From an uncultured Pseudomonadales bacterium (GTDB taxonomy: Bacteria > Patescibacteriota > Microgenomatia > UBA1400 > UBA12028): a stretch of 64,000 bases of DNA. This document shows positions 1-64,000 of this stretch, one piece after another. The stretch spans positions 167,671 through 231,670 of the forward strand of contig CAZDWN010000002.1 in NCBI GenBank assembly GCA_964509365.1. Reading direction: 5' to 3'. The notes under the pieces were generated by a model. It saw nothing but the letters and a program-made list of their open reading frames with translations, ran no database searches and had not been told where the DNA came from. The translations under genes were made by a program, and so were the position numbers. Positions within the stretch are counted from its first letter, which is position 1. Each line of letters begins with the position of its first letter.

Positions 1-848
1 ATTTTGTCTTCAAAATATGATTCGCCAAATCCTTTCCCATCATTTTCAGTGAATTTGACTCCAAGCTCGTCGTAGATGCGAGAAAATTCTGTCCAAGACC
101 AGTCGATACATAGCTGCCAGAGCTCTCGTGCTTTCGGATCCCCATTTTCAAGTTTGGTAAACCAATTTCGGGCTTTATCCTCGAGAGATGGGTCTTTTTC
201 AGCCATTTCATGAAATTCTACATACAATTTCACGAGCTCTTTGACTGGTTCCGGAGACTGCGAAATCACCTTGCGATTTGCTTCTTCACTTCCTGCACCA
301 AGCTCTAGGATCGCCACTATTTGCTTGCCAAATTGGGTTCCCCAGTCTCCAAGATGATTATCTCTCTTCACTTCGTAGCCGGTCGCAGAGAGAAGATTCG
401 CAATTGCATCACCAATTATCGTAGATCGCAAATGGCCCACAGTAAACGGTTTGGCAATATTTGGAGACGAATATTCAACAATGGCTTGTTTTCTATCGTG
501 AAGTTTCAAAAATGCAAACTCTTGAGAGGATAGCCTGTGGAGAGTTTCCGTGAAAACATTTAGATTCACCGTGAAATTGATAAAACCTGGACCGGCGACG
601 GTGATAGTGGCGAGTTGCGAGTTGAGAGTCGCAAGTTTTCGCAGCTCCAGTATGATTCCTTCTGCGAGTGCTTTCGGCGAGCTCCATTTGGCTTTATCGA
701 CGCTGGGAAAAAGCTTCATGGCTACATTGGAGGTGAAGTCACCATACTGCGGATCAGAAGTGGGTTCGACAGATACGGACGGTACAGGAAAACCGAGTGC
801 AGTGACTGCCTGAAGAATTGAAGATTCCAACGCATGTGAAATGGACAT
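1..848 (-). CDS. argS: Arginyl-tRNA synthetase, N-terminal part (the 3' end of the gene runs off the window; start ATG at 846-848)
   Basis: Manual reverse-strand translation gives MSISHALESSILQAV...VAGPGFINF...SSPNIAKPFTVGHLRSTIIGDAIANLL...GDWGTQFGKQI. This matches the ArgRS N-terminal add-on domain and the class I HIGH region. The ORF track did not list it because it is partial. Confidence 0.85.
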   Translation of the reverse strand, partial: MSISHALESSILQAVTALGFPVPSVSVEPTSDPQYGDFTSNVAMKLFPSVDKAKWSSPKALAEGIILELRKLATLNSQLATITVAGPGFINFTVNLNVFTETLHRLSSQEFAFLKLHDRKQAIVEYSSPNIAKPFTVGHLRSTIIGDAIANLLSATGYEVKRDNHLGDWGTQFGKQIVAILELGAGSEEANRKVISQSPEPVKELVKLYVEFHEMAEKDPSLEDKARNWFTKLENGDPKARELWQLCIDWSWTEFSRIYDELGVKFTENDGKGFGESYFEDK

Positions 849-911
849 AGTGCTATTTTACCAGCCAAACTCCTTCTTGTCTGCAAAATTATTGCGAGGC
901 ATACTATAGTT

Positions 912-2021
912 ATGCTCCCAAACAGTACGGAAAATATACTACAGGACACGAAGAATGTCCCTGATACCCCTGTGCCACGTCAAACTAATACTCGGCGACT
1001 GATCGCCATACTTATTGTTATTCTCGTTATAGGTTTTACAATTCGAGCTTTTGCTTTTAAACAAACTCCATCTGCTCCCGGCATATCGCAGTCAGTTGCG
1101 ACAACTGCTTCGCCTGCTCCATTCACCGATACCTTTGTAGATACCATTTTTGGCACATTGGTCTTCTATCGCCATGGTAGTCTTGTTTCTCTTGATCTCC
1201 CGACTCGATCTGAGCACATTATCGTCGGAGTAGGAGCGAACTCTGAAGTGAAGCTTGATGACTCCTTTGCGCCAGTTTGGTCACCAGACGGTACGAAACT
1301 CGCTGTGGTGACGGGTGATCATAAGATAGTGGTCACTCAATTTGACACTGGAGCGTTTGTCGGTTCCTTTCCACTGCCTGCGAGCGCTTCGCAAAAGAAT
1401 GCTCGAATTTCCATTGATCCAGCCTCAGAAGTGTTGGCGATCGCATCAACGAGCGAGTCTGGCTCCGATCAATCCGTGCGATTCTTTTCATTGCTCACTC
1501 AAAAGGAATTGGGAGTGTATCCGAAGTGTTCTGGAAATGGAGCGTGGATGACAGGTATAGGATTTGCGATGTCGTGCGACGTAGCGGACACACACTCAAT
1601 AGTGCTCATTCGATTTGAGCCAAACTCATCGGTCATGACTCCCCTCTTGCGCGAGACGTCACAAGCAAAGTATCAGATTATTGATGAGTATAAGCCGGGA
1701 ATTTTACTCGTGCTTCGCAGTCGCGGTACTCAGAAAGATCTGATTACTCTTGCAGGGAATGGAGCTCTGACGACTATACCGCCAACACAATATAAGAGTG
1801 TCATTGACGTCGAGAAGATCGCAAATGCCCAGAGTGCGCTCATGACGCGTATTCAGACGACGTTGCAGACACATACAGTTGATGATGTAACGATTGCAAG
1901 CGACAATTCATTTGTAGTGTACCAGACTGATGAAGGGCTCTTTGCAGTCAAACTGGACCTAAAGGACACTCCCTACCGATTGAGTGACGGGACACTTGCT
2001 CGACTGAGACCACTTCCTTAG
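912..2021 (+). CDS. Hypothetical membrane-anchored protein with beta-propeller-like (TolB/WD40-like) repeats
   Basis: 369-aa ORF with an N-terminal hydrophobic segment (LIAILIVILVIGFTI). Motifs such as VWSPDGTKLAVVTGDHKIVV are typical of TolB-like propeller blades. Confidence 0.45.
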   Translation: MLPNSTENILQDTKNVPDTPVPRQTNTRRLIAILIVILVIGFTIRAFAFKQTPSAPGISQSVATTASPAPFTDTFVDTIFGTLVFYRHGSLVSLDLPTRSEHIIVGVGANSEVKLDDSFAPVWSPDGTKLAVVTGDHKIVVTQFDTGAFVGSFPLPASASQKNARISIDPASEVLAIASTSESGSDQSVRFFSLLTQKELGVYPKCSGNGAWMTGIGFAMSCDVADTHSIVLIRFEPNSSVMTPLLRETSQAKYQIIDEYKPGILLVLRSRGTQKDLITLAGNGALTTIPPTQYKSVIDVEKIANAQSALMTRIQTTLQTHTVDDVTIASDNSFVVYQTDEGLFAVKLDLKDTPYRLSDGTLARLRPLP

Positions 2022-3232
2022 ACGTCCTTCGGCTCATCCAGAAGCTCCATTCCTTTGATCTCTGGCACGACACTATTTCCTGCGAGTCCTTGTACACTTC
2101 CATAGACGTTGCCCATCGCAAGCATGAGTCGCTGCGCTTGTCCTTCTCTTGCTTTCCAAATTCGTTCCATGGCTGCACGCTCTTTTCCGATTTGTGTCGA
2201 CATTTCTTGGTAGACCTCGATAAACGACTCCACCTGCTGGCGGAATGCAGTCGACGTGATGTAGTTGTAGATAAGATCCGCCTTTCCGCCTCGGTCTTTG
2301 GCCATCGCTCGCTCGCGCGCAGAATCAATCAAAGATTTCCGAAGGGCAAGCGCTAGTGTCACATAGTTTTGAGGAGAGCAGATCCAGACACCATCCTTGT
2401 GTGTTTGGCCAGACCACTTGGGATCGTTGTAGACACTCGTAATCAAGATCGGGATGTCTGCATTCTCCGCGCGAAGATCTGTCTTGAGCTTGAGAAGCCA
2501 TCCGTCCACCCACGTTTTCGTTTGCTTCGACTCCCAAAGGATTACTCCACAGACTGTCCCACGACTACTTCTGACGATTTGTCTGACATCAGCTCCATTG
2601 ACGCCTTTGCCCACAGGCTCGACCACATCATCCCGAAACAAATCACGAAGCGTCGTCTCGAGTTCGAGCTCTCGCACTTCACCTTGGGTCTGTTGACTAC
2701 CTTGGCTCGCTTTTCGCTGCGCATCTTCTAGAGATCGTTTGAGATCCATGATGACTTTGTCTTTCTCAAGCTCTTTTTGCCGTGAAGCTTCCAAGAGCTT
2801 GGACTCAGTCGCCTCTTGGATCTTTTTGCGTTCTTCATCGAGACGTCGTTCCATTTCGAGTGTCGCCTTCTCTTCACGCTCGATCAATTCTCGCTCCTTC
2901 TTTCGTAGGAGCAGTTCCTGCTCTTCGGATGCAGCTCGACGTTTCTTCTCCTCTCTCAATTGATTTTCGAGATCGGTCAAGACCTTTTTATTATCTTCAA
3001 GTAATGATTTTCGCAGCTTGTCTTCAGTATCTTTTTGGACCGTACTCAGCTTGCTTTGGTATTCGATGCGCAGTGTCTCCTCGACACTAGAGCTAATTTG
3101 TGAAGTCAACGCCTCATCGAGTGAAATGGGAGTCTTACAGTGAGGACACGTGATAGTTGTCTTTGAGTTCATACGACGTAGTGTATCAAATGGGGAAGAC
3201 GTGAATGTAGCAAGTTTTATGCAGGCAAGCAA
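2018..3232 (-). CDS. DUF2130-like protein: N-terminal CxxC zinc ribbon, long coiled coil, conserved C-terminal domain (real start probably the internal Met near 3172)
   Basis: TCPHCKTPISLDEAL is followed by a K/E/R-rich coiled coil (EEKKRRAASEEQELLLRKKERELIEREEKATLEMERRLDEERKK) and a globular C-terminus. Confidence 0.5.
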   Translation of the reverse strand: MLACIKLATFTSSPFDTLRRMNSKTTITCPHCKTPISLDEALTSQISSSVEETLRIEYQSKLSTVQKDTEDKLRKSLLEDNKKVLTDLENQLREEKKRRAASEEQELLLRKKERELIEREEKATLEMERRLDEERKKIQEATESKLLEASRQKELEKDKVIMDLKRSLEDAQRKASQGSQQTQGEVRELELETTLRDLFRDDVVEPVGKGVNGADVRQIVRSSRGTVCGVILWESKQTKTWVDGWLLKLKTDLRAENADIPILITSVYNDPKWSGQTHKDGVWICSPQNYVTLALALRKSLIDSARERAMAKDRGGKADLIYNYITSTAFRQQVESFIEVYQEMSTQIGKERAAMERIWKAREGQAQRLMLAMGNVYGSVQGLAGNSVVPEIKGMELLDEPKDV

Positions 3233-3249
3233 GTCTTGTTTCCGTTGAT

Positions 3250-3642
3250 TTGAAATGGCACATTGGGAAGAAGAAAAGGAAATCTATGCCAACTGAATTG
3301 CAACGAAAAATTGCCAGACTCTACGGTGGAGAAGTTCAAGACGCCACTCCAGCACAAATCCATCGGACCTTGTACCCTGGCGACTATTTGGCGCCAAGCG
3401 AGCGTGAACAAATCGATGATATTGTGGCGAAAACTGGTGTCCCACTTCAAGTGGTTTTGGACTACTTTACTGCTTCAGGGCGTTACTGCGGCGAACGAAA
3501 AACTAGCTTCATTAAAGCCATAATCAATGCCAAAGAACGCCATGGAGAAAGTGTAGCCAACTACATAAAGCTCGAAGATATCAATTATCTTGGTCATCTC
3601 AAAGACTTAGGAGTCATTCTCAAACGAAGACCAAGAAATTAG
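3250..3642 (+). CDS. Hypothetical protein
   Basis: 130-aa ORF in a gene-dense context; no recognizable motif. Confidence 0.3.
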   Translation: MKWHIGKKKRKSMPTELQRKIARLYGGEVQDATPAQIHRTLYPGDYLAPSEREQIDDIVAKTGVPLQVVLDYFTASGRYCGERKTSFIKAIINAKERHGESVANYIKLEDINYLGHLKDLGVILKRRPRN

Positions 3643-3653
3643 ATCATACGAGA

Positions 3654-4934
3654 GTGTTGAGCTTGCAAAAACTTCAAATTTCAAGTCTACTAGAGAGTAG
3701 TATGGCAGAGACTCATAGGATCCTGGGGACACTCGTGCATTCGCACGTAGTCAACATATTTTTCATAGCAACGCTTTTGATAGGGACGTTTTTCGCGATC
3801 TTGGGAGTCAGATCATATCAAGACATCTCGTCACAAGCGAAATCCTTGGATGCCCAGCTGCAAACAAAGTCAATAGAACATGAGGCGACAGTGACTGATT
3901 TGCAGACACAACTTGCGAGTACGTCGGCGCAGCTAGATGACCTTGCAAACCAAGACCAAAAGAAACGAAACGATGAATTAGAGAAAAATCTCAAAAATAC
4001 CAAAGACACGTATCAGAATGTGATGAAGCTGTATGAATCGATGATTGACCTTCGTGAAGGCAAAGGGAAAGGCCTTCCGTTGGACAAGACATTTGGGGCA
4101 ATCCTCGCAGATCTGTCCACTACAAATTATTCAAGTGCCAGTGGCAAGATCGCACAGTTGACCAAGGATATCGCAGAGGAGGCGGCCAAAGTTACCGCGG
4201 CCGGAGTGCCAGCTAATGTACCAGTAAGCAATAGTGCTCCCGGTAGCGGGTATAGTCGCCAATCTGTCCAGACGTCAGCCGGGACATTTGTCATCGATAT
4301 CGTGGCTGCCGATCTCTCAAACACAAAAGTAGTGATCGATACTGCATCTGATAGCACATGCGGCAACAACTGTCCTGTCCTGCCTCTGGGTACGTACGTG
4401 GCACGCTCCAGTGCGTTTGCTGGTGTGAACGGAAGTTACTTCTGTCCTGAGTCGTATCCGACATGCGCGGGTAAGACAAACTCATTTGATCTTCTGGTGA
4501 TGAACAAGAACAAAGTCTATTTCAACTCAGACAACAATGTGTATAGTCAAAACCCTGTCGCGGTCTTTTCAAATGGTTCGGCTCGCTTCCTATCGCATGC
4601 ACAAGATTGGGGTCGAGATACTGGAGTCGACGCAGTGATCTCGAACTTTCCGCTGCTCGTCATCAATGGACAAAACCAGTTTGGAGGCAATAGTGATCCG
4701 AAGATGGGAAGCAAAGGAACTCGCGCATTTGTAGGTGCCAAAGGGAACAAAGCGTTCATTGGTGTAGTCAGAAATGTTACAGTGGCCGAGATGGCGATAG
4801 TCTTGCAGACTATTGGACTCGATCACGCTCTGAATCTTGATAGTGGTGGATCGACGGCCCTTTGGGCAAATGGGGGGTACAAAGCTGGGCCAGGTCGTAA
4901 CTTGCCAAATGTAGTATTATTTGTGAGGAGATAA
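3654..4934 (+). CDS. Phosphodiester glycosidase family protein (DUF2233/NAGPA-like) with an N-terminal TM helix and coiled coil
   Basis: The C-terminal NLDSGGSTALWANGGYKAGPGRNLPNVVLFV resembles the LDGGGS signature of the phosphodiester glycosidase family. A TM segment (IFFIATLLIGTFFAILGV) and a coiled coil precede it. Confidence 0.5.
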   Translation: MLSLQKLQISSLLESSMAETHRILGTLVHSHVVNIFFIATLLIGTFFAILGVRSYQDISSQAKSLDAQLQTKSIEHEATVTDLQTQLASTSAQLDDLANQDQKKRNDELEKNLKNTKDTYQNVMKLYESMIDLREGKGKGLPLDKTFGAILADLSTTNYSSASGKIAQLTKDIAEEAAKVTAAGVPANVPVSNSAPGSGYSRQSVQTSAGTFVIDIVAADLSNTKVVIDTASDSTCGNNCPVLPLGTYVARSSAFAGVNGSYFCPESYPTCAGKTNSFDLLVMNKNKVYFNSDNNVYSQNPVAVFSNGSARFLSHAQDWGRDTGVDAVISNFPLLVINGQNQFGGNSDPKMGSKGTRAFVGAKGNKAFIGVVRNVTVAEMAIVLQTIGLDHALNLDSGGSTALWANGGYKAGPGRNLPNVVLFVRR

Positions 4935-4937
4935 TCT

Positions 4938-5234
4938 ATGGCGATACATACATCACCGGAAATATCCAGTTCTGGAAACGACCTGAAGCAAGAAAGTGTC
5001 CCCTTTTCCAATTTTCCAGATTGGCTTAACCAGATTTTCGCTTCGAAAAAAGAAGATACAGACAAATTTCGTGAAGGAATTCGAAAAATGAAGGCATCAG
5101 AGATTCAAAAAATCGCAGACGATATTATCAACTACCGCAAAAGTCATACGCTTTCGATCGAACTTAATGGTTCCGTTACTTCATTATGGTCTGACTACCA
5201 AGATGCCCTTCGAGACAAGAATAGTACGGTATAG
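4938..5234 (+). CDS. Hypothetical protein
   Basis: 98-aa ORF immediately after the preceding gene, same strand. Confidence 0.3.
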   Translation: MAIHTSPEISSSGNDLKQESVPFSNFPDWLNQIFASKKEDTDKFREGIRKMKASEIQKIADDIINYRKSHTLSIELNGSVTSLWSDYQDALRDKNSTV

Positions 5235-5243
5235 TATACTGAA

Positions 5244-6146
5244 ATGATGATTCAACTCATCGATTGGGTGAAAACTCACAAACTCTCATCATTTTTGATC
5301 ATCGTCCTCATTTTTGTGCTCGCAAGTAGTCTCCAAAATACAAAGTCATCAAATTTTTCTACCACTTCTGTCGCTCCGATGATGGGTTCAGCGGAATTTG
5401 CGAGAACTGATGCAATAAGTGCTCCCGCTATTGGCAAAGTTGGTGTCTATGGACAAAGTCTCCCGCCAGCAGACACCCAAACGCGCATGGTGACGACGGA
5501 TACCAATCTCTCCCTCAAGGTTGATGATGTATCCCAAATCATTTCACGGATCGAATCAGTGGCAAATCAAGCCGGTGGGTACATGATCAACTCGTCGCTA
5601 TCAAAGCCGGAAGGTGCAGCGAGTGGAACAATCTCTATTCGCATTCCAGCTGACAAGCGATCTTCTACCTTGTCAGAGATTCGCGGTCTCGCGGTCAAAG
5701 TTGTCTCCGAAAATGTGAATGGGCAGGACATTACAGATCAGTACGTGGATAATGACGAGCGACTACGGATCTTGGAGTCAACCAAGACGAAATTTGAAGC
5801 AATTTTAGCTGATGCAAAAAATGTGCAAGACATGATGCAGGTGCAGTCACAGCTCCTTTCGCTTCAGAGCCAAATCGATGCTATCAAGGGAGAGCAGAAG
5901 TATCTAGAGGGATCGGCCAAACTCACTCGATTGACGATCTACCTCGCAACTGATGAACTAGCGCTACCATACGCACCAGATACGACCTGGAGACCGACGC
6001 TAGTCTTCAAAGAAGCGGTAAGATCTCTGGTCCTCTCACTTCGAAATGTTGGCTCGCTAGCCATCTGGATCCTTGTCTATTCTCCAGACGCTATCGTCTT
6101 GGCTTTGATCCTCTGGATCATCAAGAAGTTTCTTGAGAGGAAGTAG
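5244..6146 (+). CDS. DUF4349 domain protein (membrane-anchored, coiled coil)
   Basis: The coiled coil RLRILESTKTKFEAILADAKNVQDMMQVQSQLLSLQSQIDAIKGEQKYLEGSAKLTRLTIYL is followed by a C-terminal TM helix, the typical DUF4349 layout. Confidence 0.5.
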   Translation: MMIQLIDWVKTHKLSSFLIIVLIFVLASSLQNTKSSNFSTTSVAPMMGSAEFARTDAISAPAIGKVGVYGQSLPPADTQTRMVTTDTNLSLKVDDVSQIISRIESVANQAGGYMINSSLSKPEGAASGTISIRIPADKRSSTLSEIRGLAVKVVSENVNGQDITDQYVDNDERLRILESTKTKFEAILADAKNVQDMMQVQSQLLSLQSQIDAIKGEQKYLEGSAKLTRLTIYLATDELALPYAPDTTWRPTLVFKEAVRSLVLSLRNVGSLAIWILVYSPDAIVLALILWIIKKFLERK

Positions 6147-6168
6147 AAGTTTGATGTATCACAAACCC

Positions 6169-7404
6169 TTATTGTAGATATTTCTTTCCTCTAAGTTCAG
6201 CTGGGAGGAGACTCCCCGTAGAGTACGCCTCGTATCCCTTTCCATATCCCAATCCTTTCATCAGTTTTGTTGGTGCATTCCGAAGATTGAGTGGGATAGG
6301 GAGATTTCCCAATTTCTTCACGTCATCAAGGGCGGCAAAGTATGCATCATATGCTGAGCGATCCTTTTTGGCAGATGCTAGATACGCCGTTCCGTGCGCG
6401 AGATTGATTTGCGCTTCGGGGTAGCCGATCTTCGTGACTGCTTCAAATACTGCGTTCGCGACTACCAAGGCAGTGGGTTGCGCGAGTCCAATATCTTCTG
6501 AAGCAAATATGACCATGCGCCTGGCTATAAACTTTGGATCTTCCCCGCTATCGACCATGCGGGCGAGGTAATAGAGAGCAGCATCGACATTGCTTGCTCG
6601 CATCGATTTGATGTAGGCGCTGATGGTGTTGTAATGTTCTTCGCCGACTTTGTCATAGCGCAGGAGTTTGTTTTGAAGTGTGTTCTTGAGCGACTCGATA
6701 TCAAGCTTCTTATAGAGATGATACGCGTTATCTATCATCGTGATCGCTTGCCGTGCATCGCCATTTGCCATCGCCACCAACCAGTCCTTCGCATCTTCAG
6801 ACATTTCTATACTATTCGAGCGTAGTCGAGAATCACTTGCTTTGGTTCTCGAATCGACTGCGTCTCCCTCGAACAGTAAACCGTTGAGGGCTCTGTCAAT
6901 CACCTCACCCATCTCATCACTCGTCAGCGGATTTAAAACGAACACTCTGGTTCGGGAAAGCAGCGGTGCAATGACCTCAAAAGAAGGATTTTCAGTTGTC
7001 GCGCCGATCAGTGTGATTTGCCCCGACTCTACGTAGGGAAGGAGATAATCCTGCTGGGCTTTATTAAACCGATGTATCTCATCCAAAAAGAGAATTATTG
7101 GTTTATCTGACTTGCTACTTACTACTTGCTGCTTACTACCGTCCACAATCGCCCGAATATCTTCCTTTTTCGCACTGACTGCTGAGAGCTCCACAAATTC
7201 TGCATCAACAGCGTTCGCAAGGATTTTTGCGAGCGTGGTCTTCCCCACTCCTGGAGTCCCCCAAAATATCATTGAAAATATTCGTTTTTGCTCGATTGCC
7301 ACACGTAGAGGTTTTCCTGGACCGACAAGATGCGATTGACCAATATAGTCTTCCAGCGAATTTGGTCGGATTTGAACAGCAAGTGGCTGATGGGTTTCAT
7401 TCAT
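6169..7404 (-). CDS. rarA: Replication-associated recombination protein A (AAA+ ATPase RarA/MgsA)
   Basis: Walker A GTPGVGKTTLA, LDEIHRFNKAQQD, and the C-terminal MgsA helical domain. Confidence 0.85.
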   Translation of the reverse strand: MNETHQPLAVQIRPNSLEDYIGQSHLVGPGKPLRVAIEQKRIFSMIFWGTPGVGKTTLAKILANAVDAEFVELSAVSAKKEDIRAIVDGSKQQVVSSKSDKPIILFLDEIHRFNKAQQDYLLPYVESGQITLIGATTENPSFEVIAPLLSRTRVFVLNPLTSDEMGEVIDRALNGLLFEGDAVDSRTKASDSRLRSNSIEMSEDAKDWLVAMANGDARQAITMIDNAYHLYKKLDIESLKNTLQNKLLRYDKVGEEHYNTISAYIKSMRASNVDAALYYLARMVDSGEDPKFIARRMVIFASEDIGLAQPTALVVANAVFEAVTKIGYPEAQINLAHGTAYLASAKKDRSAYDAYFAALDDVKKLGNLPIPLNLRNAPTKLMKGLGYGKGYEAYSTGSLLPAELRGKKYLQ

Positions 7405-7685
7405 GCCACTACTATAGCACCGAGCAACTTATCGTGGCCATTCAGACGCGAATCTTGCTCTTCGTCCTTTTCAAAGTGTTGTGAATTATGATATGCGAGT
7501 ACGGTGGTATTTTCTTGAATATCTTTCACATCACCAGCTAAGTTTGCGACAGATGTTTTCAATTCTTCAATTTTTTGCTCAACGACATATAGTCTCTGTT
7601 CATGAGTGTCGGCCTTCTCATACACTTTTTGGAGAAGATACATGATGTCGTCATTACTAGCTTGAGGCTTTGAGGATTGCTTCAT
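7401..7685 (-). CDS. Hypothetical coiled-coil protein
   Basis: 94-aa ORF whose 3' end overlaps the rarA start by 4 nt. Confidence 0.35.
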
Positions 7686-7732
7686 GACATGATCCTATCA
7701 TGCGGTAGGGATAGAATGTCAAGATTCCTGGA

Positions 7733-10552
7733 TCACTTTCCGTGGCACTTTTTGTACTTCTTGCCTGATCCGCAAGGACAGAGATCATTGCGACCGATTT
7801 TTGGAGCGGCGACACCTGGTTCTGGCTTGTCATCAGTAGTCTTTGCAGATGCGAGCGCAGCCGCGAGATCGGAGATCGAACCCTTCGTATTTTTCGGTGC
7901 ATTCTTCTTTCCACTTTGTGAAGAGTTCGCCGTCGGTGAAAATGTTTGACTTTGGACGGCTGATCCCACAGTCACCGTGTCATGACGTGCAACAGCTTGT
8001 GGATTCACGATCACTGGTGCATTTGGTGCATCAGAGAGATGGACGCGGAAGATCTTCCTGGCGATACTACTGTCGATGGTGACGATCAACTTCTCAAACA
8101 TGACAAATGCTTCTTTCTTGTACGCAGCTTCACTCGCTTGCTTGTCTCCGCGCAACCAGATACCTTCACGCAAATTTTCCATCTCATCAAGATGATTCAT
8201 CCAATGCTCATCCATGGTCGAGAGAATAGTGTGCGATTCCAGATCGCGCATGAGTGTGCGACCGACGACTTCTTCGCGTTGGTCATATGTCGTGTGGACG
8301 ATGTTTTGGAGCACTTCAATCATCTCAGTCAATTCTTTGCTCGCCGACAGCTGAGTTCGCAATTCCTTCACTGACGCATCGTCAAACGGAATGATGGCAA
8401 CAAATTCCTTCACGATAGCATCGATTTCTTCATCGGTGAAACTGTCTGGCGCTCGACCCATGACGAGATCTTGGATTGCTTTATCGATGATCGACAAAAT
8501 CTGTTCCTTCGATTTTGGAAGCTCACCTTGCGCTTCCTTGTGTGGCTGGGCCATCAACTCTAGTAAATTACGACGACGACGGTAAATGACTTCACGCTGT
8601 TTATTCATGACGTCATCGAGTTCGACGAGTCGCTTGCGTTGGTCAAAGAAGAATCCTTCCACTTTAATTTGAGCTTGCTCGATAGCTCGACCGACCATAC
8701 CGGCTTCAATCGGTTGATTCTCATCCATTTTGAGAGCAGACATCAGTCGAGAAATCGTGTCGCCGCCGAAGATGCGCATAATCTCATCATCCAAAGCGAT
8801 ATAAAATCTCGATGATCCTGGATCGCCTTGGCGACCTGCTCGACCACGTAGCTGGTTGTCGATACGTCGTGACTCATGTCGCTCGGTGCCGATGATATGT
8901 AAGCCACCAGCATTTACGACTTCCTCGTGTCTGACTTCCCATTCCTTCAACGCTTTTTTAAACGCAGTTGCATTTTCAAAATCACGGACTTCTGGCTTTG
9001 CTCCGCCGAGGATAATGTCGACACCACGACCAGCGATGTTGGTCGCCACCGTCACGGCTCCCGGTCGACCGGCATCTGCAATGATGAACGCTTCTTTCTC
9101 ATGGTTCTTCGCATTGAGGACTTGATGAGGGATATTTCGACGGGCCATCATATCCGAGATCATTTGGTTGATATCGATCGATCTCGTGCCAAGCAAAATA
9201 GGCTGCCCTGCTTTGTGTACCGTCTCTACTTCATCAATGATAGCGTTGAACTTCGCCTCGGTCGTCTTGTAGACGACATCTTGCGAATCTTTGCGTTGCA
9301 CTGGTCGATGCGTCGGGATAGGCAGGACGTCGACTTTATAAATCTTATGGAACTCTTCGCTCTCTGTGACTGCGGTACCACTCATACCTGCTAACTTGTC
9401 ATACAGACGGAAGTAGTTTTGAAGTGTGACCGTCGCCAATGTGCGCGACTCTTGCTGGATCTTTGCTCCTTCTTTGGCTTCGATCGCTTGATGCAGTCCA
9501 TCGCTGTAGCGACGTCCATACATGAGACGACCAGTGTGTTCATCGACGATGATCACTTCGTTGTCTTTGACGATATATTCCTTATCGCGATGGAAGAGTG
9601 TCAATGCTTTGAGAGCTGCTTCGGCATGGTGGATGGTGTCAAAGCTTTGTTCGTAGAGGTTGTCTACTCCAAGCTTCATTTCCATTTTCTTGATTCCAAG
9701 ATCGGTGAGCGCTACGGATCTCATTTTCTCATCGACTTTGTAATCCTCGTCTTTGGTGAGGATGGTGACGAGTTTTGCAAACTCATAATATTTACTTGTT
9801 GGTTCAGTGTCTGGAGCTGAGATGATGAGAGGAGTGCGCGCTTCGTCGATCAATATCGAGTCAGCTTCGTCGACGATCGCAAAATAGTGTCCGCGCTGGA
9901 CGACATCAGCCAATCGTGCGGCCATGTTGTCTCGCAAATAGTCAAAGCCAAACTCATTGTTGGTCCCGTACGTGATGTCAGCAGCATAAGCTTCTTGTCG
10001 CGTCACATTGCGGAAATGTTCGAGACGATCGTCTCCTTTTTCTTTGGAGCGAAATTCTGGGTCATACAAAAATGCTTGATCGTGAATAATGACAGAGACA
10101 GTCACACCCAGGAGATGGTACAGTCCACCCATCCAGCCAGCACCAAGTTGCGCGAGATAGTCGTTCACCGTGACCAAATGAACGCCTTTGCCAGTGAGAG
10201 AGTTCAGATAAAGAGCGAGCGTCGCCGAAAGTGTCTTTCCCTCACCGGTCTTTTGCTCGGCGATTTTGCCTTGGTGAAAAGCAATACCTGCCATAAACTG
10301 CACATCATAGTGAGAGAGTCCTAGTGTACGTCCTGACGCTTCGCGGACGAGGGAGAACGCTTCTGGGAGAATATCATCAAGCGTTTCCCCCTTTTCCAAG
10401 CGCTTCTTGAGTTTCTCCGTTACTTTCGTAAAGTCCTTGTCATCAAGCTTTTTCATCTTGTCGTCAAACGAATGAATTTGCTCAATGATGGCTTTATACT
10501 GGTCCACAGTTTTGTTTGGGGTTTGGAACAAATTCGAGATAAACGAAAGCAT
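7733..10552 (-). CDS. secA: Preprotein translocase ATPase SecA
   Basis: 939 aa with DEAD motor motifs and a C-terminal zinc-binding tail [17 protein letters not shown] stop. Confidence 0.95.
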
Positions 10553-10586
10553 AGATGGCCATTCTATCAGGGAAAATACATAAAAA

Positions 10587-10622
10587 AAAGGCCCCCGATT
10601 GTTAAAGCCGGTGGGCCTTTTT
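10587..10622. terminator. Bidirectional rho-independent terminator-like hairpin (AAAGGCCC...GGGCCTTT flanked by an A-run and a T-run)
   Basis: Perfect 8-bp stem with a T-tract on both strands, directly downstream of the small histone-like gene on the minus strand. Confidence 0.5.
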
Positions 10623-10642
10623 CGATTACAGTTTCAAAACCT

Positions 10643-10779
10643 TATCGTGCAGAAGCGCGCTTGGTTGCTTTCTTCTTTGGAGCTGCTTTCTTAGCAACCT
10701 TCTTTACCACTTTCTTGACGACTTTCTTCACTGCTTTCTTGGCAACTTTTGCCTTTGCTTTTACTTTTGAGACACCCAT
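10643..10779 (-). CDS. Small lysine/alanine-rich histone H1-like DNA-binding protein (45 aa), missed by the ORF track
   Basis: Manual translation gives MGVSKVKAKAKVAKKAVKKVVKKVVKKVAKKAAPKKKATKRASAR. A strong SD (AGGAGGA) lies 7 nt upstream of the ATG and the terminator follows. Confidence 0.5.
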
Positions 10780-10921
10780 ATGGTCCTCCTTATAAATGTT
10801 TTCTCTTATGGAGAAAATAGTACTACATTCAGTTAAGAGAATTGGTGAAGCGATGTCAATAGTAGGAATACCTTTTTTGAGGGTTGTACTAATTTTCGTG
10901 TGAATTACTATTCAAGACAGG

Positions 10922-12088
10922 ATGAAATATATCGATCGTAGACCACAACTTGCTTCCGACCTATTGGTACAGGTTTCTCCAAATCTGCTCACCACGAAGG
11001 CACAAGTATCAAATAGTGCATTCGAAGCAGTTGAAGAGTATTACGCCCCAACTCAAAATCCGAAACAAACACTCACGGAGGCGGGCTTAAAAGCAAGTTA
11101 TTTTGGATCACAAGCACATCAATTGATGATGTTCTATTTTCTCTTGCAAGAAAAAAATGACTATCCTCATGAGAATGCCAAAGAAGTGAATGATTATCGA
11201 AGCACATATATCGCTGAACCTAACTTTACAGTTCTTCGGGATATTCTCGATTGCTTACATCCACTTTCTTCACATTTAAGCGTCAGAGAGCAAACAGTTC
11301 TTGCAATGAAATGTTGGTTGACAATGCAGGACTTCTCAACAAAAAAAGTTGACCTCCACTTACTTGCAGAAGATGAAAGAGCTCTTCTTCCCGAAGAGAA
11401 GAGAGTTGCACTTTGGATAGATGCTGGAAATCGTTCGAAGCTAACTTCAATTTTGGACACCATAGACGACTTAGCTAAAAATGCTCCAAAGCGTCTGCCG
11501 CGAACCGTACTGTTGGAAAGTCCACACATTGTTTCGTACCTAGACGGTGAATCGGGCATACAGTCGTGGATTCAGCCTGATCGCCTCCAATGGGCCAAAG
11601 ATAAAATGGTTGTCTTCGATTATAAATTCTCACAAAATTCCCTTCTCGAAAATGATTGGACAATTGCGGATTGGATTCAGATTGCATCTTTAGCAATTGT
11701 AGGAAGATTGCGCTCATCTGTGCTTTCGAGGCAAGAATATAGTAGCGTTCTCTCAAAGCCCGGTATGTACACTTTACCCATAGAAAATCTTCCGGAATTT
11801 ATTTGTGATGTCACCGTAGTATATGAGAATCCGCTTCGACGAGACAAAAATGGCATCGAACAAGTAGATGTTACTCTTTCGGAAGAGAAGACTGTTGCAG
11901 TGGTTGAATCACTGAAAAAAATTGCTTCAGATTTTAGACATCCCGACATGCGAAATGGATTTCGGGCATTTTTAAAACAAAGAACGTATGCTTCAAAATT
12001 GTTATCTCCCACTCCTATCCGTGGAAATTTGGAAGACAATGTTCAAGAGATCGCCCAATTAAATCTCTTGTATCAAGCGTATCGATGA
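10922..12088 (+). CDS. Hypothetical protein (388 aa, no recognizable domain)
   Basis: Long clean ORF; no motif I can identify. Confidence 0.4.
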   Translation: MKYIDRRPQLASDLLVQVSPNLLTTKAQVSNSAFEAVEEYYAPTQNPKQTLTEAGLKASYFGSQAHQLMMFYFLLQEKNDYPHENAKEVNDYRSTYIAEPNFTVLRDILDCLHPLSSHLSVREQTVLAMKCWLTMQDFSTKKVDLHLLAEDERALLPEEKRVALWIDAGNRSKLTSILDTIDDLAKNAPKRLPRTVLLESPHIVSYLDGESGIQSWIQPDRLQWAKDKMVVFDYKFSQNSLLENDWTIADWIQIASLAIVGRLRSSVLSRQEYSSVLSKPGMYTLPIENLPEFICDVTVVYENPLRRDKNGIEQVDVTLSEEKTVAVVESLKKIASDFRHPDMRNGFRAFLKQRTYASKLLSPTPIRGNLEDNVQEIAQLNLLYQAYR

Positions 12089-13338
12089 ATGATTCCCACT
12101 CTCATGTATTTTTGTAACACTTCTGGGACTCGAATACTTCCATCCTCATTTTGATAATTCTCAATGATTGCAGCCAAGAGTCGCGGCGTCGCGGCTACCG
12201 TATTATTGAGAGTGTAGACATACTTTGTCGTCCCATCACTCGCTCGGTAGCGCATATTCAGTCGTCTTGCCTGAAAATCATTAAAATATGAGGCAGAGTG
12301 CGTCTCACGAAATGCGTTTTGTCCGGGAAACCACGTCTCGATATCATATTTTTTTCGTTGTCCTGCACCCATATCTCCAGTGCACATAGCCAGTACTTGG
12401 TAGTGAAGTCCGAGTTTTGTCAGCAACTCTTCAGAATATCCCACCATTTTTTCATGCCACTCGCGTGTGACTGTTTCATCTGCCACCGTCAGCACGACTT
12501 GCTCGACTTTGGTAAATTGATGGACACGGAAAAATCCCTTGGTATCTTTGCCGTAACTTCCGACTTCACGTCGATAGCACGGCGAGATGCCCACCATTCT
12601 GACTGGCAAATCCTTTTCATTCATCGTTTCATTTTGGTGATACGCAGTGAGACTGACTTCAGCTGTGCCGATCAGTGCTTGACCGTCTTGAGTGGTGTAG
12701 TGGTCTTCTTGTCCCCATGGAAAATAGCCAGTTCCCCACATCGCTTCCTTATTGACCATCCAAGGCACACTCATCGCTTCAAATCCTTTTTCGATCATGA
12801 GGTTTAATGCAAACTGATGGACTGCCATTTCAAGCATCATCAAGTCTCCTTTGAGGATATACGAGCGACGTCCACCGATAGCGACCGCTTTTTCACTGTC
12901 ATACATACCCAATTCTTCTGCGAGTTCAAAATGCTGTTTTGGAGCAAATGAAAACGATGGTTTTTCGCCGACCGTGCGGACGACGACATTGCCACTCTCG
13001 TCTTTTCCGATCGGAGTATCATCGGAAGCTGGATTTGGAAGTTGATAGAGGAGATTTTGAAAAGCCTCTTCTGCTGTCTTGAGATCTGGTTCGACCGATG
13101 CCAATTGGTTCTTGAACGCTTTTCCTTTCAAGATTTCTTCTTCAGTTGGTTTACGACCCTTGATCGTGCTTGTGTGCTCATTTGCATTTTTTCTAATTTC
13201 TTCAACTGTCGCGATGAGTGATCGACGTTGTTCATCGACGGTCAGCAGTTTGTCTACCAGCGACACATCCATTTGCTTGTCTGCGACTGCCTTCCTATAT
13301 GCTTCTGTATGTTGTTGTATATATTTGATGTCGATCAT
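12073..13338 (-). CDS. serS: Seryl-tRNA synthetase
   Basis: N-terminal coiled-coil arm followed by a class II core (motifs 2 and 3: FRREVGSYGKDTKGFFRVHQFTKVE ... GAGQRKKYDIETWFPGQ). Confidence 0.9.
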   Translation of the reverse strand: MIDIKYIQQHTEAYRKAVADKQMDVSLVDKLLTVDEQRRSLIATVEEIRKNANEHTSTIKGRKPTEEEILKGKAFKNQLASVEPDLKTAEEAFQNLLYQLPNPASDDTPIGKDESGNVVVRTVGEKPSFSFAPKQHFELAEELGMYDSEKAVAIGGRRSYILKGDLMMLEMAVHQFALNLMIEKGFEAMSVPWMVNKEAMWGTGYFPWGQEDHYTTQDGQALIGTAEVSLTAYHQNETMNEKDLPVRMVGISPCYRREVGSYGKDTKGFFRVHQFTKVEQVVLTVADETVTREWHEKMVGYSEELLTKLGLHYQVLAMCTGDMGAGQRKKYDIETWFPGQNAFRETHSASYFNDFQARRLNMRYRASDGTTKYVYTLNNTVAATPRLLAAIIENYQNEDGSIRVPEVLQKYMRVGIIHRYA

Positions 13339-13344
13339 AGATTG

Positions 13345-13584
13345 TTAGAGCTTCTGAAATGCTATGGCACGAATTATTGTTGGGGAGAGTTCGTCCATGG
13401 ATGACGGCATCTCAATTTTCTGAGCATGAGCATAGTCGGCGAGTAAGTCCATCGCGAATGGAATTATAGATTTCTCGTCAAAGAAGGTATGTGGCTTCTC
13501 TGCTCGGACCACTTCCAAGATTGCAGCGCTAAACGCTGAAACAAATTTGAATCTCTCCTGACTGATTACTGGGATTTCTGTCAT
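13345..13584 (-). CDS. Small hypothetical protein (79 aa) between the T-box leader and serS
   Basis: ATG at 13582-13584 is preceded by GGAGGAAG. It is the C-terminal in-frame part of the 145-aa track ORF. Confidence 0.4.
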   Translation of the reverse strand: MTEIPVISQERFKFVSAFSAAILEVVRAEKPHTFFDEKSIIPFAMDLLADYAHAQKIEMPSSMDELSPTIIRAIAFQKL

Positions 13585-13599
13585 AACTTCCTCCTTTTG

Positions 13600-13805
13600 G
13601 TATAAAAAAACCACGACTAAAACATCCTGTAAGGACGCTTCCGCGTGGTGCCACCTTATTTTACCGTGTATCGAAACGAAGTTTCTGGTACTGCGGTCTT
13701 CATGCCAGCTATCTCGGGCTTGCCCGTCCCGTATTGATTGGGGATGCTTGAGATGGATGCTACTCCCTCTCATCGCGTTCAAAATTACTTTTATTGTATC
13801 ACTTT
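13600..13805 (-). promoter_or_regulatory. Putative T-box riboswitch leader (tRNA-sensing antiterminator) upstream of the small ORF and serS
   Basis: On the minus strand, GCGATGAGAGGGAGTAGCA closely resembles the B. subtilis glyQS stem I base (GCGAUGAGAAGAAGAGUA, GA/K-turn plus AG box). A short hairpin GAAACTTCGTTTC follows, then AATAAGGTGGCACCACGCGG matching the T-box consensus AANNAGGGUGGNACCGCGG. A terminator hairpin ACCACG...CGTGGT plus TTTTTTT sits right before the RBS. The UGGC bulge would pair with a G73 discriminator, as in tRNA-Ser. Confidence 0.5.
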
Positions 13806-13822
13806 CTGAGTGGGATACTGAC

Positions 13823-14149
13823 TCAGAGTATAAAATCCTTATCTACTCTAACATCGATGCCAGTTTTATACAGTATTGCGAGCCGAATATAATATTCCTT
13901 TTCTTCCTCCTTTAGCATTTCCCAGGTTCGCTTTATCGCCAGATTTTTCATATCTTGCCCATGAAGGGCCACGGCCTCGTAATAAAAGGAAAAATACTGT
14001 CCGGTCGAAAAGTGAGAAAAGATTTCAGTAGCAATCAATCGCAGCTCTAGCATTTCAAGACCGTAGGAGTTTTGTTGAGCTGATTCAAGCTGCATGTTGA
14101 GTATTAGAGTCCGATTATTTTTGCATCCTTTTGCATAGCTTCCAGACAC
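13823..14149 (-). CDS. Hypothetical protein
   Basis: 108-aa ORF. Confidence 0.3.
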   Translation of the reverse strand: MSGSYAKGCKNNRTLILNMQLESAQQNSYGLEMLELRLIATEIFSHFSTGQYFSFYYEAVALHGQDMKNLAIKRTWEMLKEEEKEYYIRLAILYKTGIDVRVDKDFIL

Positions 14150-16269
14150 ACTCTGGCCAGAGTCTCGAGATCGATATTGAGATGCTCGATGCCTTCCAGG
14201 ATCTCATCGCGAGTAGCTCCTTTTGCGAATCCTTTCTCTTTGAACTTACGCAAAACTCGTTCGAGCGTCACATCGGCAAGCTTTTTACTCGGCATGACGA
14301 GCGCGCAGGCGACTATAATACCGGTCATATGATCACATGCATACAGTGACCATTCCATGAGGGTCGATGGCAACCGTTGATTTGCGACGCGTGAGTAGTT
14401 ATGAGTGCGGACACTATCTCCCCACATGTCGTCTACTCCAAGTCTTTCCAATGCCTCACTCAGCACGACTGTATGTTGGTCAAATGCTGACTCTGTCTTC
14501 TCCCAGTCCGCATCATGGATGAGTCCAATGATCTTCCAACTTTCTTTCGATTCGTTGACTTCATTTGGTCGTTCGTTCGAAAAATAGTCCCACAAGCCGC
14601 CCATCGCCGATTCAACTGCTTTCATGTGCCCTCGCAAGCCGTTATTCTGTACCAATGATTCCAGCAAGGTCATCGCTTGGTCGCGAGAAAGACTTATTTG
14701 TTTCTTGTCATCCTGGCTTGTCCAGGATCTTTTTGGCCCGGATTCCGGACGCACTTCGTTTGCCGGAATGACGAGTTTTACATTTTTTCCCATGAGCATC
14801 TCAGTCATGCGAACTTGGTCAGCTGTCGGTCGCAAGGTCGGGAATGCGATCACTTCTTTGATCGACCATGTGTTGGTCAAGAACATCACCAGTCGATCAA
14901 TGCCCATACCGATCCCACCGAGCGGTGGCATACCATATTCCATGGCTTCGACGAAATCTTCATCGAGCGGCTGCGCTTCGTCATCTCCCTCTCGCATGTT
15001 TTTCTGTTCGTTCTCAAAACGAGCGCGCTGATCGAGACTGTCGGTGATCTCACTCCAGCCATCGGCCATTTCTTTCGTCCCGACATACAGTTCAAATCGT
15101 TCGACGAAGCCATCCGCATTGCGGTGTGCTTTTGCCAGTGGACTGACTTCTTTCGGGTAATCGATGATCCACGTCGGATTTAAGAGATTCGGCGTCACTA
15201 ACTTGTCAAATATCGCAAAGATCGCCTTGCCTCGCGAAAAAGAGCCTGTCGTCTCGAGTCTATGAGCTTTTAGTTTCTCTTGTATCTCATCATCTGATAC
15301 ATGATCCATGTTCCATGATAAATACTTCTCTATTGCATCCACCATTCGAAGCCGTGGCCAATTGCCTTCCAAACTGATCGTCGTCTCGCCTACTGAAAGT
15401 TCGAGACTCCCATTCACTTTTTCCGCGAGATGCTTGATCAGTCCCTCAGCTGTATCCATCATCGTCTGGTAGTCAGCGTAGGCGTGATACCACTCGATCA
15501 TCGTAAACTCAGGTTGGTGAGTTTGATCGATGCCCTCGTTGCGGAAGTTTCTGGCGATCTCAAACAATCGTTCATACCCACCGACGATCAATCGCTTCAA
15601 ATACAGCTCTGGAGCGATGCGCAGGTAAAAATTACTATCAAGTGCATTCATGTGGGTGGTAAATGGCTTCGCATTCGTCCCACCATACAGTGGTTGTAAG
15701 ACCGGTGTCTCTACTTCGACGAAATTATGGATATCTTGCAGGTACCTGCGCAGTTCCTTTTCGATCAAGAATCGGTCATCAAGCACTTTTTTGACCTTTG
15801 GGTCGATGAGCATGTCGAGGTATCGCTTGCGAAAACGAATTTCTTTGTCGTCTATACCTTGGAAGGTAGCTGGGACAGCCCGAAGCGCTTTGGAGAGCAC
15901 TTGATAGGAATCTGCTTCAATGGTGATCTCTCCTGTTTTTGACTCAATCACTTTACCCGAGACTCCCACGAAATCTGAGGCATCGATCAAGTTCACAAGG
16001 GTCTTGTAGTGATCTTCCCCGACATTCTCTTCCTTCACCATGACTTGGATGCTGCCACTATGGTCGGTCAGAGTTAAGAAAGTGACTTTGCCGTGCTCTC
16101 GCTTACTCATGATCCGGCCAGCAGTTTGCACGTCGCTCCCGAGCGATTCACGGCATGACTGAAGCGTAAAGGTTTTCGCGAATGAGTAGGGATGCACATT
16201 GATCCCAAGTGCTTCCAGTTGTTCTCTCTTTTGCTTCTTTGCTTGGATGGTTTCTTCGAGTCTAGACAT
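14104..16269 (-). CDS. lysS: Lysyl-tRNA synthetase (class II) fused in-frame to a C-terminal HD-domain phosphohydrolase
   Basis: Residues 1 to about 497 are a canonical LysRS (OB anticodon-binding domain, FRNEGIDQTHQPEFTMIEWY, GGIGMGIDRLVMFL, ending ...IAFPTLRP). About 45 residues of linker follow, then an HD domain (RGHMKAV ... IGLIHDADW ... CDHM). One continuous 721-aa ORF. Confidence 0.8.
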   Translation of the reverse strand: MSRLEETIQAKKQKREQLEALGINVHPYSFAKTFTLQSCRESLGSDVQTAGRIMSKREHGKVTFLTLTDHSGSIQVMVKEENVGEDHYKTLVNLIDASDFVGVSGKVIESKTGEITIEADSYQVLSKALRAVPATFQGIDDKEIRFRKRYLDMLIDPKVKKVLDDRFLIEKELRRYLQDIHNFVEVETPVLQPLYGGTNAKPFTTHMNALDSNFYLRIAPELYLKRLIVGGYERLFEIARNFRNEGIDQTHQPEFTMIEWYHAYADYQTMMDTAEGLIKHLAEKVNGSLELSVGETTISLEGNWPRLRMVDAIEKYLSWNMDHVSDDEIQEKLKAHRLETTGSFSRGKAIFAIFDKLVTPNLLNPTWIIDYPKEVSPLAKAHRNADGFVERFELYVGTKEMADGWSEITDSLDQRARFENEQKNMREGDDEAQPLDEDFVEAMEYGMPPLGGIGMGIDRLVMFLTNTWSIKEVIAFPTLRPTADQVRMTEMLMGKNVKLVIPANEVRPESGPKRSWTSQDDKKQISLSRDQAMTLLESLVQNNGLRGHMKAVESAMGGLWDYFSNERPNEVNESKESWKIIGLIHDADWEKTESAFDQHTVVLSEALERLGVDDMWGDSVRTHNYSRVANQRLPSTLMEWSLYACDHMTGIIVACALVMPSKKLADVTLERVLRKFKEKGFAKGATRDEILEGIEHLNIDLETLARVCLEAMQKDAKIIGL
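14706..14772. repeat. Copy A of a ~60-70 nt double-hairpin repeat (TGTCATCCTGGCTTGTCCAGGATCTTT...GATTCCGG...CCGGAATGAC), lying in-frame in the lysS-HD linker
   Basis: Its 28-nt core is identical to 24214-24241. It carries two internal inverted repeats (ATCCTGG/CCAGGAT and ATTCCGG/CCGGAAT) flanked by GTCAT/ATGAC. Confidence 0.7.
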
Positions 16270-16271
16270 AA

Positions 16272-16607
16272 TTATTCCCTCGGCTTTAACATCAATACCT
16301 CTTCATTTTTCACTTTTTGCCAAAACTCATTCCATTGTTTCATGGCAAGTGTAGAAATTACTTCTCCATTTACTGACATCGATACAGGTGACAATTTCTC
16401 CCCTTTGTTTGTACGCTCCACTTTGGTGAGTGGCACCGAGCCTCCACCGAAGAATTCAAAATAGAGACTTTGCAGTAAAGGATAATCGCTTGATTTTACT
16501 AAGATTTGCCGATACTTCTCGTTTTCCTTTAGAAGACGTACCGTGTCTCTCATTTCTGTTACAGTTGCCATGATCAGATTATAGCTCAAAAAACTTGACT
16601 TGCCCAA
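16272..16607 (-). CDS. Hypothetical protein
   Basis: 111-aa ORF overlapping the start of the upstream methyltransferase gene. Confidence 0.3.
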   Translation of the reverse strand: MGKSSFLSYNLIMATVTEMRDTVRLLKENEKYRQILVKSSDYPLLQSLYFEFFGGGSVPLTKVERTNKGEKLSPVSMSVNGEVISTLAMKQWNEFWQKVKNEEVLMLKPRE

Positions 16608-17085
16608 TTACTTTTGTAGGCTTTACGCCAGGGACTTCATGCACATAGCTGATAAACCATTTTGCCTTTGAAGCTTCTTGCTTCACTTTGTCATAAAGCC
16701 TTTTGGTGTGGAGAATGGTAAAAAATGTGAAGACGACATCAGCCGTATCCAGTTTTGCTGTCCAGATATCTGTCAAGTGGAGTTCGACTTTGGCACTGTA
16801 CGGACGTAGTTTCCACCATACTTGCAAAAATCGAAACGGATCGAGTTCATATCCGATGACTTTACCAGCTCCTGCATGGAGAGCTGCTTCGAGGACTTCC
16901 CCATAGCCAAAGCCAAGGTCGATGAAAATATCTCCAGGTTTCAGGACAGTGAGCGCGGACTTGACATCTTTTTGAGGAGTGGGGATGTAATTGCATCCCC
17001 GATAGACCATGTACGAGATCAACACCATGTAGGCTATGACTCCAAGGAGAACGAGTAACATGACCAACTGAAAAACAATGAGCAT
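16579..17085 (-). CDS. Membrane-anchored class I SAM-dependent methyltransferase-like protein
   Basis: N-terminal TM helix and motif I DIFIDLGFGYGEVLEAALHAGAGKVIGYELDP. Confidence 0.5.
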   Translation of the reverse strand: MLIVFQLVMLLVLLGVIAYMVLISYMVYRGCNYIPTPQKDVKSALTVLKPGDIFIDLGFGYGEVLEAALHAGAGKVIGYELDPFRFLQVWWKLRPYSAKVELHLTDIWTAKLDTADVVFTFFTILHTKRLYDKVKQEASKAKWFISYVHEVPGVKPTKVIGQVKFFEL

Positions 17086-17160
17086 ATGACTCTGATCACC
17101 TGACCCGCCTGCAAAAGCTGATGCTTTAGCATCTGCGGGCAGGTCATCTGATCTACTGGT

Positions 17161-17631
17161 CTACTCTATTTCAGCGATTTTGTATTTGACCTTGCCAGCG
17201 GGCGCTTCGACTTCGATCTCTTCGCCGACCTTTTTGCCGACCAATGCGGTACCAAGCGGAGAACTTTCAGAAATTTTCTTTTCGGCCGGATTTGCTTCCC
17301 ACTCACCGACGATCTTGTAGGTGTGCTTGGATTTACCGATGTGGACAGTGACAGTCGATCCAATTGCGACAGTGGTGCGACCTTTTTTGGTCTTTACCAC
17401 TTTCGCTTTGTTGACGAGGACTTCAAGCTCAGAGATTCGGCCCTCCATAAATGCCAAGTCTTCTCTGGCTGCGTGATATTCGCTGTTTTCGGAAAGATCG
17501 CCAAAAGATCGGGCGGTCGCCACGCGCTCGATAGCCACTGGAAGTTTCACATCCTTGAGCTCGGTGAGCTCTGTGACTATTTCGTCGTATCCTTCTTGTG
17601 TGAGCACCACATCATCGGTGATGGTGTTCAT
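17161..17631 (-). CDS. greA: Transcription elongation factor GreA
   Basis: N-terminal coiled coil LTQEGYDEIVTELTELK...SFGDLSENSEYHAAREDLAFMEGRISELE and a C-terminal FKBP-like domain. Confidence 0.85.
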   Translation of the reverse strand: MNTITDDVVLTQEGYDEIVTELTELKDVKLPVAIERVATARSFGDLSENSEYHAAREDLAFMEGRISELEVLVNKAKVVKTKKGRTTVAIGSTVTVHIGKSKHTYKIVGEWEANPAEKKISESSPLGTALVGKKVGEEIEVEAPAGKVKYKIAEIE

Positions 17632-17653
17632 AGTGACCTCCCTTGTAACAAAA

Positions 17654-17676
17654 GTCCCGCTAGAGCGGGGAAATAT
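17654..17676 (-). terminator. Rho-independent terminator downstream of atpC (CCCGCTCTAGCGGG followed by ACTTTTGTT on the minus strand)
   Basis: GC-rich hairpin plus a T-tract in the atpC-greA spacer. Confidence 0.45.
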
Positions 17677-17755
17677 TTACGTCAATTCAAGAAATTGTAC
17701 AGAGTTCTACAGCATTGTCTAGGACCTAGCATTGTTTATTAGAGGCCCCTATACT

Positions 17756-18172
17756 CTAGTGAGAATTCTTGCGACGGTTGGCCACTTTGAGCTCCAAGAT
17801 CGCTCGTCGCAGACTACTTTCGATGATCTTCATCTCTGTATTTGATAGTTTCTCATTTTGCATCGCCTCATAGGCTTTTTTGCGAGCTTCTTCGGCCTTT
17901 GCCTCATTGATGTCTTCGCTACGCACAGCTGCGTCAGCGAGCACGACGATCTTATTACCTGGCTCCACGTTGAGGAATCCCCCAGTGATCGCGAGGCTCT
18001 TCACTTGCCCTTTGATGCGGTAGACAAACTCCGTATCAGACAACTTAGTCATCAGTGGGATATGCCCTGGCAATATCGTCACTTCGCCAGTGGTGGTCAT
18101 GGCAGTGATAGAATCAACTTCTACGTTGAGAAGTTCTTTTTCTTGAGTGACGATGGTCAGTTGCATGGTCAT
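17756..18172 (-). CDS. atpC: F1Fo ATP synthase epsilon subunit
   Basis: 138 aa with a beta-sandwich N-terminus (LTIVTQEKELLNVEVDSITAMTTTGEVTILPGHIPLMTKL) and a helical C-terminus. Confidence 0.85.
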   Translation of the reverse strand: MTMQLTIVTQEKELLNVEVDSITAMTTTGEVTILPGHIPLMTKLSDTEFVYRIKGQVKSLAITGGFLNVEPGNKIVVLADAAVRSEDINEAKAEEARKKAYEAMQNEKLSNTEMKIIESSLRRAILELKVANRRKNSH

Positions 18173-18181
18173 AAATTAAAT

Positions 18182-18406
18182 TTAGTTGTGACTTGAACCT
18201 ATTATGTGTTTCCCCTGGGCCATTGAAACCAAATGAATGGAAAGTCCGTTGAGCTCACCAGTTGTACTGAGCATGTCAGCCAATGCACTCATAAATTTTG
18301 CATCACCGGAGAGTGTGGAAATGATCTCAGCCGCCTGAGAATCTAGTGATTCCTTTGCAACTGGCGCATGCACTTCGGGCACAAGTTCATTTGTTTCCAA
18401 AAACAT
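18182..18406 (-). CDS. Hypothetical protein
   Basis: 74-aa ORF within the atp gene string. Confidence 0.3.
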   Translation of the reverse strand: MFLETNELVPEVHAPVAKESLDSQAAEIISTLSGDAKFMSALADMLSTTGELNGLSIHLVSMAQGKHIIGSSHN

Positions 18407-18420
18407 ATGATCTCCAATTA

Positions 18421-18720
18421 TTAAATTGTTTTACTTGATAAATCAATGATAAGATCTTCATTATCATCGGGTGCGGCGATATTCATCCCTCGCTCTCCAC
18501 ACCGTTTACATTCAAAGACGATCTGCGTCTTCCCATTGCGGATCTTTAACCCAATCGGTCGCATCACACCTCCACATCCATTGAGTCTATCTCCCGGCTG
18601 TCTATCGACATGCAGTGACGTCAGACAGTAGTTGCAGTGATTTCGACTGCTGGTCGGATGTGGCAAGACTTGTCTGCTGCAATGCACGCACACGAATCCT
18701 TGGTTGTTTTCAATGAACAT
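18421..18720 (-). CDS. RNHCP domain protein (Cys-rich zinc-ribbon-like)
   Basis: RNHCNYC...CGGVMRPIGLKIRNGKTQIVFECKRCGE matches the RNHCP signature. Confidence 0.5.
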   Translation of the reverse strand: MFIENNQGFVCVHCSRQVLPHPTSSRNHCNYCLTSLHVDRQPGDRLNGCGGVMRPIGLKIRNGKTQIVFECKRCGERGMNIAAPDDNEDLIIDLSSKTI

Positions 18721-18754
18721 GTTTTAAAGTATCAAGTATCGATTTCTCAAGGCC

Positions 18755-18988
18755 TCATCGAATTATATGTCCGTCACGCACTAACTTTAACATTACCGTA
18801 TCTCTCAGTGCACGCAACTCACTGATTTCCTGTGGAGAAAATCCATTGGCAGCTAGTCTTGCCTCATCAAAGTCCGGGACACTCATATCCTGTACGCTCA
18901 CAGCGTTGTCCATTCTTTTTTCTGTAGCCAAACCACGAATGATTTGATTTGCAGCAGTGATTTGAGATAAGTTTTTTTCTCTATCCAT
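18755..18988 (-). CDS. Hypothetical protein
   Basis: 77-aa ORF between atpD and the RNHCP gene. Confidence 0.3.
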   Translation of the reverse strand: MDREKNLSQITAANQIIRGLATEKRMDNAVSVQDMSVPDFDEARLAANGFSPQEISELRALRDTVMLKLVRDGHIIR

Positions 18989-19015
18989 ATGTATTGGTAC
19001 TTGTTCGTTGTTACT

Positions 19016-20416
<1,401 letters not shown>

Positions 20417-21301
20417 TTATTTCAAAGCTAATGCGGCTGTGGTTATATCCAATAATTCTGACGTAATTCCTGCTTGTCGACTCTTATTATACTCGAGTTT
20501 TAGATTCCCTACGATCTCTTTTGCATTGTCCGAAGCATTCTTCATCGCGACCATACGAGCACTGTGTTCACTCGCCTTGGCTTCCAGCATGATTTGAAAG
20601 AATCCATTTTCGGTGTAAAACGGCAATAAGAAATCCAAAATATCTTGAGGTGACGGTTCGAATGTATACTCCATCTTCGAGAGAGGTTCGGTCTTTGGTT
20701 GTGGCTGCATACCCTCTGCTTCGACCTCTTTGATCGCGATCGGGAGGAGCATGTTCACTTCTGGGCTTTGAGACAACGTACTGACAAACTGCATGTGAAG
20801 TGAGCGAACACTACTAAACTCGCCTTTCAAAAATCCTTTGACGAAGATTTCTGCTATCGGCAAGATATCGGAAAGCACGAGTTTGTCACCAAGACCAGAA
20901 AAGTCTGCGACGAGGGGATAGCCATATTTGATGGCAAACTCACGCGCTCTGCGGCCGACGGCGATAATTTTTGGATTTCGCATCGTCGAAAGTAACTCAT
21001 TTGCGGCACGGAACAGATTTGTGTTCAAACTGCCAGCGAGTCCTTTATCGGTCGAGACCAAGATCAAGAGTTCGGGTGCAGTTGGGTTGCCATGCTGCAA
21101 CAAGACATGAAGTCCAGAGTCCGCATTTGAACCGATAGTATGAAGCATTTCAAGGAGTTTGTGTGTGTATGGACGGCTCGCCAAAGCTTGCTCTTGGCTT
21201 CGACGCATCTTACTTGCTGCCACCATTTCCATCGCCTTGGTGATCTTTGCGATGTTTGTAGCTGACTTGATGCGGGATTTTATGAGTCGTGCTTGCGCCA
21301 T
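20417..21301 (-). CDS. atpG: F1Fo ATP synthase gamma subunit
   Basis: 294 aa with an N-terminal MAQARLIKSRIKSATNIAKITKAMEMVAASKMRR and the C-terminal helix typical of gamma. Confidence 0.9.
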   Translation of the reverse strand: MAQARLIKSRIKSATNIAKITKAMEMVAASKMRRSQEQALASRPYTHKLLEMLHTIGSNADSGLHVLLQHGNPTAPELLILVSTDKGLAGSLNTNLFRAANELLSTMRNPKIIAVGRRAREFAIKYGYPLVADFSGLGDKLVLSDILPIAEIFVKGFLKGEFSSVRSLHMQFVSTLSQSPEVNMLLPIAIKEVEAEGMQPQPKTEPLSKMEYTFEPSPQDILDFLLPFYTENGFFQIMLEAKASEHSARMVAMKNASDNAKEIVGNLKLEYNKSRQAGITSELLDITTAALALK

Positions 21302-21376
21302 GGTTATGTAGAAGCAAGAATTAAGAAATACGAATCAAGGAAAAAATTCCATTATTCATGCTTCATGATTCTTGAT

Positions 21377-22879
21377 TCATGATTCGGTTATCATGAGCTC
21401 ACTATGAACCTCGTTGAACTTTTTGATTAATGCTTTTAAGAGCGTTTCGATTTCCTCATTCAACTTCTGCTCTTTTTTGAGAAGTGCGTAGACTTCTTGT
21501 CCTTCAGTACTCATGTATTCCAGGAACATTTTTTCCCAGGTGACGACTGATTCCTTTTTCACGGTATCCAAGAGGCCTCGTGTACCGGCATAGATGACGG
21601 CGATCTGCTCGGTGACATCCATAGGTCGATCCCAACCTTGCTTTAACAGTTCGGTGAGACGTTGTCCGCGGTCAATACTCGCTTTGGTCTTTGGATCGAG
21701 ATCCGATGAGAATTGCGAGAAAGCTTCGAGTTCACGAAATTGTGCAAGATCCAGCTTCATACTTCCGGCGACCTGTTTCATTGCCTTGATTTGGGCACTT
21801 CCACCGACACGTGACACAGATGTACCGACGTTGATGGCAGGCTTGATACCAGCGTTGAAAAGCCCTGATTCCAAGAAAATCTGCCCATCAGTGATACTGA
21901 TGACGTTTGTTGGAATGTATGCAGAAATATCATTTGCTTGGGTTTCAATGATTGGGAGAGCGGTGATCGATCCACCACCATTTTTTTCATCCAATCGACA
22001 CGCTCGTTCGAGCAAGCGACTGTGCAAGTAGAAGACATCTCCCGGATATGCTTCACGACCAGATGGACGACGAAGCAGCAAAGAGACTTCGCGATATGCG
22101 ACTGCTTGCTTTGAGAGATCATCGTAGATCACCAAAACATCCTTACCTTGGGCCAAGAAATATTCAGCGATGGCGGTACCCGCGTACGGTGCCAAGAATT
22201 GCATTGCAGCTGGATCAGATGCGGCAGCCGAGACAATCGTCGTATATTCCATGGCCCCATACTTTTCCAACAGAGCAGTCGTTTGCGCCAAGAATGATTG
22301 TTTCTGACCGATGGCGACGTAGACACAGATGACACCTTTGCCTTTTTGGTTGATCATCGTGGTGAGAGCGACAGCTGATTTGCCTGTGCCTCTGTCTCCG
22401 ATAATGAGCTCACGCTGCCCGCGACCGACGGGGATCATCGCATCAATAGATTTGATACCTGTCTGCAATGGGACGGTGACAGATTTACGATCGATGACAC
22501 CAGGAGCAATTTTCTCAAGCGGCTGATACGCACTGATATCAAATGCACCTTTCCCATCGATCACGTGACCGAGCGTATTGACGACGCGGCCGATGATCGC
22601 ATCACCGACACCGATTGAGAGAATTCTTCCTGTGGTTTTGACTTCTTGTCCAGTCGCAAGACCAGTACTGTCTGAGAGCAATATGACACCAACTTCTGTC
22701 TTTGAAAGGTTAAATGCGAGACCTTCGTTGCCATTTTCAAAGGTGACGATCTCACCCATCATTGCGTCATCCAGTCCTGAGACTTTGACGATACCGTCAC
22801 CTAAAGAAGTGATGATACCCACTGATTCGACAGTGGTTTGAAATGTGGTGGTTTTGATTTGGTCAAAGATTGTTTTCAT
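21377..22879 (-). CDS. atpA: F1Fo ATP synthase alpha subunit
   Basis: 500 aa with GDRGTGKSAVAL and a conserved C-terminal helical domain. Confidence 0.95.
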   Translation of the reverse strand: MKTIFDQIKTTTFQTTVESVGIITSLGDGIVKVSGLDDAMMGEIVTFENGNEGLAFNLSKTEVGVILLSDSTGLATGQEVKTTGRILSIGVGDAIIGRVVNTLGHVIDGKGAFDISAYQPLEKIAPGVIDRKSVTVPLQTGIKSIDAMIPVGRGQRELIIGDRGTGKSAVALTTMINQKGKGVICVYVAIGQKQSFLAQTTALLEKYGAMEYTTIVSAAASDPAAMQFLAPYAGTAIAEYFLAQGKDVLVIYDDLSKQAVAYREVSLLLRRPSGREAYPGDVFYLHSRLLERACRLDEKNGGGSITALPIIETQANDISAYIPTNVISITDGQIFLESGLFNAGIKPAINVGTSVSRVGGSAQIKAMKQVAGSMKLDLAQFRELEAFSQFSSDLDPKTKASIDRGQRLTELLKQGWDRPMDVTEQIAVIYAGTRGLLDTVKKESVVTWEKMFLEYMSTEGQEVYALLKKEQKLNEEIETLLKALIKKFNEVHSELMITES

Positions 22880-22882
22880 AAG

Positions 22883-23236
22883 TTAATCTCGTTTATCATC
22901 GTAGTATTTCTCGATGTCATGATGAAAGCCACTTATTTTTCCTGCTACACCTTTCTTTTCTTCTAATTTCTTTGCTTTCTTCTCTAGTCTTTTTTCCACT
23001 TTCGGCGCAGCTAACAGTGATCGAAAACTCATTTCGATATCGCTACCAACATCTTCCATTTGCGAGTCCGAGAGTTCGATTCCATACTTCTTGCCGAAAT
23101 ACTTCCCAAGCGCCATGTAATCACCACTCTTTTCCTCAATTTTGCTCCAGTGAGCTTTCACAAACTCAGCAATAACGTTCGAATAATTGTGCCCTCTTAA
23201 TCGATCATACGGACTGAAATTATTCGATTCAGTCAT
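22883..23236 (-). CDS. Hypothetical protein inserted between atpH and atpA
   Basis: 117-aa ORF with a K/E-rich C-terminus. An extra ORF at this operon position is unusual. Confidence 0.35.
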   Translation of the reverse strand: MTESNNFSPYDRLRGHNYSNVIAEFVKAHWSKIEEKSGDYMALGKYFGKKYGIELSDSQMEDVGSDIEMSFRSLLAAPKVEKRLEKKAKKLEEKKGVAGKISGFHHDIEKYYDDKRD

Positions 23237-23243
23237 AAGGAAC

Positions 23244-23713
23244 TTAACTTATACTTTTTGTAATTTGATTGACTTTACCTGCCAACGACAGATCTATGCG
23301 TTTGCCACCGATCGTGACACGCAAACCACCCAAGATTTCAGGGTTGACCTTGTATTCAAACTCAGACCCTTGAGATTTGAGAGTCTTCTCAATCTCTGCT
23401 TGTTGATCTTTATCAATTTTTATCGCTGATTCAATAATAATTTTCATATTTAAGTCCAATTAACAGCCGTATCAATGTCTTCCAACAATACTTTCATTCC
23501 CACAGAATTTTCTGATAGACGCACTGCATTTTCTTCTGCATAAGCAATAGTATTTATGATTTGCACCTGTCTATCACTTTCGCTGGACAACATCAGTTCA
23601 ACTGACGCTCTCAGATACTCGACAACATACAATCTCTCACTTGCTGTCAGTCCAACTGGATCGACAATACTTCTTCCAATTTTCCAAACGATTTCTTCAC
23701 AAGAACGAGCCAT
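23244..23713 (-). pseudogene. atpH: ATP synthase delta (OSCP) subunit split into two frames (N-terminal 87 aa and C-terminal ~70 aa) by a frameshift near 23450-23460
   Basis: The N-terminal ORF (23450-23713; EEIVWKIGRSIVD...IINTIAYAEENAVRLSEN) aligns with the delta N-terminal helices. The C-terminal ORF (23244-23459; IIESAIKIDKDQQAEIEKTLKSQGSEFEYKVNPEILGGLRVTIGGKRIDLSLAGKVNQI) is a clear delta C-terminal domain. The two frames differ by one nucleotide and overlap by 10 nt. Confidence 0.55.
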
Positions 23714-23716
23714 ACA

Positions 23717-24202
23717 TTAGATTGCTTTGGCTAGATCTTTGATTGATTGTGAGATCAATGACTTATGTGTCTTATCATCTACTTCTTTGCCGATGACTTT
23801 ACTTGCAATCGCAACCGAGAGCTTGAGCACTTCTTTCTCTGCATCTTCTTGCTTGCCTTTGATCTCAGCATCGATCTTTGCCATATCCTTTGCTCGCTGC
23901 GCATTCACTTCTTCCTTTGCATCCTTGGATAGCTTTGATTTGAGATCTTTAGCCTCTGATTTTGCGGCATCAATAACTGCCGCGGCATCTTTGTCAGCTT
24001 GCACTTTTGCTTTCTTTTTCATCGCATCGACTTGCTCTCGCTCACGCAGCGATTCTTCAGCTGCTCTGTTTGCTTCGTCGATTTTAGTGCGACGATCATC
24101 AAGCATCTTTGTCACTGGCTTTGTCAAGAAATAGGTCAATGCACCAAACACCACACCAAAGTTGATGAGTTGAAAGATGATTTGTAATACGTTTATTTCC
24201 AT
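23717..24202 (-). CDS. atpF: F1Fo ATP synthase b subunit (likely start MEINVLQ at 24202; the upstream in-frame extension is made of the repeat element)
   Basis: TM helix IIFQLINFGVVFGALTYFL followed by a long charged coiled coil, in the expected operon position. Confidence 0.8.
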   Translation of the reverse strand: MEINVLQIIFQLINFGVVFGALTYFLTKPVTKMLDDRRTKIDEANRAAEESLREREQVDAMKKKAKVQADKDAAAVIDAAKSEAKDLKSKLSKDAKEEVNAQRAKDMAKIDAEIKGKQEDAEKEVLKLSVAIASKVIGKEVDDKTHKSLISQSIKDLAKAI

Positions 24203-24213
24203 ACTGCGTGTAT

Positions 24214-24273
24214 TGTCATCCTGGCTTGTCCAGGATCTTTCCCAAGAAAAGATTCCGGTTAAACCGGAATGAC
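24214..24273. repeat. Copy B of the double-hairpin repeat, in the atpE-atpF spacer
   Basis: Contains TGTCATCCTGGCTTGTCCAGGATCTTT...GATTCCGGTTAAACCGGAATGAC. In the extended atpF reading frame it encodes SWERSWTSQDD, the same peptide as in the lysS linker (PKRSWTSQDD). Confidence 0.7.
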
Positions 24274-24284
24274 AACTCCTATTA

Positions 24285-25447
<1,163 letters not shown>

Positions 25448-25615
25448 AGAGCAATGAGTCTCTTCGTTATAGAGTACGACGTAAACACATTTTCAGGGGG
25501 TTTACCAATGTAGTATACAGAATTTTTCTCAAGGTGCAAGAACTTCTTCAGGTTTCTCTCAGTCGCCCTTACTCCTTTCTTACCTTCGCCACACGGTCCC
25601 AAGTATCCACATACG

Positions 25616-26035
25616 ATGTACTACAGATATATGGAAACACAAAATGTCACCAAGACAGTACAAACCAAACAAGTGGGAAATACAGCAGTGCGACAGGAGC
25701 AAGTCACTGCAGGCACTATCGTCGATCCAAATGAGTTTACGATCGCCAAAGCCTCGGACGTGCTCTGGTATTTTGGCCATTTGATCGCAGTGATTTTGGG
25801 TCTTCGCTTCGCTTTCTTGGCATTGGGGGCGAACTTACGAGGCATCGTGCTTTTCATTTACACGATTAGCAATGTCTTCGTCCTTCCTTTTCGCGGCATC
25901 TTTCCATCGCCAAGAGAAGGAGAGTTTTTCTTTGACACCGCTGCGTTACTCGGAATCGTGATGTTTTATTTGATCATTTTCTTGATCACGAGCGCCATCG
26001 CCCTGTTTTCAAAAAAGACTGATACGCAAGTCTAA
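25616..26035 (+). CDS. Hypothetical membrane protein
   Basis: 139 aa with three predicted TM helices. Confidence 0.4.
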   Translation: MYYRYMETQNVTKTVQTKQVGNTAVRQEQVTAGTIVDPNEFTIAKASDVLWYFGHLIAVILGLRFAFLALGANLRGIVLFIYTISNVFVLPFRGIFPSPREGEFFFDTAALLGIVMFYLIIFLITSAIALFSKKTDTQV

Positions 26036-26508
26036 TGCGAATTGAGATTTCCACACGCAATGATCGTAGGATCATCTTTTGTGGCAGTCACGACGACGGC
26101 GAGTCTTCCCAATGCGTGAATTTGGTCAATCGTCAGCTCCAAATCCGTCTCTGAGGTCCCTGAGTCTGGCACAGTGAGTGTAAAGACGGTATCTCCCAAA
26201 TCATCACATGCACCTTGCTTCACGAAAGAGGGTTGAATCTCTTCATCATCATCAGGGGCAGTGGGAAATTTGAGATACAAATAGGTGGTCGACGTCAACT
26301 CACGATACGTGGCCGTCCCGTCCATTCCGGAATTGCCAATCGCGTGAATAGGATAGACTTCATCAACATGCGGAGGGAGCGGAGTCGCTTTGATGAGCGA
26401 CCGTTCGTACTCATGTTGACGCTTGGCATTCACAAAGAATGTGCCAAGCACCACGATACACATACAGATGAAAACCCATCGCAACACCGTCATAGGTATT
26501 AGTGACAC
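26032..26508 (-). CDS. Hypothetical secreted or membrane-anchored protein
   Basis: 158 aa with an N-terminal hydrophobic segment; last gene of the minus-strand surface array. Confidence 0.35.
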   Translation of the reverse strand: MSLIPMTVLRWVFICMCIVVLGTFFVNAKRQHEYERSLIKATPLPPHVDEVYPIHAIGNSGMDGTATYRELTSTTYLYLKFPTAPDDDEEIQPSFVKQGACDDLGDTVFTLTVPDSGTSETDLELTIDQIHALGRLAVVVTATKDDPTIIACGNLNSH

Positions 26509-28751
26509 ATGGTCGTCCCTGAGTCAGTGAACGTCTTTCCTGCTTCAGGCACGAACTGCCAGTCGTAACTATTGGAATGAAGTGTCAATTTGAGGACCCC
26601 ATAGGTACTCTGGTCAAACACTTCACTATTTGGTTGACGGACAGCTAAAGTCGTGTGGTTTGCTCCACCAGTACCGACGACGAACTCTCGAATGCCTCGG
26701 ACAGGATCAGCGACGCCGTTTGCATCTTGCGGTGCAAATCGCTCATACGTGTGATCATGGCCTGAGAGGATGAGGTCTGCATTCTTACTATAGAGAAGTG
26801 CAAACATACTCTTCATGTTGATACTTGCGCGTCCACCAGATGAGTGCACTGGAATATGGTAATAGGCCATCGTGCACTGTGTTGGGTTATTCGCAAGATC
26901 TTGCTGCAACCACACATATTGTGGTGAATTCGCGTTACATCCACCTGCTTCTCCACAGTTGGAGTTGAGCACAACGATATGCCATGCACCTTTGTTATAA
27001 CTGTAGTACCCCTTTGTCGGATCACCGGCACTGGCACCGAAATAGTTAAAGTATCCACTGGCCATAGAATTCGTAGCGTTGCAAGCGGTAGATTCAGCTG
27101 GAGTGGCGCCGCCATCAGTCAAATACTCGTGATTACCGACAGCAGGATAGGTGATGGATTTAAATTGTCCCCAACTTGTGTCATAAGATGCATTATATGC
27201 TGCCAACGAACCACAGTAGTATTGATTGTCTCCGAGAGAGATGACTGCTGATGCGCTCATGGAAGCGATCAATGAGGCCGTCGCCTTGGCCCGGCAATTT
27301 GCACTCGTGCCGTTTCCGTTATTAAAGCTTGCGATTAATGGGTCACACGCGATATCTCCTGCAGCTGCGACCACTGGATCAGCACTTGGTGTGGCAGTCG
27401 GAGTAGGACTTGGTGTCACGGTAGGTGTCGGCGTTGGAGCTATGGTTGGGGTTGGTGTCGGGGTGGGAGTACCAGTCGTCGCGACGTTCACGACGAGTGT
27501 CGGCTTATTTACCGTTTCTCGTGATCCGTAATACACGGCATCGTTCGGTGAGGTATTCGCGATCGCGAAATCATAGGTTCCATTGCCAGTTACCGTCCCA
27601 GCTGGCAAAATAGCTTCGAGCCACAGAGCCACTTTTGATGGATTCGGGAAACTTGTAATAGCACTACCGAGAGCTGGCGCATTTGCCCATGTCAGGGTGC
27701 TTTCATTCCAACTTCCCGTTGGTCTAAAAATTTGGCCACTGATCGATGATCCATTGACTGGTGCGAGCACTTTCAGGCTCGTACTCGAGATCGTCGATCC
27801 AGCAGGAATCCCCGTGACGACGAAACGTACGAAACTCTTCATCGTGCGCGCAGCATCATTTTGGACTTTGAGATCCGGATCTGCTCCATAATTGACGTTG
27901 ACCGTGTTCGACTGAATATATGCATCTTCAGTTGAGGTAAATGTCAGCGGTCCGGTGACAACTGGAAGGGCGTCGGGGCTTGGCGATGGCATGACAGTCG
28001 GTGTCGCAGTCGGCATGATTGTTGGTGAGGGAGCTCGAGTCGGTGTCGCTGTTGGCGTCACATCTGGAGTGACTAGAGGTGTTGGGGTCGGTGTATCTGT
28101 CGGAGTGACCGTTGGCACTGGGGTTGGCGCCGCCCAAGTGAGTACCAATGTTGGTTTGTTCACCGTTTCGCGTGATCCAAAATAGATCGCGTCAGTTGGC
28201 GAAGTGTTCGCAATTACGACATCATAATTTCCGTTACCAGTCACAAACCCAGTAGGAAGTGTGGCTTGTGTCCACGTAGCGGTCTTTGAAGGATTCGGGA
28301 AACTCGTAAGAATGGTTCCCATGGCAGGAGCATTGGTCCATGTCAACGTATTTTCAGTCCAGGCTCCTGTCACTCGATAGATGGCTCCTCCAATGGCTGA
28401 TCCATTCGCAGGAGCGAACATTTTCAGAGTCGCACTCGTAATAGTCGCCCCATCTGGAATACCAGTGACACTAAATCGAACGTAGCTCCTCATGGTACGT
28501 ACGGCATCATTTTGGACTTTGAGATCTGGGTCAGCTCCGTAATTCACGTCCACGGTATTTGACTGAATAAACGCATCCTCAGTCGAGACAAAGGAGACCG
28601 CTGTATCCGCCACCGCCGGCGCCGTGAGGATCCGAGTTGCGAATACCAAAGCAGCCGCGATAGTTACTATCGCAGCTGCAAGGGCTATATATCGTTGATT
28701 TTTGGACACAATTGAGTTTTTCATATTGTGAAGTATATCACAATAACTCAA
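26499..28751 (-). CDS. Secreted protein with two tandem DNRLRE domains, P/T linkers and a C-terminal purple-acid-phosphatase-like metallophosphatase
   Basis: Two ~155-aa repeats (STEDA[FY]IQSNTV[DN]VNYGADPDLKVQNDA...SRETVNKPTLV) and PT-rich linkers. The metallophosphatase motifs AAAGDIACDP, LGDNQYYCG, AVGNHEY and SGHDHTYERF are all present. Confidence 0.7.
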   Translation of the reverse strand: MSYCDILHNMKNSIVSKNQRYIALAAAIVTIAAALVFATRILTAPAVADTAVSFVSTEDAFIQSNTVDVNYGADPDLKVQNDAVRTMRSYVRFSVTGIPDGATITSATLKMFAPANGSAIGGAIYRVTGAWTENTLTWTNAPAMGTILTSFPNPSKTATWTQATLPTGFVTGNGNYDVVIANTSPTDAIYFGSRETVNKPTLVLTWAAPTPVPTVTPTDTPTPTPLVTPDVTPTATPTRAPSPTIMPTATPTVMPSPSPDALPVVTGPLTFTSTEDAYIQSNTVNVNYGADPDLKVQNDAARTMKSFVRFVVTGIPAGSTISSTSLKVLAPVNGSSISGQIFRPTGSWNESTLTWANAPALGSAITSFPNPSKVALWLEAILPAGTVTGNGTYDFAIANTSPNDAVYYGSRETVNKPTLVVNVATTGTPTPTPTPTIAPTPTPTVTPSPTPTATPSADPVVAAAGDIACDPLIASFNNGNGTSANCRAKATASLIASMSASAVISLGDNQYYCGSLAAYNASYDTSWGQFKSITYPAVGNHEYLTDGGATPAESTACNATNSMASGYFNYFGASAGDPTKGYYSYNKGAWHIVVLNSNCGEAGGCNANSPQYVWLQQDLANNPTQCTMAYYHIPVHSSGGRASINMKSMFALLYSKNADLILSGHDHTYERFAPQDANGVADPVRGIREFVVGTGGANHTTLAVRQPNSEVFDQSTYGVLKLTLHSNSYDWQFVPEAGKTFTDSGTTMCH
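27491..28616 (-). repeat. Intragenic tandem duplication encoding the two DNRLRE domains
   Basis: The two protein repeats are about 70% identical, and DNA strings such as gtttctcgtgatcc recur at about 27515 and 28160. Confidence 0.5.
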
Positions 28752-28752
28752 T

Positions 28753-30906
28753 TTATTTTATTATAAGCATTGCTTTCCCACTGCTGGCCTCAGCTGAACG
28801 GAAGACACCAGAGGTAGAGTCGCTCGCAATGACGATCGATGTGACCTTCCCAGCACGACTTCTAAAGAGTGATGTCAAGTCGACACTATTGCCATTAAAC
28901 GTACCGATTTTTTGTCGGGTGATCGATGGTCGGGAATTCCAGGTTAGGATGTTTTCTCCCCAAGATGTATTGTTAATCCAGTACACACTCATACCGTTGG
29001 CGGAGCCTGAAGTTGCGGTCAATTTCAGCACAGCCGAGTGGATCTTGGATGACGAAATGCCGTCAAGGTCGAATTTTAAGTACACTTCCTTGCGAGGACT
29101 GTTGTCCACTTCTAGCGTCGTTGCCTTCCCATAGTTCGTATTCCCTGCAGACTGATTGACAGTCGCATCGTGGGTCGGGTAAAGCAGCTTACCAATGATA
29201 TCGTCATTGTCGCCATCGCCAGGTGGAGTTGTAGCCACTGGCGTAGCAGTCGGCCGAGTAGTCGGCGATGGAGTCGCAGTCGGCTGCGGAGTCACTGTCG
29301 GCGTCCCAAACGGAGTTGCCGTTGGGAATGGGGTCACATTTGGAGTACTCGTCGGTACCACCGTCGGAATTGGCGTCACAAATGGCGTTGCAGTCGCAAT
29401 TGTGGTCGGTGTCGGTGTGATCGCATTGCAGTTTGTCCCCAATCCAGTCGGGATACAAGCGGTGTTTGCCAAGAGCAGTAAAGTATCAATCTTCACTCCC
29501 GCTTCCTTTTGGATGAGCTTAAAGGTATGAGTACCTGCACCGAGAGCTGTAATTGTGCGATTAGTCGTGACTCCATCGCGATAGTCGATCCACTGCCAGC
29601 TATTGACAGGCATCGCCGCATTGTCACCAATGACTGCAGGACAGGTCGAGTCGACTTGGAGATAGTATGCATTTGAAGCAGTTCCGGCAGACATCATACG
29701 TGTCCAGATGGCGTATGTGCCAGCAGTGACATTCGTTGCCGTCAGTGTCGCACTTGGTAATCCGGTGACATTGACGTTACAGGCGACTGGCGTCGACGTT
29801 GGATTTGCTGTCACTGTTGGTGTCGGCGTAGCTGCACGAGGAGTGGCAGTTGCGGTTGGTTGCGGGATCGGAGTGGCTGTTGCTGGACGAGGCGTAGGAG
29901 ACGCAGTTGCTGGCGTGGTTGGAGGTGGCGTGACCACTGGTCCGCCATTATCCGAGATCGTGAAGCTGTCTCCAAATGTCCCACCTGCCGTACGCACAAA
30001 GCTGTACGTCATTTGTGTCGGCGTGACGACGAATTTGCCGATTCCATACGTCGTAATATCATACGAGTTAAAATATTGAGCTTCAGCGTCTCCGGTATTG
30101 AGTGAACGAAGCGATTGACCCCCAGTGCCGATGACATGAATGATTGTCCCAGCACCTTTGGTAAGTGAGTTTCCAGAATTGACGACACAAGTCGAATCAA
30201 ACGTGCCGGTCTTTGCACAGGTAAGTTGCTTTGATCGCTCATATCCATGCTCATGACCTTGCAAGATGACATCTACTCGCTTGTTTATCATCATTGGGAT
30301 GAGATCAGCACCAAGTTCATTCCCTTTTTCCATCATACTGATATAGTTTTTATGCATTCCGACGACGACCCATTTGATCCCTTTGGCGTGCGCATCATCG
30401 ATTGCGTTTGCAGTAAACGTATATCCTTGACTCCCGACTTTATAGTTTGTATCCATGCCGACAAAACTTCCACCAAGGCCTGGAGAGATCATAATGAAAC
30501 GAATATATGGGTTTGACGCTGGATAGTCCCAGTAGTATTGTTTGCCGTAGGTACCGGTGACGGTGGCAGCCGGAGCTAGACAGTTTGCAATATAGGTATT
30601 GATATTCCCGGAGCTACTTTCCCCACTGTCATGATTACCTGAGACGAGCATCAAATTCACTCCTGCAGTCTTCCAAGCTCCACACCATGACGCTTCAGCG
30701 GTCGTGTATGCGAGATCTCCTAGAGCGAGATGGAATGCTGGATTGATACCTTTCGCTGCAGCGACGGCGGCCTGAAAATTGCCACCATTGGCATAGTCAC
30801 CAGCGGCAGTAAATGTCACTGATTGCGCTCTCGCTACGGAACTGAAACTTACAAACAGAGCGGTCACTAAGGCGACGATTGGAAAAAGATAGGTGAGTTT
30901 TTTCAT
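28753..30906 (-). CDS. Secreted protein with an N-terminal metallophosphatase, a beta-rich middle region, P/T linkers and a C-terminal DNRLRE domain
   Basis: Signal peptide, then the motifs FTAAGDYANGG, LALGDLAYT, VSGNHD and LQGHEHGYERS. C-terminal NTNYGKATTLEVDNSPRKEVYLKFDL...WNSRP (DNRLRE). This is the reverse domain order of the neighbouring gene. Confidence 0.7.
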   Translation of the reverse strand: MKKLTYLFPIVALVTALFVSFSSVARAQSVTFTAAGDYANGGNFQAAVAAAKGINPAFHLALGDLAYTTAEASWCGAWKTAGVNLMLVSGNHDSGESSSGNINTYIANCLAPAATVTGTYGKQYYWDYPASNPYIRFIMISPGLGGSFVGMDTNYKVGSQGYTFTANAIDDAHAKGIKWVVVGMHKNYISMMEKGNELGADLIPMMINKRVDVILQGHEHGYERSKQLTCAKTGTFDSTCVVNSGNSLTKGAGTIIHVIGTGGQSLRSLNTGDAEAQYFNSYDITTYGIGKFVVTPTQMTYSFVRTAGGTFGDSFTISDNGGPVVTPPPTTPATASPTPRPATATPIPQPTATATPRAATPTPTVTANPTSTPVACNVNVTGLPSATLTATNVTAGTYAIWTRMMSAGTASNAYYLQVDSTCPAVIGDNAAMPVNSWQWIDYRDGVTTNRTITALGAGTHTFKLIQKEAGVKIDTLLLLANTACIPTGLGTNCNAITPTPTTIATATPFVTPIPTVVPTSTPNVTPFPTATPFGTPTVTPQPTATPSPTTRPTATPVATTPPGDGDNDDIIGKLLYPTHDATVNQSAGNTNYGKATTLEVDNSPRKEVYLKFDLDGISSSKIHSAVLKLTATSGSANGMSVYWINNTSWGENILTWNSRPSITRQKIGTFNGNSVDLTSLFRSRAGKVTSIVIASDSTSGVFRSAEASSGKAMLIIK

Positions 30907-30910
30907 ATGA

Positions 30911-31432
30911 TTAATCCAGTCGTAAATCGGCTACTATTTCTACGTTGTTTCCTTCGACTTCTGCAGCGATATACCCTTTGTATTCTACTCCATTGATCTC
31001 GGCTGAAATATGATCGACCTGTTCACCATTTGAAGTTGGATCGTCAGTCATCACAATTTTCCACCCTTGAGCTTTGAGTTCCGTCTCGTACCAACGCATG
31101 ATCTTTGGCACCTCATCATGCGAGATCCATAATACACGATACCCTTGATCAGGCTCACCTTCTTTATTTACTTTTGATGAAGCTTCGAGAGTCGCACCTG
31201 GATAGACGGGAAACGATGGGAAGCCAGCGACGATTTCACCTTTGTATTCAGGGAAGCTTGGATCTGTAGCTACTTCTTTTTTCTCAGTGTTTGCAGGATC
31301 AGATTGGACTTCCTGGAAAGCAAATCGAGGGGACGTTCCTGATTGCATGCCGCGCTTGTACCACATTCCGCCTGCAACGGCAAGGATGACGACTGCAAGG
31401 ATGACGGTGAGTGTGAGGAGTTGTTTATTCAT
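30911..31432 (-). CDS. Hypothetical membrane-anchored protein
   Basis: 173 aa with an N-terminal TM helix. Confidence 0.4.
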   Translation of the reverse strand: MNKQLLTLTVILAVVILAVAGGMWYKRGMQSGTSPRFAFQEVQSDPANTEKKEVATDPSFPEYKGEIVAGFPSFPVYPGATLEASSKVNKEGEPDQGYRVLWISHDEVPKIMRWYETELKAQGWKIVMTDDPTSNGEQVDHISAEINGVEYKGYIAAEVEGNNVEIVADLRLD

Positions 31433-31435
31433 AGA

Positions 31436-33628
31436 TTAGTGACAGGGGATATTTGTTCCTTTATCAGTATAACTAGAACCAGCAATTGGTACAAACTCAA
31501 AGTCGTAGCTGGATGCATGCAATACGAGCTTGAGTACGCCATAGGTGGCATCATTCTTTGCGACACTGTTTGCTGCAGTCGTCACAAACTGGGTAAAGTT
31601 GCGACCGCCAGCGCCATTGACGATCTCCACTAGGCCATTGGCGTTGTCGACTGCTCCGCTCGCTGTCATGGGCGCGAATCGCTCGTAATTATGTTCGTGC
31701 CCTGCAAGAACCAATTCGCCATGTCCATCATAAAAGGCTTTGTACAATGGTGTTTTGTCTCCACCTTCATTTGCTCTACTTCCCGAAGTCCAAAGTGGAT
31801 GGTGCACCGTCATGATCGTACACATTTTTGGATTGGCAGCCATGTCGGCACGAAGCCACTGCTCTTGAGGACTGCCTGCGCCGCATCCGCCAGCAGTACT
31901 ACAGTTACTATTCATGTTGTACACGCGCCAACTTCCAATATTGACCGCATAGTACCCTTTGGATCGATCACCAGCGCGACCACTTTGGACGCCAACGCCG
32001 TTGAAATAATCATAATACCCAGATGCGCCAGAGGTAATGTACTCGTGATTGCCGACCGTCGGATAGGTAATACTCTTAAAACGACCCCAAGACTTGTCAT
32101 AAAAGTTCATGAAATCCGCATACGAACCGGACTCATATTGAGTGTCCCCAAGGACAAGCACTGCAGCCGGATTCATTGCCGCCGCGACATTTGCGGTCTC
32201 TTGTTGTTTACACGCTGCCCCTGTGCTTCCTGCGCCGCATACAATATCACCGACTGCTGCCACTACCGGATCCGTACCTGATACTGGTGGGATCGAGGAA
32301 ATTGGTGTGGCTGGAGGTTTAGAGGTTGGAGCCGGCGTCGTGCCACTGGAGCCAGAGCCAGTTTCAAGTGCAGGAAGATTTCGGTTCAAAATGTCGACGT
32401 ACAGATTCTTAAATTGATATCCGTTTGTTTTGAGTGTAGCCGTCCCACTCGTCGTTTGATTGACTTGGTCTGCAGGTTCGACACCAGATCCTTCGCCCCA
32501 CTCGTTCCATGTCTCCGTCAGCTTCCAGGTCACATTTGAAGAGACCATTGCTTTGACGCCAGCTTCAAATGAAGCAGGATCGCGAGGCAGTCGTTCTGCA
32601 GAATTATTGAGCCAAAAGCCAGGGGAGACAAAGTACCACCAGTTGCCTTTGGTGTTCGTACGAATTGCTGGAGCATACTCGTGCCAGCCATCCATCGCCA
32701 ATGGATCGGCGCCAGCGTTGAGTGGATCCGCCTTCATGACCACATAAAAGCCAGTTAGAGCGCGAGCTTGTGACCATCGTGAGAGGTCCTCGCTTGGATT
32801 TGAGCCGGAGTGTGCTGCGTTGTAGACAAACACGACAGGTTTCCCATTGATCTTAAGGTACCCTTTTTGAGTTGCGTAGTTTGATTTGATGTAGTTGAGA
32901 TCACCGACGATTTCGCTAAGTGGCGGATTGCCAAAGCCTTCCTTTTCGTAGTAAATTGCCCAACGTAGATTCGGATATGGGTTGTCGGCTCGATTCATGA
33001 CGTCAGTGATGATGTGTCGGAAAGCTCCGTTGGTCTTGTGTGTCTGTCCCCACCATGAGGAGATCGCAACTTCTTGCTTTGCTTCAGCGAGTTTACGGAG
33101 TTGCCAATAGATGATCGAGTCATTTGAAGAGCTATAGAGCTCGTTCGCAGGATCAAACTTGGTTGGCTCTGGATCAGGAAGATACTCAGAGAACCAGTTA
33201 CCCGGGACACCATGACCGAGATCATTCCACTGACTCCACGTCCCGTCAGTGTTTGGATTTTGATACCACGGATAAAAGAACGTTGCGTAATAGGGAGCAC
33301 TTGGTTGGAATCCCACAGTGCCTGGCAGATTTGTCGGCTGTGGCGTCACCGTAGGGAGTGCTGTGGGGTTTGGAGTAACCACAGCGGTAGGAGCCGGAGT
33401 AATGACTATTCCACCAAACTGCAAATATTGCCCGTTTGAGGCCGTAGAATCCGACAGGACTTGTACAGCTCCAATCGTGGCTGAGTTTTCCGCTTCAAGC
33501 GTCGTGTACTGAGCGGCTTTTGAAAAGAAATGGGTGACGCTATTCGCGACGAGCACACCGACGAGCAAAGTAATAAATAAGACGAGTACAAGGACAAAAG
33601 ACAGTAGGTTTGGTTTTTTATTCTCCAT
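31436..33628 (-). CDS. Membrane-anchored protein with a putative glycoside-hydrolase-like (GH99/endo-alpha-mannosidase-like) TIM-barrel domain and a C-terminal metallophosphatase
   Basis: TM anchor and a PT linker. YYATFFYPWYQNPNTDGTWSQW...SSWWGQ...WAIYYE resembles GH99-type motifs; that family assignment is tentative. The C-terminus carries VAAVGDIVCGAGS, VLGDTQYESG, TVGNHEY and AGHEHNYERF. Confidence 0.6.
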   Translation of the reverse strand: MENKKPNLLSFVLVLVLFITLLVGVLVANSVTHFFSKAAQYTTLEAENSATIGAVQVLSDSTASNGQYLQFGGIVITPAPTAVVTPNPTALPTVTPQPTNLPGTVGFQPSAPYYATFFYPWYQNPNTDGTWSQWNDLGHGVPGNWFSEYLPDPEPTKFDPANELYSSSNDSIIYWQLRKLAEAKQEVAISSWWGQTHKTNGAFRHIITDVMNRADNPYPNLRWAIYYEKEGFGNPPLSEIVGDLNYIKSNYATQKGYLKINGKPVVFVYNAAHSGSNPSEDLSRWSQARALTGFYVVMKADPLNAGADPLAMDGWHEYAPAIRTNTKGNWWYFVSPGFWLNNSAERLPRDPASFEAGVKAMVSSNVTWKLTETWNEWGEGSGVEPADQVNQTTSGTATLKTNGYQFKNLYVDILNRNLPALETGSGSSGTTPAPTSKPPATPISSIPPVSGTDPVVAAVGDIVCGAGSTGAACKQQETANVAAAMNPAAVLVLGDTQYESGSYADFMNFYDKSWGRFKSITYPTVGNHEYITSGASGYYDYFNGVGVQSGRAGDRSKGYYAVNIGSWRVYNMNSNCSTAGGCGAGSPQEQWLRADMAANPKMCTIMTVHHPLWTSGSRANEGGDKTPLYKAFYDGHGELVLAGHEHNYERFAPMTASGAVDNANGLVEIVNGAGGRNFTQFVTTAANSVAKNDATYGVLKLVLHASSYDFEFVPIAGSSYTDKGTNIPCH

Positions 33629-33672
33629 ACTCTAATAATTACATACTCTTCTTACACTTGTCTACGGCCAAC

Positions 33673-36600
33673 TTACTCTGGGGTCGTGAATTGGTGATTT
33701 GCATCATAGACATAGTTCTTCCCTTGACTCATCACTTCGTAGTTATACAGAGTTCCTGGAGTCAGGCCAGTAATTTCCACACGGTGCTCGTGTACTTTGT
33801 CTGTCGATTGGACGTCTTTGCCATAATCTGCGGTGGGACCATAACTCACTTTCGAAGTCGCTAAGTGATTGGTTTTCCAGGTAACGACCATGCTCGTCGG
33901 CGTCGATGTCTCGACGTGTAACTCTGAGATCTGTGTAGGGTTGCTGTCCATGACGATCTCGGTAAAGGAAGTTTTGGTGTATGCGATCCAATCGCCAAAT
34001 CGGGAAGCAAATTGTTTTGGTGCTTGCAGTGATCTTGCGATATCGACCATCCCTCGCTGGAGGATCGCAGCGATAAATTGTCCTGCAGAGCGGGAAAATC
34101 CGAAGATCCGCGAGAGTAAGTTCATTCCTTTTTGCACTGGTACGACTGCCTGAGTTGGCTTCATTGTTGGTCCAGGCGTCTGTTCTTTCGTGATCTCAAG
34201 TTCCGCTTGCACTTTCTGCTTTTCTACTGGCGGCAACTTCTCAGTTTCTTTCTCGATAATTGCTTGTTCTTCAGGCGTTGCGACTTGAGAGATTCCTGCC
34301 ACGGTAAAATTCACGCTGAGGCTTCCTTCATTGTCCACTTGGTCACTGCCAGTCAAGGTGAGCCTGAAACTTCCAAGAGGCAGCTTCGCGCTTGGAGTAA
34401 ATTCAAATGGAGAGTACTTATTACTTTGATTGAGGGAAGTGTCAACAATCATACTTCCGGTATCTTCCCAATAATTGAGATTGAGTGCGATCGTCGTCAA
34501 ACTGTACAGCTCATACACGCCGAAACTATTTTTCTTTTCTACTCTTGCCACCACATTGCGTAGTCCAGATGCCACCCGAGATGCCACAGAGTCGCCATTG
34601 AGACGGTCAGTACTTTTCCCGAAGAACGTCGGAGTCCGATCAGTGGTCGAAAAGAGATATTGCGAGGATTGCACGTGAATATCATTGAGTTGCGAGAGCG
34701 TCACATCTGGAGCACTTGTATCGACAAAGACTGTCGCTGCCGCAGTTCGAGTGTTCCCGACGTTGTCATAGGCGACAACTTTCCAATCTCTGCTTCCTTC
34801 TTTGAGTTCGCCACCATTCTTGTCGCTTCCCCAACTCGCAGACGATTTTGTCTGGACGGAGACAAAGTTATTCGTAGGATCGCTGTCAGCAAACCCATCA
34901 AAATGGATGCGATATGTTTCATTTTCGACATCAGCGGTACCGGTCACTGGAATGTTATCGATTGAGAAGCTTCCAGTAGATCCGTTTGAGACTTCCAACC
35001 GAAAATGGCTCAAGCCACTACCAGCATCTGCATTTGCTGGCACATTCCATTGGTAGGTAGGGCGTGATGATTGAATGTACGAATGATCACTCGGATTCTT
35101 GATCGAGAAATTGAGTGGAGCAGTCGTATCGTAGATAATACTCGCGGAGTAGATGCCAGACTCGACATTGCTAGGATTTTTATAGCGGACATAGACAGTT
35201 TTGGAACCGTCGACGGTTGGACTTGCCAGTGTCCATGATTTTGAGCTAGCAAAACTCTCGTAGGACGCGCCACTCAAATCACTGTTGTTCGATATCTTCA
35301 TCGAGAGCAGATTTGAAGCATACACTCCATCACTTGCACTAAGCGTCAATGTTACTGAAGATGAATTCGTCGAAGATGCACCTCCATTGATCGTAATTGA
35401 ACCAGACGGTGTGGACGTCGAGATGGAATGAGAGCCATTGCTCGAATAGCTGGAATCATTGCCAGCTACGTCCGTCGCCTTGACTCTGAAATACCACGTT
35501 CCGTCGATGAGCGGCGTGCTATGCGTGTATGAAGTCGTCGCCGATGTTGCGCTCGATACGCCACTCAAAAACGCAGCATCTTGTGACCATTGCAATGTAT
35601 ATGGAGTACCAGTGAGTCCGCTCGAAGCATCTGATGACGCAGACCAGGTCCACGTAGGTGTTGTCAAACTCGCTGGACTCGCAGAAGTGGGAGTCCCTGG
35701 CGTCGCAGGAGCCGTGCCATCAAAATAGTATGGTCCAAGATTCACTGTCCCATTTGCGACGTCGGCGCTGTTGTAGCCTTTTACATGCAAGTACCAAGAG
35801 TTGGAATCAGATGTGGCTGTTTTTGCCAACGTGGATGAGCTCCACTGGGTTTCTGTGTCATTAAATGTATGAGTTGACGTTGTATCCCAGACGTAGCGGA
35901 AATATTGGACGGAACCTGCTCCAAATCCTAGTGTATTCGTAAACGTAAACGTCGAAGTATTTGTCCATGTCGAGGTCGCGACAGGATTCGTGACATTTCC
36001 TGAGGTTGGTGCCGTAGAGAGTGTCACTGCACTCGCGTTTGACGATGCGATACTATCTCCTGCGGCGTTTGATGCCACAACTTTCCTGGTGTAACTCGTA
36101 TTCGGTGACAATCCCGATTCTGTGCACGTAACGGTTCCACCGGTCCCCGATGAAGGTGACGCAACGGTGCATTGCGTCGTGCCACCAGTCGTCAAGACGC
36201 GGAAACCAGTTTCGTTGGAGGCATTATCGGTAAAGCTCCATGTGATCGAGGTGGTGCTGGCGGCACTTCCTGACAACGTAGATGGGGCAGACGGGACTGC
36301 TAGCGTCGTAAAGCTACGCGGAGTTTGCGTCCCGCCAAACGTATTTGACCCGCCTGGATCGATCGCGTAACTTCGCCAATAATAGGTAGTGCCATATGCG
36401 AGTGCAGATTGCACCGTGTATGTAGCTTGTGTACCGCTCGTGTAGGCTGTGCTTGTTTGCGTATTTTGACCCGACCAGCCTGTCTGACTGCTCGTTTGAT
36501 CAAAAGTCTGGCAGCCCACACTCATGCCCACATTGGTGCACAGTTCAATTTTATAGCGCAAATAATCTGATTCGGTGTCCGTTCCCGTCGTAAGAAGTGA

Positions 36601-38562
36601 GGGAGTGACGGACTGCCCAGTTGCAGCATCTGCCGGACTATCGAGCGAAGGAGTCGGTGGCGTCGCATTGATTTTCCAGGCAGCATATCGGTAGGTAGTA
36701 GCATTAATGTTGGTTTCAGATTGGCTTCCGCCAACTGAAAATCCGTTGCTCAAGAAAGCGGTCAATCGATCCGTTTGGACTGCGGTCGCGACAAAGAAAA
36801 GCGTCGAGTTACCGACTAGAGTGCTTGGTCGGAATACCGCATTGAATCCACCAGTTGACTTGTTCCACAGCAAATCTGGAGAAAATCCGATGGCAGTAAT
36901 ATTCTGAGCACTCCCTGTCCCACTATAATGGTTGACATAAAACGTTGAACTAGTCTTGAAAGAAAAGAAATTGAAGACCGTGACGGTACCGCCGTTGACA
37001 CGAGTACTTGTCCCGACTTGGAATCCATCGGAGTTAAATCCCTGGATATTGTCAGTGCTCTCCGCGACTCCGCTAAATCCCATGGAGGCATCACCCGTCT
37101 CGTCTGAGGTGCGCCACATTCCTGATGCAGCTGAGTTTGGTTTGATTGCAACTAAGTCAGGCTGAAATGGCATGCGAGAAATATTTCGATTGTCGATCGC
37201 GGCCCCAGTATACGCACCCACCATAAAGTCAGCGGCGCCTGTATTCTTTTCGGGATTAAATGCATTTCCAAATGCCTGATAGTGATATACCGTTGCATTC
37301 GTGTTGACCGTGGCATCTGCACCGACACTAAAACCCGTGCTATCCAAGGAAGTAATTCCCCCGGTAAAATTGGCAGAGGTATTTGCAAGATAGGAAGTAC
37401 TATCCCCTTTCATCATGCTTGTGCGAAATACACTCTGTGTCGCTGCGGCTGCGTCTTTGATCATCACGACATCGGGAGTGAATCCAAATCCAGACAACGA
37501 CTGTGACGTCCCATTTCCCGTATAGGTCCCAACCTTCATTTTATATGTGCCAGATCCAGAAGGATTGCTTGCGCCTCCAAACGCCGCCCAGTAGAGAGTT
37601 TTCCCACTCTCATTCGCCGCGACATCTGTACCGACGGTAAATCCGTTTGTATCCAATGATTTGATTTGACCAATTGCGTTGTTACTATCACTAAACGCTC
37701 CACTGTAATCACCAAATGTTTCAGTCAAGTTAAATTCAGCTCGCACCGGTGTCGTTGCATTCGCGTTCTTGAGCCAAACGAGGTTTGGTTTATAGCCCGG
37801 GGCGGTAATCGCTTTGTTGTCGAGCCCGTCACCAGTAAATGTGCCGACACTAAATGCATTACTGGTCGATTTAAAGGCGAAGAACCAGTAGTTGGTACTA
37901 CTAGAGTTGACTCGAGTCGCTGGGCCGACCGTAAAACCGGTACTATCAAGTGTTTTAAATACGCTCCCGTCAGAAACTTCATTCGCAGCGCTAAATGATT
38001 GCGAGTCATTGGTAGGCATGCTTGAAGTCATGTACGCGGCCGTCGTGGCTCCAGATCCTTTGATCACCACCATATTTGGAGTAAACCCAGTGCTCGTCAA
38101 CGCATGTGTCGATGCAGCATCTCCGGTATAGCTGCCGACGCAAAACGTCCCACTGGACGTACAGTCTGAGCCACGAAATGCGACCCAAGTAAATCTGACA
38201 TTCGCACCGTTGACATCGGCGTTAGTGCCCAGGGTGAAGCCATCACTATCGAGTGATTGGATGGCATCAGTTCCGATATCGGCCGTCGCATCAGCGAGAA
38301 GTGCGGACGTCTCTCCTGACATGGCTGATGACTTCCAGACTGAACCGAGTGATCCGTTTCCACTGTCATCCTTGATGATGATCAACTGTGGTTGAAATCC
38401 GACACCAGTAATGGCGCGATTATCGACGCCATCGCCCATGTAGTAGCCGGTTTGCATTTGAAAAGTCGCCGCAAACGCTTGATGACTCGTGAGCGCCAGT
38501 AAAAACAACACGCTGAGGAACGTAGCTATTTTTTTGACGATGAATGGAGCGTGAAGTCGCAT
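33673..38562 (-). CDS. Giant secreted surface protein (1629 aa) with six repeated beta modules, FN3 and Ig-like domains and a C-terminal PAP-N-like FN3 domain
   Basis: Signal peptide. Modules recur with the motif G[FY]xP[NDQ]LV.IK. FN3 modules are present (SAPSTLSGSAASTTSITWSFTDNASNETGFRV). The C-terminus LHVETSTPTSMVVTWKTNHLATSKVSYGPTADYG...GLTPGTLYNYEV resembles the N-terminal domain of purple acid phosphatases. Confidence 0.7.
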   Translation of the reverse strand: MRLHAPFIVKKIATFLSVLFLLALTSHQAFAATFQMQTGYYMGDGVDNRAITGVGFQPQLIIIKDDSGNGSLGSVWKSSAMSGETSALLADATADIGTDAIQSLDSDGFTLGTNADVNGANVRFTWVAFRGSDCTSSGTFCVGSYTGDAASTHALTSTGFTPNMVVIKGSGATTAAYMTSSMPTNDSQSFSAANEVSDGSVFKTLDSTGFTVGPATRVNSSSTNYWFFAFKSTSNAFSVGTFTGDGLDNKAITAPGYKPNLVWLKNANATTPVRAEFNLTETFGDYSGAFSDSNNAIGQIKSLDTNGFTVGTDVAANESGKTLYWAAFGGASNPSGSGTYKMKVGTYTGNGTSQSLSGFGFTPDVVMIKDAAAATQSVFRTSMMKGDSTSYLANTSANFTGGITSLDSTGFSVGADATVNTNATVYHYQAFGNAFNPEKNTGAADFMVGAYTGAAIDNRNISRMPFQPDLVAIKPNSAASGMWRTSDETGDASMGFSGVAESTDNIQGFNSDGFQVGTSTRVNGGTVTVFNFFSFKTSSTFYVNHYSGTGSAQNITAIGFSPDLLWNKSTGGFNAVFRPSTLVGNSTLFFVATAVQTDRLTAFLSNGFSVGGSQSETNINATTYRYAAWKINATPPTPSLDSPADAATGQSVTPSLLTTGTDTESDYLRYKIELCTNVGMSVGCQTFDQTSSQTGWSGQNTQTSTAYTSGTQATYTVQSALAYGTTYYWRSYAIDPGGSNTFGGTQTPRSFTTLAVPSAPSTLSGSAASTTSITWSFTDNASNETGFRVLTTGGTTQCTVASPSSGTGGTVTCTESGLSPNTSYTRKVVASNAAGDSIASSNASAVTLSTAPTSGNVTNPVATSTWTNTSTFTFTNTLGFGAGSVQYFRYVWDTTSTHTFNDTETQWSSSTLAKTATSDSNSWYLHVKGYNSADVANGTVNLGPYYFDGTAPATPGTPTSASPASLTTPTWTWSASSDASSGLTGTPYTLQWSQDAAFLSGVSSATSATTSYTHSTPLIDGTWYFRVKATDVAGNDSSYSSNGSHSISTSTPSGSITINGGASSTNSSSVTLTLSASDGVYASNLLSMKISNNSDLSGASYESFASSKSWTLASPTVDGSKTVYVRYKNPSNVESGIYSASIIYDTTAPLNFSIKNPSDHSYIQSSRPTYQWNVPANADAGSGLSHFRLEVSNGSTGSFSIDNIPVTGTADVENETYRIHFDGFADSDPTNNFVSVQTKSSASWGSDKNGGELKEGSRDWKVVAYDNVGNTRTAAATVFVDTSAPDVTLSQLNDIHVQSSQYLFSTTDRTPTFFGKSTDRLNGDSVASRVASGLRNVVARVEKKNSFGVYELYSLTTIALNLNYWEDTGSMIVDTSLNQSNKYSPFEFTPSAKLPLGSFRLTLTGSDQVDNEGSLSVNFTVAGISQVATPEEQAIIEKETEKLPPVEKQKVQAELEITKEQTPGPTMKPTQAVVPVQKGMNLLSRIFGFSRSAGQFIAAILQRGMVDIARSLQAPKQFASRFGDWIAYTKTSFTEIVMDSNPTQISELHVETSTPTSMVVTWKTNHLATSKVSYGPTADYGKDVQSTDKVHEHRVEITGLTPGTLYNYEVMSQGKNYVYDANHQFTTPE

Positions 38563-38572
38563 AGGAATGTCT

Positions 38573-39040
38573 TTACTGAACGATTACCGTTCCCTTCAAT
38601 CCTGGATGCAGGGTGTCTTCATAGGTATAGGAACCTACTTTATTAAAAATAATTTGTCCGGATTTTTTTGGAGTGATTGGAATGGTCTGCGCACCACCAG
38701 TGACTGAAATTTGATGCTTCGCTGTATCGTCATTGGTCCAGAGGATGGTGGTGCCCTTCTTGATTGACACGGGGTCAGGAGAAAAGCCAGTAGATTTGAT
38801 AGACACTTTTACATCATCCAAATATACTTCACCATGAGCAATCTCTTCTGCAGTTGGCTGATCTTCATTTTCTGCGCTTTCATCTTCTTCAAGCAGTTTG
38901 TTAACATTTTCTTTTTTGTCTGCAGGAGCGTCTTTTTGGAAAAACAATTGATATTTACTGCTGAGCTCTGTTTTTGCGAAGATCACACCGGCGCCAATTA
39001 CTATTGCGATACAGATTATAATTGGCGCCGTCTTTTTCAT
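38573..39040 (-). CDS. Small membrane-anchored cupredoxin-like protein (Cupredoxin_1-like, with no Cys ligand)
   Basis: TM helix, acidic linker, then TGFSPDPVSIKKGTTILWTNDDTAKHQI...GSYTYEDTLHPGLKGTVIVQ. This matches the cupredoxin-like pattern (FSP..[IL]T[IV]K.G...W.N.D...H...Y.[FY].C..HP.MKG.I.V), but Asp sits where the Cys ligand would be. Confidence 0.45.
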   Translation of the reverse strand: MKKTAPIIICIAIVIGAGVIFAKTELSSKYQLFFQKDAPADKKENVNKLLEEDESAENEDQPTAEEIAHGEVYLDDVKVSIKSTGFSPDPVSIKKGTTILWTNDDTAKHQISVTGGAQTIPITPKKSGQIIFNKVGSYTYEDTLHPGLKGTVIVQ

Positions 39041-39044
39041 CGTA

Positions 39045-42000
39045 TTAAGGGCCTACGCTCACATTCTGAGCGATGGCGTCATCAAATAAGATATCAAATG
39101 TTCTTCCAGTATTTACTTCACCGAGCACTAGACGACCTACATTCGTCGTTCCGAGATCATCGGAGGTGCTTGAGAACGTCGTGTCCAGCGTGCCGTCGTA
39201 CCAGACTTCATGCGTGCTTGAGGTACCGTTGATAATGCTGTGGAGTTCGACACTGTGCCAAGCATTTTGCGTTGGGACGGTCGTACTACACGTATTCGTC
39301 GCGGTCTTTTCATTGCGCAGACAGAGTTTGTTGGTAGTGCCATCGATATACACTTTGATGAGAGCTACATCACTACTATCTCGCATCGATACCAGTCCGA
39401 CACCAGATCCGACTGCTTGCGACTTCATGTTGAAGTATGTTCGCAGATACACATTTGGCTGCGAGGTCGACAACGTCTTACGCAAGTTCGTTGCAGCACT
39501 TGTCGTATTTCCCTCTGCGGCATAGGTGCCAGCGTGGACAGTCGTCGTCTGTGACGAGAAGTTGTTATTCGTCGTCCAGTAACTCAATGATCCTGACTCA
39601 AAATCTTCGCTCAAGATTAGCAGTGGCAACGCATAGTTTTGCGTTGTCGTATTGCCAGATGTCACCGTGACAGAGGCTAATTGAGTCGTGTACCCAGTTT
39701 TGCTTGCCGTTACCGTATACGTGCCTGATGCTACACCAGAGAGCGTATAGACACCTGATCCATTCGTGGTTGCAGAGCCTCCAGAGTAGGATACAGTGAC
39801 TCCACTGACTGCTGCAGACGTACCCGCGTCAGTTACTGTTCCCGTGATCGTACCGATATTGGATCCAGTCAACGCGATGTTGACTGTCGACGTACTGCCA
39901 GCGTAGACCGTGGCACTACCCGTGTTGTTCGTGTAATTGGTCTTACTCGCCGTCACAGTATAGGTTCCAGGAGCGACGTCGCTGAGCGTGTACACTCCAC
40001 TCCCATCAGCAGTGGTACTCCCACTACTGATACTGACTCCAGCTCCGCCGAGGGTCGCTGAGGATTGTGCATCAGTGATTGTTCCCGTGATCGTTCCTCC
40101 TGCACTTCCCACTCTGACATTTTGGACAACGACATCATCAAAGATGACATCGTAGGTTCGACCAGTTGTGGTCTCACCGAGATAGATTCTTCCAGTGTTG
40201 TTTGTCCCAAGATTTGCACTGCTACTCGTAAGAGTGGCAATGGATGTTCCATCGAGCCAAACTTCATGGGCACTTGCAGATGAACCATTGACGAAGACGT
40301 GCATCTCAATACTGTGCCAAGTGTTCGCCGTTGGTACCGTTGTCGAACACGTGCTTACTGCCGTAATATCATTTCTCATACAGAGCTTATTCGTTGTCCC
40401 ATCGATATAGACCTTGAACATTGCTCCGTCCGCAGCTGTTCGAGTCGCGATCAGTGAGACATTTGAGCCCGACGCCTGAGAAACAAGCTTATAATACGCT
40501 CGGTAATACACGTCGGCATACGATGATGCAAACGTTTTCTTTGCGTTCACGGCTACAGATCCAGTGGTACTTCCTTCTGCACTATACGTTCCGTAATGAA
40601 CGTTTGAAGTTTGCGCTGACATGCTTGCAGTTGAAGTCCAAGCGGTCATATTTCCTGTTTCGAAATCATCCGCAAATATTCGCAGAGGTAACGCGAAGTT
40701 TTGTGTGGTCGCAGTGGCCGCAGTGACGGTGACACTCGCTGCTTTGGTCGTATACCCCGTCTTTGATGCCGTTACGTCATAAGTGCCTGGTGTGACTCCG
40801 GTAATGGTATAGACACCTGACCCATTGGTCGTCGTGCTGCCACCTGAGTATGAGACAGTCACTCCACTGACCGCTGCAGAGGTGCCAGCATCAGTGACCG
40901 TGCCTGTGATATTTCCAGTGGTTGGAGCCAGTGAAAAGTTTTGAGTGACGGTTCCAGTCGTATTCATTGAGACATTTGGGTTCTGCGTCGTATACCCGGT
41001 CTTACTCGCAGTCACGGCAACGGTGCCTACCGGGACATTCACGAGAGTGTATGTTCCTGCGGCACTGGTGGTCGTACTTGATCCTGAGTAGGAGACAGTC
41101 ACACCACTGACATTTGCAGTTGAGAGCGAGTCAGTGACGGTCCCGGTGATCGACCCGACGGCTACACCTGACTGAGCATTTGCAAGGATGACATCATCGA
41201 AGACGACATCAAACGTGCGGCCAGAGTTCGATTCTCCCAAGAGAATTCTTCCGACATTGTTGGTACCCAGACTATCACTCGTACTCGTGAGTGAGGAGAC
41301 CGCAGTACCGTCATACCAGACTTCACGTGTACTTGAGGTACCATTGATGATGGTATGGAGTTCGACACTGTGCCAAGCATTTTGCGTTGGGACGGTCGTG
41401 CTGCACGTGTTCGTCAACGAGATTTCATTGCGATAACACAGTTTTCCTGTCGGTCCATCGATATACACTTTGTTGATTGCCGCATCAGCCGATGTGCGCA
41501 TAGCGAGCAGTCCCATACCTGATGCTGTTGACTGAGACTTCGTATAGAAATAAGTACGATAGTACAGATTGGAATATGTACTTGCCAACGTCTTTCGTAA
41601 GTTAGCAGTCGCACTTGCCACATTTCCTTCTGCAGCTTGCGTTCCAAGATTGTACGTAGTGCCCTGGACCGTTATCGCGCTACCAGTGTTGGTCGTCCAT
41701 GCACTCGTATTTCCTGATTCAAAATCATCACTGAAGATGACTGCTGGCATTGCAAAGTTTTGAGTAACGACACTTCCAGTGGTCGTCGCCACATTTGCAG
41801 ACTTTGTCTCATACCCAGACTTGCTGACAGAGATTGCCGCTGTACCAGTACCGAGACCGACAATCGCATAGTTTCCGCTTGCATCGGTCGTCGTAGATCC
41901 GCCTGGATAGGTGACTGTGGCTCCATTGACTGGACTTGTGGTCCCAGCATCAGTGACCGTACCGGTGATTGATGCATTGTTTACCAATGAGGCATTTTGA

Positions 42001-43754
42001 GTTGTCGTACTTGCTCCCCCGACAGAGACGTTGAGATTTTGAGTGATGTACGTCCCATTGCTGATGGTGACCGTGTAGTCAACCGCTGGGATATTGGTAA
42101 ACGAGTAATTTCCGCTTCCATCGGTTGTCGTACTTCCTGTCAACGCATTCCCAGTCGTTGAAGTCCCCGTGTACGATACAGTCGCTCCTGCAATTGCTGA
42201 GGACGTACCTGCATCCGTAACGGTTCCAGACATACTTCCGGCACCCTGACACGGGACGCTTCCGGAATCGAAGAGTGAACCATTGTTGATGGTGTAGAAC
42301 TCGTAGTTTGCCTTGTTTTTGGTAAACGTGAGTTTCATCGCACCGTAATCTGTCGATCCACCAAGTGAGGCCAAGACATTGGAGTCACTAGTGATGATAT
42401 TGGTTGACCCGTGACCACCAGTGCCTACCAAGAGCTCTGCTACTCCTGAGGCTGTTGCTGTTCCTGGTGACGAAAGTCCGATATTTTTCCAACTTTGGTA
42501 CGAGTGATCGTGACCGAAGAGAAAGAGAGATCCTTTGTTGTTTACCATTGAGTCCCACACTTCATTTTGAGCCGTGTCAGATCCATGTGATCCGATACTC
42601 CAGCGTGGATGATGGGCATACGCGACGATACATTTGTTTGCATTGGCGGCAAGGTCAGCATCGAGCCACGTCTGTTGTGTCGTTTTTCCACCATTGATTG
42701 TATAGGAGGTATTAGTTGAGGGAATTGACGTCCAAGCATCTTTCAATGTCAGCGTAGTTGCCGTATTACTAGCAATATAGTGAGTTTCACCACCTGAGGT
42801 CACGGTCTGGTTCACCCACTGATTAATGCGCCAGTTTTTACCTGAGTCAGTCAATATACCGACGCCACTCACACCACCATTACTAAACGTTGAGTTTGAA
42901 CTGGTGGTTGTTTGAATTTTTGAGTAGTTTGTATTCAAGGCAATGAAGTGCCATCCACCTGCGTCGTAACTATAGTAGTTTGGAATGTTATTCCAATACC
43001 ACATGTAGCCTGTAGCAGAAGTATCAGCGAGGTATTCGTGATTACCGACTACTGGGTTGGTTTTATTAGCAAACTGCCCGAATTGGACATCATAGCGGTT
43101 TCGAAATTCTTCGTAGCCACCTTCGTAGTACACATCTCCCAGATACAAAGCCATATCTGGATTCCAACCGTTCATCATATTTGAAACGGTGACGTTGTTT
43201 GTCTCATCACTACTTCCGTCTCCGACGACGGCGACGACCATATTTCCTGAAGGATTTGGTGTTGTCGGGCTAAACGTATTTGAATTCACGGGAGCTGAAG
43301 AAACGCTATTACTCAAAGTAATGGTTTGGGTTGCAGGCGTGGAGTATGAGTCTCCTCCAGCAGTGGTAATCAAGGCTTTGACACTGAGTGTCCCGTTGGT
43401 AGTGTCCACATAATGACTGGTGTGCCAAGTGAAACCTGTGGAGACACCTGAAGTGAGCTTGAAGTTACTCGCAAGGTAGACTTCAGAGCCTCCGTTCGGA
43501 GTATAGGTGAAGTACAATTGTTTGAGAGCTGCACCGTTGCGTAGAGTCAAAGAGTTGTAACTTCCAGTGACGGAAGTATCTCCGGTCAATGTGGCCGGAT
43601 TTGAAGAGGGAGCATCCAAACATACAGTGACATCGTAGTATGTTACGTCGTTAGTGGTGACACATGTCGAGGCGAATGCGTCTTTTGGAAAGAACAGAGC
43701 CAAGGCGAACACGAGTACAAGAGCACACAGGGAGGATTGAATGTGTTTCAGCAT
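39045..43754 (-). CDS. Giant secreted protein (1569 aa): N-terminal metallophosphatase, then three [CarboxypepD_reg-like beta-sandwich + ~190-aa LamG/ConA-like] repeat units
   Basis: Signal peptide, then the motifs VVAVVGDGSSDE, LYLGDVYYEGG, VVGNHEY and FGHDHSYQ. CarbopepD_reg-like modules (GTVTDAGTSAAVSGVTVSYSGGSTTTNGSGVYT) are present. Three LamG-like units begin [IF][FA][SA][DE]DFE[ST]G... and end ...G.TNN[VT]GR[IL].LGE...GRT[FY]D[VI].FDD. Confidence 0.7.
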   Translation of the reverse strand: MLKHIQSSLCALVLVFALALFFPKDAFASTCVTTNDVTYYDVTVCLDAPSSNPATLTGDTSVTGSYNSLTLRNGAALKQLYFTYTPNGGSEVYLASNFKLTSGVSTGFTWHTSHYVDTTNGTLSVKALITTAGGDSYSTPATQTITLSNSVSSAPVNSNTFSPTTPNPSGNMVVAVVGDGSSDETNNVTVSNMMNGWNPDMALYLGDVYYEGGYEEFRNRYDVQFGQFANKTNPVVGNHEYLADTSATGYMWYWNNIPNYYSYDAGGWHFIALNTNYSKIQTTTSSNSTFSNGGVSGVGILTDSGKNWRINQWVNQTVTSGGETHYIASNTATTLTLKDAWTSIPSTNTSYTINGGKTTQQTWLDADLAANANKCIVAYAHHPRWSIGSHGSDTAQNEVWDSMVNNKGSLFLFGHDHSYQSWKNIGLSSPGTATASGVAELLVGTGGHGSTNIITSDSNVLASLGGSTDYGAMKLTFTKNKANYEFYTINNGSLFDSGSVPCQGAGSMSGTVTDAGTSSAIAGATVSYTGTSTTGNALTGSTTTDGSGNYSFTNIPAVDYTVTISNGTYITQNLNVSVGGASTTTQNASLVNNASITGTVTDAGTTSPVNGATVTYPGGSTTTDASGNYAIVGLGTGTAAISVSKSGYETKSANVATTTGSVVTQNFAMPAVIFSDDFESGNTSAWTTNTGSAITVQGTTYNLGTQAAEGNVASATANLRKTLASTYSNLYYRTYFYTKSQSTASGMGLLAMRTSADAAINKVYIDGPTGKLCYRNEISLTNTCSTTVPTQNAWHSVELHTIINGTSSTREVWYDGTAVSSLTSTSDSLGTNNVGRILLGESNSGRTFDVVFDDVILANAQSGVAVGSITGTVTDSLSTANVSGVTVSYSGSSTTTSAAGTYTLVNVPVGTVAVTASKTGYTTQNPNVSMNTTGTVTQNFSLAPTTGNITGTVTDAGTSAAVSGVTVSYSGGSTTTNGSGVYTITGVTPGTYDVTASKTGYTTKAASVTVTAATATTQNFALPLRIFADDFETGNMTAWTSTASMSAQTSNVHYGTYSAEGSTTGSVAVNAKKTFASSYADVYYRAYYKLVSQASGSNVSLIATRTAADGAMFKVYIDGTTNKLCMRNDITAVSTCSTTVPTANTWHSIEMHVFVNGSSASAHEVWLDGTSIATLTSSSANLGTNNTGRIYLGETTTGRTYDVIFDDVVVQNVRVGSAGGTITGTITDAQSSATLGGAGVSISSGSTTADGSGVYTLSDVAPGTYTVTASKTNYTNNTGSATVYAGSTSTVNIALTGSNIGTITGTVTDAGTSAAVSGVTVSYSGGSATTNGSGVYTLSGVASGTYTVTASKTGYTTQLASVTVTSGNTTTQNYALPLLILSEDFESGSLSYWTTNNNFSSQTTTVHAGTYAAEGNTTSAATNLRKTLSTSQPNVYLRTYFNMKSQAVGSGVGLVSMRDSSDVALIKVYIDGTTNKLCLRNEKTATNTCSTTVPTQNAWHSVELHSIINGTSSTHEVWYDGTLDTTFSSTSDDLGTTNVGRLVLGEVNTGRTFDILFDDAIAQNVSVGP
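39047..41789 (-). repeat. Three intragenic ~1 kb duplications (about 41204-41789, 40304-40874 and 39047-39644) with long near-identical DNA stretches
   Basis: ttcgacactgtgccaagcattttgcgttgggacggtcgt occurs identically at about 41356 and about 39253; a diverged copy lies near 40300. Confidence 0.55.
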
Positions 43755-43811
43755 ACTCTCAGTATTTCGAATTTGAGAGTGAGAGTCAATAAGGAATTGT
43801 GAGGCCTATCA

Positions 43812-44195
43812 CTACTTGACTATGATTGTCCCCACATTTTGTGGCAACATTTGGTTGTGATAAGTGTACTTGCCTGCTTTGGTGAAGACATGGATTAGTG
43901 TTTGATTGGGAGCGAATCGTCCAAGGTTGAGTTCTGGATATTTTCTGTTGGCTGGGTAATCGTCCGAGTTGACTGACGCGGGGACGAGGCTAGCGTTTTT
44001 AAATCGCACTGCTTGCCCGGGTTTGATCGTCAGCTCTTGAGGACTAAAACCGCTTGACGTCAGTGTCACGGTATTTTCAGTTATGGGAGCTGCAGGATTC
44101 CCAGAAGACTGTCGTCGGTATTTGCCTTCAAATAAGAGAAAGCCAAAAAGGATGATCAATCCGCCGACGATATACATTTGCATTTTAGTGGTCAT
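43812..44195 (-). CDS. Second small membrane-anchored degenerate cupredoxin-like protein (start MTTKMQ at 44195; the ATG overlaps the TGA of the upstream giant gene as ATGA)
   Basis: GAGGAG SD 6 nt upstream, a TM helix, then SGFSPQELTIKPGQAVRFKNAS...GKYTYHNQMLPQNVGTIIVK. It is paralogous to 38573-39040 but lacks both the Cys and His ligands. Confidence 0.45.
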   Translation of the reverse strand: MTTKMQMYIVGGLIILFGFLLFEGKYRRQSSGNPAAPITENTVTLTSSGFSPQELTIKPGQAVRFKNASLVPASVNSDDYPANRKYPELNLGRFAPNQTLIHVFTKAGKYTYHNQMLPQNVGTIIVK

Positions 44196-47100
44196 TTTCT
44201 TCTCCTCACGGTGCTGGCAAGCGACTTTTGCTGCCAGAGATAATACTTCGTTTTTCGATATGGCACAAACCCAGTTCGCATGACAAAGGTACCAGACCAG
44301 TTTCCCGGTGCGCAATTGTTTTTCGCTCTGACTTTAAAGGTATAGTACGTGAATGGGCGGAGTGCTCCAATCTGGATGGGGACAGCGCCACTCGAAGAGG
44401 TGATTGGGAAGTTATATGCATAGTAGTCATCATGCCAGTTGACTCCATAGGAGACGACAAATGAGGTATACGGTCGTGTCGGAGGTGCCATATACAACGT
44501 CGCAGTTGTTGCACTTGCGTCAATTTGATAGATCACTGGCGCTCCCAATGGTGGCATATCGACACAAGTCGTTTCCGCGATCGACGTGGAACTCCCTGAT
44601 CCACTATCGGAGAGCAGGTTCTGTGTCGATACAAGAGTAAAGAGAGAGAACTGCGAGATGCTGCAAGTGATCTGGAACGCATCAAGGGAGTTGGAGCAGT
44701 TTGCTTGTGACCAGGCTCCGTTATGGTACTGCATGACCGCGATACTGGATCGATTGATCCGATTCAATTCGCTTTCACTATAGGCAATCGTCATCGAGAT
44801 CGGTTGATCAAAATCCGTGATCGTGTCAGTGATCGACGAAAATGCTTTGACGTCATACGTGTGATTGCCAATCGTGTTGTATCCATTTGGGAGGAATAGT
44901 CCTTGCAATGCAATTGATGAATCGAGCTGGTGAATTTGAAAGACTGCTGAGTGCGTACTGTACCCGATCGGCACATACAGTCTCATTCCATGACCATTCG
45001 CGTCAAAGCCATCCACGATTCCTCCTGAACTGAAGGCGACTTGTCCATCAGACTCTTTGAGGACTCCTGAATTTCCGCTACAGCCTTGCGACGTAAAGAT
45101 TTGATCGTCGCTGACGGCACTATCGCCTACATCATTGAGTGATTTGATTTGGACATGATAGGTCGAGCAATTGACGAGTCCGCTCAACGTGACCGAGTGA
45201 TTGGTTACCCCATCCAAATCTGCAGATGAGTTCGCAGTGTAAAAACTCGTGAGTCCGTACGAGAGCTCAGAGTCAGCCAGCAAATTCGTCGTCCACGTCA
45301 GGATTGCTCCAGTCGAGGTGGGAGTGATCGAAAGATCTGAGATCGTCAAATTCCCTGAGGGAGTTGGAGAAGAGGTCGCAATCATTCCAAAATTGACAGA
45401 GGTGTTTGTGGTGACTGACACATCTACTAGATTTGGCGTCGTCCCTGTATATCCATTGGGGAGCGTGTACGCCACTGTATACGTTCCTTGGTTGAGTGAC
45501 GAGAATGTGTAATTCCCACTAGAGTCCGTCGTCGTGGAGCTATTGCTGCTCCCAGATAATGAGATGAGTTGATTTGCGTATCCAGTCTCAGCATTGTCTT
45601 GCACGCCGTTTTGATTGGTATCGATATAGAGCGTACCAGTCAATGAGAATGTTGGACTTGGCGTCGGCGTTGGGGAGGTGTTGACGCCAGTCCCTTCTGG
45701 AAGATCTGGTAAGTACGTGTGGAGCACATCGATGTAATTTTCTTCAAACAGCGATCCATTTGGGTTGACTGTCGCTGAAGCAGTGCTATTTGCTTGAGAT
45801 ACTTCGACACCAGGCTCTACAGATGATCCTTCTCCCCATTCGTTCCAGGTCTCGACGAGCTTCCAAGTGGCGTTGGAAGCGACCATACTTTGAGCCGCTG
45901 TCGAGAATGCCGATAAATCGCGAGGCAGTCTGACAATATCGCCTGTGAGCCAGAACCCTGGCGAGATCATGTATGCATACGCTCCTTGACTGTCGGTACG
46001 GACTGCAGGCGCATACTGATGCCAAGAATCGGGCTGGCAAGCGTCCGTCGTATATCCTCCAAATACTTTCAACACGACGTAAAACGGCGTGACCGCAGCA
46101 TCATTAGCCTGTTTCCAACGAGCCGTCATGGTCGAATCGTTACAGTTGGTATTTGAAGTCCCTCCATCAGTTGGTGTCGCATAGACAAAGATAACTGGCT
46201 TGTTATTGATGCGCAGATACGATGATTGATTTGCATAGTTTGAAGCAATGTAATTGAGGTCGGATGTCAGTTGGCTGACACTTGGGTTGGTCGTCCCATT
46301 ACACGTTCCCCCTTCACACTCGTAGTACATCGCCCAGCGCAAATTCGGATACGGATTATCAGGTCGTGACATAAAATCGGTCAACTGGTGAGACAGGGCG
46401 ACATCCGATCGATCCCCTTGGCCCCACCAGGAAGCGATCGCGACTTCTTGCTTTGCGTGCGCCATTTTTGTGAGCTGCCATTTGAAGATGTTGTAGTCAT
46501 TTGAGCTATACAGCGACGTCGATGGAGTAAACGTATCGACCACTGGCTGCGGCAAATAGTTTGAGTACCAGTTAGCAGGTGGCACATGAGTGCCATTTGC
46601 ATCTGGATCAGCCCAAATTCCCCACTGATTCGAACCATCGGTATTCGGGTTCTTGTACCAGTTATAAAAGAACGTCGCGTAGTAGGGAGCGGCTGGCTGG
46701 AAAGCCGTGTCGACTGTTTTGATTCCGAAGTTTACCGTACTGTCATTGGTGAATGTCGCGGTAACCGGATCAGCTGTCGTAGCTGTATATCCGGCTGCAA
46801 GTCTTGCGGTGACAGAGTAACTACCTGAAGTCAAATTACTAAACGTGTAAATACCAAAGGAGTCGGTGGTCGAGGATGACGATCCGGTGCCAGACAATTT
46901 GACAGTCACACCTGCCTGCCCTGCTTCATTGAGGTCTTGCACTCCGTCGTGATTCGAGTCGAGATAGACGGTACCTGTGATCGATACTGGCACCGCTGGA
47001 GTCGGTGTCGGAGTCGGGCTCGGAGTCGGCGTGGCTGCAGCAGTCAAGAAATGACAGTCGGCGGAACCACTCTCAGTAAAAGTGCCGTTGGTAAAGTTTT

Positions 47101-50100
47101 GAGTACTAGCCGATGGGACAAATTCATAGTCAAAGCTAGATTGATGCAACGTCATCTTGAGGACGCCAAACGTAGTCGCGTCAAAGACAGCACTATTCAC
47201 GTCGAGACCATTTGAAGACAGTTGTGTGTGATTACGTCCGCCAGTCCCGACGACAAACTCAGTGATTCCATTGGTGTTATCGACAAATCCACTGTTGTTC
47301 GTAGGATAAAATCGCTCGTAATTGTGATCGTGCCCGACGAGGAACACATCAGCATGCGCTGCATAGAGATCGCCGTAGAGATTGTCCACACCAGCGTTGT
47401 GAGGTTGCTGACCTGAGGAGTAGCGAGGATGATGCGCATAGGCGAGGAGACACTTTCCAGCGTTCGCCGCTAGATCAGCCTTGAGCCACACATCTTGAGG
47501 CGAACCATTGTCACACCCACCAGCCTGCGAACAATTGGTGTTGAGAGCCATCAAGTGCCAATTGCCAATATTGTAGCTATAGTAGCCAAGCGATCTGTTC
47601 CCAGCATTGCCAGATTGGATCCCAACTCCATTGAAATAGTCGAAGTACCCTGCAGCTGATGTCGTTAGGTACTCGTGGTTTCCCACCGATGGAGCTGTTA
47701 TCGATTTAAACAGCCCCCAAGTCGGATCATAATGCGTTTGAAAATCAGCGAGTGAACCGTCTTCATATTGATTGTCTCCGAGTGGAAGTACTGCACTCGG
47801 ATTGATATCCGCTATCGTATCTGAAGTTGCTGTTTCCTGGCATGACGCACTGGTACTTCCAGCTCCGCAGGCAATGTCTCCTGCGGCGGCGATCACTGGA
47901 TCGCCAAACAAGTCAGAGAAGTCCTCAGTCCCGACGTCAGCAGCGTGCCCCAGCAGCGGAGTGAGTCCAAAAATATTTTGAATGGTCTTGACGTACGAAC
48001 TGTGAGAGTAGGTGCGACTGTTTGAATAGCCGTGCCCTTTGGTTTGCGGTGATATCGCGATCATGCCTATCGGACGATTCGTCGTGCTTCCGCTGTCTTC
48101 ATCCCACATAACAAAGATCGCAGCATGCCCCGCCTGATAGGTTGCTGAATTCAAGATTGTCGGCAAATTTGTCGAGAGCCACGTGTCGGCGTTTTTTATT
48201 TTGTCTTCGCCACCTGGACAACCTGCGTCGTGCCCATCATTACAGGTATTTGGAGTGATGAAGTTATAGTCAGCTACCCCATTGCCTGTACCAGCGAGGT
48301 CCGAGGAAAGCTGAGTAAAGTCAAACTCGTGAGCGATACAATACGTAGAGCTTGCATTTGGTGTCCCTATTCCGCCAGGAGCCAACAGTGATGAGACATC
48401 TTGGAAGAATACAAACGGACTGTGGCGAGGGATAAAGCGTGTCCCATTTCCGATTGGACAACCTGACGGTTTGTTTTCCTGATAGGCCCTCCAGACTTTC
48501 CCGGCGGTATTGAGTTGCGTAGCCAAATGAGCTGAGGACGTCGTCGACGACGACGTTGGCGTGTCGTCCACAGTAAACGTAATATCAGAAAAGATATTTG
48601 TCCCAGCTTCCATCCAGATATAATTAGGCTCAGATGGATGCAAGTATCCTGAGAGGGTTTCACTCGGCAGCACACTTCGATAATTTTGAGCGTACACGAC
48701 ATTGGAATGCACCGCATTCAAAGAGCCATCTGTATTCACACCACTGACGAGGCTATTGAGGTACGGGGCTGAAGTGGTATTGCCAATGACGTTAGCGCCA
48801 TCTTCGTTTTCAAGCACAATCGTGAATACTTTCGTGATGTTGGCTGAGAATGAGTACGGTACCACTGGTACTGGCGTCGGGACTGGTGTGGGCACCGGCG
48901 TCGGAGTTACGATGGTCGAGTTCTGGACCTGCAAGTCATCAAATGAGACACTGACAGGCATATTCGTCACTGCACCAAGTCGTCCAAGCAGTCCAATCGA
49001 GCCCGCTTGTTGCAAGATCGTAGCCGAATCTGTCGTCGTATAGTGCCAGGAGCTTGGTTCCGTATTCCCATCCAGCCACGCTCTGGCATTGATGGTCGTC
49101 GGTGCACCTCCTTGCAGTTGCACATGGACGTCCAGCCACGACCCAACCGTGTAGGTGAGCCCCGCGACTTGCGTCTCCGTCCCGAGCCCAGTCTCAGCGT
49201 TTGTGAGTATTTTTGAAGAACGTAAAAACACGTGACCTGATGGATCCACTCGTACCCATCCTCGATACTCATTGCCGCTCGAGACATGCCGTCCGATGAG
49301 GTAGACATAATTTCCAGTCGATACGTCTGGTAATTTGTCATATTTAATTTTGACCGTGTAGTCGACGTTTTGGGCACTCACATTATCAAGTCGCACTGTA
49401 CGCTGATTGGCACTTCCAGTGGCCGTCAGGACGATGGTCCCTTGTGCCCCATCGACCAAGAATGCACTTGCTGAACCTACTTGGGTATAGGAACCTCCAG
49501 TGTCTGCACTTCCCCATCCATTCGCGATGATGCGAGTAAATGTATCCATTGCAACTGTTGACGTCGTTGATTGTTGGATACCGACATTGCTCACCGTATT
49601 TGTCGAGAGTGGCACAGTGACCGGATTAGTCGTCGTCGAAAGGTACCCATTTGGGAGCGTGATTGTCTCGGTATACGTCCCCGCAGGTAGCGTCGCAAAT
49701 GTATAGTCACCGGTAGCATCGGTCGTCGTGGACGCAGACGTCGTTCCGGTAATCGAGACGGTAACGCCTTGATATCCACTTTCTGAGATGTCCTGCACGC
49801 CATTGCCATCCAAGTCCACGTACACTTTTCCACTCAGAGAATACGTTGGCGCCGCAGTTGGCGTCGGTGTCGGAGCGATCGTATCAGCGGTGAGTGAAGC
49901 GTACGTAAACAGGATTGGGGCGTTATTCACGGCTGCAGGAAGAGAGGATCGTACACCGACCGCACCTGGAGCCTGAAGACCAGATTCGGAGTCTGTCCCA
50001 GTAAAAGTCCAGCTCCCTGGCTCAGCATCACCATCTTTCCAAAGCTTCAAATTCATGGTTGTCGGATTGATCCCAGTGACCTGTGAGCGGATCCAGTAAT

Positions 50101-51340
50101 AAGTGTCAGCGACTGGCGTATCAGCCGCATTCACTTGCGTTCCGATATTGCTTTCGACTGCAGAGACCAGTTTGGTCCCCACCAATGCGATCGTCCCCGT
50201 TGTCGTGATCTTGGCACGGGCACGATATTCGTCGGATCCGATTCTTCGCAAGATGACACTGACCCCGGCATCTGCACTTGAAGCTGTCGTTGGCAATTTG
50301 TCGATCTTAAATTTAAATTTCATGTCTGCATTCTGGATGGAAACACTATTCAGGAGAGCATATCGACTGAGGCCAGCAGTGATTCCATTGATCGTCGCTT
50401 GTCCATTCGTCACAGCGTAGTCACTCGCAGTTCCTTCAAGTGTGTAATCACCTCCAGCATCTGCAGTTCCCCACCCACTGCTTACCGTACGTGCGTACGT
50501 ATCGGAAGCGCTCGAATAAATTGCCGGTGTCGGCGTCGGAGTAGGAGTTGGTGTCGCGGTAGGTGTCGGACTAGGAGTCGGTGACGGATCATTGTCAGTA
50601 AATGAGTAATCATCAAAGGTATAGAGGAGTGGAGCATTGGTAGAACTCGTAGACAAACGAGCTAAGATACCAGCGGAGCCAGCTGCCTGGAGTGCAACTG
50701 AAGAATCTGTACCAGTGTATTGAGCACTTCCAGGTTCACTATTCCCATCAGCCCAGGCTTTCATCGTCAATGTAGTAGGATTTGTCCCACTGACCGTGAA
50801 CCGAAGTTTGAGGTAATTATCCGCTGTATACGTGAGACCCGCAGCATTGCTCGATGTACCGATCACCGTCTCACTTCCTCCGACGAGGGCTGTTGCCTGG
50901 ATCGCTACCGTGCCATTGGTATTGAAGATGAGACGACCACGATACTCATTGCCTGTGGAGATATGACGGAGTGCCAGATACGCGACTTGGGTCGCTCCCG
51001 CTGAGACTTTATCAACCTTCACTTTCATGGTTGCATCACCGTCGAGCGAGCTCACGCCCGCAAGAAATGCATTTTTATTTTGATTGGCAGCCGTAAGACT
51101 CATCGTCCCTTCGCTGCCCGTGACATTAAACTCTGCAGCAGTACTGATACCGGTCCCGCTGACGGTCCATGCGCCTCCAGTGGTAGCAGTTCCCCACCCG
51201 CTGCTCACTGATCGCGTGAACGAATCCGACGCAGGAGTACCAGCTCCAAAGACGACGGCTCTCGAGAGACCAAAAAATATCGCGAGCATGATGGCGACAA
51301 TAGGGATAAATAGAGCTGGTCGATCGATCGTTCTGTGCAT
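44192..51340 (-). CDS. Giant secreted multi-enzyme megaprotein (2382 aa): three ~220-aa N-terminal repeats, three Cna-B/SdrD-B domains, a PLC/AcpA-type phosphoesterase, a metallophosphatase, a GH99-like domain, FN3 domains and a basic C-terminal tail
   Basis: Signal/TM at the N-terminus. The N-terminal repeats share [FY][TA]R.VSSGWG[TS]A..GG.[WY]T. SdrD-B-like domains are present (KVYVDLDGNGVQDISESGYQGVTVSITG...DATGDYTF). The phosphoesterase region has TIVLENEDGANVIG...FVMWDEDSG. The metallophosphatase has AAAGDIACGAGS, LGDNQYEDG, SVGNHEY and VGHDHNYERF. A GH99-like YYATFFYNWYKNPNTDGSNQW...ASWWGQ region and P/T linkers are also present. Confidence 0.75.
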   Translation of the reverse strand: MHRTIDRPALFIPIVAIMLAIFFGLSRAVVFGAGTPASDSFTRSVSSGWGTATTGGAWTVSGTGISTAAEFNVTGSEGTMSLTAANQNKNAFLAGVSSLDGDATMKVKVDKVSAGATQVAYLALRHISTGNEYRGRLIFNTNGTVAIQATALVGGSETVIGTSSNAAGLTYTADNYLKLRFTVSGTNPTTLTMKAWADGNSEPGSAQYTGTDSSVALQAAGSAGILARLSTSSTNAPLLYTFDDYSFTDNDPSPTPSPTPTATPTPTPTPTPAIYSSASDTYARTVSSGWGTADAGGDYTLEGTASDYAVTNGQATINGITAGLSRYALLNSVSIQNADMKFKFKIDKLPTTASSADAGVSVILRRIGSDEYRARAKITTTGTIALVGTKLVSAVESNIGTQVNAADTPVADTYYWIRSQVTGINPTTMNLKLWKDGDAEPGSWTFTGTDSESGLQAPGAVGVRSSLPAAVNNAPILFTYASLTADTIAPTPTPTAAPTYSLSGKVYVDLDGNGVQDISESGYQGVTVSITGTTSASTTTDATGDYTFATLPAGTYTETITLPNGYLSTTTNPVTVPLSTNTVSNVGIQQSTTSTVAMDTFTRIIANGWGSADTGGSYTQVGSASAFLVDGAQGTIVLTATGSANQRTVRLDNVSAQNVDYTVKIKYDKLPDVSTGNYVYLIGRHVSSGNEYRGWVRVDPSGHVFLRSSKILTNAETGLGTETQVAGLTYTVGSWLDVHVQLQGGAPTTINARAWLDGNTEPSSWHYTTTDSATILQQAGSIGLLGRLGAVTNMPVSVSFDDLQVQNSTIVTPTPVPTPVPTPVPVVPYSFSANITKVFTIVLENEDGANVIGNTTSAPYLNSLVSGVNTDGSLNAVHSNVVYAQNYRSVLPSETLSGYLHPSEPNYIWMEAGTNIFSDITFTVDDTPTSSSTTSSAHLATQLNTAGKVWRAYQENKPSGCPIGNGTRFIPRHSPFVFFQDVSSLLAPGGIGTPNASSTYCIAHEFDFTQLSSDLAGTGNGVADYNFITPNTCNDGHDAGCPGGEDKIKNADTWLSTNLPTILNSATYQAGHAAIFVMWDEDSGSTTNRPIGMIAISPQTKGHGYSNSRTYSHSSYVKTIQNIFGLTPLLGHAADVGTEDFSDLFGDPVIAAAGDIACGAGSTSASCQETATSDTIADINPSAVLPLGDNQYEDGSLADFQTHYDPTWGLFKSITAPSVGNHEYLTTSAAGYFDYFNGVGIQSGNAGNRSLGYYSYNIGNWHLMALNTNCSQAGGCDNGSPQDVWLKADLAANAGKCLLAYAHHPRYSSGQQPHNAGVDNLYGDLYAAHADVFLVGHDHNYERFYPTNNSGFVDNTNGITEFVVGTGGRNHTQLSSNGLDVNSAVFDATTFGVLKMTLHQSSFDYEFVPSASTQNFTNGTFTESGSADCHFLTAAATPTPSPTPTPTPAVPVSITGTVYLDSNHDGVQDLNEAGQAGVTVKLSGTGSSSSTTDSFGIYTFSNLTSGSYSVTARLAAGYTATTADPVTATFTNDSTVNFGIKTVDTAFQPAAPYYATFFYNWYKNPNTDGSNQWGIWADPDANGTHVPPANWYSNYLPQPVVDTFTPSTSLYSSNDYNIFKWQLTKMAHAKQEVAIASWWGQGDRSDVALSHQLTDFMSRPDNPYPNLRWAMYYECEGGTCNGTTNPSVSQLTSDLNYIASNYANQSSYLRINNKPVIFVYATPTDGGTSNTNCNDSTMTARWKQANDAAVTPFYVVLKVFGGYTTDACQPDSWHQYAPAVRTDSQGAYAYMISPGFWLTGDIVRLPRDLSAFSTAAQSMVASNATWKLVETWNEWGEGSSVEPGVEVSQANSTASATVNPNGSLFEENYIDVLHTYLPDLPEGTGVNTSPTPTPSPTFSLTGTLYIDTNQNGVQDNAETGYANQLISLSGSSNSSTTTDSSGNYTFSSLNQGTYTVAYTLPNGYTGTTPNLVDVSVTTNTSVNFGMIATSSPTPSGNLTISDLSITPTSTGAILTWTTNLLADSELSYGLTSFYTANSSADLDGVTNHSVTLSGLVNCSTYHVQIKSLNDVGDSAVSDDQIFTSQGCSGNSGVLKESDGQVAFSSGGIVDGFDANGHGMRLYVPIGYSTHSAVFQIHQLDSSIALQGLFLPNGYNTIGNHTYDVKAFSSITDTITDFDQPISMTIAYSESELNRINRSSIAVMQYHNGAWSQANCSNSLDAFQITCSISQFSLFTLVSTQNLLSDSGSGSSTSIAETTCVDMPPLGAPVIYQIDASATTATLYMAPPTRPYTSFVVSYGVNWHDDYYAYNFPITSSSGAVPIQIGALRPFTYYTFKVRAKNNCAPGNWSGTFVMRTGFVPYRKTKYYLWQQKSLASTVRRRK
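48910..51235 (-). repeat. Three diverged intragenic repeats encoding the ~220-aa N-terminal modules of the megaprotein
   Basis: The protein repeats span residues about 35-250, 270-490 and 590-810, separated by PTPTPT linkers. Confidence 0.5.
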
Positions 51341-51400
51341 TTCAATGAATATTCAGTACTGGATCACTATAACAATTTTGGAGAGGAAATGTAATCGCTA

Positions 51401-52108
51401 TCACTGTATGAACTCAAAGTTATTCATAAGCGTGGCTAGGAACGCATCATCGACTGGTTTGCCGGCAATAATGAGGTTGTATTGCAAATTGTTCTTGATA
51501 AAGTACAGTCGAGTCTCGCCTTTGGAGCTGCAGGTAATATTCTTAAACAAGAGACCGGAGACTCCGGCGATCGAGACTGGCTCGCCTTTGAGTGTCTCCA
51601 CGTCTTCACACTCGGAGCTATTGAGCACGTAGTCATGCACAGTCTGCGGAACAAGATTTTGACTATACTGCAACAGGACATATGGAGCTTTATTCAAAGT
51701 AGGAGAGTCAAGCTCGACGACATTAGAAACTGGATGGTACGAAGTCGTATTTCTCACGTGCACATAATTGACGTGAATGATCAAATCTGAGGGGTACTTG
51801 AGGCGAAATTTTCCGTCGTTGCTTTCATACACGGTCAGTCCAGTCACTTTGTCCACCGTGAGGATTGGTTTTGGCTCATTCGTATCTGCAAAACTCATTT
51901 GTGATCGACGAATATTGATCGACGCGACGCGAAAGACGAGATAGGCAAGGACGATATACCCACCCCAGAGGATTATTTTTTGTGACGGGACGGATGTCTT
52001 CATATTGCTACAATACACTATGGTCCATCCTTCAGACAAGATTCGATACCGACACCTCTTCTCGGAGACTACTCGCCCGTTGCCACTGAAAGTGGAAGTG
52101 AACGACAC
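51401..52108 (-). CDS. Hypothetical membrane-anchored protein (likely start MKTSV near 52003)
   Basis: TM helix IILWGGYIVLAYLVF. Divergent from the plus-strand metallophosphoesterase gene. Confidence 0.4.
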   Translation of the reverse strand: MSFTSTFSGNGRVVSEKRCRYRILSEGWTIVYCSNMKTSVPSQKIILWGGYIVLAYLVFRVASINIRRSQMSFADTNEPKPILTVDKVTGLTVYESNDGKFRLKYPSDLIIHVNYVHVRNTTSYHPVSNVVELDSPTLNKAPYVLLQYSQNLVPQTVHDYVLNSSECEDVETLKGEPVSIAGVSGLLFKNITCSSKGETRLYFIKNNLQYNLIIAGKPVDDAFLATLMNNFEFIQ

Positions 52109-52766
52109 TACTCGTGTGGCAATATTCTCTGACAGTCATTTGGATCTTCAATTTGATTTTGAGCGTTTGCAAAAATTAAAGTCCATGATTGAAAACTGCG
52201 ATCTCGTCGTGATCAATGGTGATTTTTGGTTTGATCAAAATACGACGTTTGAAGCATTTCTGACATCACCATGGTCAGAACTCTTTCCACTTTTACGCTC
52301 AAAAAATACGGTCTATTTGTTTGGAAATCACGACATGCCGCAATTTTCCGACGAGAGAATAGAATTGTTCAGTTCTCAAGCTGGTTTTGAACTAGATTTG
52401 ACTGCAGGAAAATTAAAATTTCATATCGAGCATGGGCATCGCTTATCGTCATGGAGCGTGCGACAGGTGCTCCAACTTTTTGAGTCTCATCCTATGGCTC
52501 TCGGACGCCTGACATCTCCATTCGGAGCAATCACAAATCTGATTATAAACACTGGCAAGCGTCGGCCAAAAGGACTTTCAAAACTTGCAAATGACGCCTT
52601 CAAGCGAAGGTACCAAAACAAGGGTGAGGACTTTTTTGTCATGGGACACACGCATGTCGCCGAAGTCGATGTGGTGGCAAAGTACATCAATCTTGGTCGG
52701 ACTCACGGTAGGGATTTTTCCCTTCTGACGATTGTGGGAAATCAGTACAGCTTGCACGCAACCTAA
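52005..52766 (+). CDS. Cytoplasmic metallophosphoesterase (calcineurin-like; LpxH/YfcE-type)
   Basis: Motifs VAIFSDSHLD, VINGDFWFD, LFGNHDM and VMGHTHVAE. Confidence 0.6.
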   Translation: MLQYTMVHPSDKIRYRHLFSETTRPLPLKVEVNDTTRVAIFSDSHLDLQFDFERLQKLKSMIENCDLVVINGDFWFDQNTTFEAFLTSPWSELFPLLRSKNTVYLFGNHDMPQFSDERIELFSSQAGFELDLTAGKLKFHIEHGHRLSSWSVRQVLQLFESHPMALGRLTSPFGAITNLIINTGKRRPKGLSKLANDAFKRRYQNKGEDFFVMGHTHVAEVDVVAKYINLGRTHGRDFSLLTIVGNQYSLHAT

Positions 52767-52786
52767 TTGTTGTTCGAAAGCATTTA

Positions 52787-53155
52787 TCAACGCTTCGTGA
52801 TTATCGATTTCACTTTCGATAAAAGTTCATCCATTTCAAATGGTTTGGCGATAAAATCGTCAGCACCGGCAGCTTTCGCTGATTCCTTGACGTCGCGACT
52901 TGCCGATACCATGATGATTGGCAGTGCCGCAGTCGACTTCTTTCCTTTCAAATACTTGCAAACATCTCTCCCATCTGCTCCCGAGAGCCAAATGTCCAGG
53001 AGTATCAAGTCAGGCAGCGGCGCAGACAGCGCTCTGACCACCTTGGTGTCATCGGTGGTGCGCACGCTATATCCTTCAGTTTCCAAGATCATGGTCATAG
53101 CGTCGGCGATCGCTGGATCATCTTCGGCAACGAGGATAGCATATGGTGAGTTCAT
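52787..53155 (-). CDS. Stand-alone response-regulator receiver domain (CheY-like)
   Basis: ILVAEDDPAIADAM...LILLDIWLSGADG...PIIMVSA...GADDFIAKPF has the full acidic pocket and conserved Lys. Confidence 0.8.
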   Translation of the reverse strand: MNSPYAILVAEDDPAIADAMTMILETEGYSVRTTDDTKVVRALSAPLPDLILLDIWLSGADGRDVCKYLKGKKSTAALPIIMVSASRDVKESAKAAGADDFIAKPFEMDELLSKVKSIITKR

Positions 53156-54774
53156 AGGGTTGATCGTTTCTTTGAATGCTTTCGTTCGGACTGGACTGGA
53201 AGTGTAAAAAAGAACTGTGAACCTCCCGCCTCACCACTTTGCACCCAAATCTTCCCTCCTTCGCGCTTGATAATTTCTGAGGAGATAAAGAGTCCTAGTC
53301 CTGGATACGTATTTTGGTCAGGTCCGCTGACGCGAAAAAATTGTTCAAATACTTTACTTTGCTTCTCTTTGGGAATTCCAATCCCAAAATCTTGGACACA
53401 GAGCGTGATCTTGTCAGACAATGTGGAGGTAACGATTATTTTCGTTCCTTCTGAAGAATACTTAATTGCGTTGGAGAGTAAATTGGTGATGACTTGACCC
53501 ACTCGTTCACGATCTGCATGTATCATCGCAGACTTGTCTAATTTCGATAGTATGGTGTGTTTTTCCGTTGTGATTTGAAGCTCATCGACCACTTCTTTGA
53601 CGAGCTCATTAAAATCAAAATCTGCTTCATGGAATTCCAGTCGACCAGATTGAATTTTCGTCACATCGAGAAGATCACCGATGAGATTGGTGAGTTTATT
53701 GATTTGGGCATCCATTTTTTCAAGCTGCGCCACAGCGAGCTTATCTCCTTTTCGCGAGAAGATGGTCTGCAAGACTTGACCGTACGCTTTGATACTGGTC
53801 ACCGGTGTCTTGAGTTCATGACTTGCGATCCCTAAAAATTGATCCTTTTGACGTTCGAGATCCTTCTGTCTAGTGACATCACTGATGATAGATGCAGCCG
53901 CGATGACCACGTGTGATTTGTTGTGAATCGGTGCCGAGCTCACTTGCAACGATACTTTTTTACCATCTCTTCGCTCAAACTCCATCTCTTTCCCAATGAT
54001 TGGCTTTCCGGTTTTGAGAGCTTGAAATAATGGAGATTGGTTTGGATTCAAGGGTTTCCCGTTTATTTTTTCGTCACTCAGTGAGTCTTTCCCAATGATG
54101 AAACCAAGTGGAATCTGTACTCCTATTATTTCATCGATTTTTTGATTTCGCTTTGTGACTCTCCCTTCGCTGTCGGTAATGATAACGCCAACTGGCAACT
54201 GCGCAATAATCGTCTCCAGTCTTCGTCTCCCGTCAGATTCCTTCTCGATCAGCTGATCAATACTTTGCTTCAGCCAGCCGATGACGCCAGCAAGGAAGTA
54301 ATACAGTGCCGAAAGCGCAAATGTCGTCTCGATCGCTGCATCAAGTTGCTCGCCACTATACCCACGCGTATATATGATGTACATGAAATAGGCAATGGTG
54401 ACACTGGCGGAAATGAAGCCACCTCGAATTCCATCCCGAAAAGCAAAGTAGATGGCTAAAGAGGCACTGATGAAAATGATATATGCCCCGACGATATTTG
54501 GATTGTGAAGTATTCCGAGTGCCAAGACTTCCGACAAGATAGCCATGCCTAGCGTCGCCAAAAAAGGTAAGACTATTGAGTACTTTCCTTCACCGAGATG
54601 CGCCATGGGATTGAGATACGAGATAAGGCGCTTCATAAAGTCGTTGGCGATAAGGCCTCGGTAGCAGGGCCATGGATGACTTCTCCCGACGATGTAAATC
54701 GAGACCCATGGCAAGGACAGTCCCATGATCGCTCCATCGTATTCCAGTTCACTGCACAACCCATGTGCGTGCAC
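53152..54774 (-). CDS. Membrane sensor histidine kinase with a PAS domain (likely start MKRLISY at 54636)
   Basis: Multiple TM helices, a PAS-like region, an H-box IASHELKTPVTSIKAY, an N-box NLLSNAIKYS and a G-box DFGIGIP...GLGLFIS. Confidence 0.8.
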   Translation of the reverse strand: MHAHGLCSELEYDGAIMGLSLPWVSIYIVGRSHPWPCYRGLIANDFMKRLISYLNPMAHLGEGKYSIVLPFLATLGMAILSEVLALGILHNPNIVGAYIIFISASLAIYFAFRDGIRGGFISASVTIAYFMYIIYTRGYSGEQLDAAIETTFALSALYYFLAGVIGWLKQSIDQLIEKESDGRRRLETIIAQLPVGVIITDSEGRVTKRNQKIDEIIGVQIPLGFIIGKDSLSDEKINGKPLNPNQSPLFQALKTGKPIIGKEMEFERRDGKKVSLQVSSAPIHNKSHVVIAAASIISDVTRQKDLERQKDQFLGIASHELKTPVTSIKAYGQVLQTIFSRKGDKLAVAQLEKMDAQINKLTNLIGDLLDVTKIQSGRLEFHEADFDFNELVKEVVDELQITTEKHTILSKLDKSAMIHADRERVGQVITNLLSNAIKYSSEGTKIIVTSTLSDKITLCVQDFGIGIPKEKQSKVFEQFFRVSGPDQNTYPGLGLFISSEIIKREGGKIWVQSGEAGGSQFFFTLPVQSERKHSKKRSTL

Positions 54775-56144
54775 ACTGCAGACAATGCGCAGACTTTGCC
54801 ATGTTCATCTCTGCTAACCGCAATCGGCTTGCCTCCACGAGATATGACAGTACCTTCGCCCTTTCGCAATGATGTGAGATTGACGTCGTCGTGAGGAAGG
54901 ATCCGAGAAGAATAACCTTTGACTACTCCACAACTGAGATCTTTGAGCTCACCTACCATAGCCAACGGTTTCAAGCGTGTAGGATCATACAGCGATGCCC
55001 ACTCATTTTCCTTTTCGGTGATGAGATCAGCAAGAAGCATGCCAGAGAGCACCCCAGTACTCATCCCCCACTCGCCAAACCCAGTGACTACAAAGATGTG
55101 ATCAGCCGATGGCATTTTCCCGATGAGTGGCACACGATCAAGCGAGCCAGCGTCTTGCGCTGACCACTCAAAATCTACCTTCTTGAGAGAAAATCGAGTC
55201 ATGACCGCAGTTTTGAACTCGTCAAAATACGCTTGCGTGTCAGCATGTTGTCCTGCCGGATGCGCTTGACCTCCCACGATCAGCCAACGCGTATCTCCAT
55301 CCGTAAACGAGCGATAGGTGTACTCGTCATCACCGAGTCCAATATACATATCAGTTGGGAATTCATCTGGACAAATAAAAGCGAGTGCGTACGAACGCAT
55401 TTGGTTGAGTCGAAGGTACAGATGATCGTGGTCAAAGATGGGGTAATTGGTTGCGATGACGACATCATCGGCAGTTATGGCATGTGACCCGGACTCTAGG
55501 AGGATCGGAGACTCATTTTTGACCGTTTTGACTGTTGTGATCCTGGTGTGCTCAAATATTTGACCTCCGTTGTCCACAAAACGTTTGGCCAGCTCCAGTA
55601 AAAATGCTCGCGGATGAAACTGCGCTTGATTCTCGATTTTCAGAGCAGAGGTAATTTTCGCAGGGAAGTGATCGACTACATCTACGAGCTCGATCGGTAA
55701 CTTGGACTTTTGAAGCACATCGAACTCGCTTTAGATGCTCTCTTCTTGGCCACTAGACCCGGTATACAGATACGCACTTCGTCGTTCAAATCCACACTCG
55801 ATGTGTTCTTTTGTGATGACTTCTGCCAGATGATCGATCGCCTGTTGATTCGATCGGGCGTACATCAAGGCTTTGTCTTCACCAAAATGAGACTTGAGAA
55901 AGCCATACTTTGCGTCATGCAAGATTGTTACTTTGGCCGTCGTAAAACTGGTCGTCCCTTGCCCTATTCGGCCAGCTTCAAACAGGGCGACTTTTTTTCC
56001 TCGAAATTGCAACTCGTAGGCACTCATCAAACCAGCTATGCCGCCTCCTATGACCGCCACTTCAACTTGTAGATTTTTTGACAATTTTGGATACGAGGAT
56101 TTGGCAGAGGTTGCGGTCCAGACGGATTGATGACGAGATTCCAT
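54633..56144 (-). pseudogene. FAD-dependent oxidoreductase (DAO family) fused to a C-terminal Rieske [2Fe-2S] domain, interrupted by a single in-frame TAA at 55731-55733
   Basis: The upstream fragment (55731-56144) has the FAD dinucleotide fold VAVIGGGIAGLMSAYEL...VALFEA. The downstream fragment (54633-55718, GTG start in the same frame) continues the DAO fold and ends with the Rieske motifs CTHMGC...CPCHGSRF. The order ...EESI-TAA-SEFDV... is in one frame. Confidence 0.5.
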
Positions 56145-56209
56145 CGCTATAGCATACGTTCGACACGTAAGAAAAATGTAAAAATCGAGTGAGAATGGTA
56201 AAATAAGAA

Positions 56210-56566
56210 ATGCCTTCAGAAAAAGACAACTTCGACCTTTCAGATTTAGCAAACCAGTTCACCGACGAAGCAGATGAGTCAGTGAGAGCGTTTGAGAAGC
56301 TCACAAACATCGTAGGAGGTGAGAGGGAAGCGAAATGTTTGCAAGTCCTCAAACATGCTCCACTGGTCATTCGAACAAAAATTGATCCCAGCTCTACTCA
56401 TGACGTCAGAATTGCGTCTGAGCTCGATTTTGACATCGGTGAAGCTGCTATGTCCCTGTGTTCACAAGGATTTGCAGCGGAGACTGCTGCCCCCTCTGAT
56501 TTGACAGTCCAGTCAGTATCAATTACAGAAAAAGGGAAACAAGTACTTTCAGATCTTGGTTTGTAA
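56210..56566 (+). CDS. Hypothetical protein
   Basis: 118-aa ORF. Confidence 0.3.
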   Translation: MPSEKDNFDLSDLANQFTDEADESVRAFEKLTNIVGGEREAKCLQVLKHAPLVIRTKIDPSSTHDVRIASELDFDIGEAAMSLCSQGFAAETAAPSDLTVQSVSITEKGKQVLSDLGL

Positions 56567-56851
56567 GGTGAATTGCTCCAGAGCCTTTGCGTAGGCTTCT
56601 TCTGTATCGTGAGTATGATACGAATACGCCATCCAATCAGTAGTGCAAAATTGCTCCCAATACCTTTCAAACCCTCCACACAGTTCGACACGAAGAAGTG
56701 CCCTCTGCACATTGTCGGCTGCCCGTCTTTGCGATTCTGGAGTTGGTTCAATACCCCGAAACGTCACAGAATTGGTTCGTACAAGATCAACCCAGAGCAT
56801 CTCCTGAGGATTTTTCATTTCCTCTTGTGAAAGTGTGAGCACTTCAGTCAT
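56549..56851 (-). CDS. Hypothetical protein
   Basis: 100-aa ORF. Confidence 0.3.
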   Translation of the reverse strand: MTEVLTLSQEEMKNPQEMLWVDLVRTNSVTFRGIEPTPESQRRAADNVQRALLRVELCGGFERYWEQFCTTDWMAYSYHTHDTEEAYAKALEQFTLQTKI

Positions 56852-56896
56852 GCATGTGAGTGTATCGTGTGACAGACAGTCTGTACGTGATATCGC

Positions 56897-57934
56897 TCAC
56901 TGATCTGCGAGGACGATCGCTTCATTTTCAAGAAATGGTAGCAATTCATTGAGCGATTTTGCGGCGTGACTTATCTCTTCAGGGAGTCCGATCGCCAGTT
57001 GGCGCACTCGACCCTCTTCTGCAAAATACTGGTCGACGTGATCGAGAGCAAATTCTTCTCTCGTTTCATAGATTGGAGCGAGTGTCGTCAGCGCAAGTTT
57101 GAGTGGAGCCGATTCGTAGATTCGCAAACCGATATTTGAGCCGCCGGGTGAAAGTCGAACCTCTTTGGTATGTAGCGATTCCTTGCCTAGCAATTTTTCA
57201 TGTCCAAATTGCCGTGGCAGTCCATTCGCATCGATAAACACCGGATACTTTGGCACTTCCATCATCGTAGTCGGTAAGATCACATCGACAGGTGCCTTTA
57301 CCTCGTGGAGGACATACTGACACAGCAGTGAAAGTTCGATGGTACTTGCGGAAGTGACGTCACCTCCAAAATGAGTGACTACATACGGTCTACCAGTAAT
57401 TACTTCTAGATGTTGGAGCAGCGCATCTGCATGACCAAATGGTTTCTCTTTTCCCGGTCGGATCTCTTGCTTCAGTAAGAGTGAGTTCTGGATACCTGCA
57501 CCAGTGGTAATGTCTTTGATTTCATTCACTTCATTTGCTTGTCCGTAGATGAGCACGTGCGCTGCACCAGCCTTATGACTCACGAGATTGCGCACGCCGT
57601 ACAGATTGTATGCGAGGATTGGAATTCGCTCGCCAGTGTACGTGTTCGTGAGCAAATTCGGAACCAGAGCCAGAAACCGAGACTTCCCTCTGACTATTCC
57701 ATACTTCATGGCCACTTGAGCCCCCTCAGGATCATCAAATGACTTGTCCCATCGACTCGCTGCACCACCCACGATGGTGACGACAGTCGTCTGTGGTGCG
57801 ACATTCTTCAAAAAATCTTCCATCGAATCAAATGCGGCCAACTTCAATAGTACTTCTTCGAGCTCGTCTCGTCGTTCACGGGCTTGCTTCCAATCGGTTG
57901 TAATCAATTTTTCAAGTATTTCGGCGAGTTCCAT
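56897..57934 (-). CDS. Putative nucleotide-sugar pyrophosphorylase of the UDPGP family (UDP-sugar/UDP-GlcNAc pyrophosphorylase-like)
   Basis: TIVGGAASRW and KPFGHADAL resemble the UDPGP-family Gly-rich loop and the KPxGHGD motif. The assignment is tentative. Confidence 0.4.
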   Translation of the reverse strand: MELAEILEKLITTDWKQARERRDELEEVLLKLAAFDSMEDFLKNVAPQTTVVTIVGGAASRWDKSFDDPEGAQVAMKYGIVRGKSRFLALVPNLLTNTYTGERIPILAYNLYGVRNLVSHKAGAAHVLIYGQANEVNEIKDITTGAGIQNSLLLKQEIRPGKEKPFGHADALLQHLEVITGRPYVVTHFGGDVTSASTIELSLLCQYVLHEVKAPVDVILPTTMMEVPKYPVFIDANGLPRQFGHEKLLGKESLHTKEVRLSPGGSNIGLRIYESAPLKLALTTLAPIYETREEFALDHVDQYFAEEGRVRQLAIGLPEEISHAAKSLNELLPFLENEAIVLADQ

Positions 57935-57991
57935 ATTATGTAGTATAAAGGAAAAAATTGTCGTCTACCTATAATCTTGTAATTTTGTGAT

Positions 57992-59473
57992 TTGCCTCAT
58001 ATAATCGCGACAGTACCTGCTAGTGATAAAGAGCAACCTATGGAACCAAATTCGATGAAAGCTCAACCACAGAGAACACTTCGGATTGCAGGGATTGCTC
58101 TAGGATTACTTCTCATCATTGTCACTGCCAGTGCATTTTCCCGTACTGATTCGTCATTCGTTTCCCAAGCATATGGGACATTTCGCTCATGGACTTTGCG
58201 TCTTGGTGATCGTCGCCTCGTGCAGTGTCTTGATGGTGAAGTGCAAGCGACACCTGAAAATCCAACCTCAAAGAAATCAATGTATATCTCGTGTGTTGCA
58301 AAGCTTATGACACCGGCGCCAACTGGTATGTCCATGCAGCCTACCTCAAATCCTATCGCGAGTAGTACACCTGCTCCGTTGACGCATGAGACTGCATTTG
58401 GAAAATGTGGAGAGCCAAATGATCGTTGGCATCCACCGGTCATCACACAAAAATATGCAGATTCAGTACGACTTGTCGCCCCAAACATCCAAGTTGGATG
58501 TGCGACTGGTCATACGCATGGCGATGAGCCACCGTCATGGATTGCAAACGCTCCAGACGTCACCGGGCTTCGCTACACTGGACATCTTGGCAATTTGAAT
58601 ACGGCAGGAATTGAAAATCTCTCAGGGATGACGGGGATGATGCTCAATGGGAAGCACACGTCGATGAAAGGATACTTGGCTACATTTCCAACAAGAGATG
58701 GACAGAAGGAAACCGTCTATTTCCGGCACCATTTCTCTTCTGTCCCATCTGAGCGATTTGGACAGTATCACTCGATCGAATGGTGGATCAAAGATGCGAC
58801 TGGAGCAGTCTCTCATGGCCAATCGTGGACAGATGTCGGTGATCCACTTTCAGGATCGCGTTGTGAGATGGTACCTGGCATGACTGAAGATCGATGTAAA
58901 TCGTTGACGGATGCGACGAATGAGCCACTCCTGTTGGTGGTGAATGATGAGACCCGCAAGACCGGTCGCACGTGCGAAGTGTGGTACAACGAAGGCTTTG
59001 GATTCTTCAGTGCCGCATTAATCGATTGTGATGTGCAAGTCGATTACAGCCGATCATTGGAAAGTACCAGTACTGATGCATTTAACACTGCCAATTGGGC
59101 AGGTCGTATTCACGGCAAAGGTCTTGCAAACGAGCAGTTGGATACAGCGCACGCATATCTTGGAGACAACGGCACTCCAAATACGCATACGGAGTACCCT
59201 CGAGGGACTCTGTTCTGGACGAATCAATTCGGAAAGTTGATTGGCACAGGGACGACGATGCCGGATAAATTGGAGTGTAGAGGCCAGGTCATCACAGGAC
59301 CAAATGGCAAAGACTATCCAAGTGTTTGTCTCTCGCAGTATATTCAATCGACACTCAAATCGATCACGTTTCCAGGCAACTCTACCGCAGGTCGCGATTA
59401 TGGACACAGTTATATCGATGCAAACGGCACGACCGTAAACGTCGACACGTCAGGCGTCCAAGTACCAAACTAA
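57992..59473 (+). CDS. Hypothetical secreted or membrane-anchored protein (493 aa)
   Basis: N-terminal TM/signal LRIAGIALGLLLIIVTASAFS. Cys-containing, no known domain. Confidence 0.45.
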   Translation: MPHIIATVPASDKEQPMEPNSMKAQPQRTLRIAGIALGLLLIIVTASAFSRTDSSFVSQAYGTFRSWTLRLGDRRLVQCLDGEVQATPENPTSKKSMYISCVAKLMTPAPTGMSMQPTSNPIASSTPAPLTHETAFGKCGEPNDRWHPPVITQKYADSVRLVAPNIQVGCATGHTHGDEPPSWIANAPDVTGLRYTGHLGNLNTAGIENLSGMTGMMLNGKHTSMKGYLATFPTRDGQKETVYFRHHFSSVPSERFGQYHSIEWWIKDATGAVSHGQSWTDVGDPLSGSRCEMVPGMTEDRCKSLTDATNEPLLLVVNDETRKTGRTCEVWYNEGFGFFSAALIDCDVQVDYSRSLESTSTDAFNTANWAGRIHGKGLANEQLDTAHAYLGDNGTPNTHTEYPRGTLFWTNQFGKLIGTGTTMPDKLECRGQVITGPNGKDYPSVCLSQYIQSTLKSITFPGNSTAGRDYGHSYIDANGTTVNVDTSGVQVPN

Positions 59474-59474
59474 T

Positions 59475-59771
59475 ATGAGTAGCAGGACAAAAATTGTTGC
59501 ACTATGCATCATCGTGCTCACAGCTGCCAGTTTCCTCGCCTGGCGTGAGCAGTCCACGGCACAGACTCTCTATTGTTTCAATTCGCGCGCCGATATGACG
59601 AGCCGGATTTTGATTCGCTCAGGCGAAGTAACATCAAATGGCTATACGTGTGAGTGTGCCTTCGATCAGTCTCAACGCAAGCTGATTGGCAAGTGGTATT
59701 CCATTGACTCTTCGTCACATGAAATGAAATATCTTCGTTCTTCTGACTGTGTCTCAGAATACGTTAAGTGA
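59475..59771 (+). CDS. Small secreted Cys-containing hypothetical protein
   Basis: 98 aa with a signal-like N-terminus and 4 Cys. Its start lies 2 nt after the stop of the upstream gene. Confidence 0.35.
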   Translation: MSSRTKIVALCIIVLTAASFLAWREQSTAQTLYCFNSRADMTSRILIRSGEVTSNGYTCECAFDQSQRKLIGKWYSIDSSSHEMKYLRSSDCVSEYVK

Positions 59772-59856
59772 TCCCCATCACATTTGCCACTTGTTTGCTC
59801 CTTTTACTTACTGATACTGTTATCGCAGTATTAAGCTAACAAGGAGCAGCCAGGTT

Positions 59857-60639
59857 ATGTACACCTCACTACTTTCCAAAAGATTCTTCGGAGCATCAGT
59901 CGGTCTGATGACTCTAGCAGGGGCACTTATTGCACCTGCATCTGCATTTGCATCACCAGTTCGTCAGCAGCAGCTCACGGGAATTTGGGGTGTCAATGAT
60001 GATAATGGTGGTTCAGGAAACTGTGTCAGCCCTTCGACTGCAACCTTTACCTTAAACTTCGTCCATTCAGGGGCACTTATCATTGCAGGCATCGGTTACA
60101 AAGGTGCATACACTTCGACAGTTCCTGCTCCTACAGATAGTGAAGGAAACACGTACTCACTGATCGTGTCAAATGGAGTGAATGCAGGATCCAATTCATC
60201 AAGGTCGATGGCCATGTATTCGACAGTCGCGCAGACTGGTGGAACCATGCACTTTACCGTTGAATGTCCTCCAAACCAAGGAAATGCCAACATGTTGCCA
60301 CAAGTCGTGATCTCTGAGGTGGTTGGTCAAGATTCGACATCTCCTATTCGACATGTCTTAGGTGGGACAGGCAACTCAGCCAGTCCAAACTTTGGAATCT
60401 TGTCGACATCACTCTGGTCATCAGGAAACTTGTTCTTGGCTGATCTCATGTCTGTGAATGAAGTTGGTACACCAAGTACTGATACAGGCTGGAATCAGAC
60501 ATGCGTGCAAGGAAGTCTCAAAGGGAGCATCTGTACGATATTCAAGTCACTAGATTCGTCTGACGTGAACACCACGTTTGGTGCACTCTATCTTCCTTCA
60601 AGCAAGTTGTATGCAGAAACAGGAGTCGTAATCCAATAG
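59857..60639 (+). CDS. Hypothetical secreted protein (260 aa)
   Basis: AAGGAG SD 7 nt upstream and a signal peptide (LMTLAGALIAPASAFA). The terminator follows. Confidence 0.45.
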   Translation: MYTSLLSKRFFGASVGLMTLAGALIAPASAFASPVRQQQLTGIWGVNDDNGGSGNCVSPSTATFTLNFVHSGALIIAGIGYKGAYTSTVPAPTDSEGNTYSLIVSNGVNAGSNSSRSMAMYSTVAQTGGTMHFTVECPPNQGNANMLPQVVISEVVGQDSTSPIRHVLGGTGNSASPNFGILSTSLWSSGNLFLADLMSVNEVGTPSTDTGWNQTCVQGSLKGSICTIFKSLDSSDVNTTFGALYLPSSKLYAETGVVIQ

Positions 60640-60669
60640 TCGATAGAGACTGGAGATAGAACGAAATCG

Positions 60670-60700
60670 AAATCCCCCGGAGCAATCCGGGGGATTTTTT
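60670..60700. terminator. Bidirectional rho-independent terminator (AAATCCCCCGG-agcaa-TCCGGGGGATTTTTT)
   Basis: Perfect 10-11 bp GC-rich stem with a 5-nt loop and a T-tract, placed between two convergent genes. Confidence 0.7.
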
Positions 60701-60734
60701 AATGAGAATGAAAGTTACGGACAGACATAGTCAG

Positions 60735-62648
60735 CTATTTTGCATAAACTTTTTTGATTGATTTTGACCATTTTGGTTGCGTTTTTATTTTCAATGTATT
60801 TCCGTAAGTTCCCAAAGTGCAGATATTTCCCCCAGCGACTCTAAAAAAGTACGTCGTGTTCGGACGCAATGAGCCGATTTTTCTTGAAAGTACTCCCGTA
60901 CTGCTTCCTTGATCCCAGATATCACCGAACAAAAACGAGTTCTCTTTCTCACCATACGAAACAGAGTAAAATGACACTGGGCTTCGCACAGGAGAGAAGT
61001 AGAGTTGAGCCGAGTTTGAGCTCACATTTGCTTGAAAGAGGAAGGGACTCCCAAAGGGTGGAAATGCCGTACAGACAAATGGACCTGGAGTTGAGTTAGT
61101 GGATTGAGACGAAGTAGACGAGGATGAACCTGACGACGATACCTCAGTCTGCAAAAGTTTGATGAGATACCCGTCTGGATTTCCGTCATTTGCACCCGCA
61201 GTGTGTATATCCGCTTCTGCAAATGGATTAAAGTCTGCGACTCCGATGACAGAGCCGGCGAAATAAATCGAATTGGCAGCATCAATGACGATTGCTCTAT
61301 CTGTGTTTGCATAGAAGTAGTCTCCTACGGTCCGAGTGCCACCGAAAGTGTAACTGGCAAGATACGTTCCGTCACTGGAGAATTTGCTGACAAACACATC
61401 GTCACCTCCGCCTGCAGTCTGGATATCGGTCCCGGCAGTAGGGTCCAGATCGACCGTCTCCTCAAAATTGCCAACCATATACACGTTGTTCCCAGAATCA
61501 GTTATCACGCTGTACCCATTATCATAGTTATTGCCTCCGACTGCACGGCTGTATCCATACGTTCCATCTGGCATGATTTTAGTGAGAAAGCTATCTGACT
61601 GACCGTGTGACGTAAAATTGTCCACCCCACCCGTCGGATCTAGATCTACTGTATCTCCAAACCAACCAGTCAAATAAACGGCACCTTGCGAGTCTGTAGT
61701 GATACCGTACACCTCATCATCGTTGGCATTTCCGATGGTATACGTGTACGCGTAGGATCCGTCTGCATTGAATTTCATTAAAAAACCGTCCAAACCTCCA
61801 TTACTCACATGCGTATCGGTACCGCTTGTCGGATCAAAGTCGACACTATCTCCGTAGTAGCCACCAACATAGATAGTGTTGTTCCCGTCGACAGCCAATG
61901 AAGTCGACGATTCTTGAGTCGCTCCACCCCAGGTGTACGTGTACCCGTAACTACCGTCACTGAGGATTTTCGTGAGGAATGCGTCGTTGCCGGCAATAGC
62001 AGCATGCACATCCGTGCCACCACTCGGATCAAAGTCAATCGACTGCTGAAATGTGCCCGTGATATACAGGGCATTGGTACTATCAAAAGCCAGAGAGCGG
62101 GAATAGTCACCATAGATGCCGCCGAGCGTAAAGGTACGATCGTATGTCCCGTTTGCATGAATTTTGGTGACAAAGATATCATAGTCGCCGTTCGACGTAT
62201 GCTCATCAGTGCCGGCGGTAGGGTCAAAGTCGACGGTCTCATTAAATTGACCTGTCACGTACACTTCCCCATTTCCGTCTATCGCGATGGAACTATCTGA
62301 GTCAGTAGTCGCATTTCCCCAAGAATAACTGTACGCATAACTGCCATCATTGTTCAGTTTCGTCAAAAATATGTCCGTTCCTCCATTGCTGGTATGCATA
62401 TCTGTACCACTCGTCGGATCTAGATCGACCGTATCAGAAAAATACCCGAGCATATAGATATTTCCAGATTGATCTTTGGCGATGGAGTCAACGGAATCGG
62501 TCGAAATCCCCCCGATATTGTATCCATAACCGTAGGAAGTCGTACTGGCCGCTTGAGTTGATCTTCGGGGGTAAAAAATGAGTGAGATAAAAAGGCACGA
62601 AAGCATCAATGCTATTAGCACTGCATGCAGTCGATTCAGTTTCATCAT
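60735..62648 (-). CDS. Secreted SBBP-repeat beta-propeller protein with a C-terminal FN3 domain
   Basis: Signal peptide. About ten repeats of the type Y.TG.F...[VI]DFDP[TS].G[TV]D.H.S.G..D.F[LV]TK[IL]..DG[ST]Y.Y[TS]...GG match the SBBP pattern. The C-terminal domain YFSPVRSPVSFYSVSYGEK...PNTTYFFRVAGGN is FN3-like. Confidence 0.6.
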   Translation of the reverse strand: MMKLNRLHAVLIALMLSCLFISLIFYPRRSTQAASTTSYGYGYNIGGISTDSVDSIAKDQSGNIYMLGYFSDTVDLDPTSGTDMHTSNGGTDIFLTKLNNDGSYAYSYSWGNATTDSDSSIAIDGNGEVYVTGQFNETVDFDPTAGTDEHTSNGDYDIFVTKIHANGTYDRTFTLGGIYGDYSRSLAFDSTNALYITGTFQQSIDFDPSGGTDVHAAIAGNDAFLTKILSDGSYGYTYTWGGATQESSTSLAVDGNNTIYVGGYYGDSVDFDPTSGTDTHVSNGGLDGFLMKFNADGSYAYTYTIGNANDDEVYGITTDSQGAVYLTGWFGDTVDLDPTGGVDNFTSHGQSDSFLTKIMPDGTYGYSRAVGGNNYDNGYSVITDSGNNVYMVGNFEETVDLDPTAGTDIQTAGGGDDVFVSKFSSDGTYLASYTFGGTRTVGDYFYANTDRAIVIDAANSIYFAGSVIGVADFNPFAEADIHTAGANDGNPDGYLIKLLQTEVSSSGSSSSTSSQSTNSTPGPFVCTAFPPFGSPFLFQANVSSNSAQLYFSPVRSPVSFYSVSYGEKENSFLFGDIWDQGSSTGVLSRKIGSLRPNTTYFFRVAGGNICTLGTYGNTLKIKTQPKWSKSIKKVYAK

Positions 62649-62794
62649 GCTAGCGTATCATGCGAAGATGATCTCTGTCACAAATATTTGCGGGAGCGAA
62701 ACTGCGATTAGCACAAATGGCCTTGGCTTCCAGCAACTTTTGATACGATATAATACTTTCGATCCGCCAATCTGTATTCACTGGAGGAGCTACT

Positions 62795-63556
62795 ATGAGT
62801 ATCAAAGAAAAAAATTCAGGCATTCGAATTCAGGCTAAACCAGTTCTAGATATACCGTATGCACCGGGGCTCATTGAATTTCTGAGGTCGGATAAAAACC
62901 AGCGACAGAAAAAACTCGGAGCATATGAAGAACTTCCGGAGTTTGTTCAAACCGAGATACTGATCGCACCAATATCCTACGAAGATTTTTCAAAACGGTA
63001 TACCATATCCCCTCACGTTGAGAAACTACTTGGATACGTGCACAGCCGCAAAAGATTCGAGGAAAGTTCTCGAGATCTTCTAGCCGCGATTCGATCCAGA
63101 CGAGAGCTCCTTTTAGATTCGATTCCAGCTGGCGAGATCATTGAGCTTTTGGTTGCGCAACATGGGCATCTCCAAGAATATGCTCTGCAGACTACACTTC
63201 GTGACGTCGGGAGTGCCGCTGAAAATATTATCATTCTTGAGGAAATGCTAGGAGATCAGTTACTAGAGGAATGCATTCAAGCAGGATTGATTGCGGAACG
63301 GTTCAAAATTGAGACAGAAGTTAATGCGCTTCTTTTGGTCGAAAATCGAAAACTGGGTGAGTATGCGGATAGACTTGAAGACAGTCTCTCCTATATTCAT
63401 TTTGATCGACGAGATCGTGAAATTCAGTTGGCTTCACCAAAAGTGGATGTTGCCATCATCGATGAGATGCGAGCGCGAACAAACTATGTCAAAGATCTCT
63501 TAAAGATGAAAAGTGATGAGATATACGGCATTTCGTACTTTCGAAGAGACTCTTGA
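62795..63556 (+). CDS. Hypothetical protein (253 aa)
   Basis: Clean ORF with no recognizable domain. Confidence 0.35.
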   Translation: MSIKEKNSGIRIQAKPVLDIPYAPGLIEFLRSDKNQRQKKLGAYEELPEFVQTEILIAPISYEDFSKRYTISPHVEKLLGYVHSRKRFEESSRDLLAAIRSRRELLLDSIPAGEIIELLVAQHGHLQEYALQTTLRDVGSAAENIIILEEMLGDQLLEECIQAGLIAERFKIETEVNALLLVENRKLGEYADRLEDSLSYIHFDRRDREIQLASPKVDVAIIDEMRARTNYVKDLLKMKSDEIYGISYFRRDS

Positions 63557-64000
63557 GAGCACTTGTGAACTGAAGGAACTTCGTGAGCAGGTATGCAAGC
63601 GCAACGAACGGGATGAAGAGGTGGGATCGGGCTTGGTAGCCAAAACCCACCTCAGCAGCAAAGGATGCCTTCTGCCTTTTGTGAACTCACTGGTTCTGGG
63701 GTGGAACACTTTCTTAGAAGTTGTATTGAAATAACTGATAAAGTACAGAAAATCACAAAACTCTTGAACGCCGAGATAGGTTCGCCGCATAGGTAAAACT
63801 ATGAAACAGTTTATTAAAATCAGCATCAGTGGAGTGATAGATATTGTCCCCTTCAAAAAAATCTACGAGCGTTTCATATATTCTCGCTAATTCTTTCAGT
63901 CGTAATGTATTTTTTTTGTCATCCAAGCTATATGAAAGTAGTTCCAACGCACGATAAAATGCTTGTCTTGAATATGCTTGATTACCTTTCTGTTTCCACT

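Follow-up and report, generated by a model that had tools for sequence, protein, structure and literature searches.

Within the 64,000-nucleotide stretch of DNA that was analysed as a whole (the window), the gene for seryl-tRNA synthetase (serS) is preceded on the minus strand by a small open reading frame of 79 aa (ORF79). Upstream of ORF79, a minus-strand spacer separates it from a 90-aa ORF. Read from 13801 to 13604, this spacer carries an extended -10 element, a structured leader, a T-box core (AAGG-UGGCACC-ACGC), and an exclusive terminator that ends in seven uridines (U7). In the order in which they would be transcribed, the features are:

13793-13801, minus strand: promoter-like extended -10 TGaTACAAT, 16 nt 5' of Stem I, read from the sequence
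13746-13776, minus strand: Stem I, ultrashort, 31 nt in total, from the Rfam alignment and a hand parse checked against the sequence
13758-13763, minus strand: specifier loop GUAGCA, with the serine codon AGC at 13761-13759 and then the stacking purine A at 13758
13727-13744, minus strand: Stem II, a plain 4-bp hairpin UCCC/GGGA with a 10-nt A-rich loop CAAUCAAUAC, from folding, hand parse and covariation
13708-13726, minus strand: Stem IIA hairpin CGGG-CAAG-CCCG and F-box-like AG-AUAGC, the generic T-box block
13698-13700, minus strand: RAG purines AAG, 5' of Stem III
13663-13697, minus strand: Stem III, ACCG...CGGU enclosing the hairpin GAAAC-UUC-GUUUC, from the MFE and centroid folds
13631-13657, minus strand: antiterminator, made of A1 (AAGG/CCUU), the bulge UGGCACC and A2 (ACGC-GGAA-GCGU), from the Rfam alignment, hand parse and folding
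13604-13648, minus strand: intrinsic terminator, with its hairpin at 13648-13611 and U7 at 13610-13604, -19 to -21 kcal/mol
13345-13584, minus strand: ORF79, 79 aa, with a strong Shine-Dalgarno (SD) sequence AAAGGAGG at 13597-13590
12073-13338, minus strand: serS, seryl-tRNA synthetase (SerRS), 421 aa, with the Pfam domains Seryl_tRNA_N and tRNA-synt_2b (class II core)

The two genes adjoin each other, as a preliminary description of this DNA had noted: the serS ATG at 13338 is found 6 nt past the ORF79 stop, and it has no obvious SD of its own. Of the possible frames, only that of ORF79 has a positive codon-usage score, which corresponds to the 6th percentile of real genes and exceeds the scores of all off-frame windows. 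A Pfam search of ORF79 gave zero matches, and among 1.8 billion representative proteins there is only one homologue, P0002 (79 aa, 53% identity). This protein is full-length, has a dN/dS of about 0.2, and is located on the contig L201, where the order leader-ORF-serS is the same. Because of its codon usage, its lone homologue and this dN/dS, ORF79 is read as a real, lineage-restricted gene without an assigned function. The closest relatives of the SerRS (55-87% identity) all belong to Patescibacteria/CPR metagenome-assembled genomes (MAGs), namely Woesebacteria, Pacebacteria, Paceibacterota and the Microgenomates group, and the host itself is a Patescibacterium (CPR). This is outside the phyla usually cited for T-boxes, and the taxonomic inference previously drawn from the presence of one was misleading.

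The leader was first recognized from three strings, taken as the base of Stem I (GCGATGAGAGGGAGTAGCA, 13776-13758), a short hairpin resembling Stem III (GAAACTTCGTTTC, 13685-13673) and the T-box sequence (AATAAGGTGGCACCACGCGG, 13660-13641). Each of them occurs a single time, on the minus strand and in the order described. The composite pattern GCCCNNNATAGC...AGGTGGNACC is found once in the window and in 0 of 100 shuffles, and the leader folds better than its shuffled versions (z = -2.4). The first string is not the base of a stem: it covers the specifier loop and the entire 5' side of an ultrashort Stem I. Thus the long, glyQS-like Stem I with an internal specifier loop that had been proposed gives way to a much smaller structure, with the AGC codon in the terminal loop. 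Upstream, the extended -10 was missed by a generic promoter scan of the window, because it has no -35. Nearly all homologous leaders have a TGnTAnAnT element 14-20 nt 5' of their Stem I, and this recurrence at a like distance supports the view that the element probably acts as a promoter.

Stem I consists of a 2-bp base (GC/GC), a K-turn-like internal loop (GAUGA/AA), the helix GAG-GGA/UCC-(AU)-CUC, and the 6-nt terminal loop. In the K-turn region, a 3-nt bulge (GAU) is followed by GA facing AA, which gives one G-A and one A-A pair. In relatives, this region is canonical GA/GA in the leaders L048 and L009, and L001 has no K-turn. The distal platform of Stem I (the AG bulge and distal loop) is absent from the window leader. 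The halves of the S-turn motif (GAAGAAA/AGUAGAA) are absent from Stem II of the window and of all Ser-type leaders, and they are retained in the Ile- and Val-type compact leaders from the metagenome scan described below. The Stem II loops of the Ser type have an A-rich motif in common, ..NNAAAU... The next block, CGGGCAAGCCCG-AG-AUAGC, is the generic Stem IIA/F-box of T-boxes; its IIA helix covaries, and the pairs of the IIB pseudoknot carry no assignment. The RAG purines, which have a role in the discriminator domain (PMC11297988), read AAG or GAG at the equivalent place in 8 of 8 aligned leaders. Stem III occurs in the window and in L003, but most relatives do without it.

At the 3' end of the leader, two structures compete. 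The 7-nt T-box bulge UGGCACC (13653-13647), which is invariant in 8 of 8 aligned leaders, belongs to an antiterminator that folds alone with only -6.2 kcal/mol. The terminator draws its nucleotides partly from this bulge, and also from the two strands of A2 and from the 3' strand of A1, and it therefore excludes the antiterminator. Going by these folds, the default state is predicted to be OFF, as in classical T-boxes. A generic terminator scan did not list this hairpin because of its bulges and a limit of 20 pairs. Equivalent terminators with U-runs end nearly all homologous leaders. The U-run of the window ends 9 nt before GGAGG (13594-13590), and not 15 nt before the SD as first reported.

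When the 64-kb window was scanned at gathering thresholds, Rfam returned zero matches. With permissive filters, the T-box model RF00230 matched 13782-13628 on the minus strand over its whole length (1-219), at 30.4 bits against a gathering threshold of 93 (E = 0.0063 when the whole window is searched and 3.9e-5 when only the spacer is), and this is the only credible Rfam match in the 64 kb. In the alignment, 5 nt stand in for about 71 model positions of Stem I, which explains the low score. In a control, leaders with a long Stem I scored 95-135 bits, and compact leaders scored 25-67 bits or were not listed; actinobacterial-type ileS leaders and some canonical serS T-boxes also came in under 93. 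An Infernal score below threshold had been named in advance as a refutation. By the letter this has come about, but since compact and even some canonical serS leaders fall below 93, the threshold is an unfair test here and the low score does not validly refute the T-box. A covariance model built from our own N-padded alignment was weak: it broke the leader of the window in two at Stem III (24.5 + 23.4 bits). The one other match to this model in the window, at 17341-17470 (10.7 bits), was set aside as chance, being inside a GreA-like coding sequence.

Homologous leaders are found upstream of serS in the reference MAG loci L001, L003, L006, L009 and L048, in the metagenome locus L169, which shares the synteny leader-ORF-serS-secA, and in L201-L204, which were reached via protein look-ups. 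Their distribution is patchy, and many other CPR serS loci have no leader. A GGTGGCACC match in L022 was rejected, as it is inside a coding region. The slot between compact leader and synthetase gene has a variable content: it is empty in L006, L009, L202 and L204, it holds unrelated small ORFs in L001, L003, L104, L171, L198 and L203, and it is occupied by a NUDIX-like gene in L169 and by a PspA-like histidine phosphatase in L048.

Eight leaders (seven Ser and one Trp) were put into a structural alignment with N padding. They were parsed by hand because MAFFT placed the Stem I registers off by one, and each parse was checked against the sequence. Over 208 alignment cells, these hand-fitted leaders show 99.0% standard pairs, a percentage that fitting to the structure inflates, against 69.1 +/- 2.4% in shuffles (0 of 500 equal). 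Double compensatory changes are seen in 27 of the 35 pairs (again 0 of 500 shuffles equal), and the covariation score of the same alignment is 0.553 against 0.142 in shuffles. When the partners are slid by one column, pairing falls to 44-49%. All Stem I pairs are kept among the eight leaders, with double changes; Stem II (helix 3) has such changes in five of its six pairs, and Stem IIA covaries at two of four. The first pair of A1 appears as A-U, G-C, C-G or U-A, and A2 covaries completely. From leader to leader, the sequences of Stem II, of A2 and of the upper Stem I helix differ entirely, and the helices have been kept by compensatory changes across SerRS identities ranging from 41% to 85%. 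Together with the whole-model match and the exclusive folds, this covariation bears out the central claim of the preliminary description, a T-box leader with a terminator ahead of a small ORF and serS.

Manual folding had been recommended as a way to find a serine codon followed by a purine, and it did locate AGC and A13758, in the terminal loop. The same holds for all 12 of 12 Ser-type leaders, in which the Stem I terminal loop carries a serine codon (AGC or UCC) and a purine at the same position. The loop is GUAGCA (AGC-A) in the window, L001 and L201-L204, UUAGCA (AGC-A) in L006, and CUAGCAC (AGC-A) in L003. It is AAGUUUCCG (UCC-G) in L009, CUUUCCA (UCC-A) in L048, and CAUCCAA (UCC-A) in L169. 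A G73 discriminator is the rule for bacterial tRNA-Ser, and UGGC is complementary to it. The bulge reads UGGC in all Ser-type leaders except L203 (CGGC), so that the earlier prediction of tRNA-Ser from this bulge holds up. A search for tRNA genes came back empty for the window, and in the 46 loci searched it gave only unrelated Gln and Met genes.

A scan of metagenomes with a pattern made of the generic IIA/F-box block and the T-box core gave about 70 T-boxes of all architectures, mostly canonical, about 40% of the rows being chance matches. The compact leaders were picked from these by eye, so their counts are lower bounds, and the synthetase genes downstream of them were identified with NCBIfam. 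Listed as codon and purine, bulge, synthetase and loci, they are:

AUC-A, UGGU, IleRS: L083 and L116 by NCBIfam, and several others by N-terminal sequence only
GUC-A, UGGU, ValRS: L159
CCC-G, UGGU, ProRS: L104
GAC-A, UGGC, AspRS: L181 and L152
UGG-G, UGGC, TrpRS: L086
UCC-A, UGGC, SerRS: L169

In this independent test, the loop codon thus fits both the downstream gene and the bulge base for each of Ile, Val, Pro, Asp, Trp and Ser. In the compact leaders, including that of the window, every specifier codon that is able to end in C does so, and the "C rule" of T-boxes requires a C at the third codon position (PMC7583486).

The best explanation is that the locus encodes a serine-specific T-box riboswitch of compact architecture, which controls the ORF79-serS operon by transcription attenuation. 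We give this a probability of nearly nine in ten. It is carried by the sequence elements, by two folds that exclude each other, by covariation, and by the match between codon, gene and discriminator. One alternative is loss of function, with a decaying or relic T-box that has no tRNA response left and whose hairpin and U7 act as a constitutive partial terminator or attenuator. The distal part of Stem I and the S-turn, both described as essential, are indeed missing, and many CPR serS genes do without any leader. Two close relatives, L202 and L203, have a terminator that shares no overlap with the antiterminator, and because of this and of the CGGC bulge of L203, the switch may be decaying in part of the clade. 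In the window, however, each fold strictly precludes the other, and the bulge has stayed intact. Moreover, all of the helices have been kept over the whole range of SerRS divergence, the loop codon has switched between AGC and UCC yet stayed serine, and the same compact design also matches Ile, Val, Pro, Asp and Trp. Such codon constancy, covariation and amino-acid tracking are not expected without selection for tRNA recognition, and a relic is improbable at this locus. As to the mode of action, the alternative hairpin is directly followed by U7, and the ORF79 SD is outside the terminator and unpaired in both folds; the output is therefore read as transcriptional. High-GC matches of the actinobacterial type from the same scan have no U-run, whereas a hairpin with a U-run is the usual end of the leaders homologous to ours. 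A translational or dual-mode T-box like that of actinobacterial ileS, acting on ribosome access to ORF79 or serS, is thus very unlikely, even though the T-boxes with ultrashort Stem I described so far are all translational (PMC7583486, PMC11297988) and the short distance from the ORF79 stop to a serS start with no obvious SD would allow coupling.

Two further readings concern what the letters encode. GUAGCA might be read as GUA-G, a valine codon that satisfies the codon-plus-purine rule, or the specifier might be a UCA-A (Ser) in the Stem II loop, which is found in the window, L001 and L003. The former would call for UGGU, as tRNA-Val has A73, but the bulge reads UGGC; in addition, the same frame gives leucine codons in L006 (UUA) and L003 (CUA), and the loops of L009, L048 and L169 have only UCC. 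The latter is contradicted by the Stem II loops of L006, L009, L048 and L169, which have no serine codon. The sole triplet that means serine in every leader is the one before the last purine of the Stem I loop, and a different specifier or tRNA is most improbable. An ORF of 145 aa, which starts from a TTG at 13782 and shares its frame with ORF79, also traverses the leader, and a corresponding 142-aa call (P0001), 100% identical over the ORF79 part, is present in a public database. Its upstream part, however, coincides with a covarying RNA structure that ends in a terminator and U7, a strong SD and an ATG serve the 79-aa form, and the L201 homologue has been called as 79 aa. The 142-aa call is a mis-annotation, and there is next to no chance that the leader is protein-coding.

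For the serine-specific attenuator, the following mechanism can be proposed. Transcription would start from the extended -10 promoter, and the nascent leader would fold into the ultrashort Stem I, the plain Stem II, the Stem IIA/F-box block, and the RAG purines with Stem III. An uncharged tRNA-Ser with a GCU anticodon would then pair with AGC in the Stem I loop, while A13758 stacks beneath, and its free 3' end (G73-C-C-A) would pair with UGGC in the bulge. These contacts would stabilize the weak antiterminator (-6 kcal/mol), allowing RNA polymerase to read into ORF79 and serS. When tRNA-Ser is charged, the second contact would be impossible, the terminator (about -20 kcal/mol, with U7) would form, and transcription would stop. 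The A-rich loop of Stem II may take over, through minor-groove contacts, the latching of the codon-anticodon helix for which the missing S-turn is responsible elsewhere. What speaks against this mechanism is that neither of the two affinity contacts, through the distal part of Stem I or through the S-turn, is available, so that enough affinity for tRNA within the time window of transcription would have to come about by other means.

The elbow-binding distal part of Stem I has been described as essential for transcriptional T-boxes, and the S-turn of Stem II as essential when Stem I is truncated, with a string of five purines that latches the codon-anticodon helix (PMC7583486). In TBDB, a truncated Stem I defines "class II, translational", and the corresponding model was searched only in Actinobacteria (PMC7778990). 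The members of this class, the ileS T-boxes of Mycobacterium smegmatis, M. tuberculosis and Nocardia farcinica, resemble the window leader in a Stem I reduced to a K-turn or K-turn-like region and a short helix, and in a terminal loop of the form NN-codon-purine. Actinobacterial-type matches of the metagenome scan read CCGG-CUAUCA-CCGG where the window has GGA-GUAGCA-UCC, and L092 and L140, which are of this type, have the NN-codon-R geometry of the window. Neither kind of leader has the elbow-binding distal platform, and both have a Stem IIA with an F-box or F-box-like sequence, the RAG purines and the T-box bulge. However, the actinobacterial leaders respond to Ile, sequester the SD without a U-run, depend on the S-turn of Stem II, and have actinobacterial hosts, whereas that of the window has a serine codon, an intrinsic terminator and a plain Stem II, and its host is a Patescibacterium. 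Because of these differences in output, amino acid, host and Stem II, the window leader is not assigned to the actinobacterial class II.

Canonical class I transcriptional T-boxes (the Bacillus subtilis tyrS type, RF00230), of which the leaders L030 (Gemella), L112 and L136 are serS examples, have several features in common with the window leader. The T-box sequence, the 7-nt UGGN bulge, the competition between antiterminator and terminator, and the U-run are the same, as are Stem IIA with an F-box or F-box-like sequence, Stem III, a specifier that matches the synthetase, and the C rule. Their Stem I is about 85-100 nt long, with an internal specifier loop and an AG bulge and distal loop that sit on the tRNA elbow, whereas the specifier of the window is in a terminal loop; their Stem II has the S-turn that the window leader is missing. 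The glyQS T-box of Bacillus, Geobacillus and Oceanobacillus, the classical "minimal" one, has in common with the window leader its reduced tRNA contacts and a transcriptional output. It is reduced in the opposite way, keeping the long Stem I and dropping Stem II and IIA/B, whereas the window leader has lost the long Stem I and the S-turn and keeps the Stem II hairpin and a probable IIA/B.

A full-text literature search found no report of T-boxes in Patescibacteria/CPR, Saccharibacteria or Parcubacteria. Going by the reviews, TBDB and this search, the compact architecture has so far been described only for translational actinobacterial ileS leaders. It is possible, and we put this forward tentatively, that the leaders collected here from Patescibacteria MAGs and unclassified metagenomic contigs belong to an undescribed class of miniature transcriptional T-boxes. 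Such a class would be defined by an ultrashort Stem I, a specifier in the terminal loop, and a terminator, and would cover at least Ser, Ile, Val, Pro, Asp and Trp. Its Ser subgroup would have an A-rich loop instead of the S-turn, and most members would also be devoid of Stem III. Measured from Stem I through the antiterminator they span about 110-125 nt; no natural T-box would be smaller, and they would recognize tRNA co-transcriptionally without an elbow platform or S-turn. If this is true, a new solution for tRNA capture is implied.

As a transcriptional T-box, the window leader would be a natural counter-example to the reviews, according to which such T-boxes need a long Stem I, and a truncated Stem I goes along with translational control that depends on the S-turn. 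It would also be a very small tRNA-sensing module, which is of interest for engineering. Standard annotation misses leaders of this kind: their Rfam scores are below threshold, and one public entry annotates the leader as protein. Finally, these sequences predict that in the CPR, whose genomes are reduced, aminoacyl-tRNA synthetases are under the control of tRNA-sensing riboswitches.

Window positions 13345-13660 were compared with positions 830-1268 of L201, a serS locus from a close relative, and the leader-ORF79-serS region seems to have a mosaic history. Stem I, Stem II and IIA, which make up the leader's 5' half, are nearly identical in the two, as is serS, with a dS of 0.37 and an amino-acid identity of ~94%. 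Divergence is much stronger in the A2 helix of the antiterminator, in the terminator and in ORF79, the 79-aa ORF between the leader and serS, for which dS reaches ~2 and amino-acid identity drops to 53%. The L201 leader also lacks Stem III. Together, the conserved leader 5' half and serS, the diverged A2, terminator and ORF79, and the missing Stem III suggest at the sequence level that the expression platform and ORF79 have been replaced or recombined.

The switch itself varies among the close relatives L201-L204. All four carry an 8-nt bulge (A-UGGCACC) and have ACAGC replacing AUAGC, and the L203 bulge reads ACGGCACC, that is, CGGC in place of UGGC. In L202 (~1290-1480) and L203 (~790-980), a terminator hairpin (AGCACUC...GAGUGCU) followed by U7 is placed just 3' of the antiterminator, without overlapping it. 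In these two loci, either the switch is decaying or it follows a different switching logic.

The leader has probably also been mis-annotated as a coding sequence. P0001, a 142-aa gene call in a public protein database, is 100% identical across the ORF79 part, and its reading frame must extend upstream through the riboswitch, the terminator and the SD. A comparable 145-aa ORF with a TTG start at 13782 (region 13345-13782, minus strand) is present in the mechanical ORF list of the window.

Three further coding regions flank serS or the leader in the window:

10922-12088, plus strand: 388-aa ORF that converges on serS and lies between it and secA
13823-14095, minus strand: 90-aa ORF between lysS and the leader
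14104-16269, minus strand: LysRS, 721 aa, with its C-terminal 222 aa at 14104-14772

Pfam returned no match for the 388-aa ORF, the 90-aa ORF or the 222-aa LysRS extension. The first is kept in position and sequence at L007 (60%), L203 (30%), and L204 and L001 (~22%). The 90-aa ORF, whose codon-usage score is positive but low, resembles by eye an ORF at the equivalent position upstream of serS in L002, a locus without a T-box; a hairpin (CUGAGU...ACUCAG) without a U-run spans its stop codon. The LysRS extension contains an LHDxDWE-like motif, seen by eye. Among the serS loci compared, it has stand-alone homologues (27-40% identity) in L004, L005, L006, L008, L010, L011, L169 and L048, in each case immediately upstream of serS or the T-box; L048 has two of these ORFs in tandem. 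The fusion with LysRS occurs in the window, L001, L002, L201, L203 and L204.

Elsewhere, compact leaders followed by an ORF that precedes the synthetase gene include:

L198, 780-960: Ile-type compact leader, loop UCAUCA; 144-aa ORF, then IleRS
L048, 2221-2988: Ser-type compact leader, loop CUUUCCA; 207-aa histidine-phosphatase-family ORF, then serS

The IIA block and terminator of the Ile-type leader are almost identical to those of the window leader. Its bulge is UGGA, whereas the A73 discriminator of tRNA-Ile leads one to expect UGGU. tRNA-Ser is expected to carry G73, yet the classical Firmicute serS T-box of the Gemella loci (L030 and others, ~2917) reads GGUGGAACC, with a UGGA bulge. A glycine riboswitch lies on the opposite strand of L030, at 2416-2514. 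Upstream of ProRS in L104 (minus strand) and in L113, a T-box associated with Pro is followed by a small ORF identified by eye as tRNA-binding-domain-like, with the N-terminus MATYD.F..LDIRVG.I...DFPEARKP.YKLTIDFG. The 207-aa ORF of L048, which the Ser-type leader controls, resembles the phosphoserine phosphatase PspA, with a score below the model cut-off. If it is truly a phosphoserine phosphatase, the T-box at this locus would link the synthesis of serine to its charging.

What the first reader, a model, noticed from the sequence alone, without database searches (positions are those of the whole stretch)
14104..16269. Lysyl-tRNA synthetase translationally fused to an HD-domain hydrolase
LysRS ends at the canonical ...FPTLRP and then reads through a ~45-aa linker into a ~190-aa HD phosphohydrolase domain (H...HD...D motifs). 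LysRS is the main cellular source of Ap4A, and HD-domain YqeK-family enzymes hydrolyse Ap4A. A fusion would couple synthesis and removal of this alarmone, or confer another nucleotide-editing role. The link to Ap4A is my inference, not something shown by the sequence.
Basis: partly seen in the sequence, partly recalled or inferred. Interest (0 to 1): 0.6.

Follow-up and report, generated by a model that had tools for sequence, protein, structure and literature searches.

The report
LysRS fused to uncharacterised HD hydrolase
A candidate-phyla-radiation (CPR) bacterium encodes its lysyl-tRNA synthetase and a catalytically intact HD-type metal phosphohydrolase as one protein; the fusion is real and has arisen repeatedly from a conserved lysS-HD-serS gene trio, but the hydrolase is not a YqeK Ap4A hydrolase and its substrate is unknown.

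Summary
Window 14104-16269 (minus strand) is one uninterrupted 721-aa ORF: a complete class II LysRS (aa 1-482), a ~42-aa disordered linker, and a 197-aa HD domain with all six two-metal ligands (H548, H585/D586, H599, H623, D646). It is not an assembly artefact. Two independent assemblies of the same clade (L002, L084) read through the junction, and their linkers differ only by in-frame indels. At least 22 further LysRS-II::HD fusion clusters exist, from at least four lineages by rough trees.

The HD domain is not YqeK. It belongs to a large uncharacterised HDIG-type family that is usually free-standing. In CPR bacteria this gene sits between lysS and serS (greA-lysS-HD-serS), often only 2-40 nt from lysS, whether the LysRS is class I or class II. 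Other fusion partners and neighbours of the family are free-nucleotide enzymes (Ham1, MazG, NUDIX, HAD, GGDEF).

Best reading: a tethered nucleotide phosphohydrolase. Synthetase-made Ap4A/NpnN is the leading candidate substrate, but this is unproven. General nucleotide house-cleaning and a tRNA-directed role remain live rivals. The architecture is undescribed in the papers searched. Interest is moderate.

The parts
14104..16269 (-). Whole LysRS::HD ORF, 721 aa plus TAA stop (14104-14106)
   Evidence: One continuous ORF with a single terminal stop.
14824..16269 (-). Class II lysyl-tRNA synthetase module, aa 1-482 (OB anticodon-binding domain aa 47-125 = 15895-16131; catalytic core aa 141-479 = 14833-15849)
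   Evidence: NF001756 604.9 bits (cutoff 468), TIGR00499 533 bits, PF01336 and PF00152 with full-length profile coverage. It is 56-66% identical to free-standing Patescibacteria LysRS in the alignment, and those LysRS are listed.
14698..14823 (-). Inter-domain linker, aa 483-524 (ADQVRMTEMLMGKNVKLVIPANEVRPESGPKRSWTSQDDKKQ)
   Evidence: pLDDT is below 50 for aa 494-522 in the full-length AF2 model. Length and sequence vary between fusions, with in-frame indels of 13 and 16 codons against L002 and L084. No promoter-like or terminator-like site on the coding strand here.
14107..14697 (-). HD-superfamily phosphohydrolase domain, aa 525-721, of an uncharacterised HDIG-type family; Ile525 (ATA) aligns with the start Met of free-standing homologues
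   Evidence: E 1e-30 to 1e-99 to free-standing HD proteins. AF2 pLDDT 95, pTM 0.92, all-helical. Foldseek matches HD folds. 36 of 36 relatives hit HDIG and 33 of 36 hit PF01966. Start-codon remnant seen.
14332..14628 (-). Predicted two-metal ligand set: H548 (14626-14628), H585-D586 (14512-14517), H599 (14473-14475), H623 (14401-14403), D646 (14332-14334); family-specific invariant residues D588, E590, G650, F681, R687 lie nearby
   Evidence: Invariant or nearly invariant across the family and kept in 17 of 17 fused copies. Same six-ligand pattern as YqeK H21/H50/D51/H83/H109/D127. Coordinates verified.
17161..17631 (-). greA, upstream member of the conserved CPR block greA-lysS-HD-serS
   Evidence: PF03449 and PF01272. 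GreA lies upstream of lysS in 17 related loci and in L084, L086-L089.
12073..13338 (-). serS (seryl-tRNA synthetase), downstream member of the block
   Evidence: PF02403 and PF00587. SerRS lies downstream of the HD gene in 14 of 20 related loci and in L084-L092.
13345..14149 (-). Two small ORFs of unknown function (108 aa, 13823-14149, overlapping the fusion's 3' end by 46 nt; 145 aa, 13345-13782) in the variable slot between the HD domain and serS
   Evidence: No Pfam hit. In other CPR loci this slot holds Ham1, NUDIX, YfbR-like HD, IMPDH and GMP synthase.

Best explanation
SHOWN: the ORF is one polypeptide. It is a complete class II LysRS joined by a flexible linker of about 42 residues to an HD-superfamily domain that keeps a full six-ligand, two-metal site. 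The HD module belongs to a large uncharacterised HDIG-type family, about 175-200 aa when free-standing, and is not YqeK. In CPR/Patescibacteria that gene is embedded in a conserved block greA-lysS-HD-serS, often only 2-40 nt from lysS. LysRS::HD fusions recur in at least four lineages. INFERRED (origin): each fusion arose by loss of the lysS stop and the HD start; here Ile525 (ATA) sits where homologues have ATG. INFERRED (mechanism): the HD domain is an active metal-dependent phosphohydrolase working on a free nucleotide rather than on tRNA. Being tethered and co-expressed 1:1 with LysRS, it hydrolyses nucleotide side-products at the place they are made. The leading candidates are the dinucleoside polyphosphates (Ap4A, Ap3A, Ap4N) that class II LysRS, and also SerRS, form from the aminoacyl-adenylate. 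It would act alongside the Ham1/NUDIX house-cleaning enzymes that other CPR genomes encode in the same slot. The substrate itself is not shown.
For: Fusion is real: continuous ORF. Independent read-through in L002 and L084 with in-frame linker indels. Further fusions in L009, L026, L027, about 12 clusters, and at least 22 of the top 148 family representatives. Fused loci are scattered on rough NJ trees and have unrelated linkers. Catalytic competence: all ligands kept in 17 of 17 fused copies; the pattern equals YqeK's binuclear site; the best PDB sequence-profile hits are YqeK Ap4A hydrolases, though weak (E 1.5e-3). Operon linkage: LysRS lies directly upstream in 19 of 80 genome loci, all CPR-type except one labelled archaeal, and in none of the Bathyarchaeia, Chloroflexota or Clostridia loci. 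SerRS lies downstream. Gaps are 2-4 nt in L086-L092. Free-nucleotide theme: the family is also fused to Ham1 (P0253), MazG (P0380), PAS-GGDEF (P0339) and LysRS-HAD (P0251). NUDIX and Ham1 follow the fusion in L085. Among 40 ORFs in the lysS-to-serS slot there are Ham1 x4, YfbR-like x2, NUDIX x2, IMPDH and GMP synthase. Flexible tether: pTM 0.47 and a disordered linker. That LysRS and SerRS make Ap4A is established knowledge, not tested here.
Against: The same HD gene is equally tightly linked to class I LysRS (L001, L003, L020, L028, L086-L092). Class I LysRS needs tRNA to activate lysine and is not a documented Ap4A source (my knowledge; the search found nothing decisive). Most family members are free-standing, and outside CPR they have no LysRS neighbour and no consistent neighbour at all. 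The family also occurs in Clostridia-type genomes (L048, L051, L052, L063, L076, L082, L083), whose phylum normally uses YqeK (abstract of PMC13584722), which argues against simple functional equivalence (inference). YqeK's R133-x-F135 segment is not visible at the aligned positions. The nearest folds are GlyRS-beta HD domains, and the nearest sequence family is the RNase Y HD domain, both RNA-associated. AF2 gives no defined LysRS-HD interface. Fusion of neighbours 2-40 nt apart could be neutral.
Confidence: 0.5

Rival explanations
1. General nucleotide-pool house-cleaning or salvage hydrolase with no mechanistic tie to LysRS. The HD enzyme removes non-canonical or surplus nucleotides. It sits next to lysS only because of an inherited compact housekeeping block, and fusions are neutral accidents of 2-40 nt spacing that LysRS tolerates at its C-terminus.
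For: Partners and neighbours are classic house-cleaning enzymes: Ham1, MazG, NUDIX, HAD, YfbR-like. Outside CPR there are scattered DNA-repair neighbours (HhH-GPD, MGMT domain, endonuclease V). The family is mostly free-standing. Linkage persists when the LysRS class changes. No predicted interface. CPR LysRS also accepts other C-terminal add-ons (PF09391; B3_4 on class I).
Against: The lysS-HD-serS order is kept across very divergent CPR lineages while the other genes in the slot vary. No HD::SerRS fusion was seen even though HD-serS gaps are equally short. Fusion to class II LysRS recurred in at least 22 clusters, against none to class I, among the top 148 representatives.
Confidence: 0.3
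2. tRNA- or RNA-directed HD domain. It would act like the HD domains of RNase Y, the bacterial CCA-adding enzyme or GlyRS-beta, either healing tRNA(Lys) 3' ends (2',3'-cyclic phosphate or 3'-phosphate) or contacting the acceptor arm to assist aminoacylation.
For: The best fold matches are GlyRS-beta HD domains (7eiv_C E 2.9e-4, TMq 0.56), which are proposed to contact the acceptor arm and discriminator base. 28 of 36 relatives hit the RNase Y HD region, and 24 of 36 hit the HD tail of the NCBIfam model PRK12703, named tRNA (cytidine(56)-2'-O)-methyltransferase. TrmI/GCD14 is next to the HD gene in 4 non-CPR loci. The gene lies between two aaRS genes. CPR lack bacterial-type GlyRS.
Against: GlyRS-beta HD is catalytically degenerate (HD replaced by SK), whereas this one keeps every ligand. 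TM-scores are only about 0.55, with rmsd about 7 A. None of the other fusion partners is an RNA enzyme; they are free-nucleotide enzymes. A disordered tether of roughly 30 aa or more does not suggest a fixed tRNA-binding geometry.
Confidence: 0.13
3. The HD domain is a YqeK-family (COG1713) symmetric Ap4A hydrolase in the strict sense.
For: Weak profile hits to YqeK structures 8jja, 2o08, 2ogi, 8wmy and 3ccg (E 1.5e-3 to 0.46). Same six metal ligands.
Against: The window sequence has no TIGR00488 hit, and only 6 of 36 relatives hit it, all far below threshold. The His3 spacing differs (14 residues after HD here, 33 in YqeK). The conserved D-x-x-[ST]-G-[LIF]-[LI]-V-A-x-A-L-V and KKF..K.FA....R motifs have no YqeK counterpart. 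Foldseek TM to YqeK structures is 0.34-0.48.
Confidence: 0.03
4. Artefact: there are really two genes (lysS and HD), joined by a sequencing or assembly error that removed a stop codon or shifted the frame.
For: Most relatives have two separate genes. No reads are available for this window.
Against: Three independent assemblies of the same clade are fused, with in-frame indels in the linker and no start codon at the HD boundary. Dozens of other fused clusters come from other samples.
Confidence: 0.02

Closest known systems
YqeK (COG1713 / TIGR00488), HD-domain symmetric Ap4A/Ap4N hydrolase of Gram-positive bacteria
   Same: Small all-helical HD protein of about 190 aa. Same six-ligand binuclear pattern H...HD...H...H...D. 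Weak profile-level sequence similarity. It would fit the product of the LysRS side reaction.
   Different: Fails the YqeK model. The spacing of the third His differs. YqeK's R18/R133/F135/F163 substrate contacts are not recognisable. It carries its own conserved motifs after the last Asp. Fold similarity is only generic (TM 0.34-0.48). YqeK's characteristic partner is NadD (the NCBIfam model PRK07152, named nicotinate-nucleotide adenylyltransferase, is hit by 9 of 36 relatives; that it is a NadD-YqeK fusion model is from memory), not LysRS.
HD domain of the beta-subunit of bacterial (alpha-beta)2 glycyl-tRNA synthetase
   Same: It is an HD domain that is physically part of an aminoacyl-tRNA synthetase. 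It is the best structural match (7eiv, 7yse, 8ie2, 7lu4). Both are sequence-related to the RNase Y HD domain.
   Different: The GlyRS-beta HD has lost the catalytic His-Asp (Ser-Lys in E. coli). It is an internal, rigidly packed domain that affects tRNA charging. Here all ligands are intact, and the domain is C-terminal on a disordered tether. CPR do not have this GlyRS type.
Other LysRS fusions: LysX (LysRS-MprF, NF002821); CPR LysRS+PF09391; class I LysRS+B3_4
   Same: LysRS carries an extra enzymatic or accessory domain, and the C-terminus of LysRS tolerates additions in CPR.
   Different: LysX uses Lys-tRNA to lysinylate lipid. NF002821 scores 501 bits against a cutoff of 742, and there is no MprF part. 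None of these carries an HD domain.
HD domain of bacterial CCA-adding enzyme (2',3'-cyclic phosphodiesterase/phosphatase; my own knowledge, Yakunin et al. 2004) and of RNase Y
   Same: An HDIG-type HD domain attached to an enzyme that handles tRNA or RNA. The RNase Y model is hit by 28 of 36 relatives.
   Different: No nucleotidyltransferase head, KH domain or membrane anchor is present. The hits cover only the generic H...HD core.

Membership tests
Class II lysyl-tRNA synthetase (LysS; NF001756 / TIGR00499) | Whole-protein score above the curated cutoff of the LysRS models | tested here: met
   NF001756 604.9 bits (cutoff 468); TIGR00499 533.2 bits (cutoff 427.6); aa 6-481 cover model positions 2-487 of 488.
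Class II lysyl-tRNA synthetase (LysS; NF001756 / TIGR00499) | N-terminal OB anticodon-binding domain plus class IIb catalytic core | tested here: met
   PF01336 at aa 47-125 (61 bits); PF00152 at aa 141-479 (296 bits, profile positions 1-307 of 308).
Class II lysyl-tRNA synthetase (LysS; NF001756 / TIGR00499) | Lysylation of tRNA(Lys); Ap4A side reaction | not testable with these tools
   Needs enzyme assays.
HD superfamily (PF01966) | Conserved H...HD...D metal-binding residues on an all-helical fold | tested here: met
   H548, H585-D586 and D646 (plus H599 and H623) are conserved family-wide. AF2 pLDDT 95, all helices. Foldseek hits to many HD proteins.
HD superfamily (PF01966) | Score above the Pfam gathering threshold | tested here: inconclusive
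   The window sequence itself gives no PF01966 hit, but 33 of 36 homologues do (best E 5.9e-12), and the window domain is E 1e-30 or better to them.
HDIG subgroup (TIGR00277) | Score above the 27.6-bit cutoff of the HDIG domain model | tested here: inconclusive
   Window 16.4 bits (E 0.006), below the cutoff. 36 of 36 relatives match, best E 7.1e-15. The motif here is HDAD, not HDIG.
YqeK Ap4A hydrolase (TIGR00488 / COG1713) | Match to the YqeK equivalog model | tested here: not met
   No hit for the window domain at E<=1. Only 6 of 36 relatives hit, best E 4.5e-4.
YqeK Ap4A hydrolase (TIGR00488 / COG1713) | Binuclear metal site (H21, H50, D51, H83, H109, D127 in GtYqeK) | tested here: met
   Six equivalent ligands are present and invariant. 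The spacing of the third His differs. The 3D clustering of the residues was not inspected because model coordinates are not exposed.
YqeK Ap4A hydrolase (TIGR00488 / COG1713) | Substrate-contact residues R18, R133, F135, F163 | tested here: not met
   After the last Asp the family has D-x-x-[ST]-G-[LIF]-[LI]-V-A-x-A-L-V instead of YqeK's R-x-F segment, and there is no conserved Arg three residues before the first His. This is a sequence-level comparison only.
YqeK Ap4A hydrolase (TIGR00488 / COG1713) | Symmetric hydrolysis of Ap4A to 2 ADP | not testable with these tools
   Needs a biochemical assay.
GlyRS beta-subunit HD domain | Embedded in the B1-B2-HD-ATL-ABD architecture, with a degenerate HD dyad | tested here: not met
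   It is the best fold match, but here the domain is C-terminal to a LysRS, no other beta-subunit domain is present, and the HD dyad is intact.
LysX (LysRS-MprF, NF002821) | Score above cutoff and presence of the lysyl-phosphatidylglycerol synthase part | tested here: not met
   501.5 bits against a cutoff of 742. The match covers only model positions 617-1101, the LysRS part.

The most novel reading that the evidence does not exclude
This uncharacterised HDIG-type family would be the 'missing' dinucleoside-polyphosphate (Ap4A/Ap4N) hydrolase of CPR bacteria, and perhaps of many archaea, analogous to but distinct from YqeK and ApaH. The recurrent LysRS::HD fusions would then be self-limiting alarmone modules, in which the main Ap4A producer carries its own Ap4A-destroying domain on a flexible tether.
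Probability: 0.27. Interest if true: 0.75.

Novelty: new variant of a known kind. Interest (0 to 1): 0.5.

Why it matters
Aminoacyl-tRNA synthetases with appended domains are known, but I found no characterised synthetase carrying a catalytically intact HD phosphohydrolase. No paper in the searched library describes this LysRS-HD architecture. The HD family itself is large (442 representative clusters at E<=1e-30 and 2,606 at E<=1e-10) and has no assigned function. Three lines of context give a concrete and cheap experimental entry point: the conserved lysS-HD-serS trio, repeated fusion to LysRS, and fusions to Ham1, MazG, HAD and GGDEF. The experiment is to assay the domain on NpnN and non-canonical nucleotides. 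If the substrate is Ap4A, this would identify a new Ap4A hydrolase family and a built-in control on synthetase-derived alarmones in minimal-genome bacteria. If it is not, it still assigns a function to a widespread family. The locus also documents in-situ swapping between class I and class II LysRS among close relatives.

Tried and rejected
(1) Single-sequence classification of the tail failed: Pfam gave nothing, NCBIfam gave only a sub-threshold HDIG hit, and phmmer against PDB gave nothing at E<=10. It needed homologue collection and profiles.
(3) The full-length AF2 model was meant to reveal a LysRS-HD interface. It gave pTM 0.47 and a disordered linker, so it carries no interface information.
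(4) The promoter and terminator scan around the junction found nothing on the coding strand and nothing above the shuffled expectation. I found no evidence for separate expression of the HD part.
(5) The survey of 112 nearest neighbours of the HD gene outside CPR found no consistent partner (TrmI/GCD14 x4 at most). CPR-like loci lacking a LysRS neighbour also showed no pattern.
(6) I tested whether the divergent 'type C' HD subgroup exists only as fusions, which would imply an ancient fixed fusion. Rejected: its closest 120 relatives are all free-standing proteins of about 175 aa.
(7) The sequencing-artefact explanation is rejected on the basis of independent assemblies and in-frame indels.
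(8) Literature searches for 'COG2316', for Patescibacteria plus lysyl-tRNA synthetase, for CPR plus aaRS plus HD domain, and for class I LysRS plus Ap4A returned nothing relevant.
(9) Genome-wide presence or absence of yqeK and apaH in the host genomes could not be tested, because only loci of about 12 kb are retrievable.
Full report
OBSERVATION. The window has a single ORF at 14104..16269 on the minus strand. It starts with ATG, encodes 721 aa, and its only stop is the terminal TAA. Residues 6-481 match the lysine--tRNA ligase models well above their curated cutoffs: NF001756 at 604.9 bits against 468, and TIGR00499 at 533 bits against 427.6. Pfam finds the OB anticodon-binding domain at aa 47-125 and the class II core at aa 141-479. 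The LysRS part ends ...AFPTLRPT at aa 475-482. After that comes a 42-residue linker (aa 483-524) and then a 197-residue C-terminal domain (aa 525-721).

IS THE TAIL AN HD DOMAIN? Scanned on its own, the tail reaches no Pfam or NCBIfam threshold. The best hit is TIGR00277 (HDIG) at 16 bits against a cutoff of 27.6, and phmmer finds nothing in the PDB. In the 5.8-billion-protein collection, however, it matches hundreds of free-standing HD proteins of about 184 aa at E 1e-30 to 1e-99. When relatives are scanned individually, 36 of 36 hit HDIG and 33 of 36 hit PF01966. An AF2 model built on a 36-sequence alignment is all-helical with pLDDT 95 and pTM 0.92, and Foldseek matches it to HD folds. The residues conserved across the family are H548, H585-D586, D588, E590, H599, H623-N624 and D646. 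This is the six-ligand H...HD...H...H...D pattern of binuclear HD enzymes.

IS THE FUSION REAL? L002 (a JGI metagenome) and L084 (SRR22387840) carry proteins that are 75% and 58% identical to the window in the HD part. Both read straight from ...FPTLRP into the HD domain. Their linkers share the first 8-10 residues and then differ from the window's by in-frame deletions of 13 and 16 codons. That pattern is what selection to keep a single reading frame would produce. The codon aligned with the start Met of free-standing homologues is ATA (Ile525). Further in-frame LysRS-II::HD fusions occur in L009 (a 938-kb chromosome), L026 and L027. About a dozen more protein clusters ranked first in a junction-spanning search. 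At least 22 of the top 148 representatives in an exhaustive HD-profile search are fusions. On rough NJ trees the fused loci are interspersed with unfused ones, and their linkers are unrelated and range from 22 to 45 aa. This indicates at least four independent fusion events. The trees have no support values, so that count is approximate. All 17 fused copies that I examined keep every metal ligand.

GENOMIC CONTEXT. The window's gene order is ATP synthase alpha/gamma/beta, RNHCP, epsilon, GreA, a methyltransferase-like ORF, a 111-aa ORF, LysRS::HD, two small ORFs, SerRS and then SecA. I scanned GTDB species genomes with the HD profile and kept 80 loci. In 19 of them a LysRS lies directly upstream on the same strand. 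Eighteen of the 19 have CPR/Patescibacteria labels or the CPR-type synteny; some are labelled 'uncultured Gammaproteobacteria', which I take to be mislabels (inference). The remaining one, L028, is labelled 'uncultured archaeon'. SerRS follows the HD gene in 14 of 20 related loci. None of the Bathyarchaeia, Chloroflexota or Clostridia loci has a LysRS within 6 kb, and their 112 nearest neighbours show no consistent partner.

The upstream LysRS can be of either class. The closest free-standing relative (L001; HD 71% and GreA 78% identical to the window) has a class I LysRS fused to a B3_4 domain in exactly the same position. The abundant Pacebacteria-type loci L086-L092 read GreA, class I LysRS, a 2-4 nt gap, HD, a 2 nt gap, SerRS, SecA. 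So greA-lysS-HD-serS is an old, tightly packed CPR block in which the LysRS class has been replaced in situ. The fusions are sporadic descendants of this adjacency. Consistent with that, even the divergent HD subgroup first seen only as fusions is overwhelmingly free-standing.

WHAT KIND OF HD ENZYME? It is not YqeK. The window domain has no TIGR00488 hit, and only 6 of 36 relatives touch that model (best E 4.5e-4). By comparison, 28 of 36 hit the RNase Y HD region, and 24 of 36 hit the HD tail of the model PRK12703, named tRNA (cytidine(56)-2'-O)-methyltransferase. A profile search of PDB sequences does rank YqeK proteins first (8jja at E 1.5e-3, then 2o08, 2ogi, 8wmy, 3ccg), but weakly, and mainly over the H...HD core. 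YqeK's binuclear ligands (H21, H50, D51, H83, H109, D127) have counterparts here. Its substrate contacts (R18, R133, F135, F163; PMC13627108) do not. After the last Asp the family carries its own invariant motif D-x-x-[ST]-G-[LIF]-[LI]-V-A-x-A-L-V, followed by KKF..K.FA....R.

By fold, the nearest solved structures are the HD domains inside bacterial GlyRS beta-subunits (7eiv_C at E 2.9e-4, TMq 0.56). Other HD proteins, including YqeK, come at E>=0.1. That GlyRS domain is catalytically degenerate (HD replaced by SK) and is thought to contact the tRNA acceptor arm (PMC8464048). It is sequence-related to the RNase Y HD domain, and CPR bacteria lack this GlyRS type (bioRxiv 10.1101/2023.05.29.542759).

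CLUES TO THE SUBSTRATE. The long members among the top family representatives show other fusion partners. These are HD+Ham1/ITPase (P0253), MazG+HD (P0380), PAS-PAS-GGDEF+HD (P0339), a triple LysRS-HAD-HD protein (P0251), AMMECR1+HD (P0313) and beta-propeller+HD (P0277). In L085 the triple fusion is followed directly by NUDIX and Ham1 genes, and then by serS. I scanned 40 ORFs lying between lysS and serS in CPR loci. They include Ham1 x4, YfbR-like 5'-nucleotidase x2, NUDIX x2, IMPDH, GMP synthase, a LOG-family protein and a histidine phosphatase. These partners all handle free nucleotides, which favours a small-nucleotide substrate over tRNA. The full-length AF2 model has pTM 0.47 with aa 494-522 below pLDDT 50. 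It therefore shows a flexible tether and gives no evidence for a fixed interface.

INTERPRETATION. It is shown that this is a bifunctional polypeptide with a complete LysRS and a catalytically intact HD domain from an uncharacterised family, and that it derives from a conserved CPR operon by recurrent gene fusion. It is inferred that the HD domain is a two-metal phosphohydrolase acting on free nucleotides, co-expressed with and tethered to the synthetase.

The most LysRS-relevant substrates are the dinucleoside polyphosphates made from lysyl-adenylate. SerRS, the other conserved neighbour, also makes Ap4A; this is established knowledge and was not tested here. I give this 'nucleotide by-product clearance at the synthetase' reading a probability of about 0.5, and the specific claim that Ap4A/NpnN is the physiological substrate about 0.27.

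The main rival, at about 0.3, is a general house-cleaning or salvage hydrolase whose fusion to LysRS is a tolerated accident of 2-40 nt spacing. It is supported by the Ham1, MazG and NUDIX associations, by the equally tight linkage to class I LysRS, and by the family's mostly free-standing state. The family's presence in Clostridia-type genomes, which normally have YqeK, points the same way (inference).

A tRNA-directed role, at about 0.13, is suggested by the GlyRS-beta, RNase Y and PRK12703 (Trm56-named model) similarities. It is weakened by the intact active site and by the nucleotide-enzyme partners.

One weak observation favours a class II-specific benefit. Among the top 148 representatives there are at least 22 class II fusions and no class I fusion, although class I-HD gaps are only 2-8 nt. 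I could not normalise this for how often each class lies upstream.

NOVELTY. The fused proteins are present in public databases as 'lysine--tRNA ligase', 'lysyl-tRNA synthetase class 2', 'predicted hydrolase (HD superfamily)' or 'hypothetical protein'. I found no paper describing the architecture or the HD family's function. The paper library is incomplete, so this is not proof of absence. I rate the finding as a new variant of a known kind, namely a synthetase with an appended accessory domain combined with an HD phosphohydrolase. Interest is moderate: it is a clean and testable lead rather than a demonstrated new mechanism.

Noticed in passing
window 14824-16269 versus L001:5577-7961 (also L003, L019, L020, L028, L086-L092): In-situ replacement of LysRS class. 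Close relatives with the same synteny (GreA 78% and HD 71% identical) carry a class I LysRS where the window has class II. Across CPR the slot upstream of the HD gene holds either class.
   Followed up: partly
L001:5577-7961, L003:1-624, L019:2030-4336: The class I LysRS of some CPR genomes is fused at its C-terminus to a B3_4 domain (PF03483, the PheRS-beta editing-type domain), giving 768-794-aa proteins. I know of no described role for this domain on LysRS.
   Followed up: partly
P0169 (629 aa), P0230 (630 aa): Class II LysRS fused to PF09391 at the C-terminus. This is another LysRS add-on in relatives, so the LysRS C-terminus looks like a hotspot for appended domains in CPR.
   Followed up: no
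L085:571-4947 (P0251 and downstream genes): A 918-aa triple fusion LysRS-HAD phosphatase-HD is followed immediately by NUDIX and Ham1 genes and then serS, a compact run of nucleotide hydrolases behind lysS.
   Followed up: partly
P0253, P0380, P0339, P0313, P0277: The same HD family is also fused to Ham1/ITPase, MazG, PAS-PAS-GGDEF, AMMECR1 and a PQQ-like beta-propeller. Each is a single representative cluster, and none was checked on its contig.
   Followed up: partly
window 26499-51340 (-): A run of six large ORFs (717-2382 aa). Four of them (26499-28751, 28753-30906, 31436-33628, 39045-43754) carry calcineurin-like Metallophos domains. Across the six there are also CBM96, GH99-like, CarboxypepD_reg, SdrD_B, fn3 and purple-acid-phosphatase N-terminal domains. 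They look like a family of secreted or surface phosphoesterases.
   Followed up: partly
window 13823-14149 (-): A 108-aa ORF with no Pfam match, with a GTG start, overlaps the last 46 nt of the LysRS::HD ORF. It may be a real small gene or a mis-called start.
   Followed up: no
window 14539-14580 (-), aa 564-577 of the fusion: The window's HD clade (window, L002, L084, L001, L003, and also P0004/P0005) has an insertion of about 8 residues (...SNERPNEVNESKES...) between the first His and the HD dyad, relative to most of the family.
   Followed up: no
window 18421-18720 (-); L001:3647-3952; L084:290-589: An RNHCP-domain protein (PF12647, 99-101 aa) is conserved next to the ATP synthase epsilon gene in this clade.
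   Followed up: no
window 1-64000: No tRNA, tmRNA or Rfam family was detected anywhere in the 64 kb.
   Followed up: yes
L010-L083, non-CPR loci: Outside CPR, the tRNA m1A58 methyltransferase TrmI/GCD14 is the nearest neighbour of the HD gene in 4 loci, and DNA-repair genes (HhH-GPD, MGMT DNA-binding domain, endonuclease V in L037) appear a few times. The numbers are too small to interpret.
   Followed up: no

Follow-up and report, generated by a model that had tools for sequence, protein, structure and literature searches.

A family of small palindromic double-hairpin elements, probably mobile in Patescibacteria, with copies in the linker of a LysRS-HD fusion and in an atpE-atpF spacer

Introduction

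The genomes of Patescibacteria (CPR) measure about 1 Mb and are regarded as poor in mobile elements. In the 64-kb stretch of DNA analysed here (the window), the same small double hairpin occurs twice, once within the open frame of a fused LysRS-HD gene and once between two genes of the atp operon. What is this repeat, and did it create the fusion, as an earlier note on this DNA had suggested? We propose, with good confidence, that the two copies belong to a widespread family of small non-autonomous palindromic elements that spread and are tolerated in frame within genes.

Results

The two copies, both in sense orientation relative to the minus-strand genes around them, lie within 1 nt of the positions given in the earlier note and have the following parts:

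14707 to 14772, minus strand: copy A, 66 nt (22 codons), read in frame within the lysS-HD ORF
14741 to 14772, minus strand: hairpin 1 of copy A (5' in gene sense), GTCATTCCGG-CAAACGAAGTGCGT-CCGGAATC
14707 to 14729, minus strand: hairpin 2 of copy A (3' in gene sense), GATCCTGG-ACAAG-CCAGGATGAC
24215 to 24273, minus strand: copy B, 59 nt, within the 82-nt atpE-atpF spacer
24251 to 24273, minus strand: hairpin 1 of copy B, GTCATTCCGG-TTTAA-CCGGAATC
24215 to 24237, minus strand: hairpin 2 of copy B, same sequence as hairpin 2 of copy A

Both copies share the plan GTC-(hairpin 1)-C-spacer-G-(hairpin 2)-GAC. Alignment confirmed the claimed 28-nt identical core (14705-14732 and 24213-24240), and a search of the window with 27 nt of it matched only 14706-14732 and 24214-24240, with 0 matches expected from 100 shuffles. 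The second hairpin claimed for both copies was also confirmed, as its pattern matched the window only at 14741-14772 and 24251-24273 (0 expected by chance). When the gene-sense strand was folded, copies A and B were more stable than their own shuffles (z = -3.0 and -5.2); structure prediction had been proposed as a check. A covariance model trained on 72 members of the family scored copy A at 75.2 bits (E 6e-17) and copy B at 68.7 bits; the third-best match in the window reached 12 bits, and there were no copies beyond A and B. Rfam had no match in the window at the gathering threshold, and neither copy was matched by a relaxed search (E up to 5) of positions 14000-25000. The tRNA/tmRNA scan found none.

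Copy B lies, as had been claimed, between genes of the atp operon:

24285 to 24512, minus strand: atpE (ATP synthase subunit c; Pfam ATP-synt_C), upstream of copy B
23717 to 24202, minus strand: atpF (ATP synthase subunit b; Pfam ATP-synt_B), downstream of copy B

The true start of atpF is the ATG at 24202, which gives the MEIN start common to relatives, and the ORF 23717-24292 that runs through copy B is a spurious TTG extension of atpF. The claim that the repeat is translated (RSWTSQDD) in both contexts thus holds for copy A, which is in frame, and fails for copy B, where the peptide appears in the spurious ORF only. The atpE-atpF spacers of four syntenic relatives (L117, L119, L121 and L122) are without the element; by this comparison, copy B is a lineage-specific insertion. 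On the mRNA strand, CTTTTCTT directly follows hairpin 1 of copy B and forms a weak terminator-like site. Such sites are at chance level overall in the region, and this one does not qualify as an intrinsic terminator, since its U-rich tail is weak, occurs at hairpin 1 of copy B only and is absent from the family consensus. It is speculative that copy B acts on atp mRNA, by stabilising it or by attenuating it after atpE, and such a role would be secondary.

The earlier note had proposed a search for further copies, and these turned out to be abundant in other public genomes. Scanning with the hairpin 2 pattern GATCCTGGNNNNNCCAGGATGAC, the loop left free, gave more than 116 loci in about 55 assemblies among the matches listed. 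The hosts among these listed matches were overwhelmingly Patescibacteria MAGs, plus some Nitrospirota; about 90% of them had the ACAAG loop although the pattern had left it free, and most had a partner hairpin 0-45 nt upstream. Copy density reaches 4 per 8 kb in some MAGs. The elements are mostly about 55-100 nt long, and a Peribacteria form with cargo is about 135 nt. The apical subtype of hairpin 1 in copy A also occurs in L021, L051, L058 and L101, and the 66-nt subtype of copy A recurs in Ddl of an unrelated MAG (L021, VILANGVRPESTKDRSWTSQDD). There were 0 matches to hairpin 2 in viral contigs. A literature search found no description of the element family, which we judge to be REPIN/MITE/RPE-like in kind and new as a family.

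Two inverted copies of one hairpin unit (GTCAT - 7-8 bp stem - CTTGY loop - stem' - ATC) make up the element, with a spacer of 0-45 nt between them; at its simplest, hairpin 1 (GTCATTCCGGCTTGCCCGGAATC) is of the same type as hairpin 2 (GATCCTGGACAAGCCAGGATGAC) in reverse complement. The gene-sense consensus is 5'-(Y)GTC[ATTCYGG..CCRGAAT]C - spacer - G[ATCCTGG ACAAG CCAGGAT]GAC(R)-3', with terminal inverted repeats 5' GTCATYCYGG and 3' CCRGRATGAC, which supports the claim of a REP/MITE-like double hairpin framed by GTCAT/ATGAC. A GTC/GAC stem closes 72 of 72 copies. Base pairs of hairpin 1 covary among these members (UA52/CG17, GC64/AU8 and CG30/GC28/UA9), as does the flanking Y..R pair (CG29/UA16 of 72). 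Hairpin 1 has a consistently bulged base beside a covarying pair. In copies outside the search pattern, the hairpin 2 stems are of at least 14 distinct sequences, perfectly complementary and all framed by G-AT..AT-GAC, with a WCRAG loop in 22 of 28. Conservation is confined to the shape, the loop and the GTCAT/ATGAC frame, and the stem sequence is free. The GATC and CCWGG in the hairpin had raised the ideas of an uptake signal or a restriction site, which we set aside, since an uptake signal would have to be far denser than the copies in this window and the stem varies.

Many copies lie inside genes. Among 84 two-hairpin copies, 25 are in sense orientation within long ORFs and up to 8 are antisense, and about 30% of copies lie within genuine housekeeping genes, including Fpg. 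Reading frame is kept by 24 of the 26 copies that have at least 240 nt of open frame on each side (1/3 expected), and Pfam domains were found on both sides of the element in all ten spanning proteins scanned (LepA, CysRS, CCA enzyme at two loci, Ddl, enolase, PheRS-beta at two loci, DNA ligase and MurB). Of the sense frames, the in-gene copies use the two that are free of stops and no other. The stretch from GTCAT to ATGAC is usually no multiple of 3 in length, and in-frame copies need a variable 0-2 extra nt. Orthologous in-gene copies of MurB and Fpg are 87-97% identical against 71-79% for the host genes, in a test that is biased, since exact matching had retrieved the two copies of every pair; this higher conservation could reflect selection for function, not selfishness.

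Since the element is absent from the atpE-atpF spacers of relatives and the MurB loop is variably filled, we consider it mobile. Among orthologues the MurB loop is mostly empty, with the element in P0121, P0122 and P0125 and other palindromes in others. Comparison of the empty MurB sites (L126 and L127) with the filled L007 showed about 6 nt replaced and no clean duplication, at about 70% identity. No Y1/HUH transposase was found in the 3690 ORFs of 118 loci (L001-L118) and the window, about 0.93 Mb of element-bearing DNA, with IS200 and IS608 queries validated as Y1_Tnp proxies and a RAYT query validated only weakly. All-against-all clustering of neighbour ORFs found no recurrent gene family beside the element, only scattered housekeeping families, and the element neighbourhoods revealed no parent insertion sequence whose ends match.

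The strongest alternative is that the hairpins are a host-selected cis-acting DNA or RNA signal (an mRNA stabiliser, an attenuator or a protein-binding site) kept by purifying selection and not by selfish spread. The loop and the GTCAT/ATGAC frame conserved across phyla, the compensatory changes in the stems, and the MurB and Fpg copies that are more conserved than their hosts would fit such a signal, and so would CUUUUCUU after hairpin 1 of copy B, just past atpE, whose product is needed in excess. However, the copies sit in unrelated genes and spacers that have no common context, in two reading frames and in both orientations, and intergenic copies show no orientation bias relative to their flanking genes (both opposite in 19, both the same in 12). 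Presence or absence at orthologous sites, several palindrome families in one loop and a decaying copy in L117 (described below) also argue against it, the conservation test carries the bias noted above, and the terminator-like sites do not exceed chance. We therefore regard a host-selected signal as improbable and favor the reading that the family is mobile and tolerated.

Could the in-gene copies be intron-like intervening sequences that are cut from the transcript and never translated? Defined, structured termini closed by the GTC/GAC stem, and a location inside essential genes, might suggest so. Precise excision, however, would shift the frame, because the distance from GTCAT to ATGAC is usually not divisible by three; the continuous open frame kept by nearly all testable copies, the use of the two stop-free frames only and the absence of any matching Rfam ribozyme or intron family also speak against it. 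RNA excision was rejected on frame continuity and is very unlikely.

Copy A lies in a fused LysRS-HD ORF of 721 aa (14104-16269, minus strand) with three parts:

14824 to 16269, minus strand: LysRS core, residues 1-482 (Pfam tRNA_anti-codon and tRNA-synt_2)
14698 to 14823, minus strand: interdomain linker, residues 483-524, which hosts copy A
14104 to 14697, minus strand: C-terminal HD-type domain, residues 525-721, and stop codon

The NCBIfam lysine--tRNA ligase model matches residues 6-481. Copy A encodes residues 500-521 (VIPANEVRPESGPKRSWTSQDD); its claimed in-frame reading was confirmed, with 22 codons and no stop. AlphaFold2 gives residues 473-520 a pLDDT below 50 and the HD-type domain a confident fold. 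In an alignment of 31 fusions, H548, H585-D586, D588, H599, H623 and D646 of this domain are invariant; more distant LysRS-HD fusions carry a precomputed PF01966, there is a weak HDIG match (E 0.006), and a PDB sequence search with the domain had no match.

Fusion of LysRS to the HD-type domain is common among the relatives of this protein. The HD motif already follows the LysRS core in 113 of the 120 best LysRS homologues (51-81% identity), and element-free fusions extend down to 51% identity; named sources, few among the 120, are Woesebacteria, Cerribacteria, Pacebacteria and Saccharimonadia, which represent several Patescibacteria classes. The linker in these homologues is K/S/T-rich and variable in length and sequence, with a median of 31.5 aa, and only two of the 120 (the window protein and P0016) have an element-derived linker peptide. 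In the three closest relatives examined (L118, L121 and L122; 81%, 81% and 77% identity), lysS-HD is fused and has no element that the model can detect. An exhaustive phmmer search with a 32-aa window peptide matched only an unrelated tandem-repeat protein. To look for an empty site in the same species, metagenomes were scanned with the 22 nt that lie upstream of copy A, and this returned only an unrelated contig sharing 28 nt.

Because the relatives are already fused without the element, copy A is by these alignments an insertion into the pre-existing linker of a LysRS-HD fusion. Copy A is pristine (75 bits) and therefore far younger than the fusion. A 66%-identical orthologue (L117) has a degenerate, decaying copy at the 3' junction of copy A, and this remnant suggests that copy A might be old; such an age fits poorly with the pristine sequence of copy A, unless the element was re-inserted or converted.

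The earlier note had proposed that the repeat made the fusion: lysS and HD would once have been separate genes, and the spacer with the repeat between them would have lost its stop codon. A comparison of lysS loci in relatives had been named as a check. Copy A does make up about half of the linker, with its frame open, and intergenic spacers are among the typical habitats of the family. The comparison just described contradicts the proposal already: the closest relatives and most of the best homologues are fused without the element, the few named examples of such fusions fall in several Patescibacteria classes, and copy A is much the younger. A fusion made by the repeat thus has hardly any probability left. 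Chance similarity, or ordinary conserved coding sequence common to the two places, has nothing in its favor except the low copy number in the window and is already refuted, with a negligible probability, by the zero chance matches expected for either pattern, the hundreds of related copies in other genomes and the non-coding nature of copy B.

Discussion

The comparisons show that the element reaches new sites in the genomes of Patescibacteria, and that coding regions tolerate copies that are in frame, free of stops and in a surface loop or linker. Copy B is a lineage-specific landing in the atpE-atpF spacer, and copy A an in-frame landing in the disordered linker of an old LysRS-HD fusion that added 22 residues. 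A free stem beside a fixed shape, loop and GTCAT/ATGAC frame suggests that a putative structure-specific enzyme, acting in trans like the REP/RAYT or other HUH systems, probably recognises the element as a DNA hairpin and moves it.

A broader reading, which we offer only tentatively, is that a cross-phylum GTCAT...ATGAC superfamily colonises essential genes of Patescibacteria and is kept by a putative hairpin-specific enzyme, or consists of hairpins that have acquired a host function. If true, it would account for the conservation of shape, frame and loop across hosts from Woesebacteria to Nitrospirota, and for in-gene copies that outlast the host sequence. The smallest bacterial genomes would then hold a new system of mobile elements, and this system would be a general source of the lineage-specific inserts in their core proteins.

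For the more modest reading of a mobile and tolerated family, the consequence is that a palindromic element sits in frame inside aminoacyl-tRNA synthetases, LepA, enolase, and cell-wall and repair enzymes of Patescibacteria. It accounts for some unexplained inserts in CPR core proteins and can distort marker-gene alignments and domain annotation, and its copies map naturally permissive sites in essential enzymes. The fixed shape, frame and loop with a free stem point to a putative structure-specific DNA enzyme. For the window itself, the origin story of the LysRS-HD fusion is corrected.

A single-strand HUH transposase, as in IS200/IS605, reads hairpins that lie subterminally, carry a bulged base and are flanked by conserved nucleotides. 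The bulged base of hairpin 1 beside a covarying pair resembles IS200/IS605 ends and their PATE derivatives in how it may work only; the end hairpins of the element are mutually inverted, whereas those of IS200/IS605 have the same orientation, and no Y1_Tnp was found near the element in the 118 loci and the window.

REPs and REPINs are mobilised by RAYTs (REP-associated tyrosine transposases), whose genes typically have REPs on their flanks. Like REPs, the element has a short hairpin unit with a conserved single-stranded head, here GTCAT with a 7-8 bp stem; a REPIN, the mobile form, likewise pairs two inverted units across a spacer, and covarying stems with head and shape kept are as expected for structure-specific recognition. 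The classical REP head is GT[AG]G, in contrast to GTCAT. REPs are extragenic by definition, while about 30% of element copies are intragenic; the copy number in this window is low, and the 0.93 Mb of element-bearing DNA held no RAYT/Y1 gene, the RAYT query being weak.

As in bacterial MITEs (Correia/NEMIS, ERIC, RUP, BOX and others), the element is short, has neither coding capacity nor transposase gene of its own, has terminal inverted repeats, and is present or absent between relatives; occasional in-frame fusions with host ORFs, also known for MITEs (PMC10969869), are shared too. It differs in that neither a target-site duplication (in one MurB empty/filled comparison) nor a parent IS was found, that its termini are halves of local hairpins, and that the family spans phyla with a very highly conserved frame and loop.

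A review (PMC10969869, citing Ogata et al. 2000) describes Rickettsia palindromic elements (RPEs) as small palindromic non-autonomous repeats of reduced genomes, often in frame in unrelated housekeeping genes, where they add a short peptide at tolerated positions. The element differs from RPEs in its unrelated sequence and in its peptides, which have no Pfam or NCBIfam match, in its length (about 55-100 nt against about 100-150 bp), in its hosts (Patescibacteria and Nitrospirota, not Rickettsia), in its use of two reading frames, and in its architecture, in which a 23-nt hairpin unit is doubled in inverted orientation. It is alike in being palindromic and non-autonomous, in living in reduced genomes and in inserting in frame into housekeeping genes; the RPE phenomenon of Rickettsia is repeated in an unrelated reduced-genome lineage.

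Two copies of a double-hairpin element in the window

The sequence read at both sites confirmed where an earlier note had placed two copies of a small element, which in gene sense reads GTC-hairpin 1-C-spacer-G-hairpin 2-GAC and has GTCAT/ATGAC as its outer frame.

14104-16269, minus strand: lysS-HD ORF (721 aa), a class II lysyl-tRNA synthetase (LysRS; residues 1-482), then a linker, then a C-terminal HD-type domain
14772 to 14707, minus strand: copy A, in the linker, in gene sense GTCATTCCGG-CAAACGAAGTGCGT-CCGGAATC-CGGGCCAAAAA-GATCCTGG-ACAAG-CCAGGATGAC
24285-24512: atpE, upstream of copy B
24273 to 24215, minus strand: copy B, in the 82-nt atpE-atpF spacer; compared with copy A, its hairpin 1 loop is shorter and its spacer different

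Matches to a 27-nt core and to the second hairpin pattern were confined to these two copies, with none expected from shuffles of the window, and the covariance model found no third copy in the window. The copies share an identical stretch of 28 nt in the alignment and have the same orientation relative to their host genes. In RNA structure prediction each folded better than shuffled controls. Hairpin 1 of copy B leads into a weak U-rich tail downstream of atpE, any role of which is speculative.

Copy A is exactly 22 codons long (residues 500-521) and lies largely in a segment, residues 473-520, to which AlphaFold2 gives a pLDDT below 50; the domains on either side of it are modelled confidently. 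The HD-type assignment is based on invariant H/HD/D columns in the alignment, PF01966 in more distant fusions and a weak HDIG match. The peptide RSWTSQDD, which the earlier note gave as translated in both contexts, is in frame in copy A; in copy B its frame exists only in a spurious, TTG-extended form of atpF. By homology, atpF starts at the ATG at position 24202.

Structure and distribution of the family

Public genomes, one per species, were scanned with the hairpin 2 pattern, loop free (GATCCTGGNNNNNCCAGGATGAC), and at least 116 loci matched. About five of the listed loci (Propionivibrio, Kocuria, Streptosporangiaceae, Burkholderiales and a Poriferihabitaceae MAG) look like chance matches because their loops are odd and the partner hairpin is absent. 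The remaining listed loci come from about 55 assemblies, mostly Patescibacteria (Levyi-, Davies-, Gottesman-, Roizman-, Shapiro-, Woese-, Blackburn-, Peri-, Gracili-, Sacchari-, Berkel- and Uhrbacteria, and Kazan), together with several Nitrospirota MAGs. Others are TPA MAGs labelled Gammaproteobacteria (L024, L051, L058, L106 and others), and some of these labels look wrong because housekeeping proteins of L051 and L058 share 61-62% identity with Levyibacteriota or Woesebacteria-like proteins. Among the matches listed, the loop is ACAAG in about 90%, and most have the partner GTCATTCTGG...CCAGAATC 0-45 nt upstream of hairpin 2. In the loci retrieved, the covariance model found many extra copies, as many as four within 8 kb.

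The RNAalifold consensus of 72 copies has a 3-bp closing stem (GTC/GAC) and two 7-bp hairpins, with compensatory changes in hairpin 1 (UA52/CG17, GC64/AU8 and CG30/GC28/UA9, the last beside a bulged base) and a covarying flanking Y..R pair. Covariance-model copies, in whose selection the exact pattern played no part, show no fewer than 14 distinct hairpin-2 stems, each perfectly complementary (ATTCTGG, ATGCTGG, ATCCTGAA, ATTCCGGG, ATCCCGAA, ATCCCCGA, ATTCTCAG and others); all variant-stem copies are framed by G-AT...AT-GAC, and the loop is WCRAG in 22 of 28. Because the stems differ yet pair perfectly within a constant frame, what is conserved is the shape, the GTCAT/ATGAC frame and the loop, while the stem sequence is free. 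In its simplest form hairpin 1 is of the reverse-complement type of hairpin 2, so that the element reads as an inverted doublet of one unit. Its many stem variants make the GTCAT...ATGAC architecture look like that of a superfamily.

Several loci carry other forms. Eight Peribacteria loci (L009, L010, L038, L057, L078, L094, L107, L108) have a form of about 135 nt with the same two end hairpins and, between them, a conserved cargo (about 90-110 nt; AAGCGTTAGCGCG...TTCGTTTCACTCTG.ACACAGG) that may face either way relative to the hairpins. The high-GC MAG ERP125453_co1_232 (L012, L023, L026, L031, L066, L103), which is not Patescibacteria-like (protein identity 27-34%), has tandem half-unit arrays (CCTGGACAAGCCAGGATGACG repeated) at contig ends, which suggests a very high copy number breaking the assembly. 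L105 and L109 contain further units such as GTCATTGCGAGCGTAGCGAAGCAATC.

Insertions in coding genes

Among 84 two-hairpin copies, 25 lie in sense and at most 8 in antisense inside long ORFs; intergenic copies have no orientation bias. Of 26 copies flanked on both sides by 240 nt or more of open frame, 24 keep a single continuous frame, and an assembly gap lies in one of the other two. Sense copies are read in two frames (...HSGE..RLQN..RSWTSQDD and ...VILGSE..PES..DPGQARMT), and the third is blocked by a TGA in hairpin 2. Pfam domains flank or surround the insert in LepA, CysRS, CCA-adding enzyme (two loci scanned, one with two copies), Ddl, enolase, PheRS-beta, ATP-dependent DNA ligase and MurB; further hosts (Fpg, MiaA, ATP synthase gamma, an ABC ATPase and others) were identified by sequence only. 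The copy A subtype recurs in Ddl of an unrelated MAG (L021) as VILANGVRPESTKDRSWTSQDD. The distance from GTCAT to ATGAC is as a rule not divisible by three, and cutting the element precisely out of the RNA would therefore disrupt the frame. The simplest reading is that in-gene copies are translated.

Mobility and insertion sites

The atpE-atpF spacers of four syntenic relatives (66-81% LysRS identity) are 5-57 nt long and have no element. Most MurB orthologues have nothing inserted in one particular loop (L126, L127), which in three database proteins (P0121, P0122, P0125) holds the element. In L124 (4001-5065) the same loop carries a GTCAT...ATGAC double hairpin with different stems (GTCATTCTGAGCGAAGTCGAAGAATC...GATCCC..GGGATGAC; peptide VILSEVEESRD..FGRDD), and in L125 (1392-2387) an unrelated G/C-rich palindrome (SPLTEGRLRGE...); palindromic inserts also occur there in P0126, P0128 and P0136-P0138. 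In the CCA enzyme, different subtypes lie at nearly the same site in two MAGs. The MurB and CCA sites are insertion hot spots at permissive loops. In the one pair of empty and filled MurB sites compared, no clean target duplication was readable.

Origin of the lysS-HD fusion and age of copy A

An HD motif follows the synthetase core in 113 of the 120 best LysRS homologues, and the element-derived peptide is found in only two of these sequences, the window protein and P0016. The linkers of the LysRS-HD homologues are variable and K/S/T-rich (median 31.5 aa vs 45 aa in the window protein). The closest relatives also have fused lysS-HD genes, in which the covariance model did not detect the element. 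Thus, the LysRS-HD fusion is much older than the pristine copy A, and the proposal that the repeat made the fusion is rejected.

In the syntenic relative L117, the 66%-identical orthologue contains a decayed copy (21 bits, E 0.0055) whose 3' junction is that of copy A. Either an old insertion at this site was later renewed by re-insertion or conversion, perhaps from a copy like B, or the linker was struck twice; recurrent insertions do occur, as in MurB and the CCA enzyme.

The fused proteins, common among the 120 best database matches, are annotated only as lysine--tRNA ligase, and the few with a named source are from Patescibacteria. A PDB sequence search with the HD-type domain found no relative. 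Some HD proteins (YqeK type) hydrolyse Ap4A, a product of LysRS, so that a functional coupling of LysRS with the fused domain is conceivable. Separately, 28 nt of the window (14767-14794; CATGGGAAAAAATGTAAAACTCGTCATT), covering the flank in the lysS linker and the element's first 6 nt, are identical to positions 5601-5628 of an otherwise unrelated JGI metagenome contig (L123), which has no other similarity; this match is unexplained.

Other features of the window

Between atpF and atpA (22883-23713) two small ORFs stand where one delta (OSCP) gene is expected, and only one matches PF00213. The gene tables of four syntenic relatives (L117, L119, L121, L122) mark this arrangement as a clade trait; in some relatives the atp operon also has extra ORFs without a Pfam match and an RNHCP-domain ORF. 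A sub-threshold Rfam match to IS605-orfB-II RNA (18381-18537, minus strand; 33 bits vs a gathering score of 88, E 0.018), near neither copy A nor copy B, is probably due to chance. Large ORFs have internal repeats in four stretches:

27364-29834, minus strand: large ORF with internal repeats
39072-41975, minus strand: large ORF with internal repeats
47000-51232, minus strand: large ORF with internal repeats
61417-62456, minus strand: large ORF with internal repeats

Among the repeats are low-complexity runs of the GGTGTCGG type, paralogous blocks 95-300 nt long and a unit present five times at intervals of 195 nt, and the ORFs probably encode big surface proteins.

Mechanism and comparison with known systems

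The element is repeated, structured, polymorphic in presence and tolerated in frame. We infer that a structure-specific enzyme would move it in trans as a DNA hairpin. No Y1/HUH match was found in 3690 ORFs of the element loci L001-L118 and the window (the IS200/IS608 queries were validated, the RAYT query weakly); ORF clustering across loci found no recurrent neighbour gene beside the element, and viral contigs had no match to hairpin 2. The hairpins could still serve a host function, since orthologous in-gene copies are more conserved than their host genes in a comparison biased by the finding of these loci through exact matches; however, the only unbiased case, L117, is decaying.

The element matches no Rfam family, and searches of the literature for its sequence, its peptides and palindromic elements in Patescibacteria/CPR turned up no account of it. 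The earlier reading of a REP/MITE-like repeat is supported, although REPs are extragenic by definition and this element has copies inside ORFs. The closest structural parallel is the REPIN, an inverted REP doublet. The closest functional parallel is the Rickettsia palindromic elements, which are in-frame selfish palindromes (PMC10969869), but the element differs from them in sequence, its peptides having no Pfam or NCBIfam match. We regard it as a new family within a known kind of element.

Follow-up and report, generated by a model that had tools for sequence, protein, structure and literature searches.

The window analysed here, a 64-kb stretch of one contig, carries on its minus strand (26032-51340) ten tightly packed ORFs, g1 to g10, which extend over 25 kb (Table 1). 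They take up 39.5% of the window, in agreement with the roughly 40% given in the initial annotation, and the ORF coordinates listed there all exist exactly. Nine consecutive anchored genes had been reported; the single strand and the anchoring hold, but the count has to be raised to ten, with an uncertain eleventh member upstream of g10. Exactly one N-terminal hydrophobic segment was found in each of the ten proteins. These segments, together with six conserved Cys common to the purple-acid-phosphatase (PAP)-like metallophosphoesterase (MPE) domains of g2, g5 and g10, support a predicted export of the g1-g10 proteins. The genes are spaced by -10 to 57 nt and separated by no convincing terminators, which suggests that they are co-transcribed; promoter and terminator scans gave results at chance level. 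Judged from its sequence, the host belongs to the CPR (Patescibacteria) and is Woesebacteria-like, its SecA sharing 80% identity with a Ca. Woesebacteria protein. Neither a phosphate transporter nor a proven Pho regulator was found within the window; a WalK/PnpS/PhoR-like histidine kinase, scoring below every cut-off, is situated 1.8 kb upstream of the array.

Pfam and NCBIfam profile searches gave no match for g1, g4 and the possible eleventh ORF. The small interleaved proteins g7 and g9, not mentioned in the initial annotation, are cupredoxin-fold proteins (Pfam Cupredoxin_1 E 1e-9 and 2e-8, respectively). For g7 the amicyanin/plastocyanin models stayed below cut-off, the type-1 copper Cys is missing and no Cys occurs outside the anchor. 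The g9 protein is Cys-free, and its longest ORF reaches 44315.

Table 1. Genes and domains of the minus-strand array (window positions).
Feature	Position	Strand	Description
g1	26032..26508	-	158 aa, N-terminally anchored; hydrophobic segment at residues 1-30; 10-nt overlap with g2 stop
g2	26499..28751	-	Signal-anchor, 2 x CBM96/DNRLRE, PT linker, C-terminal PAP-like MPE
g2 MPE	26502-27389		Pfam Metallophos E 3e-8
g2 CBM96			Pfam CBM96 E 1e-48; NCBIfam DNRLRE agrees
g3	28753..30906	-	Sec signal peptide, N-terminal PAP-like MPE, unassigned beta-rich middle module, C-terminal CBM96
g3 MPE with Metallophos_C	29902-30825		Pfam
g4	30911..31432	-	173 aa, anchored small protein
g5	31436..33628	-	Signal-anchor, GH99-like TIM-barrel, Ser/Thr/Pro-rich linker, C-terminal PAP-like MPE
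g5 MPE	31439-32281		Pfam
g5 GH99-like	32315-33310		Pfam
g6	33673..38562	-	1629 aa, signal peptide, 5 x DUF7483, fn3, Big_13, C-terminal Pur_ac_phosph_N-like FN3
g7	38573..39040	-	155 aa, anchored cupredoxin-fold; start 4 nt after g8
g8	39045..43754	-	1569 aa, signal peptide, Ig-like N-terminal region, PAP-like MPE
g8 MPE	42180-43253		With ~90-aa insertion
g8 further modules			6 x CarboxypepD_reg, 3 x ~195-aa Cip1-like/ConA-like modules
g9	43812..44195	-	Anchored cupredoxin-fold, ~127 aa from ATG overlapping g10 stop (ATGA)
g10	44192..51340	-	2382 aa, anchor, 3 x ConA-like lectin/CBM modules, CarboxypepD_reg
g10 PF04185 phosphoesterase	~47921-48838
g10 PAP-like MPE	47021-47911
g10 GH99-like	45653-46702
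g10 spacer domains			SdrD_B between MPE and GH99-like; SdrD_B/SpaA and fn3 after GH99-like
Possible eleventh member	51401..52003	-	Anchored, ~200 aa from internal ATG, 60 nt upstream of g10

Catalytic and carbohydrate-directed domains

Pfam Metallophos scored above cut-off in g2, g3, g5 and g8. Pfam did not detect the MPE domain of g10, not even in a scan of that domain by itself; the domain was recognised by its 53% identity to that of g5 (BLASTP E 3e-95). The five metallophosphatase domains with intact motifs described initially are thereby confirmed, while the sixfold expansion was overstated, because the catalytic domains number five. The sixth protein, g6, ends as proposed in a non-catalytic PAP-N-like FN3 domain (Pur_ac_phosph_N, Pfam E 3e-10); a catalytic domain is absent, MPE-family motifs looked for in g6 were not found, and it is presumably a surface fibre or adhesin. 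The placement of the MPE domain at either terminus applies to g2 and g5 (C-terminal) and g3 (N-terminal), but the g10 domain is internal.

The concern that the motifs might belong to unrelated folds or have lost metal ligands was not borne out. In the alignment all seven ligands (D, D, Y, N, H, H, H; in g5 D461, D495, Y498, N527, H609, H644 and H646) are kept in the five domains, and every motif block is intact, including the motif-IV His that had not been listed before. Six of the ligands are invariant among 26 homologues, at least 90% of which keep the Tyr. By sequence as well as by fold, PAPs are the nearest solved proteins: the g3 domain matched plant PAPs in the PDB (E 1e-5), and Foldseek with the AF2 model of g5 (pLDDT 78.7) retrieved PAPs with E 4e-13 and a TM of 0.69 to the human and pig enzymes. 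The similarity to characterised PAPs is remote, with 14-20% identity and sequence E values of 1e-4 to 1e-5. Taken from sequence and modelled fold, the five MPE domains look catalytically active and PAP-like; an assayed or characterised member of this subfamily was not found in the literature.

Profile searches likewise verified the proposed DNRLRE, GH99-like, PF04185, CarboxypepD_reg (six in g8) and Cna-B (SdrD_B/SpaA in g10) modules, and the PT-rich linkers are present in the array proteins. Pfam GH99 exceeded the cut-off in g5 and g10, whose domains are 51% identical to each other; the match to the model does not extend beyond its first half. The g5 domain matched a Bacteroides GH99 in the PDB (E 2e-9), its WNEWGEG aligning with FNEWHEG and placing E376/E379 on Bt E329/E332; this catalytic Glu pair is invariant across the family. 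Foldseek with the g5 model pointed to GH99/MANEA as well (E 2e-10, TM ~0.6). Weak matches were also obtained to the WbsX, DUF5010 and GH71 models, and the domain may represent a distinct GH family in the same clan. The GH99-like match is as remote as that of the MPE domains to characterised PAPs, and therefore no sugar specificity can be inferred.

PF04185 was detected in g10 with E 3e-16 on the isolated piece. The DNRLRE domain equals CBM96, and the Pfam CBM96 and NCBIfam DNRLRE models exceeded their cut-offs by a wide margin, twice in g2 and once in g3. The triple module of g10 has a CBM66/L-type-lectin fold according to model and Foldseek. The ~195-aa modules of g8, initially called LamG-like, are weakly supported as such, with a profile match to Cip1 (3zyp, E 0.004); they are present also in loci L039 and L016. 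Those array modules that had no other assignment are sandwiches of the ConA-like lectin or Cip1-like type.

Age and distribution of the modules

The initial annotation interpreted the array as a local, ongoing expansion with active module shuffling and related it to genome reduction. Neither view is supported by our data. The five MPE domains share only 23-55% identity in pairwise alignment and split into at least four old subfamilies in the tree, and no DNA repeats of more than 85% identity over more than ~50 nt were found in the array. The g2 domain shares 60-62% identity with Chloroflexota copies and is nested in a Chloroflexota/Actinomycetota clade, and the g8 domain groups with divergent copies from Chloroflexia arrays. 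Chloroflexia MAGs with large genomes contain equally dense arrays of the same PAP-like, CBM96, GH99-like and PF04185 modules; three such loci (L016, L027 and L006) harbour 3-4 MPE genes with CBM96, GH99-like and PF04185 homologues within 12-20 kb. Proteins combining CBM96 with a PAP-like domain occur also in Micromonospora, a cultured member of the Actinomycetota.

The domain combination, regarded initially as undescribed, is so in the literature but not in databases. The MPE subfamily comprises ~4,700 representative clusters at 50% identity, and the GH99-like+MPE architecture has more than 500 relatives, many of them with CBM96 too and one uniting CBM96, MPE, fn3, PF04185 and GH99 in a single protein. 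The module set is widespread and biochemically unstudied in soil bacteria, and therefore offers a useful lead but does not amount to a new type of system.

Among CPR relatives only the g5-g4-g3 triad is conserved. Orthologues of g3 share 75% identity in L082/L083 and 44% in L085, and g4, whose position between g5-like and g3-like genes is kept, shares 51% (L082) and 36% (L085) identity with the ORFs at the corresponding place. Three relatives that have the atp operon in common with the host lack the array at that site. Hence, given that only the triad is conserved, the array may not be one functional unit. In one related locus, dockerin and cohesin proteins adjoin the same enzymes.

Proposed function and alternative readings

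An extracellular scavenging arsenal, as suggested initially, is still the most economical reading. Observed directly are the export signals, the identities and folds of the domains, their intact catalytic residues and the co-occurrence of the modules across phyla; from these we infer enzyme activities, a substrate class and a physiological purpose for the array. With somewhat better than even confidence, we propose that the array is an exported set of phosphoesterases and endo-glycosidases directed at glycans. Its targets would be phosphorylated glycopolymers or glycan-associated organophosphates, from which it would obtain phosphate and probably sugars. The enzymes would be located at the cell surface or secreted, where the five binuclear (Fe/Zn- or Fe/Mn-type) MPE domains would hydrolyse phosphomono- and/or phosphodiester bonds. 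The CBM96, ConA-like lectin and Cip1-like modules might hold them on a probably anionic polysaccharide; for CBM96 this binding is an extrapolation from one characterised alginate-binding member (PMC9971899). The GH99-like endo-glycosidase of g5 and g10 would cut the glycan chain, and PF04185 (PLC/AcpA family) in g10 could act as a second phosphoesterase unrelated to MPE. Stalks or adhesive spacers would be provided by g6 and the Ig/FN3/CarboxypepD_reg/SdrD_B repeats. Phosphate and probably sugars would thus become available to a cell whose own biosynthetic capacity is small.

It is conceivable, albeit unlikely, that the array serves generic scavenging by broad Pho-type phosphomonoesterases, in which the CBM, lectin and repeat modules only anchor the enzymes to the envelope or biofilm matrix of the cell itself, and the GH99-like domains have an unrelated glycan function. 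PAPs are classically broad-specificity phosphomonoesterases, and the upstream histidine kinase would fit such a role. Soil bacteria secrete numerous phosphatases of this broad kind (PMC9306846). Members of the MPE family are frequent among the Actinomycetota, Chloroflexota and Acidobacteriota of soil. However, the more than 500 covalent MPE/GH99-like fusions and the recurrent PF04185 and CBM96 neighbours argue for a shared glycan-borne substrate, and five diverged paralogues with differing binding modules suggest different targets. The array might instead be a weapon or feeding device with which an episymbiont strips phosphodiester-linked envelope polymers (wall/lipoteichoic acids, phosphoglycans) from a host or neighbour, with g6, g8 and g10 as host adhesins. 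Cultivated CPR members are episymbionts, MSCRAMM-type SdrD_B domains occur in the giant repeat proteins, the PAP-fold enzyme PhoD of Bacillus subtilis breaks down wall teichoic acid, and the dockerin/cohesin proteins of the related locus would fit as well. We consider this improbable, as teichoic-acid specificity is without evidence, no host is known, and the module set is not peculiar to symbionts, since free-living Chloroflexia with large genomes and Micromonospora carry the same module arrays.

The structural neighbours of the MPE domains include lupin diphosphonucleotide phosphatase/phosphodiesterase PPD1 (3zk4) and the cyclic-nucleotide phosphodiesterase Rv0805 (3ib7), and CPR bacteria commonly lack nucleotide synthesis. 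MPE and PF04185 could then be nucleotide phosphodiesterases, nucleotidases or nucleases feeding a nucleotide-auxotrophic cell, but this appears quite improbable in view of accessory modules that are all carbohydrate-type, a glycosidase as MPE fusion partner, and the absence of nucleic-acid-binding and 5'-nucleotidase C-terminal domains. Another structural neighbour is GAP50, a non-catalytic PAP-fold anchor; g6 lacks a catalytic domain, and the CarboxypepD_reg repeats of g8 match an anammox S-layer glycoprotein model, far below cut-off. That the array proteins are surface-layer or adhesin proteins, whose hydrolase-like domains are inactive binding modules, is nevertheless very hard to reconcile with seven metal ligands retained in the five paralogues and across homologues, and with an invariant GH99 Glu pair, since pseudo-enzymes normally lose such residues.

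Comparison with known systems

The array MPE domains share with PAPs, including Rv2577/MmpE of Mycobacterium tuberculosis, the calcineurin-like alpha/beta sandwich, the five motif blocks, the PAP-specific ligand set with the GDxxY tyrosine, and secretion. Rv2577 has phosphatase and phosphodiesterase activity and depends on Fe3+/Zn2+ (PMC7642983, PMC12999176). Apart from the low identity, the array differs from PAPs in that PAP-N directly precedes the catalytic domain in none of the five catalytic proteins, Metallophos_C was detected only in g3, the six conserved Cys are extra, and the fusions to CBM96, lectin-like, GH99-like and PF04185 domains are found on no characterised PAP. PhoD of Bacillus subtilis, an alkaline phosphatase/phosphodiesterase, is a secreted PAP-fold, Fe-containing enzyme that recovers phosphate from an envelope glycopolymer, teichoic acid. 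It belongs, however, to another Pfam family (PF09423), which no array protein matched, and is exported via Tat without CBM or GH fusions, unlike the array MPE proteins. CBM96 sits here on phosphoesterases, whereas its founding member is the alginate-binding module of an alginate lyase (PMC9971899).

The GH99 endo-alpha-1,2-mannosidases/mannanases (Bacteroides BT3862, BxGH99, human MANEA) have the same fold and NEW(H/G)EG Glu pair as the array domain, which is ~17-20% identical to them. In the yeast-mannan loci of Bacteroides thetaiotaomicron, the endo-acting GH99 BT3862 and the phosphatases BT2630/BT3783 act jointly on phosphorylated yeast mannan (PMC4978465). Those are separate proteins of a Sus-type PUL in a diderm, whereas the window of the CPR host is without SusC/D, but the fusion of a GH99-like domain with a phosphoesterase in the array follows the same logic.

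Organization of the array and its chromosomal neighborhood

The array at 26032-51340 consists of ten consecutive minus-strand ORFs, here named g1 to g10 by rising coordinate, instead of the nine genes counted in the initial annotation, whose ORF coordinates were all reproduced by our ORF scan and whose domain calls were mostly confirmed by Pfam and NCBIfam searches. The intergenic distances range from -10 to 57 nt, with an ATGA overlap between g9 and the g10 stop if g9 is read from its internal ATG, and the encoded 8,430 residues correspond to 39.5% of the window. In promoter and terminator scans, the counts resembled those of shuffled sequence and are therefore uninformative on operon structure; tRNA genes and Rfam matches were absent from the window. 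All ten products possess one hydrophobic segment, located at the N-terminus, and a C-terminal sortase-type (LPXTG-type) sorting signal was found in none of them. Hence, the array products are predicted to be exported or N-terminally anchored, and sortase anchoring was rejected. The ORF upstream of g10 may represent an eleventh anchored protein if its translation starts at an internal Met. A small N-terminally anchored protein regularly trails a large enzyme gene or gene pair (g9 after g10, g7 after g8, g4 after g5, and g1 after g2).

Features of the array and neighboring ORFs (coordinates of array genes from the ORF scan, modules from Pfam/NCBIfam)
Feature	Coordinates	Strand	Modules or remarks
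g1	26032-26508	-	
g2	26499-28751	-	2 x CBM96 + Metallophos
g3	28753-30906	-	Metallophos + Metallophos_C + CBM96
g4	30911-31432	-	
g5	31436-33628	-	GH99-like + Metallophos
g6	33673-38562	-	5 x DUF7483, fn3, Big_13, terminal Pur_ac_phosph_N; catalytic domain absent
g7	38573-39040	-	
g8	39045-43754	-	Metallophos + 6 x CarboxypepD_reg
g9	43812-44315 (longest ORF); 43812-44195 (from internal ATG)	-	
g10	44192-51340	-	CarboxypepD_reg, SdrD_B x3, SpaA, GH99-like, fn3
139-aa ORF	25616-26035	+	between atpB and g1; C-terminal transmembrane segments; no family match; overlaps g1 stop by 4 nt on the opposite strand
Candidate eleventh anchored protein	51401-52108		upstream of g10
YfcE/Metallophos_2-type phosphoesterase	52005-52766	+	apparently cytoplasmic; divergent, just upstream of array
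Sensor kinase	53152-54774	-	PAS-HisKA-HATPase
Adjacent ORF pair	54633-56252	-	apparently one split gene
ORF with g10-like C-terminus	60735-62648	-	637 aa; matching part 60780-61073

Downstream of the array, an F-type ATP synthase operon, greA, a class II aminoacyl-tRNA synthetase gene, serS, rarA and secA were found. SecA shares 80% identity with a protein of Candidatus Woesebacteria, every named close match belongs to Patescibacteria, and the comparison of the ATP synthase a-subunit agrees with this placement, which makes the initially assumed reduced genome of the host plausible. Upstream of the array, the YfcE/Metallophos_2-type gene has counterparts near g5-like genes in two related loci (L081, L082). 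The best models for the sensor kinase are WalK, PnpS and PhoR, all below their cut-offs, and no adjoining response regulator was recognised; the protein could act as a phosphate or cell-wall sensor. In the adjacent ORF pair, the shorter ORF (173 aa) matches the N-terminal part of FAD-dependent amine oxidases, and the longer one (361 aa) matches the remainder and also contains a Rieske [2Fe-2S] domain; a frameshift may have split the gene, or the start of a genuine FAO-Rieske fusion may have been mis-called.

Catalytic domains and accompanying modules

Metallophosphoesterase (MPE) domains occur in g2, g3, g5, g8 and g10. Four of them exceed the PF00149 cut-off of 21.5 bits (g2 34.6, g3 29.5, g5 39.1, g8 34.6); that of g10 escaped detection by Pfam, even as an isolated piece, and is recognised by its 53% identity to the g5 domain (E 3e-95). 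All five can be aligned over their full length, and the seven metal ligands of purple acid phosphatases (PAPs), arranged in five blocks (GDxx / GDxxY / GNH[DE] / xxxH / GHxH), are present in every paralogue, namely the Asp of AAGD, the Asp and the Tyr of GDxxY, the Asn of GNH(E/D), the His of (H)HP and both His of GH(D/E)H. The HH and GHDH blocks line up with those of pig and rat PAP. Among g5 and 25 homologues, six of the ligands are invariant and the Tyr is kept in at least 90%. The best PDB sequence matches are mammalian and plant PAPs, at weak E values of 1e-4 to 1e-5. The AlphaFold (AF2) model of g5 has a mean pLDDT of 78.7, with values mostly >85 in the catalytic domains and mostly 80-96 in the MPE domain; when this model was compared with the PDB by Foldseek, the top 31 matches were PAPs, PAP-type phytases and Rv0805 (E 4e-13 and TM 0.69 against human/pig PAP). 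By sequence and predicted fold, PAPs are thus the nearest solved proteins, and neither an unrelated fold nor a loss of metal ligands, either of which would have spoken against the initially proposed phosphatases, was observed.

The FN3-type Pur_ac_phosph_N (PAP-N) domain precedes none of the five catalytic domains according to Pfam, its sole copy being the C-terminus of the non-catalytic g6, and Metallophos_C was detected in g3 only. PAP-N is also missing from the low-molecular-weight mammalian PAPs, hence its absence is compatible with PAP-like chemistry here. The six conserved Cys residues in the MPE domains of g2, g5 and g10 would fit an extracytoplasmic enzyme.

The GH99-like domains of g5 and g10 match PF16317 with 43.3 and 37.9 bits (cut-off 33), covering only model positions 5-166 of 341. 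The best PDB sequence matches of this domain type are Bacteroides GH99 endo-alpha-mannosidases (E 2e-9, 17-20% identity), and the N-terminal catalytic domain of the g5 model was matched by Foldseek to MANEA and Bacteroides GH99 enzymes with E values of 2e-10 to 3e-9. The family-invariant WNEWGEG motif aligns with FNEWHEG, placing E376 and E379 of g5, both invariant across 26 homologues, onto E329 and E332 of the B. thetaiotaomicron enzyme. We take this Glu pair to be the GH99 catalytic residues, in agreement with PDB entries titled 'E333Q variant' and 'inactive E404Q variant'. No specificity can be deduced, because identity to the characterised enzymes is only 17-20% and weak co-matches to WbsX, DUF5010 and GH71 models occur; these co-matches also make the assignment to GH99 tentative.

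CBM96, the DNRLRE domain, reaches 165.5 bits in g2 (two copies) and 86.7 bits in g3 (Pfam cut-off 26), supported by NCBIfam NF033679 with 144 and 66.5 bits (cut-off 34). The putative PLC/AcpA-type phosphoesterase of g10 matches PF04185 with 59.9 bits when the piece is scanned alone (cut-off 23, E 3e-16, positions 119-355 of 356), and no sequence relative was found in the PDB. The modules initially described as LamG-like deserve this name loosely, as concanavalin-like sandwiches, and not in the stricter sense: the three modules of about 195 aa in g8 gave a weak full-length profile match to Cip1 (3zyp, E 0.004), and the three N-terminal modules of g10 were modeled as beta-sandwiches (pLDDT 67, pTM 0.72) with CBM66, L-type lectins, phage carbohydrate-binding modules and galectins as best PDB neighbors. 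The N-terminal region of g8 and the middle module of g3 gave sub-threshold Pfam matches only, and g1 and g4 had no Pfam match. The C-terminal approximately 100 residues of g10, FN3-like and preceding a basic tail, share 34% identity with the C-terminus of an otherwise unrelated ORF in the window; this common domain may serve in surface attachment or sorting.

Both g7 and g9 match Cupredoxin_1 above the Pfam cut-off, a feature absent from the initial annotation. Since the folded domain of neither protein contains a Cys, and plastocyanin and amicyanin models scored far below cut-off, a blue-copper redox role with a type-1 His-Cys-His-Met site was rejected. Such a Cys-less, anchored cupredoxin-fold protein follows each of two giant MPE genes, and g7 starts 4 nt past g8.

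Origin of the paralogues and distribution of the family

The identities among the MPE domains range from 23 to 55% (51-55% among g2, g5 and g10, 33-37% for g8, 23-26% for g3), and no direct DNA repeat longer than about 50 nt with >85% identity was found in the array. Moreover, closer relatives of three of the domains lie outside the window: the g2 domain is 60-62% identical to Chloroflexota copies, above any window paralogue, and g3 and g5 have orthologues with 75% domain identity in the CPR contig L082/L083 and further orthologues in the CPR relative L085. In an indicative neighbour-joining tree of 107 domains, calculated without bootstrap, g2 falls within a Chloroflexota/Actinomycetota clade, g3 and g5 stand beside their CPR orthologues, g10 branches next to the g5-CPR clade as its sister, and g8 clusters with divergent copies found in Chloroflexia arrays. 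Collectively, the low identities, the missing DNA repeats, the outside orthologues and the tree suggest that the array brings together at least four subfamilies of old origin, which may reflect either transfer between Chloroflexota and CPR or shared ancestry. The same evidence led us to reject recent in-situ duplication, and the sixfold expansion proposed initially does not hold as a recent local tandem event, because g2, g3 and g5 are closer to domains from elsewhere than to their window paralogues and no DNA repeat above 85% identity was detected.

The part kept in the CPR relatives L082/L083 and L085 is restricted to a triad of a g5-like gene, a g4-like small protein and a g3-like gene, in which g4 is 51% and 36% identical to its counterparts in the same position. 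Two other relatives carry a single g5-like gene. Another relative encodes a PAP-N-MPE-dockerin-GH99-MPE protein followed by a CBM96-MPE protein and a cupredoxin gene, with cohesin/dockerin genes and a LamG+PAP-N giant nearby; Cupredoxin_1 genes flank the MPE genes of this locus. In three relatives with a syntenic atp operon, unrelated genes occupy the space upstream of atpB. No close relative of g8 was found in the JGI metagenome collection and no g1 homologue among the related loci compared. The 25-kb array as such is lineage-specific and located at a variable site. Regarding the surroundings in relatives, L082/L083 encodes a 2,803-aa GH94/glycoamylase-type (cyclic beta-1,2-glucan-synthase-like) protein directly upstream of the triad (1512-9923), near sortase and dockerin-like genes. 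The Woesebacteria-like L086-L088 have extra small ORFs without family match between the ATP synthase genes, and their delta subunit is called as short fragments.

Beyond these genomes the family is large. A profile built from the MPE domains of g2, g5 and g10 matched 4,688 representative clusters with a limit of E <= 1e-30, a number that rises to 11,006 with E <= 1e-10; proteins with three or four domain copies are among them. Among the matches listed from species-representative genomes, which were mostly distant MPE relatives and not the closest CPR genomes, Chloroflexota, Actinomycetota (Micromonospora, Actinomadura, Streptomyces, Dactylosporangium), Acidobacteriota, Cyanobacteria and Saccharibacteria were represented. 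More than 500 relatives share the GH99-like+MPE architecture; CBM96 is present in many of them too, and one combines CBM96, MPE, fn3, PF04185 and GH99. The density of MPE genes in the window is matched in Chloroflexia: in L016, a stretch of about 12 kb contains a GH99/GH71-like gene and four MPE genes, of which three include CBM96; in L027, four MPE domains are accompanied by CBM96 and a GH99-like domain. Homologues of the PF04185 domain of g10 are present in both loci. The g8 module also occurs in L016 and L039, and the lectin-like module of g10 in L067. Present annotation of the family members goes no further than 'metallophosphoesterase', 'DNRLRE domain protein' or 'acid phosphatase type 7'. 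Our literature search found no paper on this MPE subfamily or its architecture and nothing relevant on Woesebacteria/Patescibacteria phosphatases or metallophosphoesterases, CPR PAPs or PF14307. The window holds an unusually large, lineage-specific set of an uncharacterised PAP-like MPE subfamily in a CPR genome.

Possible function and relation to known systems

Phosphoesterases of two types, an endo-glycosidase and carbohydrate-binding modules thus recur in fused or neighboring form, all in proteins predicted to be exported. In our opinion, the best explanation of this recurrence, which we favor with slightly better than even confidence, is that the array enzymes act together on phosphorylated glycopolymers or glycan-bound organophosphates; the exported phosphoesterases, endo-glycosidase and carbohydrate-binding modules would then release phosphate, and probably sugars. 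Functional precedents exist: in Bacteroides, phosphorylated yeast mannan is processed jointly by phosphatases and a GH99 endo-mannosidase (PMC4978465), and Rv2577, a PAP-like bacterial enzyme, has phosphatase as well as phosphodiesterase activity (PMC7642983). A characterised CBM96 binds the anionic polysaccharide alginate (PMC9971899); by extrapolation from this member, an anionic phospho-polymer would suit the CBM96 modules.

Among the other readings, generic phosphate scavenging appears unlikely, an attack on the host envelope quite improbable, and scavenging of nucleotides less probable still. The view that the proteins are inactive adhesins, i.e. pseudo-enzymes, is the least likely and hardly credible, because every catalytic residue is retained. 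A more far-reaching version of the joint action on glycan-bound phosphate is speculative and rather doubtful, ranking somewhat below generic scavenging: the combination of PAP-like, GH99-like, PF04185 and CBM96 domains might form a conserved extracellular machine across CPR, Chloroflexota and Actinomycetota that depolymerises a specific class of phosphodiester-containing glycopolymers (teichoic-acid-like or phosphomannan-like). Such a machine would be a new enzyme system lacking any characterised member; in the CPR bacterium it would be directed against a host envelope, with the translationally coupled, Cys-less g7 and g9 as dedicated metal-loading, oxidising or membrane docking factors for the binuclear center.

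If the proposed action on phosphorylated glycans is true, several thousand exported bacterial enzymes would couple a PAP-type center to glycan binding and cleavage, providing an unrecognised recycling route for organic phosphorus locked in phosphorylated polysaccharides, with bearing on phosphorus cycling in soil and groundwater and on the feeding of ultra-small CPR bacteria. A 507-aa CBM96+MPE protein is encoded in a cultured Micromonospora at 9272-10795 of locus L058, and such orthologues in this and other actinomycetes make the idea testable without CPR cultivation. The main value of our analysis is the pointer to an experimentally tractable enzyme family. It reveals no new kind of system: all domains are members of known superfamilies, and the architecture is already abundant in databases, where it goes under generic names.
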